Part shown: positions 1-64,000 of the stretch, piece by piece
How the letters are laid out: each line of letters starts with the position of its first letter
How positions within the stretch are numbered: position 1 is the first letter of the stretch
From: Octopus vulgaris
Lineage: Eukaryota
Direction: 5' to 3'
Assembly: GCA_951406725.2 (NCBI GenBank)
Contig: OX597816.1
Span: 31,124,001 to 31,188,000 of the forward strand
DNA length: 64,000 bases
The notes under the pieces: generated by a model
The model's input: the letters and a program-made list of their open reading frames with translations, nothing else
Database searches by the model: none
Told to the model about the DNA's origin: nothing
Position numbers and translations under genes: made by a program

Positions 1-1325
1 CGTTTCACATTCTGCATCTTTTTCACATGACTTATCATAAATTATCACTAAATCATACCTCAAGACAAACTATGTCATTTCAAATGAGAACTTGAGAAGA
101 TATTTGATAATATACTATTGAAATAATTGTTCGAAAAATGGCGTGAGTGGTCATCGCTGAAGTATTCTTATGTTATGAAAATGTTGCATTAACCAAAACA
201 AAAAAAATATAGGATAGCGGTAAGAATAGCAATGATTTATTGGCACTATTCTAATTAGCCAGAGCGTATTTCACAAGTGATTGTCAGCTCAAAGCTTGAT
301 AGCCATCAATCCAGTTAATTGCTGAATACCTGACAATTGATACGTTCTACTATTTAGGCTTCTCGTTTCTAAAACAAATAGTCTATTACGAATGATTTGC
401 CTTCTGACAGGAAGGGAAACATGTCAACACACAGCTCTGAAAGCACAGATCTTTCACGCCCGTTTCGTCTTTTCCTCTACACACTCTCCAATGCTCTCAA
501 TATCTCTCTATCCTTCTCTCTCTCACTCTCTCTCTCTCTCTCTCTCTCTTGTTCTTTATCTCTCTATCTCTCTCGTTCTTTCATTCTCTTTCTCGCTCAG
601 CCATACACACACAAGCACAAAAAGAAGCACACAAACACGTGCACCCCAATACACATACAAACGCACACGCAAACATATTCGTACGTAGATACTATCTCAC
701 AGACATTTATGTGTGAATACTTATATGCATGAATGCATATCTAATGAATATATTATATATGCATATATGCTTATGTAATATATACACATACATATGTACA
801 TCATCTACATATAAAAGAGTATGGGATCGACTGTTTAAAAACAATATCACATCGTTTGACGTTTTGCATTATATGGCTTTGTTCCCGACACTCGTTACCA
901 TGTCAAAAATTATAATTAACAGAGTATCATGAGTCCTCTACTTTACAAACACTCAATTGAAATTTAAATGTTTCCTTATATGAAATACTGAATATTCAAT
1001 ATAAATTTAAAATACAAAATATTAAATATTAAAGTTAATTCTAAGTATATATTTTGTGGATTTTTAACGTTTATTTCAAAATTTCAAAATATACAATGTT
1101 ATTAATAATATTTAGGGTGTAAAAGATATGTGTATGCTATTATATGTATATGTACACAAACACACACGCACACACACACACATACATACACACACACACA
1201 TATAAGTAAGGATAACATCGATATTTTAATACAGGTCTTAGATGGCCAGCATGGAAATAAAAACTATATATATATATATATATGAAACAAATCTTTTTTC
1301 TTAAACTTTCGTAACACATACACAA

Positions 1326-1382
<57 letters not shown>

Positions 1383-1384
1383 TA

Positions 1385-2100
1385 CATATTTGTGTATGTG
1401 TTACGATAGTTTAAGAAAAATATTTGTTTCATATCTAGCGTGAACTACACATCTCTTCAGTTTCTCTAAGCATTAACCGTTCTCTGCAAAGAATGTTTGC
1501 TTCAAAACACGAGAACGCCGGTGATAGTTCAAGAAATAATCCTCTTTAAATGTATGGCGAGGCGAGTTGTCTTCCTTCACTTGATAGCTAGGTTTTCCAA
1601 TTTTGAAGTAAACATTTCCGAAAATGTGGACAACTCTCCACGGCTTCCATCCTGGAGTTATGGTAGCTTCCTGACTCATGTGAGTTCATGAGAATTATAA
1701 ATCTTTATGGTAAACACAATTTACACAGTCTTGATCCATTACGACAGGGTCCACAAATTTCCAATAACTTCCGCCTGATGTTAAAGGGCGTATGATCGTC
1801 CTTTAGTCGCTATACGTATGCTGCAATGGTTGTTGTGTTCTATTTTACCGGGTCCCTAAAAGATCTGTGATTGCTCAGGCAAATTAAAAATCTGTATTCA
1901 CAAGATCTGACACAAATTTTACTTTGTGTCCCTGTGATGGCATTGGTGTTATTGATATTTGTGCTGCTTCTGTTTGAGGCTATCTTTGCTTGGTACACTG
2001 TAGGCTCAGTATAACATCGGCCGTCAGAGGTCATTCATTCCTAATCCTGTCTGAACAAACTGCCCCTGTCCCTGGCTTAAGATTGCTAAGTAATTGATTC
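1385..2100 (-). mobile_element. Penelope-like element (Naiad-type) 3' remnant: decayed Cys-rich linker + GIY-YIG endonuclease + 3' pLTR with hammerhead motif
   Basis: Manual minus-strand translation through one frameshift and several stops gives NQLL..CSDRIRNE*PL/DGRCYTEPTVYQAKI..KICVRSCEYRF..NHRSFRDPVK*NTTTIAAYV*RLKD..FNIRRKLLEICGPCRNGSRLCKLCLP*RFII..YHNSRMEAVESCPHFRKCLLQNWKT*. This matches the CxCR..CPLxGxC / VYxA / H..SF / CxLCLxE / LNxRSE..CxH pattern of Naiad-type PLE endonucleases. The element ends at (TA)n. Confidence 0.85.
1414..1465 (-). ncRNA. Minimal type-I hammerhead ribozyme motif (degenerate stem III) in PLE pLTR
   Basis: Minus strand reads AGAAA-CTGAAGA-G-ATGTGTAG-TTCACG-CTAGATAT-GAAAC-AAAT-ATT-TTTCT. 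Stem I is AGAAA/TTTCT, the core is canonical CUGANGA, stem II has 7 of 8 pairs, followed by GAAAC. Position 16.2 is A instead of G. Confidence 0.7.
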
Positions 2101-2105
2101 GTAAT

Positions 2106-2374
2106 ATTGTGTTTAACCAGAAATATTTATAATTCGCATGAACTCACATAGGCCAGGAGGCTACCTTAAATCCAGGTCCGAAGCCTTGTGGAGTTGTTCA
2201 CATTTTCAGAAACTTCTTCTTAAAAACTGGAAAACCTAGCTATCAAGCGAAGAAAGACAGCTCGCCTGGCAACATTTTAAAAGAGGATTGTCTCTTGAAC
2301 TGTCGCCAGCGTTTTTGTGTTTGAAAACAAATATTCTTTGCAGAGAACGGTTACTCTTTAGAGAACCTGAAGAG
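2106..2374 (+). repeat. Inverted pLTR copy of the PLE (right arm of fold-back with ~1454-1722)
   Basis: Reverse complement of ~1454-1722 at roughly 80% identity by eye. Encodes the same C-terminus (..YLKSRSEALWSCSHFQKLLLKNWKT*) and ends in AGAAC-CTGAAGA-G, where a SINE interrupts it. Confidence 0.9.
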
Positions 2375-2498
2375 GACTTTGCCTTTCATCCTTTCGGGCT
2401 CGATAAATTAAGTATCAGTTACGCACTGGGGTCGATATAATCGACTTAGTCTGTTTGTCCTCTCTGTGTTTAGCCCCTTGTGGGTAGTAAAGAAATAG
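2375..2498 (+). mobile_element. 5'-truncated SINE (Deu/Nin-like domain family)
   Basis: gactttgcctttcatcctttcggg..cgataaattaagt..cagttacgcactggggtcgatataatcgac..tagccccttgtgggtagtaaagaaata; same family as 30746-31530. Confidence 0.85.
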
Positions 2499-3901
2499 AT
2501 ATGAACCTAATGGTATATGTATAAGTATATGGTATATGTATATGTATGTATATATATATAATAAGAAAATGCAGAAAACCTAAGATTGACAAAAACATCG
2601 ATTGGACAATATTCATAGCTTATTTTTAATGAAAGCATGACGTAACAAATAGGTGACATAACAAAAACGGTGTGGTTGTGCTATAATATTTTGTATATAT
2701 ATACATATTGTATAACAACACCGTTTTTTACCACTATTTTATGATTGATGATTATGAGCGAATAGAAGCAAATGCAAATTTTACATATGTTGATATTCAT
2801 GTGTGTGTGTGTGTGTATCAGAATGAATATCCGCTTATCTTCATTCTCGTAATATTTAGAAGTTCGTTCTGTATTTGGCTTGCTTATTGTAAATAAACAG
2901 CGTGTAAATGATGGATTTTGTGTAGTATGAGCCACGTGACGAAAGGTGATGTGGAAGGCACAAATATATCAATGAAGGCCATGCTCTCTGAAATATGATT
3001 TTAGAAAATCCTATTCTAATTTCTCCATAGAAATGTATAATTCAAGTATCAAGCATGAATTTCTTATGTTATTCGAGGTAGGGGCAGCGGGCTTTTTTAT
3101 TGATAAACTGTAAAAGAAGGATTTGTAATATATGTTATTCGTTTTCAAGATTGCAAGTATTAAATCGTAATACTTCAACGTTGAATGTCGAAAAGCGTTA
3201 AGTATTCATAATTCCTTAGAAGAAAATATAGAACTTGTAATATGAATGTGCATGAAGAAGTGTCATGGCAGATGGAAAATAAGGTTCCACTTTATGTTTG
3301 TATTGCCTGATACGTTTTATAACGATAAATATGACAGCATATAGAAGTAGATACAAGGATGAAGAAAAAAGACACAAGAAATACGAAAACAAATACTCAG
3401 TGTGAGCCCATTTAAATTGTAGCTCATATGATTTTTGTTTGCATTTTGTTTCAGGTGATAACAATTCAACCAAAATACAGCTCTTTATATATCAACTGAC
3501 GTATTCAATTGAATTGGTGGCATATCTTAAACACTATTGCTTAAAGTCATGTCAATTTTTGTGAAGAATGGAATGTCTTATTACGACGAAACTATTCTAG
3601 TTAAGAGTTTCTCATCCTACATTTATATGTATATAATATATTCACAGTAGAGTGGTATCACTTCTTTATCTATCTCAATAAACACACATGCGCACGTGCA
3701 CACGCACACATTCATTGCAATCCTACATCTATACTGTATGTTACTTTTTGCTGCGTAACTTGTTAAAATCATATATACCATCTTTTATTTGTATACTTGA
3801 ATTATATAATAGATCAAAATTTAATTGTGGATTTTAATGATCAATACACTATTAGAATCCTGAAGTCCGTCAGCACGCATTATCATTGCAACAGCAGACA
3901 G

Positions 3902-4082
3902 ATTTTCAAGTGATATTTTTTCCGCACATTACGTTCTAGATTCAATTTTGTTTTAAAGAAAATGAAATAAAATCATAATGAATTCTGCTTTACACAACTA
4001 TACCGCTTTGCATATATATCATTGACATTAGAATTTTCAAGTGATATTTTTTCCGCACATTACGTTCTAGATTCAAATTTTG
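3902..4082 (+). repeat. ~45 bp near-perfect direct repeat pair
   Basis: attttcaagtgatattttttccgcacattacgttctagattcaa occurs at ~3902 and ~4033. Confidence 0.9.
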
Positions 4083-4379
4083 CGATAGTCATTCCTCATT
4101 CCTTGATAAAATAAAATGCCTGTCAAGTTACTAAAGTTGCCAGTATCGACTAACGCACTTCCTTCAAAATTCCTAGCCTTGTGCCAAAATTTGAAACAAT
4201 TTACTAGATTCATCTAAAATTGTTAACCCCTTCAAACAAGTTTACAAATAGATTTACAAATAGAGAATTAGTTATTAAATAAATACATTTTTACTTAAAA
4301 GAATGTACAGCCGCATATGATATTGTTTTTATGTTCCTCTTCATTCTCATAGTTGATGTATATGTCCGATGATCCATCT

Positions 4380-6200
4380 TCCTGCTGAGCTACGATGAAG
4401 ATATTACAGATGTACTGCTGTGTTGGGCATTGTTTCGAAAATATTTTATGAGAAAAATTTTAAAGCTTATTCTCATCTAATTATGGCATAAAATGTTATG
4501 GCGGTTAATTTTGAACACCCATAGTTCGAACAAGGAAAGCTCTGTACATGAAATGTAGCTAATTGAAACAAGCTGTTTTTATGTTATTGTCAATTACGTT
4601 GTAACTTTAAAGAGAATTTTTAAAACAATTATATTTTGAACTTTATGTCGTACAAACAAACGAGGATTTTTATGGGTGCAACAACAAAGGCATGCAAAGG
4701 GCTAATACGTTTAACTACATTTATAGCTGATCCATGAAAGCTCGTTCCAAAATTTCTCCTTTATAAGAACTAACTTATTTTAGGTGAATTCGAGTAAACG
4801 TCAGGTCTATCATATTCATTTTTTGATATATTCATATCTAGGCTTACATGGCGTATGGCATGTCTTCAGTATTTTCGGACTAAAATATTCATTTCCCTCT
4901 CCAGTTCCAACTCTAGCTGATGCTCCTATAAATGTTTCACTCAGAATTAGCAACGACAAGGGCATGTAAATAGGCATTCGTGTAAACATAATTAGAACAG
5001 CATTTATGGCTCTTCATGATGCTATAATATTAATATGAATAAGACGCATGCAAAAGGGATTTATGAAGTATTTTCCGTATATACGTTTCAGGATAGGGTG
5101 TCTTTGAAATTACAATTAGAAAAGTAAAAAAAAAAAAAAATTCATTTATTCTGTTCCTAAATATATGTATTAATATATCAACACTTTCTGTTTTGATAGA
5201 ACAGAAAACACTCTTCAGTTATGCTGGAAGTAATGAATAATGCCTCTAATGAACTTATATACTAACACGTTTTTAGTGAATAAGAATTCACTTATATCAC
5301 ATTTCATTATATAGTTGTCTAGAATTTATATAGAACCGTATCGTATATATTAGAACATTGCCTTATCCAAAATATATTATAATGGCTATATTAGATGCAA
5401 CATTTAAAGTATATTTTAACAATATTTGAAATATCTCCCATTTAACTGCTGTAGGAGTTTTAAAACAATAAGAACATTCTAACGTCAATGATATATATGC
5501 AAAGCTGTATAGTTGCGTAAGGCAGAATTCATTAATATGATTATATTTCAATTTCTTTAAAACAAAATTTGGAATTACTTCTCTCCATCGTTGATACTTC
5601 AGCTTATACTTCTCTAATACAAAGCAAAAGTTTATTCACTGCAATTTATAAGTAGCAGTCTAACCATACATATTTAATTGTTAGTTAAAATTTTGCAGAT
5701 TGTTATATGAGCTCTCCGTTTAAAATGACATACCTTGAGATGTAAAATATTTAGATCAGTGTCGTAATGATAATTACATTCGAAATCTTCTCGATGGAAG
5801 AATGTAAATCATATGTGAATGGTATATATATATGCAATGTTGAATATTTGTTTAAAACAGTCTACTTTAATAAGCTTGCTTTAATTTTCTTTAGAACAAA
5901 ATTTGGAGATATTTCTGTCAATCTTTAAGGCTCAATTAATATTTCTCTGATGAGAAGCAAAATCTTCATTCACTTAGAAACTATAGTTAACAGAATATGT
6001 TACAAACTAGATTCGCGTTCACATGTTCTCAAAGCAAGAAAATATATATTAGTACATGGTTCTAAACAGGAATGTAAATGGAGAATATGTCTCCTCGCCT
6101 ACCTATGTTAATGGTTCATCTACTAAACGAACATACCATCACGCCAAGTTGTTTGACTTCATAGAAGCCCATTACATCATGGAAACAATTTGAGATAAGA
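4380..6200 (+). pseudogene. Possible heavily decayed leucine-rich-repeat (TLR-like) coding remnant
   Basis: Stop-ridden fragments resemble LRR units: FMGATTKACKGLIRLTTF (~4670), LEVMNNASNELIY (~5225), ILEHCLIQNIL*WLY*MQHLKYI (~5350), and an LRR-CT-like FAFTCSQ..STWF (~6010). Diverged internal repeats at ~5550 and ~5885. No intact ORF. Confidence 0.25.
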
Positions 6201-6223
6201 TACTCAAATTAGTGCAACAAGAC

Positions 6224-7521
6224 CAGCAATGCACAATACGTCTGGTATTGTGGTTATATTTAGTCGTGACAAACAACCATGCGGTACCCACAACTCCAGT
6301 ACATCATTATATTATAAAATTTTCATTCTTTTTTTACAAAAAAATACATGTTACCCAAAGGAATTAAATATCGATAACTAAAAAGAAAAAGATATATATT
6401 CTACTAGAAAACGATACAACATGGTTAGATTAATTCTGATGTATTTCTGAGGATTGCAACTAAACACTGCATTTAAGTACAAGATCAGCAATATTTTCGG
6501 ATCTTTTCGGTTTGAACGGCAGTTTTTAACATAATTTCTAAGTAACTAAAATATTTTAAACTTCGTATACTGGTAGAATGTGTTTATAAAACATATTTTT
6601 CTCTTGGCTTTATTGAGAACATTCTATAGTTTGTAAGATAGTTGGTCTTTAATTTCTTGCATTTCGGCAATTTCAACCAATCAATGACCGTCTATTGAGG
6701 TGAAAACATTCTGTGCCGTATGAATATGTCCCTCGTTTAAGAAACAGATTGGGTTTATTTACATTTGTGAAGAAAACAAAAGATACCCTTCCCCCCACCC
6801 CTAACCCTAACTAACCCTAACCCCAAAACAGATTGAAATGCAATAGATCGATACGAGTGTCATAATTATGGGTGACAATTTCATATGATACCGCTAGAAA
6901 AAAACTGCCGTTCAAAACGAAAAGATCCATATCTGCTTAACACGACAAGTCACAATCAAAACTATCTTAACTTTTATCGTGAAGGAAATTACATTGAATA
7001 ATTCATAGTGGATAAATTTTGTCAATTTTTGTCATTGTTTACGTTGTCTTGGCACAGGTTAGGCATAATCTCTCACATCTGAGATCAAACATAAAACTGA
7101 CACCATCGCGTACTTTGTTTTGGGGTGTAAAGATACTGACTCGATGCAGAAATGACTTTATATTTCAAGATGTCTACGCAGGAAGCATCCTAGGAAGCGC
7201 CAGGAACGATATATCTCATTTCTTACCACTTCAAGAAATCAAAGAGAGATATAATCCTAAAAATCCCATAGCAACTCACAATACTTCTGATATTGTGGCT
7301 GTATATTGTCGTGTCAAACAACCATGCGGTAAACACAACTCCAGTACATCATTTTATGATTAAATTTTGATTGCTTTCACAAATAATACATATTACTCGA
7401 AGGAAATAAATATTGATAACTAAAAAGAAATATATATATATATTCTACTAGAAAACGATACATGGTTAGATCAGTTTAGATGTATATTTGAGGATTGCAA
7501 CTAAACACTGCATTTAAGTGC
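6224..7521 (+). repeat. ~255 bp direct duplication (6224-6480 and 7270-7521)
   Basis: Shared blocks include caaacaaccatgcggta..cacaactccagtacatcatt, gataactaaaaagaaa, tattctactagaaaacgataca and gaggattgcaactaaacactgcatttaagt. Confidence 0.9.
6499..6928. mobile_element. Non-autonomous DNA transposon (MITE) with ~28 bp TIRs; possibly Merlin- or hAT-type (8 bp TSD)
   Basis: TIRs are GGATCTTTTCGGTTTGAACGGCAGTTTTT and AAAAACTGCCGTTCAAAACGAAAAGATCC (1 mismatch). Flanks atattttc / atatctgc match 6 of 8. Internal (CCCTAA)-like repeats at ~6799-6823. Confidence 0.85.
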
Positions 7522-9332
7522 ATTAAATAAAGCTATTGCTCTTCCTGTTGTTACATGACCTTAAATTGAAAATGCGTTTAGACGTCCATGCCTTGCCAAT
7601 AACCATTACTACAGTAACAGGAATGAAAAAGTGGAATCGTACAATAAACACAACTTGAAGTATATTTTTGGCATGAGTTCTGTCGTTAACAATTTGAAAA
7701 ATACTATGTAATGCTTACAAATTTTGTCACAAGGTTAGTGATTTTAGTGAAGGGAACTCAGTAATTAATTAGTATTAATTTTATTGCTTTCAAAAAGATA
7801 ACAGGCAAAGTTGACCTTGGCTGAATAAGAACTCAGTAAGTAGAGAACCGGGTGATCCGCTGCTCAACATTTTGCCTGAGGTCATAATGATTCTGTCAAC
7901 TTGATGCGTCAAATATAAGACAAAGTAATAATGCAATTCGAAACAATATGCTTGTAACTAAATGTTTCTCTGTTAGAATCTTTATGCTAATATTTTAGCG
8001 ATTCCGGTTGTTACAGAGACCTAACAATTCTGTTATTAAATCTATGGAAATAAGTGAAAGCGAGTAATATGAAAATAAAATAATATTTTGACATGAAAAT
8101 CGAATTTGTATTATAAAGTCTTCAAAAATTCGAAGAAAGGGTTGTTGATATCAAGAAGAGAAATATAACAGATTCTTCTGGGAAATTTATGCACGAATGT
8201 ATTTTTAGATTAACAGAACACGGTAATGTGGTAGCAGTTAAATGATAAGACATAATTTTAAGATTTCTACGTTTCTTCTTGCCTGCGTTGTTATTATTAC
8301 TATCAAAGTTAACGACATCCATATCAACAGAATAAGTATGAATTTTAATTTAGCCTTTAACATCAAGTCTTGGATTTTAGGAATAACTTTCTCATGCCTT
8401 TATTACATTGTGCCTCTTTTAAGACTGTGATGTATAATCGGCTGCTATTTCTAGCACCTAGTGGTTTTTACGAAGAGAACTAATGTTAAGTCGCTTTATG
8501 AACTTAGTTACTAAACCCTTGAATCATTTCATAATTTTTCTCATCCAGCTTATAAAAGGAGTAGAACTGATATCATTGATGGCAAAATATAATCAAGATA
8601 TTCATATCAAAATGGGTTTTATATGTGCACAGTTAAAATATTCTTCAGAAAGAGGCAGAGACTGACTGTTACTGCCCATCAGTCACATATGTGGTTAATA
8701 TGTTGCACGCTAATCTTTAAATATTCATAAGCGCGTGTATTGCCGAGCGGTTATAAAACTTGTTTCACCATATTCCCTTCCCTGATATTTTCCCTCTATT
8801 TACTATGTTGGATATATATAATTGTGGATGGCATTGGTTGGGTCCATTTATTAAATATGAGTAAGATTTATTATATGGAAACAGTGCAGAAGTTTCTGAG
8901 ATAGTCACTTCTTATTACATTGCCTCTGGCTTATGGCTACCTCGAGTAGAATTATCTGTGGAATACACAAGATTTGACTATTCAGTTAATCGAATTGTTT
9001 GAAAACTCATCTTTGGTAATTCATCGATGTCCATCTATCATTGGGGGTTCATCTTTATGCTTTAATTATGTAATTCGATATTTGCAAGTAATTACGGCGG
9101 TTTCAAGACTTGAGGAAAAAGCAGTCTTAGTGGTAGTGCGGGTCTTGAAGAATAATGCGAGTAGCTGATACCTGATGAATATAGTGGAGCCGGTTAGAGA
9201 TGTTAGACTCCATAGGAAATATTGTCAGTAGATGGTCAGGAAGAGAGAAGCAATGACAGTTGCATACAGTAGGGAATGAACGTGTGTCAGTAACAGAGAT
9301 GTAAAGAGAAACATTTTGGGAGAGATAGAGAC

Positions 9333-9367
<35 letters not shown>

Positions 9368-10449
9368 TAGAGAGCAAAAGAGATAGAGAAAGGGCGAGAG
9401 ATAGACAGAACAGACTTCAATAAGTGGTTTACTGAATGTATCTTCATGAGTTGGATAGCAATATTTTGAATACTTAGCTTGAAATATTTCTGCTTGTTGA
9501 ATGTTTTTGATGTGGTATGATGTTTTGGGGTATGAAAGCAGAGAAAGGTTGGTTATTAGAATGGAAGACGTAATTATCATGATGACCAAATTATACGAAT
9601 TCTTTTACAGATATGCACAATGAATAGTATATCTGCCTATATGTGCAATTTGTAGGCGACAGGCTAACCACACATATTTAGTTTTTAGTTGAAATATTGG
9701 CTAAATTTCTGCAGAGCATTATACACACTCCTTTTAACATGATATACCCTGCGATGTAAAATGTAAAGATAACTCAGGTAATAATGATTACATTGCAGTT
9801 CACCTCGATAATATTTTGCTCATATAGGAATTGCTCTTGTGTATGTGGAGGATGTTTAGCTTGAAATAAGAAGACCCATGTAAGTTGTTTACAAATATTG
9901 TATGCAACGAGTACATGGAGCAATATGTTGTCATTTCAAACGATGATGTTCTCTGACTCAAGTCAGATTTGCCGGCGGCTATGACTAGCGAGTTGCATAA
10001 CCTAAAATATATGGTTCCCTACTGACATATTTTCGGCTATATAGGCCATCGATAATTTCGATCAATCTAGAGGAAAATGATTTCATCTTAGCTATAGATT
10101 TTCTATACCTAATCATATCACTTCTGAAGATCTGTAGTGTTTGATAATAAATGATTAAATCATGTATCGATATGTCAGTTCGTTCATCAATTGTGTCCAG
10201 CAACTATATATACACGCTAACTATCAACACTATCTAAAACCGAGGTAATAATGTAAACATTGATTTGCAGCAACATAGAAATTACGAATGCTGAAATCAT
10301 AAAGATCTTAATTATATCTATTAAGTTGAAAATTAGAGGTTTGTCGGTCAGCGGTTCAACCGTGTTTATACTCTTTATTCTTATGACAACAGGCGACCAT
10401 TTATCTTCTTTATCAATGAAAGTTGCGGACCATAAAAGAAATATTTTTG

Positions 10450-10508
<59 letters not shown>

Positions 10509-11037
10509 ATGCATGTATGTATTCAAGGAAAGAGAAAGAGAGAGAGGGGGGTTAGTGAGAGAAAGAAAGAATTGAAATTTGTAAAGTTGTAATTACATTC
10601 TTGGAGGCAAAGACATTGTAACAATAGAAGAATTTTCACATAGGCAAGAAGCCAAATAGTTGAAGACGATTTCACAACACCGTTAAGGCAATGAAATCTT
10701 ATTGCGCATAGATGTATAGAAGGCTGACTTTCAATTTTGTGGCAAAATATTGTTTACAATTTAACATCAGTGTTCTGTGGGAAAGTACAATTAAGAAAAT
10801 ATCCGGGAGTGGGGTTCATTGAAATAATTCTTCTATATCACGACTCATAAATTATGTATGCAATTGAAATGATCTCTACAGTGTGCAACGAAAACATTTT
10901 ACTGTATGGATTTGAATATTTATGAATAAATTACTATGAAGACAACAATCAAATCATCAATAAATCAGTCAATCAATCCATAAATCAATATATATATATA
11001 TATATATATATATTATTTTATGCTTTTATATATAAAC

Positions 11038-11179
<142 letters not shown>

Positions 11180-11245
11180 TGTATCTGTATGAATGTCTAT
11201 CTATTTATCTACCTAACTAGCTAGCTCTCTCTCTCTCTCCCTCTC

Positions 11246-11282
<37 letters not shown>

Positions 11283-11650
11283 GTATATATATACATACAT
11301 AAAATATAAAAGAGATTTAAGGAAGAATGTTACGATCGAGAATGTGAATCACTATGAACCTTTTGTATGTGCAGACGATGCCTTTCCTTTGCTGGGCTCA
11401 AATTTCACATTTGCGAACCCATGGAAAACGAACCTCTACCAACTATTCTACCTGTCTGTGCCCACCTTTGAATGCAATATATACCAGAAGGTTTGAAAAT
11501 CTAATGGTGACCCTAAAATACATTTTGAAATCCACAAATATCAAAACTTCTCTATAGCTGTTGATGGTCCATATCGGATATGCAATCCATGTGGGTGTCT
11601 TTTCAGAATGTTGTCTGGTTTAAAAAGCTACATCAAATGCCAGTATGTTC

Positions 11651-11877
<227 letters not shown>

Positions 11878-11885
11878 TATATATA

Positions 11886-12922
11886 CAACCCAACATGCTG
11901 TAGTCGAAGGAGTCAAATCCAGCCCAGCCAAAGTCAGCAGTGGTGTCCCACAAGGCACTGTGTTAGGCCCACTTCTCTTCATCATCTACATAAATGATAT
12001 TACTGACACCATCAAACACAGTAACATCAGAACCTTCGCTGATGATTCCAAGCTCCAGAAGGTCATCAATGGCGTGGATGACCGAATAAACCTTCAGTCA
12101 GACCTACTGGCTGTTGTCCAATGGGCGGAAAAGAATTACATGTTGCTAAATGAAAACAAATTCGAACTGATCCACTTTGGAAGGGAGGACGCTCTGAAAC
12201 TCCCATACTCTCTTCCTTCTGGAGAAATTCTCATGGCATCCAACAACATCAGAGACCTGGGAGTAACAGTGGACAACAACATAAGCTGGGCTACACATAT
12301 AAGCAGCAAAGTTGACATGGCCCGCAGAATGTGTTCCTGGATTCTCAGAACCTTCCAGTCGAGAGATTCCCATGCTATTATCCTTCTCTTCTCCACTTTT
12401 GCCCGACCCCACCTTGAATACTGCTGTCCACTGTGGTCTCCCAACACAAAACAAAATATTATGAGAATTGAAGCTCCCCAAAGGTCAATCACAAAAAATA
12501 TAGATGGCATGTCAGACCTTGACTACTGGGGTAGACTAGAGAAGCTGAAATTGTATTCACTCCAACGACGCCGTGAACGCTACATTATCTGTATGATGTG
12601 GAAAATATTCCATCAGCACTGTCCGAATGATGCTGGCATCACCTTCAAAATGCATCCAAGGCTTGGACCACGTGCCATCCGTCCACAACAAAAATCTAAA
12701 TCACATCACATAACGACAATACGGCACAACTATTTCACCTCAATTGGACCCGTTCTCTTCAACATTACACCAGGACACGTCAAAAAAGAAACTGACCACA
12801 CAAAATTCAAGAAGTCTTTGGACAAATTCCTTCAAACAGTACCGGACAAACCACCCACACCCGGATATGTCTCCGCAAACAATAACTCTCTGCTCGAATG
12901 GGCCTTGGTGCCCAAATCCTGA
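11886..12922 (+). CDS. Reverse transcriptase fragment (N-truncated, uninterrupted) of CR1-like LINE
   Basis: RT motifs PQG and FADD in an open frame. The ORF-track start at 11855 comes from the flanking repeat and is not a genuine start. Confidence 0.85.
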
Positions 12923-13007
12923 ACTGAAAGACTTCGCCAGGTGGTGCTATTAAGTTAGACATGGCCTGGGCCAATACTGGCCAAAAACCTTTCTAAGTTA
13001 TTCTAAG

Positions 13008-13010
<3 letters not shown>
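11886..13010 (+). mobile_element. 5'-truncated CR1-group LINE (RT C-terminal half + 3' UTR) inserted in (TA)n
   Basis: ORF 11855-12922 contains SGVPQGTVLGPLLFIIYIND, FADD, RPHLEYCCPLWSP and RLEKLKLYSLQRRRER. The 3' UTR has a hairpin ggcca-atac-tggcc and a tandem (TTCTAAGTTA)2 tail followed by (TA)n. Confidence 0.92.
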
Positions 13011-13059
<49 letters not shown>

Positions 13060-13061
<2 letters not shown>

Positions 13062-13891
13062 CTCTAGATTACGCAAAACTGAAAATAACAGTGACTTCTT
13101 TATATTTACATAAAATTATCTTAAACTACTAAAGAGTAAACTTATACATTAAAATCACTATTGGCTTCAACCACAGCATTCCAGACGCTTTCAGAATAGC
13201 CTACAACTGTTGTGAACGGTCCCCTCGTTTAAGTTGGTGAATTCTGCCTCAGATAATCTTTTGTGTTACAAAGAGTTTTGTTCGTCTCTCGCTCAAGTGC
13301 GCCCCACACATAATAATCAAGGAGGTTACAGTCAGTGGAGTGAGATGACCAGATTTTAGGGGTGATGTGGTCACAGAAATTGTTTGACAGCCATGACTGG
13401 GTTCCCTCCCTTGTGTAGCATTGTTCAGAGTCCTGTTGCCAAATATAGAGCCATCCGGCAGCCATCCTCTTCACCCAGGGCAGCACTATCTCCTTCAGAC
13501 ATTTGACGTAGGCCTCCCTATTAAGCTTAAGGCTGTTTGGAGAGATGAATGGAGACATAACGCCGCCGTCACTAGTGATCACTCAAACACCATGATGTTG
13601 ACTGGATGTTAAATTTTTTATCAATCTCAGTATATGTCCTCAGATTGCACTGCCCCCGGATTGACACACAAACGCTCTGAATTGTTCGTATTGGAGATTC
13701 AGGCGCGAATGCCAAGCAGTACAGCATGTCATTTCCAAAATTTTGGCAGAGTGCCTCAAGACACAGTGCTGTTTTTCTCTCAGACGGTGTGCAACTGGCC
13801 TTACTATACTATGTATTCGACAAAATAAAAAGAAATGAGCATGCCCGAAATAAAAAATATAAAATGGCGAAAATTTACCCATCACGCCCTG
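13060..13891 (-). mobile_element. Internally deleted Tc1/mariner DD37D (maT-like) transposon remnant
   Basis: ORF 13229-13582 reads WQQDS..WSSHSTDCNLLDYYVWG, with 37 residues between the last two catalytic Asp. A terminal cagggcgtgatgggtaaattttcgccatt lies next to TA. Confidence 0.85.
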
Positions 13892-13964
13892 TATATATAT
13901 ACATACATAGCCATGCACACACACACACACTCACACACGCACACACACACACACACACACATGT

Positions 13965-14160
13965 ATCTTTTTAACGTTTACTTGTTTCAGCCAATAGATG
14001 CGGCGATGCTGGGACGCCGCTTTGAAGAATTTTAGTCGAAGGAATCGTCCCCAGTAATCATTTTTCTTAAGCCCGATACGTTTTGTATCCGTCACTTTTG
14101 CAGAGCCTCTAGGTTTCAGGGACGTAAACACAACATGGGGCATTGAGTGACAACAGAGAT
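13965..14160 (-). mobile_element. Degenerate 3' part of tRNA-derived SINE
   Basis: ttacttgtttcagcca..gcggcgatgctggg..gggacgtaaacac resembles 21801-21990. Confidence 0.7.
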
Positions 14161-14369
14161 ACAAAACACACTCGCACGCGCGCAATAAAAACGAGTGCGC
14201 ATACATACAAACGTACCCCCCTCACATACACATGCACACATACATAAACACACACATATAAATAACCAGTGTATGTGAGGGTGTGTCCACCAAATCCATT
14301 CACAGCCTGAAACTTCAGCAGAGACTGTTTGCCCAACGTGCAATAATAATAATGATAAATACAGTTGCT

Positions 14370-15925
14370 GGAAACCTGTGTCAGCGTATGTTGATGGCAT
14401 CATGGCAATAGTGTCAAATACGAATGGAAGCTCAAGTAGTCGATTGCATTGTAAAGTAATACGATATGATGACAAGAGCAAAGATAAATCCAAAGAAGTT
14501 AGTCGGCTTGGAGTTCGGCAACTGTAGAGGCAATAGTAGGTTGATGGTTCGAAGGCCCTCTGTAATTGCTCGAGCTTAAGTTCAACTCAGACATTGAGGC
14601 TGACAAGAAATAGGATTCCGTTACAAGAAAAGTGGCTAATATCACTCAGAAATGGCTTGAGAGGAAATTGTCCCTGAAATTTCGAGCAGAGATGGCGAAT
14701 GCTTACATCGCGTCTCTAATAACTTACCGCCTGGAAATTTTACCTTGCCCCAGTCCATGTTTGGCCAAAATGGAGCGTTTAATTTTCTGCTTCCTGTCTG
14801 GAAAGGACGTATCCTACTAGTATGGTGGTCTATCTGTTGCCGGTGCCCTTTGAAAGAGGCGTTTGGCATGCCATGACTGCTAATATGCAGACAGGCAATG
14901 CAGCTACAAATTTCTCCAGGCGGAATAACGGCGTGGTATCTGTTTGCAAAACACACTTTTCAACAGTTTACTCCTTTGACAGAGCTGCAGACCTGAATCA
15001 AGAAAAGACGAATATTAGGCGCCTGGCATCTGGAATGTCGTTAAGGAACATTACAACAAGGCGGATAATGCGGCCGTTGGATGATCGACGTCAGCAATAT
15101 ATACTAATTTAGTGGTGGTAAAGAGTCATGACGTTTTCGAATAATGTCTTGAAGTCGACCACAATGAACTGTTTTGGAGGAATTTTGGGCACGGTATTGA
15201 CATGGAGAACTTGCAGATATCCTTGGTCTGGCACTGCTATGGAGGAACACTGTAGGTTCGAAATAAACAATACAGTTGCAGAAACGCTGCCAGGTGAGAC
15301 TATTCGAAATGCGTGCAGAGCGACTGAACCATCCAGCACGTACTTGTGCGGTGTCACAGATTTTCTGACATTTGGTATTATGACGAACAACTGTTATCGT
15401 GTGTAAAACGAATCCGATTATTGGCCGAATTTGTCGTGCAGGGCATCCAAACATCCACATTTAACAAGACAATTAGACTATTGACTATGGCGAAAGAATA
15501 TGTGTGTTCCAGAAGGCTGGAAGTGTTGAGGAAAAAAAAATTTTTTTCCTCCAGTCAATTGTCCCAACATTTTAAGTTTCAGAATAATGGGGATGAATAG
15601 GAAACTATTACACCCCAATTAATTTATCAAAAGGTAGAATGCATCTGTCGATAGGTTAGTAAGTATTGTGAGAGGAATTGTACTTTCAGAGGAGGGGTCA
15701 AATAATCCTGGATCTGTGTGCAGTAATTTGATTGACTGTAGTTTCTGCTTATCCCATTTTAGGACTGTATTATTCATTTTATCACACACTTTATTTATTA
15801 TCTATAATTTAGTGCATTTAACCTTTCTATCCATTTGTTATCATCTTTTATGTAAACTTTCCCTTTCGAATTGTTGATTCACCTTGGGATGTCCCCTTTA
15901 TGTTTGCCCCTGTGGCTTATAAATG
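14370..15925 (+). mobile_element. Decayed Tx1/L1-clade LINE (RT to 3' end)
   Basis: Fragments VSAYVDGIMAIVS (YADD-like), AKINPKKLVGLEFG and KWLERKLSLKFRAEMANAYIASLITYRLEILPCP..MERLIFCFL. The 3' end reads tgtcccctttatgtttgcccctgtggcttataaa. Confidence 0.8.
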
Positions 15926-15959
15926 TATTCATCATCAGTGTTGTAGTCGTCATTAGAAG

Positions 15960-15990
15960 TGGTAGTAGCAGTTGTAGCAGCAGCACCAGT

Positions 15991-16050
<60 letters not shown>

Positions 16051-16230
16051 GGTGGTGGTGGTGGTAGTAGTAGTAGTTGTTGTAGTAGTGGTGGTGTTGG
16101 TGTTGGTAGTAGTAGTAGTAGTAGTTGTTGTAGTGGTGGTGTTGGTGTTGGTGGTGGTGGTAGTAGTAGTGGTGGTGTAGGTGGTGGTGTAGGTGGTGGT
16201 GGTGGTGGTGGTAGTAGTAGTAGTAGTACT

Positions 16231-16268
<38 letters not shown>

Positions 16269-16283
16269 TAGTAGTAGTAGTTA
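15960..16283. repeat. Compound trinucleotide microsatellite (TAG/TGG/CAG)
   Basis: Runs of gta, gtg and gca triplets. Confidence 0.97.
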
Positions 16284-18064
16284 TATTTTGCATCTTTATC
16301 CATTTGAGAGTATACTGTATTTTATCTACTCTTTTCTTTTACTTTTGTAATTGGCGACAGTTTTCGCTTTTAGGAAAATATTCATTGAAAGTATAAACAA
16401 AGGCCACCTGCTTGGCTAGACCCAAAGGACCGAAGTAGTTCTGGCTAACGAGACACACCATATATAAACACCTGCATCCTTTGTGCCATTAAAGCGCGTG
16501 AGTTGAGCAAACTATTGTCATTAAAGAGACTCGTTTGCTTCTCTCCTTTCACATACATTACAGCAAAAACATATTTGCTTAGGCTTATTACGTATAAATA
16601 TGCAACCACTCGTTGCGCATCTCTTTTCATTTAGCTAGTTTCTGATGTTTTGATGTACGTTTTATTACTACTGCTGCTGCTACAGGTACTACTACCACAA
16701 CCACTACTACTACTACTAATGCTGCCGCTGTTGTTGTTACAATACGGGTAAGAGTGATTAGGTGATAGTCTAGGGCTTAGGGGCGGAAGACCCCAGACCT
16801 TGGGGGAAAAAAACTGTAGTCGAGGGCTCTTCGTTGACGCCCGACACGACGGGGAGGTGGCCCTCGAAGTCGCTGGAAATGGAGATCTCCAGGTCAAAAT
16901 TCTTGAACGGCTGCTGCCGCTGCTGCGGTTACGACGGCCACCGCTGCTGCTACTGTCGCCGATGCTTCTGCTGCAGCTGTTGTTGCTACTACTACTACTA
17001 CTACTACTACTAGCCAACCTCGCAAACTACGTACCAACACTGAAACTTGAGTTTTTTCTTTTGTTTTCACTCAAGTAGGTTCATTCACACCCAGCATGCG
17101 CGCAACAATATTTCTTCATTTCTCAAATTCCCTTTGCGACAAGCATCTACACTCCAGCATTATTTTCCTTTTCACAACGGATATCTGAGGGATACAGAAT
17201 ACGGGAAAAAGGCAATATTTACAACCCTGAAACCACTATTTACATCGCAACATGTTTGTCCCAGAACTTTTTAATGGATCTCTGTCAGTGAGCTGGTCCC
17301 AGAGAAGGTGACGAAAATTATGACCCAATAATAAATGATTAAGGAAAGTTAAGAGTAAACGGTTTTTGTATTTTTGTTAATAGCTATCATGGATCTTCCT
17401 CGCAATAATTCCTTTAGTTTCAATGCACTCTCTCTGTGAAAACTACTTGAAAGACAAGGAAAATACAGATATATGCATGTGTGTGTGTGTGTATGTTTGT
17501 GCTAATATGTGTATGTTTGTAATATAATTTGTGTGTATAAGTGCATGTGTTGCTGTGTGTTTATGTCAGTCTATGCTTATATTAGTGAATGTAAGTATGT
17601 AGGTATATGAAGTGAGAGAGATACACAAAATTCTTGCTTCGTATAATGTAAACTGTAACGTCATAGTTTGTCTCTTCTAATCCAAATTCCCATAGATATC
17701 ACTGTACGTGTCCGTATGGCGAGAGGCTGTAGTTGCTGGATATAAGGCATTGGGAATTTACTTCTCATCTTTCGGATCCTTCCTTAAACCATATAATTCG
17801 AGATGTGATTTCTTCTGACCTGAATTTTTATCATATTCTACTTTTTCGACTGGAATATGCTCTAGCTCGTTTCCTGCTCTTGTTTTGATTCCTAATTGAA
17901 ATTACTGTTACGTGGTGACATTGCCAGTACGTATTTCACCAAAGAATACACGAATGTTCTTGAACCATATTTGTCCTTGGGGAAATCATACCGTTTCTCT
18001 CTTTTTTTTCCGATTTGATTTCTGTTTCTTTTCTTTTTAGGACCCTTCGATATCAATGCGAAGA

Positions 18065-18136
18065 TGTCAGTCTTGTACTGTCCTGTATTGTTCTATGAAG
18101 TGTCAGTCTTGTACTGTCCTGTATTGTTCTATGAAG
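18065..18136 (+). repeat. 36 bp perfect tandem duplication
   Basis: tgtcagtcttgtactgtcctgtattgttctatgaag x2. Confidence 0.95.
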
Positions 18137-19920
18137 TGTTTAAGTTTCTTCAATTTCTTTTAGTTGCTTCTAATTTCATTCTCTGTACGTGACGAGATAC
18201 GAACACTTTTATTCAACAGTATATTCATGGGATTGGTAAATTCCATGTCATAGAACATGTCAAAGAGTTTTGAATAAAAGCTATTTGAGGGAATGATACA
18301 ATATCACTACCATCAGCCATCAAAACCACCACCACCACTTGTAGTTGTTCTTGTTTGGTGTAGAGTTATTGCCGGGTTTTGTGGTTCTTTTTGTTGTTGC
18401 TGTTGTTATTTTCTCTATCACTGCAGTTATTTTTCGCTACTATACTTTTGGTATTATCATTATTATTAATTGCTTTTTCTGGTATTGTTTTATACTTATT
18501 GCTTATCATTTCATTTCTTTTTATTATTGTCACTGTTGTTATTCATTATTTTACATATAAATTTGGTGAAAGTTGCTTTTCAATTTCAGACCAAATATTT
18601 ATAACTTACCATCGAAAATGAAACATTCTCGAGTAGTAATTTAAAAGTAGATTTTCCTTTTGTGTTTGGGTGTACTAAACCATATTTACGGTTGATGTCG
18701 TCGGTTCTCTGAAACTGTAAAATGTTAAACTGTTAAACATAATAATTCTGCCAATGCTATGAGCAAAAATATATTTCAAACAGTTGCTATCAAATTTTGA
18801 GGGACGAGTTGTCAGTAGGATCAGTCGACATTGCTTAAACAAATATACTGTATTTAGTTATGTATCCTAATATTCCTATTTTTATATAGTGTCAAACCCA
18901 ATATTTGTTTTTCGTCCGTGCAGTTCTAAACAAATAATTGAAGGTTAAAGTAAATAATTCATGTTGGACATATACTGTTAATTATTGGAACCTTATCGCT
19001 CAAAGCAGTGACACAATTCTGAACCAAATCCAGAAAAAAAACTTACATTCATGTTGGAGTTGTTGAAGATTCAAAAGGCTGTTCTTACAACACAACCAGC
19101 CGTGGACGAATAGGAGGTAAAACTGGCTACAATAATAATGGATTTAAATGTTGGCATAGCGTCAGCAAATGCGAGTTAAGTTGATTACACCTACGCCAGT
19201 GCTCAACTGCTACTTACTTTATCGACCCTGAAAGAGATGAAAAGCAAAGCTGACCTCGGTGGAATTCGAAATCAGAACGTTAAGGCTGACAAAATACAGC
19301 TATTTTTGTTCTGCCGGCTTGCCGACTTACTGCGCATTTAATATTAATCAATTAGAAAGTAAACATTTTCCTACTAGTCATCCTAATATTTTTAAACAGA
19401 TATTTGAAGGGAATGTAAGCTTGTTCACTTATTTAAGGGGAAATTTGTTGCAATAACTTTTATTAATCACCTAATGATCGGATGATATATATCTTGAAAA
19501 TCTACTTTAGAAAGTTTTAATAAATATAGTAAAATATTGCGTCTTTGAGGCAAGAAATACATGCTACATCTCAATATGTAATGCTTCATATATTTTGCTG
19601 CTAATGTGTTTGAAAAGCTAAAATTTTAAAATAGCATGTTAGTGAATTACTAAAACTGTTAACAGCAAAAAACAAAAATCTGAAAGCAAGAAAAAATATT
19701 CTCGGTCAAAACAAGAAATATAAAAGATGAAATGGATGTTTCAAAAATTAGGAAATCTTGAAAAACAAATACGGTTTCGTCAACGGTCGTAGTACTTCCT
19801 AGATCAGCGTACTGTATCATTCTTTCTCTAGCTACTATATCATCTTAAATATGGTCTTTGGAATTTTTTTATATACAGCAGTCAGAAAACTCCCTCAAAC
19901 CCCGCAGGAATATTTTAAAA

Positions 19921-20452
19921 CGTTGCAGTTATAGATATCCAGATTTTTTTACGTTGGAAATGTTCATATTCGTACTTAGCCGTAGGTCAATATTGATAAC
20001 ATATTCTTAGACATACTAACGATTAGATGGCTATAATAAAGAATGGATGTCATAAAGAAATGTAAAATCTATATAATTCTATATATTGATGACCATAATT
20101 ATTATTCAATTTAGAACAAAACGCATTCTAGGTAGGATAAAATCACTTGTATTCAGCTACAGTAACTAAGCGATCATGTATTTTATCAATCTCAGCACTT
20201 CATGGCTTTTGAGCGCGCTTTTATTAATTACTTGATCGCCATAAATATCATCAAACTGTATTACAAGACTTACTAAAGCGCCGATAGAACAAGTGCAGAA
20301 TGACATATTGCAGAAATGGATACATTAAATGAGAATAAAAAAGTTAGGTTCATTGCTTACAGATTGCAGTTATACATTATCTATAAATTAGTGCGTTGCA
20401 GTTATAGACATCCAGATTTGTTGCGTTGGAAATTTTCATATTCGTACTTAGC
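19921..20452 (+). repeat. ~60 bp direct repeat pair (19921-19981, 20394-20452)
   Basis: cgttgcagttataga(t/c)atccagattt..cgttggaaat(g/t)ttcatattcgtacttagcc occurs twice. Confidence 0.9.
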
Positions 20453-21800
20453 CTCAGGGCAAGTTTGATCGAGCAAACGTAAGGCAAAAAGGATTACATA
20501 CGTAACTAAACGTTCAATCATTCAGAAATTGTCAGGAATATATATCAACCTGCCTCTTTCATATTTTATGACGTTATATAAAAATTAGAGAGACATTTCA
20601 ATGCCTAGCGATTCACAGGGAATCAGCTACAAAACAATTCTGAAACATGCATCCTTCAACTAATATGAGTTAGACTCCACAAAAGATTTTCTAAATAATA
20701 TCAAAGTAAATATAATTTCATCTGATGCTATTGATATTTATTAAAACCACGTCAAATGTGAATAAAAAATTGAGATCTGGAAGGGTGGTGGTACGTTTTC
20801 ATGAATGCACCATTCTGACACTGATTTAGCGTATGTATACACCTCTTGTGTAAACTGGCATTAAATTAATAAGTAGCTGATATGTGGTTATCTAATAGTG
20901 GCCTAGTGCAGAAATATGTTAACGCAGAACGCACTAACAGAAGTCGAACTAACACGGTTAATCAACACAGTTGAGCTAACGTCGTCAACTATTATTTCTT
21001 TATTAGCTACTAAAGGCCCAATATAGAAGATATAGAAGGGACAGTGCATGGACAGACAACACAAGTGGAGATATAAAAGATAAAAGAATGAATGTAAATG
21101 GATTATAAATAAATGAATGTGCAATGGCTACCCAAACTCCACTTTCGAGCAGTACTATTTAACTGTTCTTTATCAAAGTTTTTATATCTTATTTCTGTGG
21201 AGCACGCATGTGGTTTTTACGTTTTGTTTTGTTTTGTTTCATAATATTAAAACTACTTATATGTTTTAGAAGTTTATATACGGTTTCAAATCGCTATAGT
21301 CCACGACTGGAGGTAAGGCATCATATGCCACCCCTACTCTTATGTTTAACCCGAACAATTCCTTTAAAGTAGCATATTTTTCTATTCCTTCAGTACACAC
21401 TGGTACACGTTTAACGAGCCCTGCGAACATACAACACCACGAACACAACAACTACTAACATGTGATGTCGAGTACTATTCCATTAAACATTTTCTATTTT
21501 ATAACACCTCCACGTAACACATCAATATATTTAGTAGTGTTCCGCCGGATAAAAGCATTTCAGCATTTGTTTTGACGTGAACTACCTTGAATGGAAGAAA
21601 AGGAATCTTAGGTTTCCCACGAAACACTATGCAGCTGTTATAGAAATCCATGTTATATACGTTTTTAGATTTCCTTGCACTCATATATCTATATATGTAC
21701 GTACGTATGGACATATATATATATATATATATACATTCATATACTACTGACATGCACAAAGATCTCTCTCTCTCTCTCTCTCACTAAATATATATATATC

Positions 21801-22208
21801 TCTTTCTCTTTTCTCTTTTACTTGTTTCAGTCATTTGACTGCGGCCATGCTGGAGCACCGCCTTTAATCGAGCAACTCGACCCTGGGACTTATTCTTTGT
21901 AAGCCCAGTACTTATTCTATCGGTCTCTTTTTTGCCAAACCGCTAAGTGACGGGGACGTAAACACACCAGCATCGGTTGTCAAGCGATGCTAGGGGGACA
22001 AACACAGACACACAAACACACACATATATATATATACATATATACGACAGGCTTCTTTCAGTTTCCGTCTACCAAATCCACTCACAAGGCATTGGTCGGC
22101 CCGGGGCTATAGCAGAAGACACTTGCCCAAGATGCCACACAGTGGGACTGAACCCGGAACCATGTGGTTGGTTAGCAAGCTACTTACCACACATACACTC
22201 CTGCGCCT
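21801..22208 (-). mobile_element. tRNA-derived SINE (~400 bp, internal TA/CA run)
   Basis: Reverse complement of the 42132-42536 family, with B-box-like GGTTCAGTCCC and CORE-like ttgggcaagtgtcttct. Confidence 0.92.
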
Positions 22209-22499
22209 ATATATATATATATATATATATATATAGATAGATAGATAGATAGATAGCTACATACATACATACATACATACATACATACTTACATATGTGT
22301 GTGTGTGTGTCTGTGTGAATTTATTTGAGGATTTCAAAATGCACCGGCTTCTAAAAACGTATAGGTAGTTTTTTTATATATTTTGTAATAGATTTATTAA
22401 CATATTACTCTACTTTGACAAGGTTTTGCTTATCAATGGTTAACCACATTTATAATGAAAGGAGAAGAATTTGGGAATACACCTCTTGTTTCCTCCCTC

Positions 22500-23127
22500 C
22501 CCCAACCACCCCACCTACCACAGAACAAAACTTCATTTCACATTTTAAATTGAATACACCGAAAAATCTTGAAATATACGTAGTACACTCGGGCATTAAT
22601 CCAATATAATATATTCACTTTAAAGCTAGATTACCGACCCACTTTACACGATTAAATAGTCATTGTCCCCACATCCAGCCCCATGCATCTAATGAAGCAA
22701 ATTACAAACACGTGGAACCCAATTATTCAATATAATGTAAGACTAAACACTAAACGAAATTTTCCCTTTTTTCTTTTACTTCATTTTGTTTGTTATGCTT
22801 GCATTTATTTCCCTCTAAAACTATTCTGAAGATGTTTGTTATATGTAGCGAGGTAATGTAAACTTACTCCGATTTGATAAACAGAAACTGCTGTAAATGA
22901 TTCCGAACTACAATTAAATAATGATATTTAACACTAATGATCCACTTCTCATTGTTAATTATGGCTCCATTTCTTTCCTTTTCTATATATATTAAACCAG
23001 GGTTTTACGTTTAAATTACCTACAACCGTATAACTAGGATTATACATAGTGAGGCAATACACCAGGAGTGCCTACAAATATATCTATCCCTTAGATGGTT
23101 GCATAACCACTAACTTATATCTTAGCA
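22500..23127 (+). mobile_element. Probable PLE 3' end/pLTR
   Basis: TEQNFISHFKLN resembles the PLE endonuclease C-terminus (E..FI..F..LN). It is followed by a hammerhead motif and ends at (TA)n. Confidence 0.55.
22822..22899 (+). ncRNA. Type-I hammerhead ribozyme motif with long stem II
   Basis: TATT-CTGAAGA-TGTTTGTT..(inner gaggtaa/ttactc hairpin)..GATAAACA-GAAAC-TGCT-GTA-AATG. The core is canonical, stem II has 8 bp, the triplet is GUA and stem I is TATT/AATG. Confidence 0.7.
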
Positions 23128-23183
23128 TATATATATATATATATGTATATACACAAGCTCACCCATATGAATATATAGAGACA

Positions 23184-23887
23184 TAAAATTTAACGAATAT
23201 GTGTACGTACACAAATCTATTTTATATATAGTATTAGGTATAGTGCCTTCGCAAAATAGAAGCGTTTATTTGGCGTAGTCATTAGATATAAATGGATAAA
23301 AATCACGCAAATAACCCGAGGAAGATCACAATGCAAATTGGATACCAACAAACTAATCATACACAGAATCAGACAGGCGGATGCTTGTGCCTGACATTGT
23401 ACAAATATAAAGCTAAAATACAAAGTTCAAAGTTGTGTAGAGTGAAGATAAATCAACTAAAAGAAGAAACCAAAAGGTTCCTGACTATTCAGGTGATAAA
23501 AATCTATCAAAGAGAAGAAACCGAATTAATATAGCAGAAGAATACTTCTGCAGTGCCATGTAAACAGACATTTTATATTCGGTGTCCTATGATTTTTTTC
23601 ATTTTCCGTTTATTAATTTCTTTTTATACTTTTCCTTCCCTTTGATAAAGTCAATCACCCGAAACGTCAGATTCTTTTCGATTTCTTCCATGGTTGTATT
23701 TATCTTCAATGAATATTTGTTTGATTATTGTGCTTACTATTTTTACGCTTTATATATCTACTCTTTTTCATGTTCGTACCTTCGCCTGTCCGATTTCCTG
23801 CATTTTATTATTAGTATGTCGCCTTTTGCCTGATAATCTTACTTGGATTTTTGTGTGGATTTTAATATAATGTATACATATTTCTAA

Positions 23888-23894
<7 letters not shown>
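23184..23894. repeat. Old, diverged fold-back element (arms ~23297-23520 / ~23631-23865) with a hammerhead-like motif
   Basis: Inverted matches include cagacaggcgga/ttcgcctgtccg, gaagataaat/atttatcttc and tatcaaagagaag/cttccctttgata. The right arm at 23639-23671 reads CCT-TTGATAA-AG..CCC-GAAACGTC-AGA. Confidence 0.7.
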
Positions 23895-23929
<35 letters not shown>

Positions 23930-24102
23930 CAATGAATATTAACTTTGGGGATTAATCAATATTTTGTATTGAGTGTCATATTTATTTACATTTGCAATGT
24001 AATTGTTCCCACATAAATCGAAATTACGACTTCCATGCAATTTACAAGTTATGACTTAGTTCCTTTCCGCTAGTCGTAAATATCTGTCAATCAGTCAATC
24101 AG

Positions 24103-24192
<90 letters not shown>

Positions 24193-24262
24193 CATCCATC
24201 AATCGATTTACCTATCCATCTGTCTCTACGTGTGTGTGTACGTATATATATGTATATATAGA

Positions 24263-24470
24263 ACGCCATGATAGACCGTTAGCTCCTACACGCATTTTTT
24301 CTGTCCTTGTTTCTCTCCTTGTTTCTTTTCTGTGTATCTTTCTGTCGAAGAGCGTAGGCTCGAAACGTAAAAGACTTGTTCTATTTCTATTCCTGATCAC
24401 CATACTAATACATTTGTTTGTTTGTACTCCATCTGCCTTCGTCTTTTGTTTATTTTCGTAAACCTTCCCG

Positions 24471-24472
<2 letters not shown>
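24263..24472 (+). mobile_element. Solo ~210 bp PLE pLTR-like element between (TA)n runs
   Basis: Non-coding, carries a compact hammerhead motif, and is bounded by TA repeats on both sides. Confidence 0.7.
24337..24374 (+). ncRNA. Minimal type-I hammerhead ribozyme motif, variant core CUGUCGA
   Basis: TCTTT-CTGTCGA-A-GAGC-GTAG-GCTC-GAAA-C-GTA-AAAGA. Stem I is a perfect 5 bp, stem II is 4 bp, stem III is the palindrome ACGT and the triplet is GUA. Confidence 0.75.
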
Positions 24473-24527
<55 letters not shown>

Positions 24528-24797
24528 ATTACATAGATGTTTAAATAGCACAATGGTATTAAGTCTAAGTCATTTCCATTTAACTGAGAATTTAATGAAA
24601 GATTATATAAATAAAAGTATTAATTTTAACGGTCTCAATGTATTTCATCTTATCAGAGATTACTAAAGATTTATAATAATTTGAAAACGTTGAAGTAAAA
24701 ACAGTCAATCTTTTGTCCTGTTGATCAAGAACATATCAAGACATGTTCTTGACCACCAGACAGAAGATTTGTATAATTCTCTAATCTCTTTTAACTA

Positions 24798-25215
<418 letters not shown>

Positions 25216-25224
25216 CATTATTGT

Positions 25225-26195
25225 TATGAAAGACTCTCGGATAGTTCTTATTTACCGGTTATTCTTTACTTGAAAGCAGGCAATAACAAATCACCAAAGG
25301 TTTCAAGAAGTACCTTCTCTTGTGATTCAAAAAGACAATACTCTCGTTAGAATGTGAGCTGCACCCAACAGTGCGGTCTTCTGGACCACTTCGCGCTTGA
25401 CAGCAGCTCCAATATTCTTAATATGTTTTGAAAGCCCTAGGAAACTGCTCCTAATGCTCCAATTACCACGGTTATCACCATTACTTTCCTCGTACCCCAT
25501 AACTTTCCTATCTCGTCCTGTAGTGGCTGGTATTTTTCAGTATTTCTGTTTCCTTGCATTTCACCATCGAATCACTTGGGATTGCAACAACTATTATCTT
25601 TGCTTCTTTTTCATTATTATGGGTGTTCACGATATCTGGTTGTCTCACCTCTATAAATTTTGTCGCGCTGTAGTTAAAATCCCAGAGTATTTTGTAATGT
25701 TCCTTTTCCATTAATCCCTCTGGCTTGTGTTCATATCATAGTTCGACTCTCTTGGGGTTTGCTTTACCGTACAACAGCCTGTGGACATATCAGGTCACAT
25801 TGTCGTGTCTCGTTTTGTATTCGCGTTGTGCGAACTTAGAGCACTCATTAACAATATGGCTTATAATATTTCTCTTCTCAAAGCACATCCACCACTGTAG
25901 CGAGTCGGTGCTTTTATCAATGTGATATTTCGAGAAGTTTGTTCTGACAGCTTGTACTTGAGCGCTGAAGAAAATGCATCAGTGGGACATCTAAAGCCTC
26001 CTTTCTGCAGCCATTGCCATCTTCCATTCCAATCAATCGAATCTTTATTCGTCACGAACTGACTATGCATTTTCTTCTCCTGCCAAATTTTCTGCTTATG
26101 CACCCCCACTCTTTCTCTGTGGTCTTTCTTAAATAGCGTTTGATCTATGACTTCGTTCACTCTTAAGTCTACCTGCACTTTCACTGCTTCACTCA
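25225..26195 (-). mobile_element. Decayed R4/Dong-like retrotransposon (zinc knuckle/RLE C-terminus)
   Basis: Fragments WQEKKMHSQF..WQWLQKG, KILWDFN..RQPDIV..IIVVAIP and VQKTALLGAAHILTRVLSF*, flanked by TTA runs. Confidence 0.85.
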
Positions 26196-26247
26196 ATTAT
26201 TCTTTACTCCCATTGACATTTTTGCTATGTTTGCTATTCTTCCCTTC

Positions 26248-26316
<69 letters not shown>

Positions 26317-26327
26317 CATTATTATTA

Positions 26328-26390
<63 letters not shown>

Positions 26391-26551
26391 ATATTATTAT
26401 TATTATTATTACTATTACTATTATTATTATTATTATTATAACTATTACTATTACTATTATTAGTATCACTATTATCATTATTATTGCTATTATTATTATT
26501 TTTATTATTACTATTATTATTGTTATTATTATTATCATTATTATTATTATT

Positions 26552-27248
<697 letters not shown>

Positions 27249-27271
27249 GTTATTGTTATTATTATTATTAT

Positions 27272-27358
27272 TCTATGTTTGACTTTTGCTTTATATTTGT
27301 ACAAGTTAGCTCCAAGTCTCACCCAGAGACCTCAAGAGACAACAGGGTTGGATGTTCA
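27272..27358 (-). mobile_element. ~87 bp 3' stub of the R4/Dong-like family at 54110-56213
   Basis: Near-identical reverse complement of ~56126-56213, within (TTA)n. Confidence 0.92.
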
Positions 27359-27436
27359 TTATTATCATTATTATTATTATTATTATTATTACTATTATAA
27401 TTATTATTATTATTATCGTTGTTATTATTATTATTA

Positions 27437-27476
<40 letters not shown>

Positions 27477-27875
27477 TTCCGCTCAACCGGTCATTCATAA
27501 CAACATCAGTCTGTGTTCACATTGTCTTGACACAGGGCTCATCTAGACTCCAGCCTTCGTCGCGAATAGGAAATGCTCTCTCTTCGCTCCTTTTGCTCCA
27601 CATAGCATCAACTCCCCACTTCACCTGACTCCCCTCCTTTCCTCTCTTCACCTGATACCTACTTCATCCCTTCACTCCTACAAAACCTCTCCCTTCATTG
27701 AGAACCCCTCCATCCACGCAACGCTACACATCCCATACATATATATGTTTTTCTGTATGTATATTTATATACTCCCATACTTGTCATGTTTAACGAATAT
27801 TAAATTCCATGATTTTAATTCACCCGAAGAAACGATTTTCTTTACCTTATGAAGGAGCTGCAGTGAACCTATCTT

Positions 27876-27982
<107 letters not shown>

Positions 27983-28179
27983 CGTATATATATATATGCA
28001 TGCATGCATGTATATATATATATATGTATGTATGTATGTATGTATTTTGCATGTATTTGTATTACGTGCGTAGGTCTAAGTCTGCATATAAATATATGTA
28101 TAAATACACACACGTGCACACACATATATGTATATGTATATATATATATCTATCTATATATATATACATACATACGTAA

Positions 28180-29377
28180 TATTGGGCTGGCAAGAAAGCA
28201 ACAAATCTTCTTTTGGGAAATAGACATAGATACGATGTTTTTGATTGATTTTCTTCAATGTAATGATTTTATCCTTTTGACATTTGATAGCCGTTACATT
28301 TAGCGTACTTAAGAAGCACACGGAGTATAATTTTCTATACAGCTGTTAGTTCCGTGTCAGTCTTAACATGGTGTGCAAGCGTTTTCGCTATATTTTGTTT
28401 CTTTATTTCCGTAAAGGCAAGGCATTTGCTGAGATATGTCAAGTTTATGGTCTTGATTGCTTAAGGGAACGCACATGACAGAAATAGTTTTGAAAAATTA
28501 TCTGCAGGAAATTTATAACTCAACGTTGAACAACCTTCTGGTCGAACTACTGAAGATGATGATAACCAAATCAGAGCCATAAATGAATATAACTATGCGA
28601 TAAATTGCAGAGAGTGTCAATGTATAACAAACAACAATTGAAAATCACTTAAAATATCTTAAGAACATCGATATTCACACAAACTGAAAGAGATTCACGT
28701 AATTCAACGAAAGAACATTTGTGATATGCATCTCAAACGCAATGAAATCGATTTATTTTTAACCGACTCATCACTGGTGATGAAAAATGGATTGTCTGCT
28801 ATAACATGAATCGTAAACGACTATGGTCCAAGCGTAATGAGCCAGTACAAAACATATCAAAATTTAAATTGCATAAAAAAAAATGGTCATGCTTTCAATT
28901 TGGTAGTATTACAAAGGTGTTGTCTACTCTTAGCTGCTTGCAAAAAGCCGAACAAACAATTCGGATGTTTACTTTCTACAACTACCAAAACAGGAAGAAG
29001 CGATAAACGAAAACCGGCCAGTATTAGCAAATCGTAAAGGACTCGATTTACACCATAACAACGCTAGATCACACATGAATTTGCTAACTCGTGAAAAATT
29101 ATTGGTTCTTGCTTGTGAAGTGTTGTCACATCGACCATATATCCCTGTACGTGCAACATCAGGTTTTCAAAATTCCGTGAATGGTAAAACGTTCAATAAT
29201 ACTGATTGCTTGAAATCGCACTTGCTTCAGTTTTTGTCTGAGAAAAGCAAGAAGATTTATGCGCGCGGAATGATGAAGTTGCCAGAGAGATGGTAAAAGG
29301 TCATCGAATAAAACAGAAATTATATAATCGATTAAAGTTCATTCTTTCTATGAAAAAAAGTATTTTATTCCCGCCTC

Positions 29378-29380
<3 letters not shown>
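28180..29380 (+). mobile_element. Decayed mariner (DD34D-type) transposon
   Basis: LITGDEKWIVCYN at ~28768, LSHRPYIPVRATS (HPPYSPDLAPS-like) and MKLPERW*KVI. Terminal attgggctggcaa lies next to TA. Confidence 0.88.
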
Positions 29381-29423
<43 letters not shown>

Positions 29424-29529
29424 GTGTTCAAGATATTTCGAAATGGCAAAACTTTCAGCAAGAATGGTGACCTGAAATCTCACGAAATTTAGTTAATGTC
29501 TGGATAGAACTAGACATTTCATGAACTCA

Positions 29530-29672
29530 GAGTCATGAAGTTGCCAGGAAGATGGTAAAAGGTTATTGAACAAAATGTAAATTAAATAATTGATTCAAGT
29601 TCATTCCTTGTATGAAAAAAATTACTATTATTTCACACTAAAACACCGAACTTACGTTCTCGCCATCCCAAT
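29530..29672 (+). mobile_element. Second mariner 3'-end fragment
   Basis: atgaagttgccaggaagatggtaaaaggttattgaacaaaa..ttcattccttgtatgaaaaaa..cccaata parallels 29274-29380. Confidence 0.75.
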
Positions 29673-29696
29673 ATACATACTTTCATATATACATAC

Positions 29697-29760
<64 letters not shown>

Positions 29761-29940
29761 ACACATACATACACACACACACATATATATATACTATTGT
29801 GTATATATATATATGTATGTATATATATATGTATATACATATATGTGTATGTATGTACATATATATGTATGTGTGTATGTACATATATTTGTGTGTGTAT
29901 GCACATGTATTTGTTTGCCTATTTCTCTCTCTCTCTCTCT

Positions 29941-30026
<86 letters not shown>

Positions 30027-30745
30027 AACCTTCGAACGTATAAACATACATTTACACACATTCAAATACGTCCCACGAATATCATCTTTAATAAAATGAC
30101 AGCGAAGATGTTTGTATAAACTGAAGGGTTGTCTTCATACATGAATCAGAGTTTCCATTTCAGTACCTTTGTGACAGCTTTCCAAACGGTTCAATTTCAC
30201 GAATAGCAGCAGTGCCTCTCTTGCATCTCTCTTGATTTCACCTGTCAGACAAACTTGCTTAATAACTAAACATTGATATATACACAAACCATATTCACCA
30301 AATGTATGTATTGATTTTTTTATTCATTACTTGTTCCATTGCAACCTATCCACAACATCTGTACAACAAAGGTGTAATGCAATGTGTGTAAGCGTGTAAG
30401 TGTGTGTGTGTTTTTATATATTTATATAGATATATATGTAAGTATGTATGCATATACACGCACACTGACAAACATATTCATGAAATGTTACATATGTACG
30501 CATGTATGTGTTCTATAGTTATCACATTTGCTCTCCTGCGTAAACGCCTAATTGTGCGCAGAAGTTGGATAACAATACATGTTTTGCGTTAAGGGACATA
30601 TTGCACGGTTCGCTGTCATTTCCACTTCTTCTTTCGTATACATACACTTCATTTCAGATAAAAAAAATAGTTCAGTAAAATAAATGAGAATCTCATATAT
30701 CCTCGGCAAGACAGTAAAAAGGAATTACAATAATGATTATTAGAT

Positions 30746-31530
30746 AAGGCGGCAAGCTGGCAGAAACGTTAGCACGCCGGGCGAAATGCTTAGCAGTATT
30801 TTGTCTGCCGCTACGTTCTGAGTTCAAATTCCGCCAAGGTCGACTTTGCCTTTCATCATTTAGGGGTCGATAAATTAAGTACCACTTATACACTGGGGTC
30901 GATATAATCGACTTAATCCGTTTGTCTGTCCTTGTTTGTCCCCTCTATGTTCAGCATTTTGTGGGTAGTAAAGAAATAGGTATTTCGTATGCCACTACGT
31001 TCTGAGGTCAAATGTCGCCGAGGTCGACTTTGCCTTTCATCCTTTCGGGGTCGATTAAATAAGTACCAGTTTTGCAGTGGGATCGATATAATCGAATTAA
31101 TCTGTGTGTCTGTCCTTGTTTGTCCTCTCTATTTTTAGCCCTTTGTAGGTAGTAAAGAAATAGGTATTTCGTCTGCTATTATATTCTGAGTTCAAATTCC
31201 ACCTAGGTCGACTTTGTCTTTCATCCTTCGCGGTCGATTAAATAATTACCAGTTACGCACTAGGGTCGATATATTCGACTTAATCCGTTTGTCTTTCTTT
31301 GTTTGTCCCCTCTGTTTGTAGTCCCTTGTAGGCAGTAAAAAATAAGAAGCGTCAGCACGCCGGGCGAAATGCTTAGCGATATTTCGTCTGTCTTTACGTT
31401 TTGAGTTCAAATTCCGCCAAGGTCAACTTTGCCTTTCAACCTTTCGGGGTCGATAAATTAAATACTAGTTATTTATTGAGGTTGATCTAATCGACTGGCC
31501 CCTTCCCCACCAAAACATTTCGGGCTTAGT
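30746..31530 (+). mobile_element. Head-to-tail array of four tRNA-derived SINE units (~184 bp period)
   Basis: Units start at ~30746, 30979, 31163 and 31346. Each has gagttcaaattccgcc (B-box-like) plus gtcgactttgcctttcatcctttcggggtcgat (Deu/Nin-like domain). Confidence 0.92.
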
Positions 31531-31919
31531 AGATTCTTTACCGAAAGGAAGAAATGCTTACAAACCAAACAATATTGCGAACATTACGTTCTCTGTTCAA
31601 ATCCCTTCGAAGCCATTTTCTCTTCTTAATCTCTTGGTGTTACTGGAGGTAAATTCTCAGCCAGGTTCTGATTTCGATGTAATCGAGTGACCCACATCAC
31701 GCAAAATTTTGGCCTTGTCCTAAAAATCTGAGCCACTGATGTGTTGAGCTGACAGAATCGATAGCACATCACAGATTAGAGTTCAGCTGATTTCAATGCA
31801 AAATCAGGCGAAGTCACTTTTACATGTTACGTTCTGTTCTCGGTGAAATAAAGACCAGCTAAGATCTGGCGTCGATATAATCGATGTCATATGACTATAA
31901 TAGGAAGGAATATTAGACT

Positions 31920-31950
<31 letters not shown>

Positions 31951-31971
31951 CATCCTCATCATCATCACTAT

Positions 31972-32002
<31 letters not shown>

Positions 32003-32039
32003 AGCAGCAACAGTAGCAGCAGCAACGGTATTATTATCA

Positions 32040-32230
32040 GGAAGACGGCTGAGATGATTTAGCGCCGTTTCGTACGTGATTACGTTCTGAGTTCAAATTT
32101 CGCCGACGTCGATTTGGCATTTCATCTTTTCAGAGTCGATAATTTAAATACGACTTGCATACTGGTGTCAATGTAGTCGAATCAACACCTCCCACAAAAT
32201 TTCAGGCCTTGTGCCTTCAGTAGAAGGAAT
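32040..32230 (+). mobile_element. Diverged SINE of the same family
   Basis: acgttctgagttcaaatttcgccgacgtcgatttggcatttcatcttttcagagtcgata..aaaatttcaggccttgtgcct. Confidence 0.75.
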
Positions 32231-32280
32231 TATTACTATTATTCTTATTATTACTTTTGCTGTTGTTGTTTCGTTCTTGA

Positions 32281-32310
<30 letters not shown>

Positions 32311-32311
<1 letters not shown>

Positions 32312-32808
32312 GAGTGAGCGAGCAGAGCATGCCATCAAAGTGACACTGGGGTAAAATATACGAAGCCCAGTATACCCATCATGACTACCCGTCTGATAAG
32401 GGTACACCAGGCACATGCATCACAACCATATGTGCGTGACATGGTGATCTCATATCAAGATAAACAGCACATGACCTTGCAGGTGGAGCCCAGTTAGAAT
32501 TTTCTTCAGATCGAGTAACCCATCCCGCTCAAAAGGTCCCTGAATAAGGGTTGTTTAAGGACGTTGAACGAAACACCTATGTTTCCAGAGGTGAATTATG
32601 CAAACCCCAAAGAATCCTTCTCAACACATGGCTATGATGCTCCCCCACTACTTCTGCTCGTGATCAGAGATGCACATATCGTCAGCCACTAAGGGACATG
32701 CTCAACTAGTTAAGTTCAAACAACTGACAAGCAAGTCTGTAGTATTGAGCAGAATATTTGCTGTAGCCTATCTTTTATACCAAGACAAAACAATGTACTT
32801 GATACTTC

Positions 32809-32810
<2 letters not shown>
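32311..32810 (-). mobile_element. Second copy of the (TAA)n-embedded non-coding retroposon, 5'-truncated
   Basis: Matches 26552-~27050 and lacks the last ~55 bp on the right. Confidence 0.8.
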
Positions 32811-32883
<73 letters not shown>

Positions 32884-33041
32884 CATTGTCATTTACTTTT
32901 AATCTGCATGTTTGATGCAATCACCCGCCGGGGCACACCCAGCGCCCTAGGGCAAGTGAAGGTTAAGAGTTGTTGAAATATAGCTGAAAGCTTGGGGAGG
33001 GGAAGTAGAGATATATCTCCATGTAATGCAAACACAGACAT

Positions 33042-36000
33042 TTACATTGATAGGGTTTTTCTAAGGATGTGGGCATTACTTGTTAGCACAATCTTTTGGA
33101 TTTCCTTGAGACATGGTTTTCCAGGGATATTGTCTAGGTGTTTCTGACATCCCTTTTTTATCATACCTAGGGCACCTACAATAACAGGAACAGTTTTTGT
33201 TTTAAGATTCCACATCCTCTGTATTTCGATTTCCAGGTCCTTATATTTACTAAGTTTGTCAAATTCCTTGACAGATACATTTTTATCAGTGGGGACGCTT
33301 ACTTCTATTAGTCTGCAGGTATTTTCTTCCCTGTCTTTAACAATTATGTCTGGTCGATTAGCCTTGATCATTCTGTCCGTGTTGACTGGAAAATCCCAGA
33401 GGATGGTGACATCTTTACCTTCAACAACTGACTGAGGATGGTGTTCATACCAGTTAGCAGGAGTGTCGGATTTGTAGTGTTTACATGTCTTCCAATGTAT
33501 ATACTGTCCTACCCTATCGTGGCGATTTTTGTATTCGTTTGGTGTCAGCACAGGACATCCCGAAACGAGATGGTCTATCGTTTCGTCAAATGTGTCGCAG
33601 AATCTGCATTTAGGGTCAGTACCGTTTCGGAGAACGTTAGCCTGGTAATTTCTGGTAAACAAGCTTTGATCTTGTGCTGCCATTATGAAACCTTCAGTCT
33701 CTGCTTTCAATCCAGAGCTCTTCAGCCACTGATGGGTTGTTGCTTGGTCTACATCAGCATTTTGGCTTCGGAGAATATATTGTCCATGCAGGGGCTTCTG
33801 GCTCCACCGCCTCTCAATTTGATTCTGCCCGTTCTTTTTTGCAGTCTGCTTGATTCGCTTTGCTTGCTTGGTAGCAGTGGTTTCCAGCTCTTCATCTGAT
33901 TCAAGGTTAATGTCTAGTTCCCTTTCGAACTTATAAGCTTCCTTGACAATAGAATGCAGCTCTTTGTTGCTTTCGTGTTCGCGCACAAGTCGCAGCATCC
34001 AGTCCTTTGTACTAGATAGGTACCTGTTCATTCCTACAGTAGAGGTCTTATAGCACAGCTCTAATTGCATCATTCCTCTCCCCCCGCTGCTTCTAGGTAG
34101 GTACAAGCGGTCTACATCTGCCTTAGGGTGGTGCATGCTCCTGGATGTCAGTAATTTTCTTGTCTTCCTGTCTAAGCGTTGGAGTTCCGTAAGGTTCCAG
34201 TTAATGATATTAAAACTGTACTGGACTACTGGAAGTGCCAGGGTGTTAATGGCCTCAATGCAATTTTTGGAGTTGAGTTCAGTCTTCAGTACAAGCCTTA
34301 TTCTCCTATAGTATTCCTTTCTTATTTTTTCCTTCATAGTAGCATGATGTATACCATCTCCTTCGTTGATTCCTAGGTATTTGTAACTTTCCTGTGGGTC
34401 AAGTTCCTTGATGGTAGTGTCAATATCTAATTTAACAGAAGCTGTTTGCCTGAGCTTGCCTCTTACAAAAGTTGCTTTAGCACACTTATCAAGGCCAAAA
34501 TCCATTCCGATATCATTGCTAAACTCTTTAACAGTTGTTAGCAGCCCTTCTAGCTCTTGGTCATTCCTGGCAAACAGCTTTAGGTCGTCCATATAGAAAA
34601 GATGGTTTATTAATTTACTAAAAACTTTGTACCCATATCTAGTACTATCCAATTCGTTTGAGAGTGGGATCAGTGCCATGCAAAAAAGTAATGGAGAGAG
34701 GGAGTCACCTTGAAAGATGCCTCGTTTGATGTTGATGCTGTTGGACTGGCTCATCCCATTACTATGGCTTAGAAAGAGACGTGTGTTCCACATGGTCATG
34801 CTATTCTCTAAGAATTTTGAGACGACAGGAGAGATCTTGTATATCTCAAGGGCCTTGAGTATCCATTTATGTGGGACACTGTCATACGCTTTTCTGTAGT
34901 CTATCCATGCCATACTCAGGTTTTTGTTTTTGCTCCGGCAATTCTCTACAATCATTCTGTTTATGAGCAATTGGTCTTTTCACCCATAAGAGTTTCTTTT
35001 ACAACCTTTTTGAGCTTGTGGAAGGATAGAATTTTGTTCAAGGAAAGCGTACATTCTCTCCGTTATTATGGATGTGAGGATTTTGTAGGTGGTGTTGAGA
35101 CATGTTATTGGCCGGTAATTCTTTGGGTTTTTTTGTGTCTTCGGTTTTAGGTAATAGGTAGGTGGTTCCTTCAGTCAGCCAAGCAGGTATTTGCTCTGGG
35201 TTCTGAATGACATCAGACAGAGATGCAGTGAGATGTTCGTGTACCTCTGTCAAACAATTCAGCCAGAAGTTAGGGATCCGATCCAGTCCTGGGGTTTTCC
35301 ATTTATGAGCCTTCCTAAGGACACACCTTAGCTCCTCTATTCCTATTGCTTCCCATTTCTGTTCTTCAAGTTCATCCAGTCTCTCTTTCTCACGTTCTAT
35401 CCAGTCAGCCTCAGCATTAAACTCTTTTTCGTTGCTCCATACCTTCTTCCAGAACTCCTCCACTTCCTCAATCTTAGGTGGATCTTCTATGTGTATTTTA
35501 TTTTTGCCAATTTCCCTATAAAATTTCTTTGCATCTGTCTTAAAAAATTTATTTTGTCGATAAAATTTGTTTCTTTTGTCATACCTTCTAAGCCGTTGAG
35601 CTTTCAACTGTATCCGTTGTTTCAACAGTTCCTTAGTTGCAGGGAGGTTTATGAGATCTTTGATTTTATATTTTTGCTTGATTTTTCTAGCTTTTCTCGG
35701 CTTAATATTCACTCCTCTAGCAAGCTCATCGAGAACTGAAACATCCGCCCGCAGAGATTCAATCTCTTTTTGTATCGCTACTTTCCACTTAGGAGGTTCA
35801 TTGACATGCCTGGCCTTTTTCTTTGTCATCTTAATACCTAGTTGGGTAGTTACTACTTTAGCAGTGGAATAAATGAGATTATTTAAGGTTGTCAAATCAT
35901 TCCCCTTATTTCTTAAGATCTGTCCTAGGGCAACGTTATATGTCATGATTGTGTTGTTATTTCTTGTGCCATTTGAAAACTTTGGTAGTGGTTCTCTATT

Positions 36001-36747
36001 AACCATGTCAGTGAGCTCAATCTTGCCGAGTTCTCTCATAATGTCCACTTTTGCTTCCATAATCTTTTCTCTATTATTCACCTCAAATTCTATGTCATAT
36101 CTATTTTGGTTTTCTTGAGGAAGGTCTACGTTCTCCTCTTTTTTCAAATCTCTCGTCTTCGCTATTCTTTGTTTAACTTCCCCATTGGGAAGTTGATTTG
36201 CCGCTTGTACACTGGCTTCTGTGCTACTGTTACCTATTTCGTCTACATTGTTGCTGTTTTCTTTTGGTCTACCATGAGCTATCAGTGTCCTAATTTTGTC
36301 AATTTCAGCGTCAGTTAGTCTTTTGTTTTTAATTATATCTCTGCGTACATTACTTAATTTATTTGCGTCTATATATCTACGTACGTCATTGCCTACTGAA
36401 TTTCTCCATGAGATGTATGTTTGTACACTGAGGTTATTATTTGGGTTTAGTTGGGCTGTATAAAAAGCTTTCAACACATCTCTATAGTCCTCTCTGGTCC
36501 ATTTTATACGTTTTGCTTTAGGTAGTGTTTTTGGTGGTGTCACTACAAGTCCAGAGTTAGAAGTATTCTGGTTCTGGTCACCTGGTAGATCGTCTTTTTG
36601 AGAGTTTGTTCCAGCAGCAAACTTTTCGACCCCAGTCTGGTTCCCTACTGGGTAACGCGGTCCTTGTTGTCCCGGGCGATGACCGATCCGGCATGATTTT
36701 TGGCTTGTTTTCATTAAATGATTGACGGCGACATCAGAGGGGTCCAT
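33042..36747 (-). pseudogene. RT/RLE polyprotein of R4/Dong element, disrupted by one +1 frameshift (A7 run, 35128-35134) and one in-frame TGA (34980-34982)
   Basis: KWTREDY (N-terminal Myb-like), WKTPGLDRIPNFWL, (shifted) NYRPITCLNTTYKILT, AWIDYRKAYDSVPH, GIFQGDSLSPLLF, YMDD, CRFC..ETIDHLVSGC, RHD, RPD..IEVSVP..KLSKY. Confidence 0.93.
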
Positions 36748-37089
36748 TTTTTCAGAGTCAACTTTTTGACAAGACGCCGCCTCTGTGACGGTGTCGTTAG
36801 AAGAAGGAGTGTTTGTACAGGGTCAATTTTTTGACAAGACACCGCTTCTGAATTCTCCGAATTAATATATTGTTCATATCGAACTCGCATAAGACTTACA
36901 GATCGAAATTCGCCTCTATTTATTTTGGTAGTCATGTTTCCGGGCATAACTGTTCAATGACTTTCTAAATTCAGTGACCAATTTGCTCTTTTTTGCGTTT
37001 GTTCGTGAAAAATCGCTTTGTTTTTGTTTTGTTTTCGTCCGCGTAACGTGGTTTTTCTTTCTGTGTGTACGTGTGAGCGCTATTTATGC

Positions 37090-37188
37090 TTTATAATTAA
37101 AATGTGTACATGTATGCACAAACAGTTGCATGTATACTTTACAATTAAAATGTCTACGTGTATGCATAAACAGTTGCATGTACACTTA
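37090..37188 (+). repeat. ~48 bp tandem duplication in the retroelement 5' UTR
   Basis: ttta(t/c)aattaaaatgt(g/c)tac(a/g)tgtatgca(c/t)aaacagttgcatgta(t/c)ac x2. Confidence 0.9.
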
Positions 37189-37460
37189 TTTAATTAATTA
37201 ATTAATTAATCAATTTATGTACTTACTGTCTTTCAAGAGCTCTGATGTTCGCTTCTATTTCTTATGCATGTCACATGGAAATATTATGCATAAAAGAAAG
37301 AAAACCATACTATATATGGCAATAATAGTTCGGACTTTTTAGTTACTTTGCCTTAAAAGAAAGTTTGGAAAAGATATTTTGTGGAACATTTCTTCCATTG
37401 CAACGATGTTGTTGGATTAAATTCGTTTTTTGGAGAGAGGCTCCCAGGGAACATCCATGT

Positions 37461-37534
37461 TGTTATTCAGCCCGGAGCTGAATTCTGTTATTCAGCCCGG
37501 AGCTGAATTCTGTTATTCAGCCCGGAGCTGAATT
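37461..37534. repeat. Three tandem 25 bp hairpin-forming repeats at the 5' junction of the R4/Dong element
   Basis: tgttattcagcccggagctgaattc x3 (last copy 1 nt short), with internal palindrome attcagc-ccgga-gctgaat. Confidence 0.95.
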
Positions 37535-37537
37535 ATA

Positions 37538-37617
<80 letters not shown>

Positions 37618-37637
37618 CATCATCATTATTATTATTA

Positions 37638-37690
<53 letters not shown>
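37535..37690. repeat. (TTA)n microsatellite
   Basis: TTA/TCA run. Confidence 0.97.
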
Positions 37691-37932
37691 TCTTCTGAAA
37701 GATAAATATATCAACTACTTTTGTGGTATTCGGCAACATCCCATTGCATATGAAGAGCTCCAAATCAATGATACATGTTTCACGAGATTCCTAAAATATT
37801 TATAAACACTTTCATTGATTTCCTTAGTTTATAATTATGTCCGAAAAAAAACACTCTCCTAAAGAAAAGCATAGATGAAAAGACGTTATCCGCAATGTAT
37901 AACAGAAAAAAACAAATCATATAAAAATGGTA

Positions 37933-38423
<491 letters not shown>

Positions 38424-38929
38424 ATGGTAGCTTATTTTACAACAATAGATATGCTGTATCAAATCTACATATCTTTACAGAAGACAGAAGTTAGAAAGAT
38501 ATAGTCAATAAATTGAAAAATCAAATTGAAATGCACTTAGTGTAATTAGCAATGCAACTATATTATGTCAACATGTAATCTCGCTATAAATATCAATTAA
38601 CTTTTATACTATACAATGATTAAATATAATGAAACCAATAAATAATCACCATTATAAGCCTACATGTGATTAACAACCTGTACTCATCCAAATATCTGCT
38701 TTATATGAGGGAATTCAAGGGTGTAGCATACGGAATGGAAAATCAAATCAGCGTTGTTGAAAACAACATATAATGATCATATAGTACAAATTAGTAACTA
38801 AAAGCTAATTAGGATACCTAGTAATAAGGCAATAATTAAGTAGAACAAAAGCAACAACTGGAGAGCAGAGTGCATAGCAAACAATAAAATTTGGAAAAAT
38901 ATCCTAACATTAAGAACAGACATTGAGAA

Positions 38930-39247
38930 AAAGGAGAGGTAAAAGAAGAATAGGAAGACGAGGAGAAGAGGAAAAGAAGGAGAAGTAGAAGGAGAAGAAG
39001 TATAGGAGAAGAAGAGGAAGGTTGAGGAGGGGAAGAAAAAGAAGAAGAAAAAGAAGGAGACGAGGAAGATGAAGAAAAAATAAATATAAGAAAAGGAAGA
39101 ATTATAGAAGAGGAAGACGTAGAAGTATAGGAGAAGTAGAGAAGAAGAAAGAGAAGAGAAAGAAGAAAGGAAAGGAGAAGAATAGGAGAAGAAGAAGAAG
39201 AAAAAAGAAGAAGAAGAAGAAGAAGAAGAAGAAGAAGAAGAAAAAGA
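38930..39247. repeat. Purine-rich (GAA)-type low-complexity tract
   Basis: Almost exclusively A/G, ending in pure (GAA)n. Confidence 0.95.
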
Positions 39248-39945
39248 ATCAGGATTATGCACTTAGTTTAAATGTGCTTGTGTACTTTTTACATTTATAT
39301 TACATTTAATTTACATTGTATGTACGTAAAACTATAAGATTAGTAATTTGAATTCATTTTTAATGTGAAATATGGCATACGCTTGAAGGTAATCTTGCTT
39401 TCATTTACAATGCAATTCAAAACACTGAATGCACAAGTCTAACATCGTGTGAGTAATGTTTAATATTGAAGTAAAAATCAACCGAAAACAAGTTTATCCA
39501 ACCTAATACCTCATCCTTTCCAAATAAGTCCCCTTACCTTATGGGCTCGATCTTCTAGAAGCTATTTTTCTAGGAACTATTTTTTGTTGAAATTACTACC
39601 TGCAGCTTATGGAAGGCGGTCCCAAACAAAAGTGACTCTCTACAATCGCCAGAAATCAATATTAAACTAGTAATAAACAAGGCGATATTTATGTATCAAT
39701 ACAGCGAGAATTATTATAACAACTATAACAAATATCCATAAAACCAGTATTTCTATTCCATTCTATGTTATTGTGTTTTCTAGATCTATAATCCAGGTTT
39801 CTTTTGTTTCATATATTTCGCTATATTACATCTGTTTTGGTAATAATATATCTTTATGTTAAATAAGAATCCGTATAATGAATCAAAATCAATAATTTGT
39901 TTTTTACTTTTACAACATGGATCGATGTAAAACGGAAAGCAGGCA

Positions 39946-40012
<67 letters not shown>

Positions 40013-42131
40013 CTTCCTTGTTTTATTTTCTTGATATTTTCTAATATGCAATTTCTTTTGTTATAAATTTTATACTTTTATATGTTTCAATGAACGTCTA
40101 TTTCCTTTCTATTTTATATACAATAGTTATGAAAAACAGAAACACTTTTGATGCAACTAGACAGGCGTAAAAATACGTTGACATCTATATTTTTCTTTCG
40201 CGATTCTAATGTCATTTTAAAACGTGAATTTTCTTTTTTTTTTCACCCTTTGAATTATATTTTATTAACAACATATATGAATGTTTTCAATTATTCACTA
40301 TTTTATTCTTAATAATCCTGACACCAGCGCTAATTATCTGCTGACGCATATTTATCTGTTGTATTGAAGCGGAAATGGAATTCAATTCCAAATATTTAAA
40401 TAGGTTATATGTAGCTATATTAAAGTTCATTTATGAAGTTTTACACAATTCACCATTTTGTATAGTAGACAATCAATTAATAGTAGAGGTAGTGATTCGA
40501 TCAAATGCATATATCATTTCTCTAGCTATACGCATTCAGTTCAGTTTTTGATAGTCTCGAGGTCAACTTGCCTTTCATACTTCTATTATGAGAAACACAA
40601 AGTATCATGCAAGCGTCAGTATTTTGCTCTCTCTCTCTCTCACTCTCTCTGTCTCAGTTACTCTCTATGCCTATGTTTTTATCTCTCCCTCGCTCTCTCA
40701 CTCTTATCTTTCGCTCACCATCTCTCTCAGAATTGGCTGCACTGTATTATCAGAAGAACGTGAGATCTAGAAACAGTATAAATTTACTGCAAACTACCCA
40801 CTGTCTAAGTGTGGGAATATAAGACAAAGATCATGAATATTTTATTACAGCATGTCTCCTCATCATGACGGTTATGAAAAACTTTCTTACAGAAATGGTT
40901 TAGATTCATGTCACGTGATGCACTTTAGAATAACAGTTGTGTGAATTACATGAATGGTTGTCTTGGAAAACGTATGAATTTACAACTTCCAATTTTCCCT
41001 CCGAACAAGAAATTATTCTTCATAAATTAACATTCTATATAACATAACACCAATGGTTTCAGCATTTCATCAAAACCATTTGGTCAGCTTGTGAGTAAAA
41101 AATTAAAAGAACTATCAGGATAAAATAAATTCAATGCTATATCTGACAACTCGAGAGATTATGATGAAGACTCTTTGTTGGCTTGCAAGCCAGGTATTCT
41201 TATCAGGTGATATAACAGCTCAGATACGTGCTTTATGCGACTAGATGACTGTAAATCTTTATGTTACCTGCAACAATGTATTGAGATGCTCGTATATTCG
41301 GGTGATCATTTAATAAATTTTGTTGTACTCTACAAGCGGCTTGTGTTTATATAAACTATGCTATAGATTGTTAGTTGATGATCAGTATATGAGTCGATAA
41401 CAAGGGCCAGAATGGCAATATATATTGTTCTATACGTAGATGTTGTCTTATATTTCTATACGTTACATATTCTGCATATTTGTGGAAAAATATATTTCCG
41501 GAATATTTTCCAATCTTTACTCTTCTGTAAATGTGATGTTTGAAATTATGTTATCGTATTAATTCATTATTCCTTAAACTGATCCTCTTTATGAAAACTA
41601 CGAAGGCATCTAAATGTTTCTACTTCTATCTGTATAATGTTATTTCAATTTCCAGTACCTATTCAGAATAAATCTATTCATATGCGACTTGTATTTGGCT
41701 GTGGTTTATAAACAGTTATTTTGTCTATTACACGCATAATGCAAGTGAAAACCTGAAAATTAAATGTTATATTGCCTATCCTGACTGAGAAAACAATTAT
41801 AAAGCATATATCTACATTTTCAACTTGCCTTTTCTACATTTATGTAGAAAAATGTTTTACTTAAATGAACAAGTATGGCGTTTTATTTGCAACTAATCCT
41901 AGAAAATTACATAAATAATTTAAGTAAAAATGCTTTGTAAATGAATGACTAATCATCTTATGAGGAGGGGATTTAAAGATGTTAATCCAATAATAATATA
42001 TGCATGTTCTCCTTGGATACGATGCCATTCAGAAGCAGGATCTTATTAAATTACATTACAAACTCTATCAGCTACCTAATATGTACGATCGAATTATTAC
42101 TCGAAGAAGGGTATAGAATAAATATATTAAC

Positions 42132-42303
42132 AGGCGCAGGAGTGGCTGTGTAGTAAGTAGCTTGCTTACCAGCCACATGGTTCCGGGTTCAGTCCCACTG
42201 CGTGGCATGTTGGGCAAGTGTCTTCTACTATAGCCTCGGGCCGGCCAAAGCATTGTGAGTGGATTTGATAGACGGAAACTGAAAGAAGCCCGTCGTATAT
42301 ATG

Positions 42304-42336
<33 letters not shown>

Positions 42337-42534
42337 ACGTTTGTCCCCCTAGCATTGCTTGACAACCGATGCTGGTGTGTTTACGTCGCCGTCACTTAGC
42401 GGTTCGGCAAAAGAGACCGATAGAATAAGTACTGGGCTTACAAAGAATAAGTCCTGGGGTCCATTTGCTCAACTAAAGGCGGTGCTCCAGCATGGCCGCA
42501 GTCAAATGACTGAAACAAGTAAAAGAGTAAAAGA

Positions 42535-42536
<2 letters not shown>
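42132..42536 (+). mobile_element. Full-length tRNA-derived SINE
   Basis: A-box-like TGGCTGTGTAG, B-box GGTTCAGTCCC, CORE-like ttgggcaagtgtcttct, tail gactgaaacaagtaaaagagtaaaagag followed by (TA)n. Confidence 0.93.
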
Positions 42537-42572
<36 letters not shown>

Positions 42573-43099
42573 TGTCACAGAGACAACAATATTGATACTA
42601 GATGTACAAATATGCACAGATTACTGCATACATCGTTACAGAGTCGATCAAAACGAGTTGTGTTCATTGATATTGAGATCAATCTCACGTCTGTTAACAT
42701 TCACTTTTAGTTTACATCTATGGCTAAAGCAACGAACCATTCAAGTGCTTGGATTTACTGGATTCTTTGCCTTACTTCCAAGTGGGACCTTGCATCTTAC
42801 TTAGAAATACATATTATAATTAACAATCGATTGATAAACAGACGTATTAGTTTTTTTCCAAGTAGATGTAATACTTGTTTATGATGAGCATATTAACTTA
42901 AAGTTACCACATTCACATATTTTTTTTCATATTTCGTACTGGCATATACATGATCATGAACGTAGAACGTAGGCACATATACATAAACGTGCAAACGTAC
43001 ATATTATTAATACACATACACGTATAAATATGTATGTCAGTAGATGTACATATTTATGTACGTACACACACAGAGACAGACACACACACATATATATTT

Positions 43100-43418
<319 letters not shown>

Positions 43419-43826
43419 CGGCTAATTATTTAAATTCATATACGAAATTCACTCGAATATTTTAAAAGTGTGCATAAGAAAATATAAACTCTCGTGCTGT
43501 AGCTTGCGGGTAATTTCATACGAAATCTCATACGTTTAACTTTACTCTTGCTTTGAACATCAAAACATAAATATGTATAGATTTGACTCAGCGGTTTAAA
43601 CATAATTTCCATTTTTTTTCTATAGATTCTATTCCGTGTTCAGTTCAATTTACCATTTATCTTCCTTTGATTTCCCGCCTTCACTTTATTATTTCCCTTG
43701 GCTACTGGTATCGTATTATGATATTGAATAGCGGTCTCCTTTTTATGTCTTGCATTTTTATGCCTACTGAATTATTATATCTACTAGTAATCTATCAATC
43801 TACCTATTTATCTATATACACATGCT

Positions 43827-43915
<89 letters not shown>

Positions 43916-44009
43916 ATATATATATAAAAGTGTATATATATATATATACATGAAGTGTGAGGAAGAGAGAGGGGGACATATATACGTATATATATATGGC
44001 TTGTAAGGA

Positions 44010-44138
<129 letters not shown>

Positions 44139-44577
44139 GGCTTACATATACATATACACGCATACACATATCGGTACACCTGTGCTTTAGAATCATATAT
44201 CATTATAGACTGTAAAAATAATCGAAACAAGGGACTGCTACATTTTCCAGCACTAGTATTGTTGACGTTAGACATGTACATATTTTCGGCTTAATGATCG
44301 TTATAGCCTTACTAGTTTATAGGAGAATATTGCTAGCACTATTGTTTCTCGCATGCGCTGTTTGGAACCTTATATCGTATTATATGAATTTCTGTATTAA
44401 CTCAGTCATGTACGCTTGTTTTACTGCATAAACTATGTGATAAATTAAGGAAATGGAAATGGCAGAATCATAAAACCTCTTGTTTCCTTCCCCAAAAGAA
44501 TAAAAATGGTTTTGTTGCGATAAATATTGTCGATCACATAGGCTGATCAAGAATTATAGTATGAAGAAAATATATCT

Positions 44578-44620
<43 letters not shown>

Positions 44621-44791
44621 TATGTATATATATATATGTTTATATGCATGACACCGAGTAAACGAGTTTCTGTTTGCAAAATATGCATTGAGAATTCGCT
44701 TAGTTTCTGTAATTTAATATCTTTTGAGAAATGAAATCCGACATTTGGGATATAAACCTATGTCAACATCGAAACACATTCTCGAATGGCG

Positions 44792-44834
<43 letters not shown>

Positions 44835-45229
44835 TTCTCACACATTTACACTGTCTTTCTTTATCTCTCTCCCTCACGATCTCTTTCTCTCTTAATAATA
44901 TAAACACACACTTACAAGATAGCTGATGTCTCTACGGCATATGGACTTCACCCAGGTAATGCCTTTCCATGTTTCTATCTTAACCGTTTAATATCTGTTC
45001 CGATCACTCCCTCCGCGTTTCTCTCTCTCCCCCAAATCGTCAGATATACCTGTTTTATTACATGTAGCAGCGCAACATAAGCCTCAAATTCTTGGGTTGA
45101 AGGCAGGCATGAGAACACAAACTCACAAACATACACACATTTAATTACATACATGCATATACCAACTCGTATACATACATATATATTTATATTATCTGTT
45201 ACTTATATCAACCATAACTACCTTGAAGT

Positions 45230-45820
45230 AATTATTTTAAACTTGGGTATACACCTGGTAGTATGCGTTTAAAACACGTTCGCTGTCTTCTACCTGATGT
45301 CATCGGCAGTAAGGATACTAGTGTCGCTGGGTTTACTTCAGAAATTCCTTTGTGACCCACGAGTATATAACAAATGAAGGAAATTGAAAATGGATTTCAC
45401 AAAATCCTTTGTTAATCACGCCGATCGTTTCGAATCAGAGTGCTCAGTGACAGAGTGCTTAGTGATACCCAAGTGGCTAAACAGTGATAAGTATCTAAAA
45501 TTTTGCTCACTCTCCTCACAGTCCACACCTTGCTTCCTGTAACCTTTCGTTGTTCTCCTGGCTGATGGAGAACAACGATGCATGTAGTCGTCCAGAAGTT
45601 GAAGAAGGCTGTAACAAGTATCCACGGCACCTTCACTTTAGAGGATATTTCATGGGACTTCCAGGAATTGACTGGAGCATTTAACAAGTGTATTAAAGTA
45701 ATAAGATCCTATTTTGAAGTGGGCGGAGTCAACATGTTTTTACTTATATGAAATTGATAAATATCTCTCTTGAAAAGTCTTAAAACTTCTGAAATGTACC
45801 ATGAATATATGAGCGAAGGG
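45230..45820 (+). mobile_element. Decayed, deleted mariner remnant
   Basis: cactctcctcacagtccacaccttgcttcctgtaacttt (HSPHSPHLASCN, HPPYSPDLAPCD-like) and aagtgtattaaagta..tcctattttgaa (KCI..SYFE). Confidence 0.65.
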
Positions 45821-46789
45821 ATAGACTGCTTTGGTGCTGTCGGCTATGTTAGTGTCTATTTAATCCAGTTTGAGATGCTGTTTCCGATGCCCATTTTACT
45901 GGCAGTAGAGCAGGTACATATTCGCTGACTATACTTCATTGAAGGCATTTATGTTCATTTGACACTGATTGAGACTACACAATGGCAAAAGCCATTCAAG
46001 TCATGATGATCCAGTTTGCTATATCTAAACATAGAACAAATTACCCATAGTAAAAATATTTTGGTGTCAATTTTGTAAAACTATGAATTTTGTAAAACAG
46101 GAAGATTTAGTTGCTATTTTTATAATATAAAATGACTAAGTAGCTACATCTTTATTGTATTGTATCGAATCTCTTGTTGGTCCATAAGTATCGTTTATTC
46201 CTCTATGATTCCTATAATTCTCGGTTCCTATGATTCATTCATTGCAATACGTAAAACAATCTAACTAGTAATAATTATGCTGCGTGGGAAAGTAAATTTT
46301 TTTCAAGGTGGAAAATTTACATTGCTTTTTCATATTTCAACATTGAATATAATATAAAATAATAAAGCATGTTTTATCCTCGGCTCTTTAAACGTATAGT
46401 ATAATTTCTCACTTGTGCTTAGTTATTACGCGTTCGGTGTTCGCATATTATGTAGGTAAGGTGTTACAGCAAAAATATATAATCGCTAAGTTGTTAGTAT
46501 TAATCATCTTCGGAGTGAAATGGCTCAAATTAATACATTTAATAGTAAATTAATTGCCGTCATTATATTTAAAAGTTAAGTATGTAGTGTTAACAGTGAC
46601 GTCAGTTACAACTGACACAATTGCTAATGGTTAGTTTCAGTATATGTAATAATTAATAGAGTAGTAAAGATTATCCTCAGCGATCGTTAAGTATTTATAC
46701 TTTTAACACAGTTTACAGTAAAGATAGTCTTAACCTAGTTAATAGATCAACAATGTCACTGATAGTTGCAGATGGCATGTATCATCAGA

Positions 46790-47320
46790 AGGTCTCCAGA
46801 ATGCATCGTGAGCCTGCAGCCAAAATCTGCAAGTTAGGAATGAGGATTAGCATTGCAGGAACTGAGACACTGGTTCTCTAAAAAAAAAGGTTTCACTCTG
46901 CCTATAACCAGAATATCACTGAGACAAGTGGAGAAGTTTAAGTACCTCAATAGTGTATTCGATCCCGTACATATGCGACTGAAGTGGGGTTCTTCAGTGG
47001 GATCTCTGCAGCAACGTTACTCGACAGGGTCGGAGAAGAGGGATGTATCGACATATCAAGCAGCTATTTCTGTACCTCAAGAGGTCACTGCACATTTATT
47101 AAGGGCATGTGATTAAATGCTGCCGGAAGGAATCGTAAGATGGATTCTTCAAACCGAGCTGCCCGGCTGAAGACCAGGGATTGACCAACAAATATATAAT
47201 TCGATAGTATCCCTAATCTCAGCTAGTGAAGACGGCAAATCCAAGCGGAATGTCTAATGGTGGTTGCTTTCTTCTGACACAATCTTATCAAATAATCTGA
47301 CATCACAAACTCCCAGGAAT
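46790..47320 (+). mobile_element. Decayed RTE-clade LINE fragment
   Basis: GMRISIAGTETLVL, LRQVEKFKYLNSVF, and GHV..ILQ..G.RP-like C-terminal motifs. Confidence 0.7.
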
Positions 47321-50129
47321 ATAAAGGCACAGCACATATCTAGCTATAAAAATGGTAATTTATCTCATGTTACTGAATAGTTCAATTCTTGCTTGAAAAT
47401 TCAATTAATTTATTCTCATATTCTGTAAGTAATTAAGGTTAATATATTAATTTATTAAATTTTTGTTACTTAGTTAATATTGAATTTTTTAAATGTTTAA
47501 TACTTAAGTAGGTTTAGACACGTCCAATTATTAACGTATATAATATAGTTTTATATAGCTAGTTTAGTGTTAATATAATATTTTGTTAATAATTTGCTTA
47601 AATATCTAACGATTTAGTTAACTTTAGCATAGTTGGTAGCAAATTAGATAGCGCATTCATAACAGTAAATGAGTTAATATTACCACATCAGATAATTAAC
47701 TGGCAGTTAATTTTTGGTTTTAACATTTAGTGATACGAAGTTTAGTATTTCAGATACAGTTCATATAATTAAAGATGTTGTTTACGTATTTAATACTAAA
47801 GTTGTCGCTGTATTACATGCATTTAGGACCGATTTCGTGACTCTTTCACAGACGTTAGTTTAACTATGCCATTTTATTCCCACGCGCGTTGACCTGCTCA
47901 ATACTTCACGTAATTATTTTCGAATTCAGAGAATGATAGTTCTTAAACGTTTAAAGCTATCGGTTTATTTCGAGTTTATCCAGTTAATTTTCCCATTGCC
48001 TCGCGGATGAGCTTCTTGAACTTATCCTTTTCGGTTTATTTAGTTATCTCCAGCAAAATCCTACGATAATCTTATTAATGTAAACAAAAAAAAAGAAAAA
48101 CATTTCTAGATCTTCCTCATTGTTTTCTCTTAGGATGCCAATTCTCCGTTGCACCTCCCTTCAAGTGGAAATATAACAATCATGATATAGTTGCTTGTGT
48201 CAGAGGAGTAATTTTTTTGTAACTAACAGACGTCTGCTTCCCTCAGGAAATATTATTTTTTTCCTTTTAGAATCTGGAGAAAATATCATAATTACAGAAA
48301 ACAGTATAAAACAGTACTTACGGAATACAATCCAACAATCTATTTTTTCGCTACTCACATTTCATATTCCGGTTTAATTCTATAATCATATATAAATTTC
48401 ACTATGTGACTAACCATCAATATTGCAATGCCAATAATCTTGATTTGTTTGAGCAATGTAAAAAAATCACTTATGAGATTTTTGCATATGATGTCTATAA
48501 TCTCAGCCGCGAAAATATGTATGTTCAAGATGCAATGCTTATCTAAATTCCAGTGACGAACGTTTTAATCTTCGTCACTATTTCGTTCCTAGTAGGTAAC
48601 CACATATAAAAATATAGCAAATATTTTGGCTTCACATACAATATATCTGGCATGAATTCTGTTTCTGATAATGTTATATTTTTCCCTTGAGCCCTTCATA
48701 CATTCAATGAAAAATATCTCTTGTACACTTAAATCCTTCTGCTCCAATTCATGTAAATTTACGAAGCATTCATAACGTTTTGTTTTAATCACAAACACAT
48801 TGCCTCCGCCTCTACTTCACGAATGGCACCCTAGGCACAGGACATTTCACTAGAAAATTGTATATGTATATACATTACACATACAAAGAATAATATTTCA
48901 TAAATTCTCATACCTTAGCTCCACTGGTTCTAAAACCTCTTCTGATTAACCCATTCTACCAAGAACCTTCGAAAGTTTACCTGTATACCCGTTCCCAATA
49001 CAAGCATATTTTCTATAATTGATGATTACATTGTGTGGTATTTTCCAAGATATATATTTAATTTTGTTGTGCAATAAGGCACAATAAAGTTTATTGTTTC
49101 TTAAACATTCGCTGTATATCTTATGAAACTAATTACAATATTGAAAAATGCCTATTTAAAAACCTATTTTCGGACAAACATTAAAGAATTCGATTGCGAT
49201 AACGGATTGAAGAATTAAGTGTGACTTATTTAATAGCACCCCGTCCTGAAATACGTATCTTCATGTTCACGTTTCTTCACTTTTTAACAAATAACGCCGT
49301 TGCGTATCCCATTCCATAGAACAAATTCATAACTTATTATGTGTGTGTGTGCGCGTGCGTGTGTGTGTGTGCGTGTGCGTATGTGTGTGTGTGTGTGTGC
49401 CCGTGCATGCATGTGCCTCTACCTTTACTTTATACATGTTTCTTAAGTACATCAACTATTATTTCTGTGCAGATTGAAATAGTTATTAAATAAATAAACG
49501 TCCACCATCACTGGAATTTGGAACATTGTTACATCTTGAATGTTCATATATTTTCTACTTAGCTTAAATATTTTAATCTGCAAATACTTTAGAAATCATC
49601 AAATACTTCCCTTCAAAATTTAACTTTCTGACATATTTACTAGCATAACCCGATTGATATAGTTCCTAACATAAAATATCTGAAAGATAATTATCAATAT
49701 AAATGGGGGTATATAACATGGCTAGGAGAAGGATATGTTTCAAGAGTGTACATTTCCGTAAGTATAAGTTCTTCCTGATTTTAAAAGAAATGGAAATGTC
49801 TCCAGAGTATCTAACTATGGTATTATGTATGATAAACTTTCTAGGACACAAATATCTCTGTCGCTTCTCCCATATTCCGTGAAGAAAGCTTTTATGGGAA
49901 ATTCCATGGATTTTCGATACGATGATATGTATGCATGCATGTAAAAAAAAAAAACGGGTTAACTACCTATACATACGCCAGCGCAATCTTTCTTACAGGA
50001 GCCAATATAAATTGTTCTATAAGCAAACTCTTGCTAACTCAATACTTCGCTCTCCAATAAAAATATTGCAGAACGCCAGACCACGTGTATAATCTGGCAT
50101 ATGGATTTTCTGTCGCTCTCTTACATTCT

Positions 50130-50320
50130 TTAACTTCTTTCAGTTATCATACTCCGGTCATGCTGGGGTACCATATTCACGAATTTTAGTCGAATGGATC
50201 AACCCAGCACATAAAAAAAAAAAAAAATTAAGCCTGACGCCTGACACATTTTCTCTAGTTCACTTTTACCGAATCGCTGTAATGCGCTGAAGAAACACAC
50301 AGACACCGTTAAATAGGCCC
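50130..50320 (-). mobile_element. Degenerate SINE 3' part
   Basis: ttctttcagttatcatactccggtcatgctggggtaccat..ttttagtcgaatggatcaacccagcac resembles the SINE family tail. Confidence 0.6.
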
Positions 50321-50350
50321 AAAATTTTTGTGGTGAATATATATATGTAC

Positions 50351-50414
<64 letters not shown>

Positions 50415-50419
50415 GCCGA

Positions 50420-50915
50420 TAGAGAATTTGAGCCCGGAATCAGCCAAGCGAGTTCTCATTACTTATGAAATGTTAGTATAAGGAATTCTCGATTGGTGTT
50501 TTGGGCTATTACAGTCCCTGTCAGCATATATGTAAACTATTATCTGCTTTAACTCGAGTATTAGAACATTTTAGTTGTTATTTTTAGCATTTATTGACAA
50601 TTGTAGTTTTCCTTTACGGTAAAAAATGGCGCATATCTCTTTGTATTAATTTTGTAACCAAAATTTGCGATTAGCTACATCATCCGTAAATTTTTATGGT
50701 GAATATATATATGCTGACAGAGAACTTAAACCCAGAATTAGATGAGCAATTAGTCCTTACTGATGACTCTACCGAAATAGCCGGATCTGATTGCTCAGTA
50801 TATGAAATCCTCAATTGGTGTTCAGGGCGTTTACAGATCCAGTCAACATATATGTTTACGATTATGTGCTTTAGCTACAGAATAAAAAAAATGCATTTTA
50901 GCTATTATATCTAGC
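50420..50915 (+). repeat. Diverged direct repeat pair (~50420-50590 and ~50718-50915)
   Basis: Shared agagaa.tt.a.ccc.gaat.ag, agtata..g.aat.ctc.attggtgtt and gtca.catatatgt..ac.attat.tgcttta.ct. Confidence 0.7.
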
Positions 50916-51013
50916 AATGTGTGTGCTCTTACCCTCTTAGTTACATTTAGTGACAATTATAGTTCTCTTTCATGGTAACACATAACATTGAGCACGGCTT
51001 TACACACACACAC

Positions 51014-51050
<37 letters not shown>

Positions 51051-51499
51051 CACGATTATGAATACCTGTGATGAATATAAGAAATAGATAAAAAATAATG
51101 AAATAAATCTCTATAAAGGGCATGGGGAGAAACGTCGTAAGAAGCGAGCACATATACACACACAATAAATTCGCAGACGACCACAGTAGTATCAACGACA
51201 CGGCTAAGAGCAACAGCAGCATCGGCGTTGACAGCGACAGCAATGACAACTACCACGATGGTATACTGTGGGCGAACACGCAATGACAGAGAGATACAGG
51301 ATCTGTACCAAATTCTCGGATCCTAGGGCAATGGGCGAGTGAATGGGGTTGAGTGGGGATGTCATACTGCTACTAAGAACAATGACACATATACAAGGGA
51401 GCACATACCGATATACACACTTGTGTATAAGTGTACATAAGGATACACATCATAGAACAGCAGAATGAAATGAATGGGGCTAGAGTACACACGAAGATG

Positions 51500-51600
51500 T
51501 AAAGTGTCGTTGAAGTGGTCACAGACGTGTGACAAGAGATTTCCGGGCAATGGACATACGTTAGAATAAACAGTTATAAAAGAGTGAAGAACGAATATAT
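51500..51600 (+). repeat. Interspersed repeat shared with ~59720-59815
   Basis: tgtcgttgaagtggt..gac(a/g)agagatttccgg(g/a)caatg..aagaacgaatatat at both loci. Confidence 0.75.
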
Positions 51601-51633
51601 TGGCAAAAAATGACCATTTCGAAATACAATTGT

Positions 51634-51956
<323 letters not shown>

Positions 51957-51957
51957 C

Positions 51958-52523
51958 CTCTGGATCTCGACAACGGTGTTAAAACGGCGACCTTTGACCT
52001 GCATTTTAATCTTTGGTAATATATAAAATTGGGCAGGTGCTAACTCTAGCGAATAGGGTGTGTGCGTAAGCGATACCATGTTGCTTTTGAAGTGAAACTC
52101 ACGAGTGAGGGGAGTTCATTGGCAGGGTCCATTTTCTTCGTGAAGAATCCTATTCTTCACACTATACAAATCCGGCCAATTTCGCTAAATATGTTCCATT
52201 AGACACTTCAAAACATCATAATAGACTCTCGGCTGGCTCTGGGGGATGTACTGCGTAGAACTCACTGCCTCGTCTTCATAAGCTTTTGAAATTTATCATA
52301 AAATTTTACTTTGGTTGTTTGTTCCACCTTCCTACCCCTGACAAAATCGCAAACGACAGCATAGATATGATCACAAAAACACAAATTTCAAAGCTTTCAA
52401 AGTAAGAACAGTTATGTCACTCGATGCACTACCTCATAAAGGTCAATGCCAGCCCGCAACCATGTGCTGCCTTCTGCTGGCACGCTACAGTAGTAGTCCG
52501 TGTCTTTTTTGATACCACATCGA
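51958..52523 (-). mobile_element. Decayed mariner remnant
   Basis: LTHTPYSLELAPAQFYILPKIKMQVKGRRFNTVVEIQ, with a TIR-like cgatgtggtatcaaaaaag next to (TA)n. Confidence 0.8.
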
Positions 52524-52885
52524 ATATATATATATATATATATATATATGAATAATCACGTATTCACACACACATATAAACACATACATAAATATATTAA
52601 TCATATTATTACCTAAATTTAGGTTTTACGTATACTTAATTTGTGTAGAACAGTAGATATATAGACGTGAGCAGAACGCATATATTACGCATAGACATTA
52701 TTACAAACAGTAATTATATAACACTGAGTGGCTGCAGATCTACTGTATTTTCTTATTTCTAACCAACATTTAAGTCAGTATTCATAAAATGACATCCTAC
52801 TCTCATCTCGGTGTATAAGAAATCATAGAATGTGTGCGTGAATGTGTGTGTGTGCACGCACACACGCGCGTGTATGTACATATGT

Positions 52886-52924
<39 letters not shown>

Positions 52925-52955
52925 ATATATATATATATATATATGCACATATATA

Positions 52956-53002
<47 letters not shown>

Positions 53003-53084
53003 GTATGTATATATATATATATATGTGTGTGTGTGCGTGTAATTCAATAAATATATATATATGCATATATATCTACCTATTTAT

Positions 53085-53125
<41 letters not shown>

Positions 53126-53870
53126 AGTAAATAAGTGTGTTTTTTTCTGTGTGTATTTAGATATGTATCTATTACTGAGATATGGCTTAGAAATATTATT
53201 TTGAGGGTTTGAGCGTATGTTGTATTGTTTTAAATTCTTACAAATAGAAATAGCAGATACGGAAGAAATTGTTTATAAATATATAAATTCATGTAGCTGG
53301 ATAAAATATTTAGAAATAACCTTATCAAAAGATATTTAGTGTATCTTGTACCGTAATATAAATATATCAGTTATTTATATGGGAATCATCGATTATCTTA
53401 TGATTACTCATGCCCGAAGTCAACAAAAGGGATTGTTGATTCTCAATAAAGTTTTTTCATAAAAATTACGTTACTTATAAAAGATAGCGTAATGTGTATG
53501 TTTCTTTTGTTTTTGCTGAAAATACGTATATATGTACGTGTCAAGAAGAAGATTATAACATTTTTCTTAACATTTAGCCAAGGTATGACAAGGTTTTATT
53601 TCTATTTTATATTTACTTAAAAAAAGAGGCCATTGATTGTGTATTTTCAAAATAAAATTAGAAGGAATAGTTTTTGTAGATACCTTCAATTCTTAAAAGA
53701 ACTGGTTTTATGAAATAATTTAATCCCATATACTTCTTGTAAAACATAGGTTCATAACTGGAACACATTTTCATGAAATGCAACAATATAGAAGATTTTT
53801 CAGCTTAGGTAATGGTGCAAAAACCTTGACATTGTAGCTAGGTTCATAAAAAAAATAATAAATAGATAAA

Positions 53871-54109
<239 letters not shown>

Positions 54110-54114
<5 letters not shown>

Positions 54115-56002
54115 CAACTTATCAATAGCCTGGATAGACTATAAAAAGGCTTTTTATAGCCTACCACATAGCTGGATTAGGAAATGCCTTGAAATGTATA
54201 AGATAGCACCAACTCTGCGAAACTTCTTGACTGTAAGTATGAGATCATGGAGAACCACAGTAACTCTGAACAGTGACAGTGAATCCCTAAATGCTGGTGA
54301 TGTAAAAATTTCGTGTGGCATTTTCCAGGGTGACTCACTGTCACCACTCCTCTTTTGTTTATCCTTAATACCTCTCTAAAAGCTGCTCAATGACGCGCAG
54401 TACGGGTATAAAATGTTTGATAAAAATATAAATCATCTCGTTTACATGGATGATTTAAAGCTTTTTGCAAAAAATGATCAACAACTCAAGGGCTTACTAG
54501 CGATAGTCAAACAATTCAGTGACGACATCAGAATGCAATTCGGCCTTGATAAATGTGCAAAGGCTACCTTTATCAAAGGAAAAATGACAGAAACATCTAA
54601 CGTTAACCTTGACCAACAGAATGTCATAAAAGAACTAGACCCAGCGGAGAGCTACAAGTACCTAGGGGTAATTGAAGGGAACGGAATAAGGCATTCAGAG
54701 ATGAAGGAAAGGATCAGGAGAGAATGCTATCGAAGAGTGAGAGCAATACTCAAGACAGAGCTGAATGCAAGAAACAGGATCGAAGCAATCAATGCATTAG
54801 CTATACCAGTCGTGACTTACAGTTTCAATATTGTTAACTGGTCAATTACTGAAATATGTCAGCTCGACAGAAAAATAAGGAAACTGTTAACAATGCATAG
54901 AATGCACCACCCTAAGGCAGATACAGAACGACTCTATCTGCCAAGAAAAGAGGGAGGCCGTAGTCTTTTGCAACTGGCAATAACAATGAAGATTGCTACA
55001 ATTGGCCTAGACACCTACATGAAAAACTCTGAGGACTGGATGTTAAAACTTGTCTCAAAACATGAAAACAAGAAAGCATCATACTCAGTCACAAAACAGG
55101 CAAAGGAATATCTAAGTGAATTCCGAATACAACCAATTTCGGAATTAGAGATAGATATACAAGAAACAAGCACAGAAAAAGCTAGGCGCATGAAAACCCG
55201 TGCCAAAACTGCGGCCTTAGATATTCTGAATAATAAATGGCAAGAAAAACCTCTCTATGGTAAATACCCAAAGAGAGCGAATAATGCAGATATCGACAAA
55301 GCCCTGACCCATCAATGGCTAATGGCCTCTGGCTTAAAATCTGAAACAGAAGGGTTTATCATAGCAGCTCAAGATCAATGCCTACCAACAAGAAACTACC
55401 AGGCCAACATATTAAAGATCAGAAGCAGTCCAACATGTCGTGTATGCAAGCTACAAAATGAAACCATTGACCATGTGGTCTCCAAGTGCAGTCTTCTAGC
55501 GCCTACAGAGTATCTCAACAGGCACGATAGAGCTGCACAATATATTCACTGGGTAATCTGTAAAAACCTGGATTTGCCCCATGAAAAAAACTGGTGGGAA
55601 CACAAACCACCCCCAGTGCTTGAAAATGACCACATCTCACTCCTCTGGAACTTCACCATTCAAACTGACAGGAAGATAGATGCAAATAGGTCACACATCA
55701 TATTGAAAGACTTCAAACAAAGAACCTGCCCCCTCATTGATATGACTGTCCCAATCGATATAAACGTATCTGTCAAGACCTACCAAAAACTGAGCAAATA
55801 TAAAGATCTTGAAATAGAAATCAGCAAAATGTGGAAGCTGAAGACTAAAACAATACCTGTTGTCATAGGTGCCCTGGGAATGATAGCAAAAGGGGCTGAT
55901 AGCTACCTAACTCAGATACCAGGAAACCCAAAAATGGCAGAAGTTCAAAAGATAGTGCTCATGGGAACTGCTCATATCCTACGCAAAATACTCTCTATGT
56001 AA
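54110..56002 (+). pseudogene. Truncated RT/RLE coding region; premature stop and the RLE PD motif changed to SH
   Basis: NRSHII here versus NRPDII in the 33 kb copy; AFYS versus AYDS. Confidence 0.88.
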
Positions 56003-56212
56003 TCTCAAGGTTTAAAACAAACATAATTTTCGGTTTAAAAAAAAAAAAAAAAATTTTTTTTTTAGACATTCATTAGTACAACATCCCCACCCCCCACATA
56101 TATGGCACACTAGGCATAACAACAACATGAACTTCCAACCCTGTTGTCTCTTGAGGTCTCTGGGTGAGACTTGGAGCCAACTTGTACAAATATAAAGCAA
56201 AAGTCAAACATA

Positions 56213-56213
<1 letters not shown>
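54110..56213 (+). mobile_element. 5'-truncated R4/Dong-type retrotransposon in (TAA)n
   Basis: Begins mid-RT (NNLSIAWIDYKKAF), then GIFQGDSLSPLLF, a stop at 54377-54379, and ORF 54413-56002 with YMDD, CRVC..ETIDHVVSKC, RHD and KLSKY. The 3' UTR is followed by (TAA)n. Confidence 0.95.
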
Positions 56214-56264
<51 letters not shown>

Positions 56265-56592
56265 TATAATAATAAAAATAATAATGATAATAATAAATTA
56301 TATACATATATATATATTGAAAAATGTATAAGTATAAATTATTAATTTAAATAATTTTAAAATTTAACTTTAATTTAAATATTTTAAATTTTGAATTTTA
56401 TATTTATATATCTTTTATTAATTAATTTCATATCTATGTATTGGTTTATGATTTTCACTGTTTGATTTGCCTAATAGTGGTTTTATCTCTAATTTAGTAT
56501 AATATATATATATTAATACTATAATATTGGATTTAATTTTAAATCTAATTTTTCCCTGTAAGTTTGGATTTACTCCTTAATAATATTATTAT

Positions 56593-56635
<43 letters not shown>

Positions 56636-57890
56636 ATATACCTATATTTACAGATACACATACATGCACAACACACGCACACACGCACACACACGTAGGT
56701 ACATATATAGAGAGCGATTCCTTTGCTAGCAGCTACAGCTTGGAATTTTGTACTATGATTTTGTAGAGTCGCATTGAGATGGTTTTCGTAAGTACTTATA
56801 ATATCATAGTAACAATGTACTCTCTCCCTCGGCTATCGTACATTTCACACAGTAATGCAGATAGTATGTAAAAACTGTGGGGAGCGAGAGAGAGAGACTG
56901 GTAATTATTTTAGTTGTGCCACTGATACTGCCTTGTGTCTAAATAAAAGAAAATATCAAGCACTATTATTTTAATACACATCGTGGCGTCCAAAACCGTA
57001 AACCTTTGTTGGGTAGTATTTTCTGTATCTTTTATCAACATACTCAGATACAAAACAAGCATTCTCAAATTCTTCCAGCATCAAGCTATTAATGCATAAT
57101 ATCATTTACACCCATCCGTATGCAAGCATACACACATTCGTACAGACACTTATACAAGCGGTTGCAATTTCATGTTTAAAACAGTACATTGTTGTAAGCT
57201 ACTACAAACCGATGTCATTAAGTGTATTCATTGTTTAATAAGCATCAAGTAAGTTTCAAATTTCAAGAGGAATATAGGTTTATATCTACATGACTGAACT
57301 AATTGAATATCCTTGTTTACAACTGGAGGGTTTGTGAATTATATTGAACACAATTTGTTAGATAAAGTAAAGGTCAAGTTACCTTGACTCGTATCATAAT
57401 CGGATATCCATCGTTGAATCACCAACATAATATTCGATTTTGTTTCTCATAATTTCTCTATGATATAAATTTATAAAAAGTCGCCTATACTGTATTTCAA
57501 AAAAAGAGTATGATAAATATCCATTATATTCTCTAACGTGATTTATGAATGGTTTATGAGAATTATCCTCTATAAAAAAAATGATATGCATCGTTTTCAA
57601 CCCGCTACAACATTTCTGAATTAATTCTCATTGACTTTAGGGAGGATCATCTATATGCGTAAAATATGATGAATGCTAACGTTAGGGTGTATGTGATTGG
57701 CTTATAATACAAATTTCTATTACTCTTGTTTTTCTAGTAATGTGGAACACAATAGTGAAAGAATACCAGGTGCACAAAATAATTAGTTATTGGATAGGCT
57801 CTTGTATCTTACACGGCATATACACACCCTCAAATATATGCGTGGAATATGTATGTATGCATTTATCTCTCTCTCTCTCTCTCTCTCTCT

Positions 57891-57939
<49 letters not shown>

Positions 57940-57993
57940 CTCTGTCTTTCTATACACACGCGCACATACCCCTACAGACATATATACATATGC

Positions 57994-58050
<57 letters not shown>

Positions 58051-58121
58051 GCTTATATATATACAAGCAAATATATACACACACACATCCACACGCATGC
58101 ACCTACACGCGCGCTCCCCCC

Positions 58122-58187
<66 letters not shown>

Positions 58188-59878
58188 TATTGAGAGATAC
58201 ATAGATATAGTATTACGTATGGCATTATACACAAATATATGCTTCAGTCAAGCCGCAATATCCAGCTGCATGATCCACTTGTACGGAAGCTTTCACAACC
58301 AAACTCCGAGGATTGCCTTCGTCCATTAAAAACCCACCTAAAATGAGATTGAATGTAACTAAGCGTGCATGTGCAATAGCTTATTTTAGATTTTCATTAT
58401 GACACTCAGTAGCACTTTGCCTGATCAACAATAAATCATGCCTAAAGCATAGTAGTTACAGCGAAACGGGAAATATCTAAAGAGAATCTACTCTAAAACA
58501 CTAGGAAATGGTTGATATAACATTTAATCATGTGAAATAACATCTTGAAGGAAATATAACGAAAAATTATTTTTTAATTCCTACATCACTAAGATTTATA
58601 TTACAAAAGTGTCTGCACATTCACGTTGTATTCTAACAATATATACAATGTATTCTGCTAGGCTAACAACAGATTGACTTCCTGAGCGTTCGATATCCTA
58701 TAATATGTAGCTACATCAGTATTAATGCACTAACTACTACATTAAATGTAGTGCATTGCATATCATACTAAGTGATGCATTATTGTTTAATCAGTTCAGC
58801 AAGTTTATATTTTATTTATAAGTTTCGAACTAGACTTAAACGTTAGCAATATCTATAATAACAAACTCAATACTCATTCCTGAAATATTGCATAAGATAT
58901 CATTGGAGCAAATTCGGAAATTCGATACTGAATCTAGACCGTTTGTGACCAAAACTATTGGATGTCATTTTAAACATATCCTTATTTACAAATAGCTCTC
59001 AGTGAAAAGGAAAACAAAGAAATTTCAGACTCCACTGAATGAACAAATGTTCAGTCTTAATAAGACGTTTTCTGTACAAATTTAGGTTAAATAAATTCAA
59101 CGTGTCTTGCACTTGTATATTAATCCGATATAATAGGAACAGAATGTGAAAGCAACTGTGGCATCTAGTCAAAACACGTCAATATAAATCTAATAAAAGT
59201 TCACGATATCGGTTCTATGTCTTATATTAGGAGATCATCAAAAGGAAATTAAAGATTGATACGAGCAGATCAAATAAAATTCGTTTAAGGGGAAACAACG
59301 TCTATTCAATGGTAGTAAGTGTAGATATAATAATAGTCATAGGCATTAAAATTGCTGTAAACTTGATAATCATGACATACATTTCTATTTCTCATTTTCT
59401 CTACGTCTTTTTTATTAGTATCAGTTCAGCTATAATCATTTCATTATGTACATTCGGGATGTTTCAGAGCACGTCTTAGCTATAAATCACTTGGTCAGTC
59501 GGCAGACCACTAGACGGATGTTGTATGTGAATGTGTGTGTATAAGTGGCGAACCTACGTATGTAACCACTATACATGCGTTGGGTGTGTGTGCATTTTTG
59601 TGTCACAGTAAATTTTCGAATGTCTGCACTGCTGATGTAAAACCGTGTGTTGAAACAAGTATTGTTGTATTTCGGGAAGAATGGATTAAGGAGAGCAGAG
59701 GCACAAACGAGGTCGACAATTGTCGTTGAAGTGGTTACTGATGCGCGACGAGAGATTTCCGGACAATGAGGTAAAACCAGAACAGTAATGAACGGCCAAA
59801 GAACGAATATATAATGCATGTGCATGTGTTTGTGGGGAAGCAATATTTAGATAAACACAAACACAAACACACACACAC

Positions 59879-59933
<55 letters not shown>

Positions 59934-59971
59934 AAACAATGTAAAATTGAAAGCTACTGCTCGAGTGAAAA

Positions 59972-60380
59972 TATATACGAAAGAGGATTTTAAAATGCAG
60001 AGGTCTTTATTGACTTCACAGGTTTCACATTTAAAAAAAAAAAGATTTTTAAAACTAAAATGTAAAGCTTTGTGTCGCCTTTGTTGTGTTAAAACATGGT
60101 TATTATAGGTGTATTAAAATACAGTGATACGGTCTTTCACAATGAAGAGAAAACCTTGAGAAACTGAATCTTTGACAATAAGAAAACATTCAGAGGGGCT
60201 TATTGTTTAAACAGTTTACATAAAAGTGTTCAAAATAGGTAGTAAAATAAAAAAAATATATTTTCAACACAACACAGGCTACACAAAGCTCTACATTTTA
60301 CATGTGAAAATAACATGTGAAACCGGTCAGGTCAATAAACATCTTTAAAATACCTCTGGATTTTCAAACCCTCTTTTCTG

Positions 60381-60385
<5 letters not shown>
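59972..60385. repeat. Diverged fold-back element (~125 bp arms) between (TA)n runs
   Basis: aaaatgtaaagctttgtgtcgcct..gttgtgtt pairs with aacacaac..aggctacacaaagctctacatttt. The right arm has GAAACCGGTC-aggtc-AATAAA, and its termini resemble those of 60461-62787. Confidence 0.8.
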
Positions 60386-60461
<76 letters not shown>

Positions 60462-60499
60462 GAAAGAAGGTTTGAAAATGCAATTTAAAAGATGTTTAT

Positions 60500-60544
60500 T
60501 TACTTAACCGGTTTCACTCTTTGGAAAAAGATTGTCAAAAGTAA
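60500..60544 (-). ncRNA. Hammerhead-like motif, U3-A8 core variant (left-arm copy)
   Basis: Exact reverse complement of 62704-62748. Confidence 0.55.
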
Positions 60545-62703
60545 CATAGAATATTATGAATTCAAAAAAGTTTTTTACATAATTGCCACATTGAATGTTA
60601 TGAATTCAAAAAAGTTTTTTTTACATAATTGCCACATTACATGTATATATATAGTCTTTGGTAACAGGGACATGTTAAGGGCATAAAGAAGTTCAACAGT
60701 GTGATGAGAATATTTGAAAGAATGGGCAGAAAAGAATAAAACAAATATATTATTGGAAGTTTGGTTGCGTTAATTATTGGTTGTTGCAAATTGTCACATT
60801 ACATGTATATATACAGTCTTTGGTAAAAAGGACATAGTACAACAGTATGGTGAGAATATTTGAAAAATTGGCGGAAAAAATTATTAAAATGAATATATTA
60901 TACATCTCAGGGTCAGTATAGAATATTATGAATTCAAGGCGAGTTTGTTTACTGATCTGTCCGTTTTAGCAGAAATGTTGAATTGAGAAAAATGTACCCG
61001 TTTTTTTCTGTTTATGGCTTTCCTTCAAGCATCAATGATTTTGGGGTTAGCATGAGGTGAGTATGTGTGTCTCTCTGCGTGTGCGTGAATAGATGTGTCT
61101 GTGCGCCTGTAGTATTTGGTCAGATGGCGTCTGTTTGTCAAGTGTGTGTGGTTGTCATGGTGTTGTGTGTGCGTGTCTGTGCGTGTGCGCGTGTGCCTGC
61201 GTGTGTACGCATGCATGAGTGTGGATGGCATTTGACATGGGCTGCGTGTGTATATATGTGCCTGTATGGAGGTGAGGCTGGTGTGAGTGTGCGTGCCCCT
61301 GTGTGCGTGCACACACACGTATACAAGCATCTGCGTGTGTGTGGGGGCTGTTTTTGAATGGTTTCAGGGTGGCGAAAATAGATGTGTGTTGTTTAAAGAA
61401 TTTTTTGGGGTAGGATGGTGTGTGTATATATGCGTGTCCGCCCGTGCGCGCCCGTGCGCGTCTACGCGTGTGTGCGGGCCATACATACATACTAAAACAC
61501 ATACACACACACACATCACACACACACACACAACGCACACACATATAATATACACACACAACACACAAAAATAACATGTATTTATATATAATACACACAC
61601 ATATATAACACACACACACAACACACGCACACATACATACATAATATAAATATAACACAAATACACCTAGCACATATATACATACAATACACATACACAG
61701 CATGTGTATAATACACATAAACAATATATACATACAATATACTTACACAATACATACATATAATATATATATATATAGACAATGCATATACATATATACA
61801 TATATACATATAAATAGTGTTTACATACACATACATAAATATACCACATATACACACAATATACATACATACAATGTATACATATACACGTACGCATACA
61901 TATAACATATATATATACACATAACATACACATACACATATACACATGATGTACACATACATATACAATACACATACATACAATATACATATACACAATG
62001 CACATAATGCACATCTATATACACATATATATATATATTCACACATATACACATACACACATATATATATAATGCACACACAAACACAAAATACATACAT
62101 ATAGCGTACACACACATATATATCTACATACCACACACACACACACAAACAATGTACTCATATATACACATATACACATATATACACACACACAACACAC
62201 ACATATATACATATATATAAAAAACATATACACATATAAATACATACACACACACAATGCACACACACACACACGCACACACACACACAACGCACACACA
62301 CACACACCACACACACACACACACACACATTGACCCTGAGATGTATAATATATTCATTTTAATAATTTTTTCTGCCAATTTTTCAAATATTCTCACCATA
62401 CTGTTGTACTATGTCCTCTTTATCAAAGACTGTATATATACATGTAATGTGACAATTTGCAACAACCAATAATTAACGCAACCAAACTTCCAATAATATA
62501 TTTTTTTTATTCTTTTCTGCCCATTCTTTCAAATATTCTCATCACACTGTTGAACTTCTTTATGCTCTTAACATGTCCCTGTTACCAAAGACTATATATA
62601 TACATGTAATGTGGCAATTATGTAAAAAAAACTTTTTTGAATTCATAACATTCAATGTGGCAATTATGTAAAAAACTTTTTTGAATTCATAATATTCTAT
62701 ATG

Positions 62704-62748
62704 TTACTTTTGACAATCTTTTTCCAAAGAGTGAAACCGGTTAAGTAA
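62704..62748 (+). ncRNA. Hammerhead-like motif, U3-A8 core variant (right-arm copy)
   Basis: TTACTT-TTGACAA-TCTTT-TTCC-AAAGA-GT-GAAA-CCGGTT-AAGTAA. Stem I is 6 bp, stem II is 5 bp, stem III is the palindrome ACCGGT and the triplet is GUU. There is an extra GT before GAAA. Confidence 0.55.
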
Positions 62749-62834
62749 ATAAACATCTTTTAAATTGCATTTTCAAACCTTCTTTCGTATGTAATTCCAC
62801 TCGTGCGATACCCCACAACTCAACTTTATATATA

Positions 62835-63654
62835 TATGTTTAAAATGAGCCAAACAGTATTTACCATCCATAATAATTACAACATTCTAATACAGTGAAG
62901 AACGTATCAGCACGCTTTGGGAGTATCGGTGTCATCGTTGCTCTCATCTATGAAACAAAATATTTAATAAGTATGTATACGCATACAGATACACATAAAA
63001 AGAAAATGCGCATACTCACAAACATACACATATACACATATACACACATACTCACAAATATATAAATATTTATATGTTATATATACCGGAGTAAACACAT
63101 AAATGTGAAACAAGGTGGAAAAAGAGTACTCAAATACCAGTGGTAGAGTAATATGCTTTGTATAAAGCAGCAGAAAATTCAACAACACCTGTTACTCTGA
63201 GGTTCCCATTGCCGTTCATCGGACAGTTTTTGCTAGAAAAACTGTTTTTGTTAGCAAAAACTGTCCAACGAACGGCAACGGGAAACTTAGAGTAACAGGT
63301 GTTGTTGAATTTTCTGCTGCTTTAAATAAAGCATATTACTCTACCACTGGTATTTGAGTACTCTTTTTTCCACCTTGTTTCACATTTATGTGTTTACTCC
63401 GGTATATATAATATATAAATATTTATATATTTGTGAGTGTGTGTGTATATGTGTATATGTGTATGTTTGTGAGTATGCGCATTTTCTTTATGTGTATCTG
63501 TATGCGTATACATACTTATTAAATATTTTGTTTCATAGATGAGAGCAACGACGACACCGATATTCCCAAAGCGTGCTGATACGTTCTTCACTGTATTAGA
63601 ATGTTGTAATTATTATGGATGGTAAATACTGTTTGGCTCGTCATTTGAAACATA
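62835..63654. repeat. ~820 bp near-perfect palindrome centred at ~63243
   Basis: Arms of ~405 bp pair almost to the apex (aaaaac-t-gttttt), with outer ends gagccaaacagtatttaccatcc / ggatggtaaatactgtttggctc. Confidence 0.98.
63189..63298. ncRNA. Divergent pair of hammerhead-like motifs at the palindrome apex (63189-63226 minus; 63261-63298 plus)
   Basis: Minus: CTGT-CCGATGA-ACGGCAATGG-GAAC-CTCAGA-GTA-ACAG. Plus: CTGT-CCAACGA-ACGGCAACGG-GAAAC-TTAGA-GTA-ACAG. Stem I is CTGT/ACAG, and the two-arm consensus approximates CYGANGA..GAAAC..GUA. Confidence 0.45.
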
Positions 63655-63889
63655 AGACCTCACATCACTATTTCTTCATTAAGCTAGAACGTATTATATA
63701 TAATCTGATTATTAACAGAATTCATTGTTTTAAGATGAATTGAAGTAATCCTTTCTCAGTTTCGGTGAGTAAAAACGAATATTGAAATCTAACGACTCCC
63801 ACCGAGTGTACGTGTTTTTTTCTCAGATTTGCGCATTAGTTAACAGCAAGAGACCATGTGAACTTTTCAACTTTCAATAAATGAATATG

Positions 63890-63953
<64 letters not shown>

Positions 63954-64000
63954 AAAAATAATGTTAATAAAACGGTAGTGTAATTTATATAACTATATAC

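Follow-up and report, generated by a model that had tools for sequence, protein, structure and literature searches.

A decayed 3' fragment of a Hydra-clade PLE beside an inverted copy of its own end in Octopus vulgaris

Near the start of a 64,000-nt stretch of Octopus vulgaris DNA (contig OX597816.1, positions 31,124,001 to 31,188,000; hereafter the window) lies the remnant of a GIY-YIG endonuclease gene, part of which recurs beside it in inverted orientation. This raises the question of which PLE clade the remnant derives from, how its two arms came to stand head-to-head, and whether it accounts for the other fold-backs of the window. A sequence-only reading had placed the locus (1385..2374) in the Naiad/Chlamys group. 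We find an ordinary decayed 3' fragment of a published family, head-to-head with an inverted and shorter copy of that same 3' end. The locus is wider than that interval, with its left edge at 1280 and its right edge at 2514 (Table 1). On the minus strand the main copy runs in the order endonuclease, stop, 3' UTR, damaged hammerhead, tail and (TA)n. Nothing at the locus is expected to function today.

Table 1. Coordinates of the features at the locus (window positions; consensus positions refer to Hydra-1_Obim and rest on hand comparison with the published supplement)
Feature	Position	Strand	Description
Third 51-nt copy	1280..1330	+	3' half of hammerhead and tail, tail-to-tail across (TA)n
(TA)n tract at tail end	1326..1389	.	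TA-tract scan
PLE 'tail'	1385..1418	-	Length 36 nt in the consensus; lies 3' of the predicted cleavage site
Main copy	1385..2111	-	5'-truncated, Hydra-1_Obim-like, consensus ~1775-2507 of 2507; no reverse transcriptase left
Type I hammerhead ribozyme motif	1413..1466	-	Corresponds to the Hydra-1_oBim entry in supplement File S2
Dead C-terminal GIY-YIG endonuclease (P0001)	1588..2022	-	144 aa, 3 internal stops
CxCX5C linker remnant	2025..2057	-	Reads C-S-D-R-I-R-N-E-stop-P-L
Head-to-head junction	2100..2112	.	Inside imperfect inverted microhomology of ~10 nt
Inverted arm	2101..2374	+	Last 44 endonuclease codons, 3' UTR, 5' half of hammerhead
Dispersed host-repeat fragment	2375..2498	+	Replaces ~15 nt of hammerhead stem II; 3-nt TAG overlap at 3' junction
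Resumed tip of inverted arm	2496..2514	+	3' half of hammerhead; no tail
Degenerate (TA)n, opposite end of unit	2514..2560	.	TA-tract scan

The endonuclease remnant and its family

No stop-to-stop ORF of at least 100 aa is present at the locus, in agreement with the earlier description of a decayed endonuclease that an ORF track misses. The endonuclease motifs fall in one minus-strand frame (2022 to 1591) containing VYQA (1998), NHRSF (1872), CKLCL (1725), NSRME (1659), CPH (1632) and LL, interrupted by stops at 1842, 1812 and 1707 and terminated by TAG at 1590. The motifs listed previously are found here with the exception of CPLxGxC, whose first cysteine is a TGA (2033) and which is further broken by a 1-nt deletion at ~2025. 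In terms of the CxCX5C linker the same lesions represent loss of the third Cys and a frame shift, in addition to replacement of the second Cys by Asp. Selenocysteine at TGA 2033 was ruled out, given that the consensus has TGC at this position and the frame also contains TAG and TAA stops. At the YIG position P0001, the conceptual translation, reads C-V-R (1914-1906). The loss of the Tyr and Gly of this motif, together with a conserved Arg and a conserved Glu of the consensus, implies that the endonuclease is dead.

A phmmer search with P0001 against 1.84 billion representatives gave 464 matches at E <=0.001, the best at 1e-18. The predicted model of P0001 (mean pLDDT 84.4) most closely resembles the I-TevI catalytic domain (Z 7.6, rmsd 2.7, 87 aligned), followed by T4 EndoII (Z 6.5), 9u75 (5.1) and the UvrC GIY-YIG domain (4.7), values that at Z <8 are suggestive and not decisive by themselves. 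Foldseek with the same model gave nothing at E <=0.001 (I-TevI ranks 30th, E 3.4), and Pfam returned no family for P0001 at E up to 10 and nothing informative for eight relatives. P0159 displays a weak Pfam GIY-YIG match (E 0.009, below the cut-off). A PDB sequence search with alignment A2 yielded one unrelated match (E 0.28), and a word-indexed search of P0001 against longer proteins, with 18 candidates, yielded none.

The family was identified at the DNA level. The supplement of PMC8557442 (584,176 characters) contains a 20-mer of the window exactly once, within the consensus of Hydra-1_Obim from Octopus bimaculoides. The minus strand from 2111 to 1385 corresponds to the final ~730 nt of this consensus as printed in File S7, with ~87 substitutions and a few indels, i.e. 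~88% nucleotide identity by hand alignment and not by program output. Similarity extends over the whole remnant and both sequences end at the same 3' terminus. P0001 shares 109/144 residues with the published peptide by hand count, and an Asn-rich insert between VYQA and the YIG position, specific to this family, also speaks for Hydra-1_Obim. Furthermore, the hammerhead row Hydra-1_oBim of File S2 is almost letter-for-letter equal to window 1485-1395. We regard assignment to Hydra-1_Obim, and hence to the Hydra clade, as virtually certain.

The locus shares with Hydra-1_Obim, by hand comparison, the endonuclease, hammerhead, tail, 3' end and (TA)n target. It differs in lacking the first ~1775 nt, including all of the reverse transcriptase, in its stops and frameshift, and in having an inverted pLTR-type arm, the supplement entry for the family stating 'no pLTR'. 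The previous reconstruction of YLNSRSE from the two arms, each preserving residues lost in the other, is correct for six of the seven residues, as the published family translates to YLNSRTE.

Hammerhead, tail and clade assignment

The TAG at 1590 is followed by ~120 nt of UTR, then CUGAAGA (1460-1454), GAAAC (1430-1426), a short tail and (TA)n. The sequence-only reading had called this a canonical CUGAAGA..GAAAC hammerhead. The motifs, core, stem I and stem II are indeed kept; 'canonical' does not stand, since stem III contains a C-A mismatch and Rfam gave no match. The main hammerhead ranks first in a relaxed scan of the window with a score of 18.5, compared to a maximum of 18.0 across 40 shuffled windows, and fails a strict descriptor scan. 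No hammerhead was matched by Rfam on 1385-2560 at E up to 10, nor window-wide among the best 150 of 206 matches. The tail overlaps the 3' strand of stem I. The third copy differs from the main tail by two mismatches and one indel and, by hand comparison with the published consensus, shares the consensus departures of the main copy. The sequence TAGATATGAA also occurs at 4840 and 56436 (minus), where the alignment goes no further; these sites were taken as chance or as another family.

The clade criteria were taken from the passages of Craig et al. 2021 (PMC8557442) and its supplement that describe each group. There, the Hydra clade is characterised by a C-terminal GIY-YIG endonuclease without CCHH, a CxCX5C linker, CxxC and CxH motifs flanking the conserved E and N, canonical hammerheads and (TA)n targets. 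The endonuclease of both Naiad and Chlamys is N-terminal, and almost all members are without canonical hammerheads. Naiads have CX2-5CxxC and CCHH motifs with canonical hammerheads absent, and Chlamys elements, from green algae, spike mosses and slime moulds, lack the linker and CCHH. In the reverse transcriptase, which the locus lacks, the published marks are RWK and DKT for Hydra and, for Naiad, DKA together with a CxC domain and an insertion in the fingers domain.

All six testable Hydra features are present. The endonuclease is C-terminal; P0001 has no CCHH; the CxCX5C spacing is intact, with the first Cys present and the other two mutated at positions where the published consensus has Cys; CKLC (1725-1714) and CPH (1632-1624) represent CxxC and CxH. 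A decayed hammerhead is found near the 3' end, with its core and stems I-II in the main copy and a consensus-like 3' half in the inverted arm, and TA tracts (1326-1389 and 2514-2560) flank the unit. In the published descriptions the same set of C-terminal GIY-YIG, CxCX5C, CxxC/CxH, hammerhead and (TA)n is shared by Penelope-13_HM and Hydra-2_Amil, and the supplement lists Penelope-13_HM as having, at the 5' end, an inverted copy that is 5'-truncated.

In contrast, none of the four testable Naiad features is found. The endonuclease is followed by TAG 1590, UTR, hammerhead and tail and is therefore not N-terminal, a decayed CxCX5C occupies the place of CX2-5CxxC, P0001 has no cysteine pair between GIY and YIG, and the motif at 1466-1413 matches a published canonical hammerhead. 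Chlamys fails likewise on the C-terminal endonuclease, the linker remnant and the DNA match to an octopus family. The Naiad/Chlamys reading is not without attractions: the GIY-YIG endonuclease, inverted 5' copies and tail are common to these groups, Naiads share the (TA)n preference and occur in octopuses, and some have partial hammerhead cores according to the published account. However, a stop, UTR and hammerhead come directly after the endonuclease here, the cysteine-rich N-terminal endonuclease of the octopus Naiad proteins, with its CX2-5CxxC and GIY-YIG cysteine pair, has no counterpart at the locus, and canonical hammerheads are described as absent from Naiads and most Chlamys. The domain order and the nucleotide match to Hydra-1_Obim refute this reading, to which we attach practically no probability. 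The order endonuclease, 3' UTR, hammerhead given in the sequence-only reading itself already excludes Naiad/Chlamys, because their endonuclease is N-terminal and almost all lack hammerheads. The motif set that had been called typical of that group is the Hydra-clade set, and the peptide groups outside Naiad, an outcome named at the outset as contrary to the proposal. The wider claims of PLE origin, a GIY-YIG endonuclease, a hammerhead-bearing 3' end and a (TA)n target are borne out.

Neptune, Nematis and Penelope/Poseidon resemble the locus in having a C-terminal endonuclease, a hammerhead in the pLTR and inverted pLTRs. They differ in the CCHH cysteines between GIY and YIG, which the locus lacks when set against the supplement alignment.

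The relatives of P0001 display the same organisation. A search profile built from P0001 plus 52 matches (out of 150 listed) gave 79 proteins of at least 563 residues, termed full-length relatives. In 78 of these the endonuclease lies within 40 aa of the protein end, the exception being a 1715-aa fusion model. YxDD is found upstream of the endonuclease in 76/79 and downstream in none, DKT and CxCx5C are each present in 73/79, and RW[KR] in 50/79. Two cysteines in the GIY..YIG span were seen in 0/75 full-length relatives with a findable span. Among the short matches, CX2-5CxxC is present in 0/48 that cover the linker and the GIY..YIG cysteine pair in 1/56 with a findable span. A 35-row endonuclease tree, built without named clade references, places P0001 with four short matches (100/99), three of them long-branched, a grouping that does not bear on clade. 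In tblastn searches of the window with 78 full-length relatives (fusion model excluded), the locus alone was matched, by 56 of the queries and in the endonuclease part only, hence no Hydra reverse transcriptase is left in the window.

The head-to-head arm and its origin

A ~270-bp inverted pLTR-type copy at the 5' breakpoint, as previously proposed, is evident from alignment of 1453-1724 with 2101-2374 (274 columns, 82.1% identity, 267 bits); dinucleotide shuffling of 1400-2500, repeated 100 times, gave inverted matches of at most 37.4 bits. The arms differ at 48 positions in a 262-nt ungapped core, and the 82% identity is spread evenly, each bin of 42-44 containing 33-38 matches. Over 39 codons, arm-to-arm pN is 0.21 and pS 0.11. 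With pN not below pS, the arms show no coding constraint, as in neutral decay.

If transcribed, 1385-2374 is predicted to form a long hairpin (-430 kcal/mol, z = -30.5 compared to 20 shuffles), which might suggest that the host retained the fold-back as functional double-stranded RNA, either as an editing substrate or as a small-RNA source. Such folding is common to any inverted repeat, however, and the arms have drifted evenly to 82%, making retention for this purpose very improbable.

The inverted arm breaks off after CUGAAGAG at the 2375-2498 fragment, which we take to be a SINE-like repeat. Seven more matches to this repeat are present in the window at E <0.001 (e.g. 30842, 31026 and 31210) and extend past both ends of the fragment. 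At least six copies are clustered at 30842-32180, the first three ~184 nt apart. Beyond the fragment the arm resumes, and by hand comparison 17/19 bases of 2496-2514 equal consensus 2452-2470, the first 10/10 also equalling the main copy. The last matching base of the arm corresponds to consensus 2470, within one base of the published cleavage site (2471). The 36-nt tail is present on the main-copy end and absent from the inverted-arm end. No host DNA or (TA)n separates the arms at the junction (2100-2112). By eye, published consensus 1774-1784 resembles the reverse complement of 2166-2175, with 6/7 first bases matching and then TTA after a 1-nt gap.

The two arms share ~10 substitutions and two indels relative to the published consensus (hand count), suggesting a similar source for both. 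These shared departures also point to a source that is perhaps a sister subfamily, or Hydra-1_Obim in another octopus species. Private changes number ~15 in the main copy and ~32 in the inverted arm (hand count; binomial p = 0.019), a total that agrees with the 48 arm-to-arm differences. A calibration quoted for O. vulgaris in PMC13282606 equates a distance of 0.09 with ~25 million years. On this rough basis an age of tens of millions of years is likely for the insertion.

Our preferred account, to which we give about even odds, is that a single old (TA)n insertion involved priming on either side of the cut and that the two resulting cDNAs were united at a short microhomology. It is favoured because inverted 5'-truncated copies and a one-sided tail of 30-40 bp are described PLE features (PMC8557442) and because nicking and extension of both strands have been shown for a purified PLE protein (Frangieh et al. 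2024, PMC11167929). In the latter study, reverse transcription begins at two sites with the tail between them. The element's protein would nick both strands of the palindromic (TA)n. The first cDNA would then start at the tail end and halt after ~730 nt, and the second would start ~36 nt upstream of that point, at the predicted ribozyme cut or immediately beside it, halting after ~300 nt. The 3' ends of the two cDNAs could anneal via ~10 imperfectly complementary bases, with host repair closing the gaps. Three stops and a frameshift would have accumulated in the endonuclease during later decay. The repeat fragment in one hammerhead was likely introduced by a repair event, and an inverted duplicate of 51 nt of the tail likely stems from a template switch within (TA)n. 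The latter is placed later, as a local duplication, because the third copy has the stem III damage in common with the main copy and this damage is absent from the inverted arm.

Several observations count against dual priming in a single event: the microhomology, identified by eye, is imperfect; no target-site duplication is visible within (TA)n; in the Anolis element (PMC11167929) the ribozyme cut is neither of the start sites; and the arms have diverged unequally. The unequal divergence is not predicted by one event followed by equal decay unless the templates already differed, and it fits two insertions equally well. Two independent insertions of different ages, in opposite orientation at neighbouring TA tracts and fused by a microhomology-mediated deletion, hence stay viable, although we consider them unlikely. 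Neighbouring insertions are plausible given the (TA)n preference of Hydra-1_Obim noted in the supplement of PMC8557442, and microhomology is also expected from a deletion. This scenario requires two insertions plus a deletion, it leaves the ~10 substitutions common to both arms to be accommodated, and it sits poorly with head-to-head inverted 5' copies being a recurrent PLE architecture in the published account.

The same asymmetry weakens a third possibility, in which a single cDNA folded back at the microhomology and copied its own start, so that the arms were identical at birth. The geometry is exact: a cDNA end at consensus ~1775 complementary to consensus ~2170 would produce the arms as seen, with a loop of ~390 nt. 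Fold-back predicts equal decay, where ~15 and ~32 private changes are observed, and a tail at both ends, where it is observed at one. We rate it as somewhat less probable again than two insertions.

Within the preferred account of two cDNAs, the missing tail permits a more speculative and, to us, doubtful extension, namely that Hydra elements draw on two different RNA 3' ends within a single insertion, one bearing the full tail and the other cleaved by the hammerhead. If so, the PLE hammerhead directly sets insertion ends, unlike in the Anolis Poseidon element, for which PMC11167929 reports that neither start site is the ribozyme cut and that cleavage is unneeded in vitro. Across the genome, tail-less ends of Hydra copies would then be expected to cluster at the ribozyme cut. 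PMC8557442 calls the function of PLE hammerheads unclear. The tail-less end at the predicted cut is a lead and not proof, coming as it does from a single locus with a T run and a TA tract next to it. A literature search on Penelope inverted copies, microhomology and template switching returned a general review only, and the junction mechanism may be published.

By itself the locus matters little, being a single dead member of a curated family whose architecture is familiar from earlier descriptions of PLEs. Its contribution is to document an inverted pLTR-type arm in a family that the supplement enters as 'no pLTR', and to replace the Naiad label by Hydra.

Other fold-backs and mobile-element remnants in the window

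The locus had also been taken to tie the other fold-backs of the window to a PLE origin. Searches of the window with 1400-2110 by blastn and nhmmer gave nothing outside the locus below E 0.1, and the other fold-backs were accordingly rejected as copies of the Hydra-1_Obim-like element. The link holds by analogy only: no significant sequence match connects them to the locus, though three have hammerhead-like motifs of their own. In the relaxed scan the locus is followed by the 60461/62331 arms (17.5 each), 5947 (17) and the 63086-63402 hairpin (16 and 15.5). Four sites score at least 17 where 0.375 are expected per shuffled window, an enrichment somewhat flattered by the scoring having been devised after the sites were seen; scores of 16 and below are within chance. 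A PLE origin of these fold-backs, from other families, is plausible and does not follow from the Hydra-1_Obim-like locus. The 11038/11684 inverted repeat consists of (TA)n only.

The segments 60461-60915 and 62331-62787 form a 457-nt inverted repeat (98.5% identical) across a (CA)/(TA)-rich spacer. Each arm contains a hammerhead-like motif with a decayed core, at 60538 (minus) and 62710 (plus), and related pieces are found at 59959-60094 and 60262-60376. The two arms likely represent inverted pLTRs of a different PLE family and of younger age. A head-to-head hairpin at 63086-63402 (93%) is nested in 62835-62976 / 63510-63654. It contains two minimal hammerhead-like motifs, one on the minus strand at 63222 and one on the plus strand at 63265, which resemble by eye the stems of Hydra-2_aMil as published; their scores of 15.5-16 are by themselves within chance. 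An Rfam MIR2670 match to 63086-63402 lies below the cut-off and likely reflects the hairpin only. Inverted and direct repeats at 3902-4080, 5472-5569 and 5826-6000 are found beside short TA runs. Near these repeats (3944/5472/5826) the plus strand carries a hammerhead-like motif at 5947, and the minus strand a weaker one at 5218. The 3902-6000 repeats are likely remnants of a further PLE family.

The window also contains remnants of other mobile elements. Short frames at 13229-13582 (minus) and 51561-51730 (minus) are, by eye, presumably Tc1/mariner transposase fragments; Pfam assigned no family to the former. At 33042-36822 (minus), adjacent ORFs of 645 and 594 aa lie in different frames, the first matching RVT_1 (E 6e-22) and zf-RVT; together they likely make up a non-LTR retrotransposon that is still fairly intact. 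The remnant of a similar non-LTR reverse transcriptase at 53993-56002 (plus), with a 540-aa ORF (RVT_1, E 2.7e-07), starts in a trinucleotide repeat. A LINE reverse transcriptase fragment of 362 aa lies at 11655-12922 (RVT_1, E 4.5e-10), and its 5' ~45 nt occur twice, at ~11650 and ~11838, with a long (TA)n between them.

Follow-up and report, generated by a model that had tools for sequence, protein, structure and literature searches.

Seven loci in the window, a 64,000-nt stretch of Octopus vulgaris DNA, are best read as 5'-truncated insertions into (TA)n runs by at least five endonuclease-bearing families of Penelope-like retroelements (PLEs), with the fold-back copies likely made during insertion. 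We assign this reading a probability of roughly 0.8, and consider the identification of the loci as PLE insertions, taken by itself, to be very nearly secure. The hammerhead-like motif, the TA landing sites and the outward-facing inverted arms are known PLE features and likely by-products of insertion. The first-pass annotation had instead proposed a separate system of non-autonomous fold-back derivatives, a view that our results do not support, because junctions differ by copy, families A, B, C, E and F are mostly unpaired, and the architecture is already published. All seven loci are nevertheless present, and five are true inverted repeats with 3' ends outward, each exceeding 100 shuffles, but details of motif, coding and boundaries had to be corrected (Table 1). 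The F and A loci lack an inverted arm, as had been implied.

Table 1. Features of the seven loci in window coordinates, with arm identities.
Feature	Position	Strand	Details
C left arm	1385..2100	-	5'-truncated Hydra-type PLE; decayed GIY-YIG coding, then 3' end at (TA)n; arms 1453-1724/2101-2374, 225/272 identical
C hammerhead-like motif	1411..1469	-	core canonical (CUGAAGA); decayed stem III in window copy
C right arm	2101..2374	+	stops just past 5' core; SINE-like repeat next
C 3' end, 54 nt	1277..1330	+	opposite left arm across TA run; 3' ends inward
F solo 3' end (Hydra-type)	22650..23127	+	motif 22821-22901: canonical core, long stem II, GUA
E old fold-back	23184..23894		arms 23287-23529 (-) and 23623-23876 (+), 169/235 identical
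E motifs, U3-A8	23480-23515; 23638-23671	-; +	decayed; weak stems
A solo 3' end (Neptune-type)	24263..24472	+	
A motif	24337-24374	+	A6U core, 4-bp stem II, palindromic stem III, GUA
G fold-back	59950..60385	both	left arm (-) with tail, reaching inward to about 60252; right arm (+) ends at (TA)n; arms 59971-60107/60248-60385, 102/126 identical
G motifs			both decayed in window copy
B fold-back (Neptune-type)	60461..62827	both	short end at 60461; long end with 40-nt tail 62788-62827; arms 60461-60915/62331-62787, 98.5% identical
B motifs	60500-60544; 62704-62748	-; +	intact U3-A8, triplet GUU
D fold-back (Hydra-type)	63086..63402	both	tail on both arms; locus arms 62835-63241/63246-63654, 391/405 identical
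D motifs, U4C-type	63189-63226; 63261-63298	-; +	one core mutation each in this copy
Single-locus flank duplicated in inverted orientation, about 250 nt	62835..63085	-	original at 63403-63654

Each locus is a member of a multicopy family (A-G) in which a type-I hammerhead-like motif lies on the sense strand, 26-230 nt ahead of an end that abuts (TA)n. Upstream ORFs for RT and a GIY-YIG endonuclease were reached in five of the seven families, namely A and B (Neptune-type) and C, D and F (Hydra-type), which bears out the earlier suggestion of an origin from several PLE families; clades were assigned from motifs rather than from a tree. In A and B, a single ORF combines RT with a C-terminal GIY-YIG domain, preceded by a CX2-5CxxC linker. 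ORF P0001 of B copy L173 matched RVT_1 (E = 2.2e-07), and DKG, YLDD, CxxxCxxC and GIY-YIG could be read directly. Long B copies are pLTR-ORF-pLTR tandems plus an inverted truncated copy, and B displays the partial pLTR tandem, the inverted 5'-truncated copy, the one-sided tail and the TA target. Sense-strand ORF remnants lie upstream of A in 6/30 loci; A ends at TA, and a pLTR tandem was not seen. These families share with Neptune EN+ PLEs (PMC8557442) the DKG/YxDD RT motifs, the Cys linker and the C-terminal GIY-YIG, as well as partial tandems, inverted 5'-truncated copies, one-sided tails and (TA)n targets, G by way of its similarity to B. Unlike those elements, A has a fixed A6U and is almost never inverted (an inverted partner without TA between in 1/60 loci), and B and G combine U3-A8 with a stem II closed by U-U.

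Family C bears all four Hydra marks: DKT, RWK, a CxCX5C linker, and CxxC/CxH around the endonuclease E and N. Its arms had been regarded as non-coding, but 2108-1409 (-) matches a PLE endonuclease (E = 1.5e-47, tblastn to a longer copy). The motif had also been assigned to both C arms; the right one lacks the GAAA half and ends just after the 5' core. An assignment of C to Naiad was ruled out by its C-terminal endonuclease. In D, the linker and CxxC/CxH were seen, with sense-strand ORF remnants upstream in 6/20 loci, and a defined short master was dropped from consideration, D extending upstream into the ORF. F showed the endonuclease CxxC/CxH, the linker not being seen. DKT, RWK, the CxCX5C linker, the CxxC..E..N..CxH endonuclease, the hammerhead and (TA)n insertion are common to C, D and F and the published Hydra PLEs (PMC8557442). 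Distinct from the published elements are the U4C and the 2-3 bp stem II of D, and the W-S/H/R that replaces RWK in D and F. Against our main explanation stand E, with no upstream ORF found within 1.5 kb, and G, whose ORF link is indirect: one RT piece lying within a fold-back that is rearranged, plus about 80% similarity to the B end over 95 nt. This similarity also qualifies the description of the loci as mostly unrelated. Separately, D scored 83 bits against a plant miRNA model, below the cut-off.

Two further boundaries were redrawn. The B locus ends at 62827, after its tail, rather than at 62787. The locus 62835-63654 had been taken as one element, but D proper occupies only its centre and the outer arms are flank; the genome candidates for these arms were two, the arms themselves, in a search that skips common words. 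For an exon-like 83-nt stretch in this flank, we obtained no Pfam match and found no neighbouring exons.

A motif had been claimed for every locus, and the family copies support this, although a relaxed type-I descriptor passed only 3 of 12 window copies (A and both B arms). In the window, the descriptor returned these three and one unrelated match; since ten shuffles gave 0-4 matches, the number in the window does not by itself stand clearly above chance. Among family copies, 79/198 passed in sense and 1/198 in antisense. None of the seven loci was recovered by a strict scanner that allowed neither an extra base after A9 nor the U3-A8 variant. The expectation of a conserved core with stems I-III was confirmed across families, and stem sequences differ between families yet pair. 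The families have the minimal type-I features: core positions 3-9 with a 3-8 pair (C-G in A, C, D and F; U-A in B, E and G), GAAA, UH, stems I and II, and a palindromic stem III. The canonical invariants U4/A6 and the G10.1-C11.1 pair are broken in several families; the A core carries U6 in 87/92 copies, the D core has C4, and stem II closes with U-U in B and G and with U-A in F. Across 29 A-like copies that are 66-84% alike overall, core and stems were 70-90%+ conserved and position 7 varied freely, which favours selection on the motif.

Schistosoma has minimal PLE hammerheads that include opposite-strand pairs 100-700 bp apart, and the portions of that report consulted (PMC4209133) describe the same extra base after A9, palindromic stem III, U3-A8 and mostly solo truncated-PLE copies. 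A6U and U4C are not among the variants in those portions, and A6U/U4C-type variant terms gave no matches in PMC11014351. Rfam yielded no hammerhead among the 150 of 236 window matches listed or among 9 matches at 22500-24475, and none of the 6 genome matches of Hammerhead_1 falls in families A-G. Monomer folds of six short stretches around motifs (one ending before the core) gave no hammerhead, and five were no stabler than shuffles; such folds are uninformative for dimer ribozymes. Animal non-LTR retrozymes (PMC7229834; bioRxiv 2026.07.22.740005) are likewise short, type-I hammerhead-bearing, PLE-related repeats. They are, however, ORF-less head-to-tail tandems, whereas the families here are solo or inverted ends of ORF-bearing elements; a retrozyme identity was ruled out, the copies being solo or inverted and continuing into ORFs.

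Nearness of the motif to (TA)n, a few hundred nt upstream as originally described, is weak alone because 22% of the window has a (TA)5 run no more than 300 nt downstream. TA targeting itself was substantiated, with family ends abutting TA directly in the copies displayed. The reported polarity also held: in the window, the motif is on minus in the left arm and on plus in the right arm, 3' ends outward. Non-random polarity had been named beforehand as a test. In a census of 278 related loci, which are best matches rather than a random genome sample, 76/76 inverted pairs without TA between the arms faced outward (71/71 with the window excluded), and 13/13 inward pairs have a TA run between the arms. 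The extra tail usually sits on one arm (6/6 in B, 39/43 in D), and short arms end at one fixed internal site (at about 85 of 151 in D, at about 460 of 497 in B). In A, B, C, E and F, an inverted partner is missing within 1.5 kb of most copies; D is mostly fold-back (22/30 loci). Inner ends differ in 6/6 B pairs. D junctions fall at one CTAG palindrome in 11/21 cases, in a search whose query began there, and elsewhere when retrieved with an upstream query. Since junctions vary between copies, the fold-backs look made anew at each insertion.

Dual priming is, on balance, our preferred usual route to the fold-backs. Both target strands would be nicked, each priming its own cDNA from the element's 3' region. 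Synthesis would probably begin at the tail-end site on one strand and at the inner site on its partner, and the two prematurely ended cDNAs would be joined 5'-to-5' at microhomology or a palindrome. Such joining would force both 3' ends outward into TA and leave the tail on one side, and a ribozyme would lie in both arms because it is near the element's 3' end. The ribozyme is likely selected only in master elements, through dimer cleavage in tandem transcripts, and would decay in dead copies. In vitro, Poseidon PAc nicks and extends both strands at AT-rich DNA, and the interval between its two internal RT start sites is the 'tail' (PMC11167929); Poseidon belongs to another clade, and joining of inverted arms is not shown there.

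A distinctly less likely route for the same elements is self-priming, already proposed for head-to-head PLE inversions (PMC3846280), in which cDNA or antisense RNA would fold at a short palindrome and be copied along itself, sometimes into the flank. The palindromic D junctions favour it, as does the window D copy, whose two arms share 250 nt of single-locus flank, a duplication not simply explained by dual priming on RNA. Rare variants were common to both arms of one locus in B (9/26, versus 9/166 between loci) and F (34/123 versus 103/1303), which speaks for our main explanation but fits self-priming equally well; no such within-locus sharing was found in D (7/74 versus 155/1452) or C (4/93 versus 29/944), which counts against the main explanation, as does the clustering of D junctions at one palindrome. 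Against self-priming stand the fixed internal stop of short arms, which matches a second RT start site, and insertion L246, a single case in which a B short end is joined to a D long end, impossible by self-copying if one event. Another candidate chimera, L080, is old and ambiguous. An extension of dual priming, which we offer only tentatively and rate as unlikely, is that each fold-back records two separate PLE complexes, possibly of different clades, priming the two strands at the tail-end and inner sites, with A6U and U4C as active ribozyme variants.

The proposed dedicated families moving as a hairpin RNA unit seem improbable. The frequent fold-back state of D and its recurrent palindromic junction would suit them, but the upstream query placed D junctions elsewhere, D runs upstream into a Hydra-type ORF, B inner ends differ in every pair, and A is hardly ever inverted. 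Retention for function, as ribozyme self-silencing or as a dsRNA supply for ADAR or small-RNA pathways, is also quite improbable. Read-through would form long duplexes including the motif, with antisense preceding sense in either direction; Penelope copies undergo heavy editing in lizard and dsRNA-forming loci abound in octopus (PMC5625713), and antisense small RNAs are published to map to rotifer PLEs. However, most window motifs are decayed, polarity and asymmetry require no selection, a published test saw no cleavage by a single minimal PLE hammerhead, and cleavage was dispensable for PLE insertion in vitro. Pairing of the ribozyme with its antisense arm, as first suggested, does follow from the geometry, but with one sense ribozyme per fold-back transcript and no cleavage by a single minimal hammerhead in that test, its antisense arm may have little to sequester. 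Family parts are covered by contigs of three presumed RNA runs (63426-63727 is uncovered) with A>G counts equal to those of a likely DNA run; contigs cannot show ends or editing, and these data therefore weigh neither way. It is hardly credible that the loci are MITE-like DNA transposons, or motifs that arose by chance next to the abundant TA runs: short TA-flanked inverted repeats and a descriptor count overlapping shuffles recall such origins, but MITEs and fold-back DNA transposons, with fixed size, equal TIRs and no RT, were rejected on the RT/EN links, unequal ends, variable size and junctions, and the sense bias of the motif.

The pLTR ribozyme, the U3-A8 variant, opposite-strand ribozyme pairs, head-to-head inversion, the one-sided tail and TA targeting are all already published for PLEs, so the value of the architecture itself is modest. 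Two small items are new: the lineage-fixed A6U core, and one Neptune/Hydra chimeric fold-back hinting at two separate templates. The building of inverted PLE structures has been named an open task (PMC8557442), and the strict polarity, the unequal long and short ends and the chimeras between families offer predictions that can be counted and by which dual priming and self-priming can be told apart. Short fold-backs may be mistaken for MITEs or miRNA precursors, and may contribute incidental dsRNA for editing. Were the two-complex reading true, many young fold-backs would allow the unsolved mechanism of PLE integration to be tested at genome scale, and this genome would hold many self-pairing ADAR substrates.

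The seven loci of the window (A–G) are very probably Penelope-like elements (PLEs), explained by known insertion biology. Local alignment against 100 shuffles agreed with the first-pass annotation on which loci are inverted repeats, and re-mapping returned the same motif positions and strands. That annotation regarded the loci as mostly non-coding, but the arms of locus C are decayed endonuclease coding sequence. No copy of the seven families was found at E 1e-5 in the 60 kb flanking the window (fetched loci L233–L238), hence they are locally concentrated in the window.

Loci of the window, with their inverted arms and tails
Locus	Position	Inverted arms	Tail
C	1385–2374	yes	
F	22500–23127	no	
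E	23184–23894	yes	
A	24263–24472	no	
G	59972–60385	yes	left arm
B	60461–62787	yes	right arm, 62788–62827
D	62835–63654	yes	both present

Other repeats were noted in the window. An eighth PLE remnant (27476–27880, +), a Neptune-type endonuclease end ~72% like family A, terminates at (TA)n and carries a decayed core-like motif. Two non-LTR retrotransposon copies, ~65% alike, lie in opposite orientation (33042–36822, −, with an RVT_1 match; 53993–56002, +), and a 362-aa reverse transcriptase (RT) fragment at 11834–12922 (+) is from a different LINE family. SINE-like units of 184 bp are tandem and dispersed (30796–31313; 2375–2502; 19176–19305), one adjoining the C right arm. A 500-nt direct repeat (26552–27053/32312–32810, 93.6% identical), each copy adjoined by (TAT)n, was seen again in other fetched loci. 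Lastly, an inward-facing 98-nt inverted repeat (3944–4038/5472–5569, 90%), with short direct repeats nearby, has no hammerhead-like motif and no match among the fetched loci.

Searching the 2.8 Gb genome returned first-look candidates, which are not copy numbers, for every family (A, 1974; B, 1457; C, 222; D core, 1212; E, 18; F, 801; G, 852). The proposed origin in PLEs was borne out by family ends tied to ORFs, Neptune-type for A and B and Hydra-type for C, D and F; these clade assignments are motif-based, made without a tree. Long B copies comprise arm-ORF-arm tandems and inverted truncated copies, and the ORF motifs (DKG, YLDD, Cys linker, GIY-YIG) match the Neptune pattern, while those of C (DKT, YRDD, CxCX5C, RWK, CxxC..E..N..CxH) match the Hydra pattern, both as given in the accessible text of PMC8557442. 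A Neptune-type ORF lies upstream of A in 6/30 loci, a Hydra-type ORF upstream of D in 6/20, and a Hydra-type endonuclease end upstream of F. G is ~80% alike to the B 3' end; no link from E to a parent ORF was found. Near-identical B copies recur every 86–100 kb on two small contigs of the genome, G000 C35 and C36 (also L174, L175), adjoined each time by the same ORFs, which we take to be helicase-like and RT-like; this recurrence likely reflects large tandem repeats or duplicated assembly.

A hammerhead-like motif had been assigned to each locus, an assignment that stands at the family level but not throughout the window. With a relaxed descriptor using features taken from PMC4209133, only A, the two B arms and one unrelated site passed in the window (0–4 sites in 10 shuffles of it), and no hammerhead was among the Rfam matches listed for the window. 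Stem III of C-left is decayed, C-right stops past the 5' core, F fails at a single pair of stem III, the stems of E are weak, and the core is mutated in G and D. By contrast, fetched best copies, window copies counted in, passed in 79/198 cases on the sense strand and in 1/198 on the antisense strand (sense: A 28/30, B 25/30, C 9/30, D 2/30, E 1/18, F 6/30, G 8/30). Stem pairing is kept across families despite differing sequence, and families A, C, D and F have C-G as the 3-8 pair where B, E and G have U-A. Among 29 A-like copies with an overall similarity of only 66–84% to the one in the window, the motif was 70–90%+ conserved, apart from the first stem base and a freely variable position 7, although counting only hits that span the motif biases this towards conservation. 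Position 6 is U in 87/92 A copies. Given the family-level conservation and sense-strand bias, the motif is real at the family level and looks to be under selection in master lineages. Rfam Hammerhead_1 also matches six other sites of the genome (L227–L232), all in other families.

Next, we considered polarity in 278 fetched loci, which are best hits with 1.5 kb flanks and not a random sample. Where no (TA)5 run separated them, inverted neighbours pointed their 3' ends outward in 76/76 pairs; five entries are window pairs (G entered twice, via a B/G cross-match), and beyond the window the noted polarity recurred in 71/71. Inward pairs had TA between the arms in 13/13 and are read as separate neighbouring insertions; 11 outward pairs had TA inside. 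One arm was long (with the extra tail) and the other short in 6/6 B pairs and 39/43 D pairs (long/long, 3; other, 1). Inner ends differed among all six B pairs. Eleven of 21 D junctions fell at a single CTAG palindrome, where the query itself began; taking the query further upstream revealed junctions at other positions.

Extracts of PMC11167929 describe a PLE protein that nicks and extends both strands at AT-rich DNA, two internal RNA start sites whose interval is the tail, and ribozyme cleavage that is protein-assisted and dispensable for insertion. We favor dual priming, with one cDNA per strand, as the origin of fold-backs (probability roughly 0.55). Each target strand would prime its own cDNA, and both cDNAs would end early and join 5' to 5', which would leave the 3' ends pointing outward, TA on either side and the tail on one arm only. 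The putative ribozyme would be carried along because of its position, 26–230 nt from the long end. Self-priming, put forward in passages of PMC3846280, is a less likely origin. At window D, ~250 nt of flank is copied inverted in both arms (63403–63654, 62835–63085), probably best explained by cDNA self-copying through the primer into the flank; genome search found no further copy of this single-locus sequence. The flank holds an exon-like 83 nt (63539–63621; AG before, GT after) with no Pfam match. Rare variants were common to both arms above the between-locus level in B and F, and weakly in G; C and D showed no such excess within loci versus between them.

The sole clear cross-family fold-back among 318 loci, L246 (G000:C15:65282401–65285444), reads TA, B short end (−), junction, D long end (+), TA at 1424–1730. 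Its junction has a 2–4 nt overlap without TA, and each part is ~95% like its own family (B Neptune-type, D Hydra-type). Deletion between two neighbouring insertions could have produced it.

Much of this has precedent in the accessible portions of earlier work: inverted 5'-truncated copies, one-sided 30–40 bp tails, pLTR (terminal repeat) hammerheads and (TA)n targets (PMC8557442); ribozyme pairs on opposite strands 100–700 bp apart, U3-A8 and an extra base (PMC4209133); and head-to-head as the commonest PLE arrangement (PMC3846280). L1 fold-backs offer a parallel (bioRxiv 2024.12.14.628481, in part), whereas retrozymes, as described in parts of PMC7229834, bioRxiv 2026.07.22.740005 and the review PMC6765202, are tandem and ORF-less, unlike the present loci. 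The core variants A6U (family A) and U4C (family D) may already be covered by Lunse 2017, and they and the present families may be listed in supplements of PMC4209133 and PMC8557442. An octopus repeat survey names Penelope families, its accessible text giving no match to 'ribozyme' or 'editing' (PMC13282606); our literature search, with most subscription papers outside its reach, found no paper that treats PLE ribozymes in cephalopods or fold-backs chimeric between clades. A separate system of fold-back derivatives, as first proposed, is not supported: known PLE insertion biology suffices, and in families A, B, C, E and F the majority of copies lack an inverted partner within 1.5 kb.

As the first-pass annotation anticipated, a read-through fold-back transcript is predicted to fold into long duplexes, motif included; the antisense arm precedes the sense arm whichever direction is read. 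Such a transcript has a single sense ribozyme, and cleavage was not seen for one minimal PLE hammerhead alone (PMC4209133, in part). According to parts of PMC5625713, Penelope copies of lizard hold >40,000 edited sites, and octopus has many loci that form dsRNA. By analogy, incidental A-to-I editing of the fold-backs is plausible.

Follow-up and report, generated by a model that had tools for sequence, protein, structure and literature searches.

The window analysed here is a 64-kb stretch of animal-like, repeat-rich DNA with LINE RT frames. These frames were observed at 11834-12922 on the forward strand, with a Pfam RVT_1 match, and by eye at 33042-36822 on the reverse strand and 54380-56002 on the forward strand. 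Mariner-like fragments at 13229-13582 and 28746-29296, and a SINE-like unit of 184 bp with 2.8 tandem copies at 30796-31313, were also recognized by eye.

Near the right end of the window, an inverted repeat was confirmed. Its arms at 60455-60915 and 62331-62793 (~460 bp each) are 98.27% identical over 463 columns, and they differ from each other by five internal substitutions, one 2-bp indel and one boundary difference. The insertion extends over 60461-62826 (2.37 kb), 39 bp beyond the end given in a first-pass annotation of the same DNA, and an ORF check found no RT or GIY-YIG ORF within it. The left arm directly adjoins a (TA)40 tract at 60381-60460, and a (TA)5 tract at 62827-62837 follows the tail of the right arm. 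With this microsatellite target, no target-site duplication is discernible, as the TA tracts on either side mask any that the unit could have when the flanks are inspected.

The left arm (60461-60915, reverse strand) is the pLTR-like repeat of the longer copy and has no tail. It contains a block of ~208 bp (60548-60755, reverse strand) made by internal duplication, comprising a 44-bp pair and the first 162-bp unit, which is skipped in other copies and is itself multi-copy. The 44-bp and 162-bp sub-repeats, as well as a 20-bp recurrence at 60918-60937, are present as initially described. Upstream of the left arm is a repeated segment (60916-61060, reverse strand) that is absent from the right arm. 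By eye it looks like an ORF end, with no protein match. A 42-residue ORF-like piece of this segment, a short query, yielded one candidate and no scored one, with 0 matches among 1.84 billion representatives, and Pfam returned 0 families for this piece or for a 30-residue piece from the neighbouring insertion described below. Incidentally, a consensus-like splice donor, GAG/GTGAGT, is found at 61050-61065 on the forward strand, where the repeated segment meets the GT-rich tract, on the strand opposite the left hammerhead.

The spacer (61061-62330) is of low complexity, GT-rich and then CA-rich with the switch near 61480. The right arm (62331-62790, forward strand) is an inverted, 5′-truncated copy of the left-arm repeat, and a 36-bp tail (62791-62826, forward strand) follows the right arm only. 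Toward its outward end, each arm has a hammerhead-like motif and then AATAAA.

The minimal hammerhead-like motif of the left tip lies at 60500-60544 on the reverse strand, with U3 at 60538, A8 at 60533 and position 17 at 60506. That of the right tip, which has the U3-A8 core, lies at 62704-62748 on the forward strand, with AATAAA starting at 62748. In the right tip, a 6-bp stem I, TTACTT/AAGTAA (62704-62709/62743-62748), encloses the TTGACAA core at 62710-62716 and GAAA at 62733-62736, which is followed by CCGG, U16.1 at 62741 and position 17 at T62742. Core positions 3-9 and 12-17 read UUGACAA, GAAA and UH, and the 3-8 pair is present, U3-A8 being a double substitution relative to the canonical core. 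The UUGACAA core with U3-A8, the 6-bp stem I and the palindromic ACCGGT reported initially were all found in their places. The palindromic ACCGGU (15.1-16.1) allows a dimer, whose intermolecular duplex is predicted at -10.7 kcal/mol.

Stem II can form in two registers of nearly equal energy. In one, 'GT' before GAAA is unpaired (-1.7 kcal/mol), and in the other, a U10.1·U11.1 mismatch precedes five pairs (-1.9 kcal/mol). The unpaired 'GT' noted earlier therefore holds for the first register and not for the second. The G10.1-C11.1 pair is absent, its place being taken by U·U, or by U-A with 2 unpaired nt.

A hammerhead descriptor that allows C-G, U-A or G-C at 3-8 matched at two places in the window, namely both tips, while of 100 dinucleotide shuffles a single one was matched, at one place. 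As the motif was already known when the descriptor was written, this control is lenient. No hammerhead family was among the 150 matches that Rfam listed over the window; nearly all were sub-threshold matches of repeats to microRNA families. Minimum-energy folding does not give the monomer hammerhead, and the stability of the tip is no better than that of shuffles (z = 0.70). Elsewhere in the window, another hammerhead-like motif was noticed at 24334-24376 on the forward strand. It has a 5-bp stem I, a GAGC/GCTC stem, GAAA-CG-TA and an odd core CTGTCGA, and a (TA)n tract follows ~95 bp further on.

Other copies of the repeat were examined in sequencing runs. A search listed 24 runs; 20 had part of the left arm, with no RNA run listed among these. 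From four runs (X1, X3, X6 and X9), one per organism label, 2251, 1534, 783 and 439 contigs were aligned to 60445-61100 at 80% likeness. Summed contig depth, which does not equal copy number, peaks at 1.45 million at the tip in X1, compared with 28-225 for single listed X1 pieces, so the tip is very highly repeated. Relative to the tip (1.0), the depth is 0.13-0.22 at the core, 0.07-0.16 at 60797-60818 and 0.013-0.075 at 61017-61038 in 4/4 runs, with the gradient being non-monotonic due to a dip to ~0.001 at 60863-60884. This fall from the tip in all four runs, with its one dip, indirectly indicates variable 5′ truncation across copies, and such a profile fits retro-copies truncated at the 5′ end better than it fits cut-and-paste transposition. 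No listed contig spans the whole of 60445-61100, and the uncovered part carries no proof. In one X1 contig, the strand changes between 60918 and 60986. Patterns from the tip matched nothing in viral contigs or in two metagenome scans.

In the 45-nt motif, substitutions occur at two places only among the 40 of 43 rows listed. Position 17, which is U here, is C in 8-55% and A in 27-46% of the depth, and a U-A pair of stem I becomes U·G in 4-21% of the depth. The same rows contain no other letter at U3, A8 or the remaining core (60532-60538 and 60512-60515) and no covariation of positions 3 and 8 within the family, and two further variant records also read UUGACAA. Across the 90-bp tip, only three places have listed substitutions. 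As judged from the aligned copies, U3-A8 is the norm among them, and this core is a trait of the family, as is the 'GT' preceding GAAA. Because only 13-22% of the tip depth reaches the core, C3-G8 relatives could hide among the copies that do not align. The conserved core letters may be taken as modest evidence of selection, and the missing G at position 17 could be chance. A 2-nt loss in stem II, which had been suggested earlier for this copy, is unsupported, since the indel rows listed (12 of 14) contain no insertion at 60516-60517 and the U·U register needs no loss.

Farther inside the arm, 11 of the 15 joints listed (of 18) leave the tip at 60542-60548 and rejoin the arm at 60754-60768, and loose ends at 60753 run on into the end of the second 162-bp unit. 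Other copies thus join the tip directly to the 60756-60915 block. These joints reveal a common form of the repeat without the 208-bp block, and the internal duplication found in this arm is multi-copy in 4/4 runs. Going by the contigs, the inner sub-repeats are family duplications rather than a capture at this locus.

Both arms share letters that are rare in the family, as another letter is found at 60597 in 100% (4/4 runs), at 60720 in 99-100%, at 60688 in 90-100% and at 60681 in 87-96%. Such sharing suggests that the arms came from one template, or were converted, and it supports the earlier proposal that one template was duplicated in inverted form.

The spacer was compared with itself as an inner palindrome, and its score of 67 exceeded those of 200/200 two-letter block shuffles (maximum 42). 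Unrelated tracts scored 63-160 against the right half and 26-48 against the left half. A decayed inner palindrome was rejected, its homology being unsupported when unrelated tracts score as high against the right half.

Two separate PLE insertions of one subfamily could have flanked a host microsatellite in opposite orientations, possibly with gene conversion afterwards. In favour of two insertions, a (CA)n tract gives way abruptly to the right arm, PLE-type repeats are clustered in the region, and the spacer self-score of 67 is no better than the scores of generic tracts against its right half. On the other hand, the arms share at least four family-rare letters and the 208-bp duplication, and the first 40 bp of the GT-rich tract, which are the only aligned portion of it, are multi-copy. 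We consider two insertions improbable.

The tail was recognized from contigs running past the left tip, which numbered 11 in X1 and 13 in X3; the 24 of 304 loose ends listed included no such row for X6 or X9. In a by-eye comparison, these X1 and X3 loose ends match the right-arm extension of the window at 22/24 and 23/26 letters, so 62791-62826 belongs to the element. By ending the unit at 62787, the first-pass annotation had missed this family tail, its most diagnostic feature. A hairpin at 62785-62808, with a 7-bp stem and a 10-nt loop, straddles the tip/tail border (-6.5 kcal/mol).

An older relative with the same layout is found next to the unit at 59934-60386 (forward strand), with inverted tips, a ~38-bp tail on the inverted left copy only and TA flanks. 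Its tips are 69% alike to each other and 71-82% to the tip of the unit, and their cores have decayed to GTGAAAA and TTAAAAA. Its tail matches an X3 loose end at 24/30 letters. Within this neighbour, a short frame at 60118-60207 resembles, by eye, the terminus of a GIY-YIG domain, with no Pfam match.

On the other side, adjoining the tail of the unit, a near-perfect palindrome of 793 bp (96%, 4-nt loop) occupies 62847-63639. From the centre outward, each of its arms has a stretch resembling a hammerhead, in which CCGATGA or CCAACGA replaces CTGANGA. AATAAA is present in the right arm, and each arm has a TG-rich GT..AG intron-like stretch and an ATG. This palindrome is probably part of a second PLE family. 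At 59855-63932, three inverted-repeat insertions lie side by side as an insertion cluster, with TA tracts bounding each.

A non-autonomous DNA transposon of the MITE or foldback kind, with long terminal inverted repeats (TIRs), a TA target duplication and a hammerhead likeness that was inherited or arose by chance, would agree with inverted arms that are 98% identical, TA on both sides and no coding capacity. It is nevertheless very unlikely, because the ends are asymmetric by the 36-bp family tail and those of the neighbour are likewise asymmetric, because the depth falls from the tip in 4/4 runs, and because AATAAA and the hammerhead-like motif face outward in both arms. The symmetric fixed ends of a TIR DNA transposon or MITE are lacking, the tail being one-sided in the unit and the neighbour alike. 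The retro origin of PLE type, preferred from the beginning to a TIR DNA transposon, gains support from the one-sided tail, the depth falling from the tip and the neighbour with the same layout.

The initial proposal was a chimera formed at this locus, with an unrelated repeat captured by a ribozyme tip of 90 bp and stem II shortened by 2 nt. In its favour, depth at the tip exceeds that of most inner-arm bins by 5- to >100-fold, and many contigs depart from the arm near 60547. It is nevertheless hardly tenable, as these contigs rejoin the arm as described above (11/15 joints listed), the inner block is multi-copy and the inner arm highly repeated in 4/4 runs, other copies join the tip to 60756-60915, and an insertion that would mark the 2-nt loss is missing from the indel rows listed.

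The locus is very probably explained by one PLE-type insertion event, in which two truncated copies pointing outward, only one of them tailed, were left in a TA tract. The link to a PLE enzyme rests on the layout, as no RT or GIY-YIG match was obtained. From published PLE work, we infer that an RT-endonuclease supplied in trans would nick TA-rich DNA, and that reverse transcription of the element RNA would begin downstream of the hammerhead, at either of two start sites. The near start site would produce the untailed copy, and the far start site would produce the copy with the 36-bp tail. Both copies are 5′-truncated and face away from each other, giving the look of TIRs. Published PLE insertions include an inverted copy truncated at the 5′ end, have a tail of 30-40 bp on one side and show a (TA)n bias that hides target duplications (Craig 2021, PMC8557442). 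In PLEs, the tail corresponds to the stretch from one reverse-transcription start site to the other, and hammerhead cleavage is dispensable for PLE insertion in vitro (Frangione 2024, PMC11167929). A highly doubtful further idea is that the telomerase-related RT of the element, in joining the two truncated ends, added the AC-rich tracts that lie ahead of each arm on the sense strand of that arm. PLEs can carry other DNA between their repeats (PMC6431247), and by analogy the spacer is a possible PLE cargo.

The unit resembles the insertions of Craig 2021 also in having a hammerhead in the terminal repeat, along with the inverted 5′-truncated copy, the tail at one end and the (TA)n flanks. Unlike those described there, no ORF was recovered in the unit, and 1.4 kb of low-complexity DNA lies between its copies, whereas the published inverted copy is immediately adjacent. 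A search of the literature linking hammerhead ribozyme, octopus and Penelope found only Craig 2021, and 'hammerhead' appears 0 times in the available main text of an Octopus vulgaris repeat paper (PMC13282606).

U3-A8 was reported in ~1,300 Schistosoma motifs, with opposite-strand hammerhead pairs 100-700 bp apart and with activity that is low and dimer-dependent (Cervera and De la Pena 2014, PMC4209133). The U3-A8 core and the inverted layout are therefore already in print, and there is no novelty in either. The unit shares the U3-A8 core, the short stem I, the palindromic 15.2-16.2 and the opposite-strand pairing of motifs with these PLE minimal hammerheads. On the other hand, it has no G10.1-C11.1, which is typical of them although outside the descriptor of that paper, and its stem II opens with U·U or with 2 nt unpaired. 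Its stem II has 5 weak pairs compared with 7-8, and its motifs are 2.2 kb apart. The unit would work like the terminal repeat of a PLE carrying a minimal hammerhead of the U3-A8 type, and it is not a textbook member because G10.1-C11.1 is absent.

In natural hammerheads, U3-A8 covariation and the U10.1-U11.1 mismatch have each been reported (Perreault 2011, PMC3088659), and in the available text of that paper no report was found of both changes in one motif or in a PLE. The double variant may already be present in Lunse et al., on PLE hammerhead variants, or in the supplements of Cervera 2014. Non-LTR retrozymes (bioRxiv 10.64898/2026.07.22.740005) are like the unit in being non-coding and PLE-derived with a type I hammerhead, but they are described as head-to-tail tandems with a hammerhead per unit, whereas the copies here are inverted. 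The unit lacks such a tandem, and the 44/162-bp repeats gave no match to the hammerhead descriptor.

The two motifs at this locus are on opposite strands, so they cannot dimerise in cis, and a read-through RNA would pair the sense copy with its own antisense. The hammerhead at this copy is probably inert. For the family as a whole, it is possible, if rather unlikely, that the hammerhead works with both U3-A8 and a U10.1·U11.1 mismatch instead of G-C, and that this double departure is fixed throughout a very large family, in at least four organism labels, and still under selection. In keeping with selection, position 17 takes U, C or A and the sole stem I variant is a wobble.

The unit is a clean example of a PLE insertion mimicking a TIR element, and misfiling of such insertions in repeat libraries is possible. 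Long fold-backs of this kind could give double-stranded RNA if they are transcribed. If the motif with U3-A8 and U·U cleaves, the tolerated hammerhead core would be widened, and standard descriptors would be missing a very abundant animal family.
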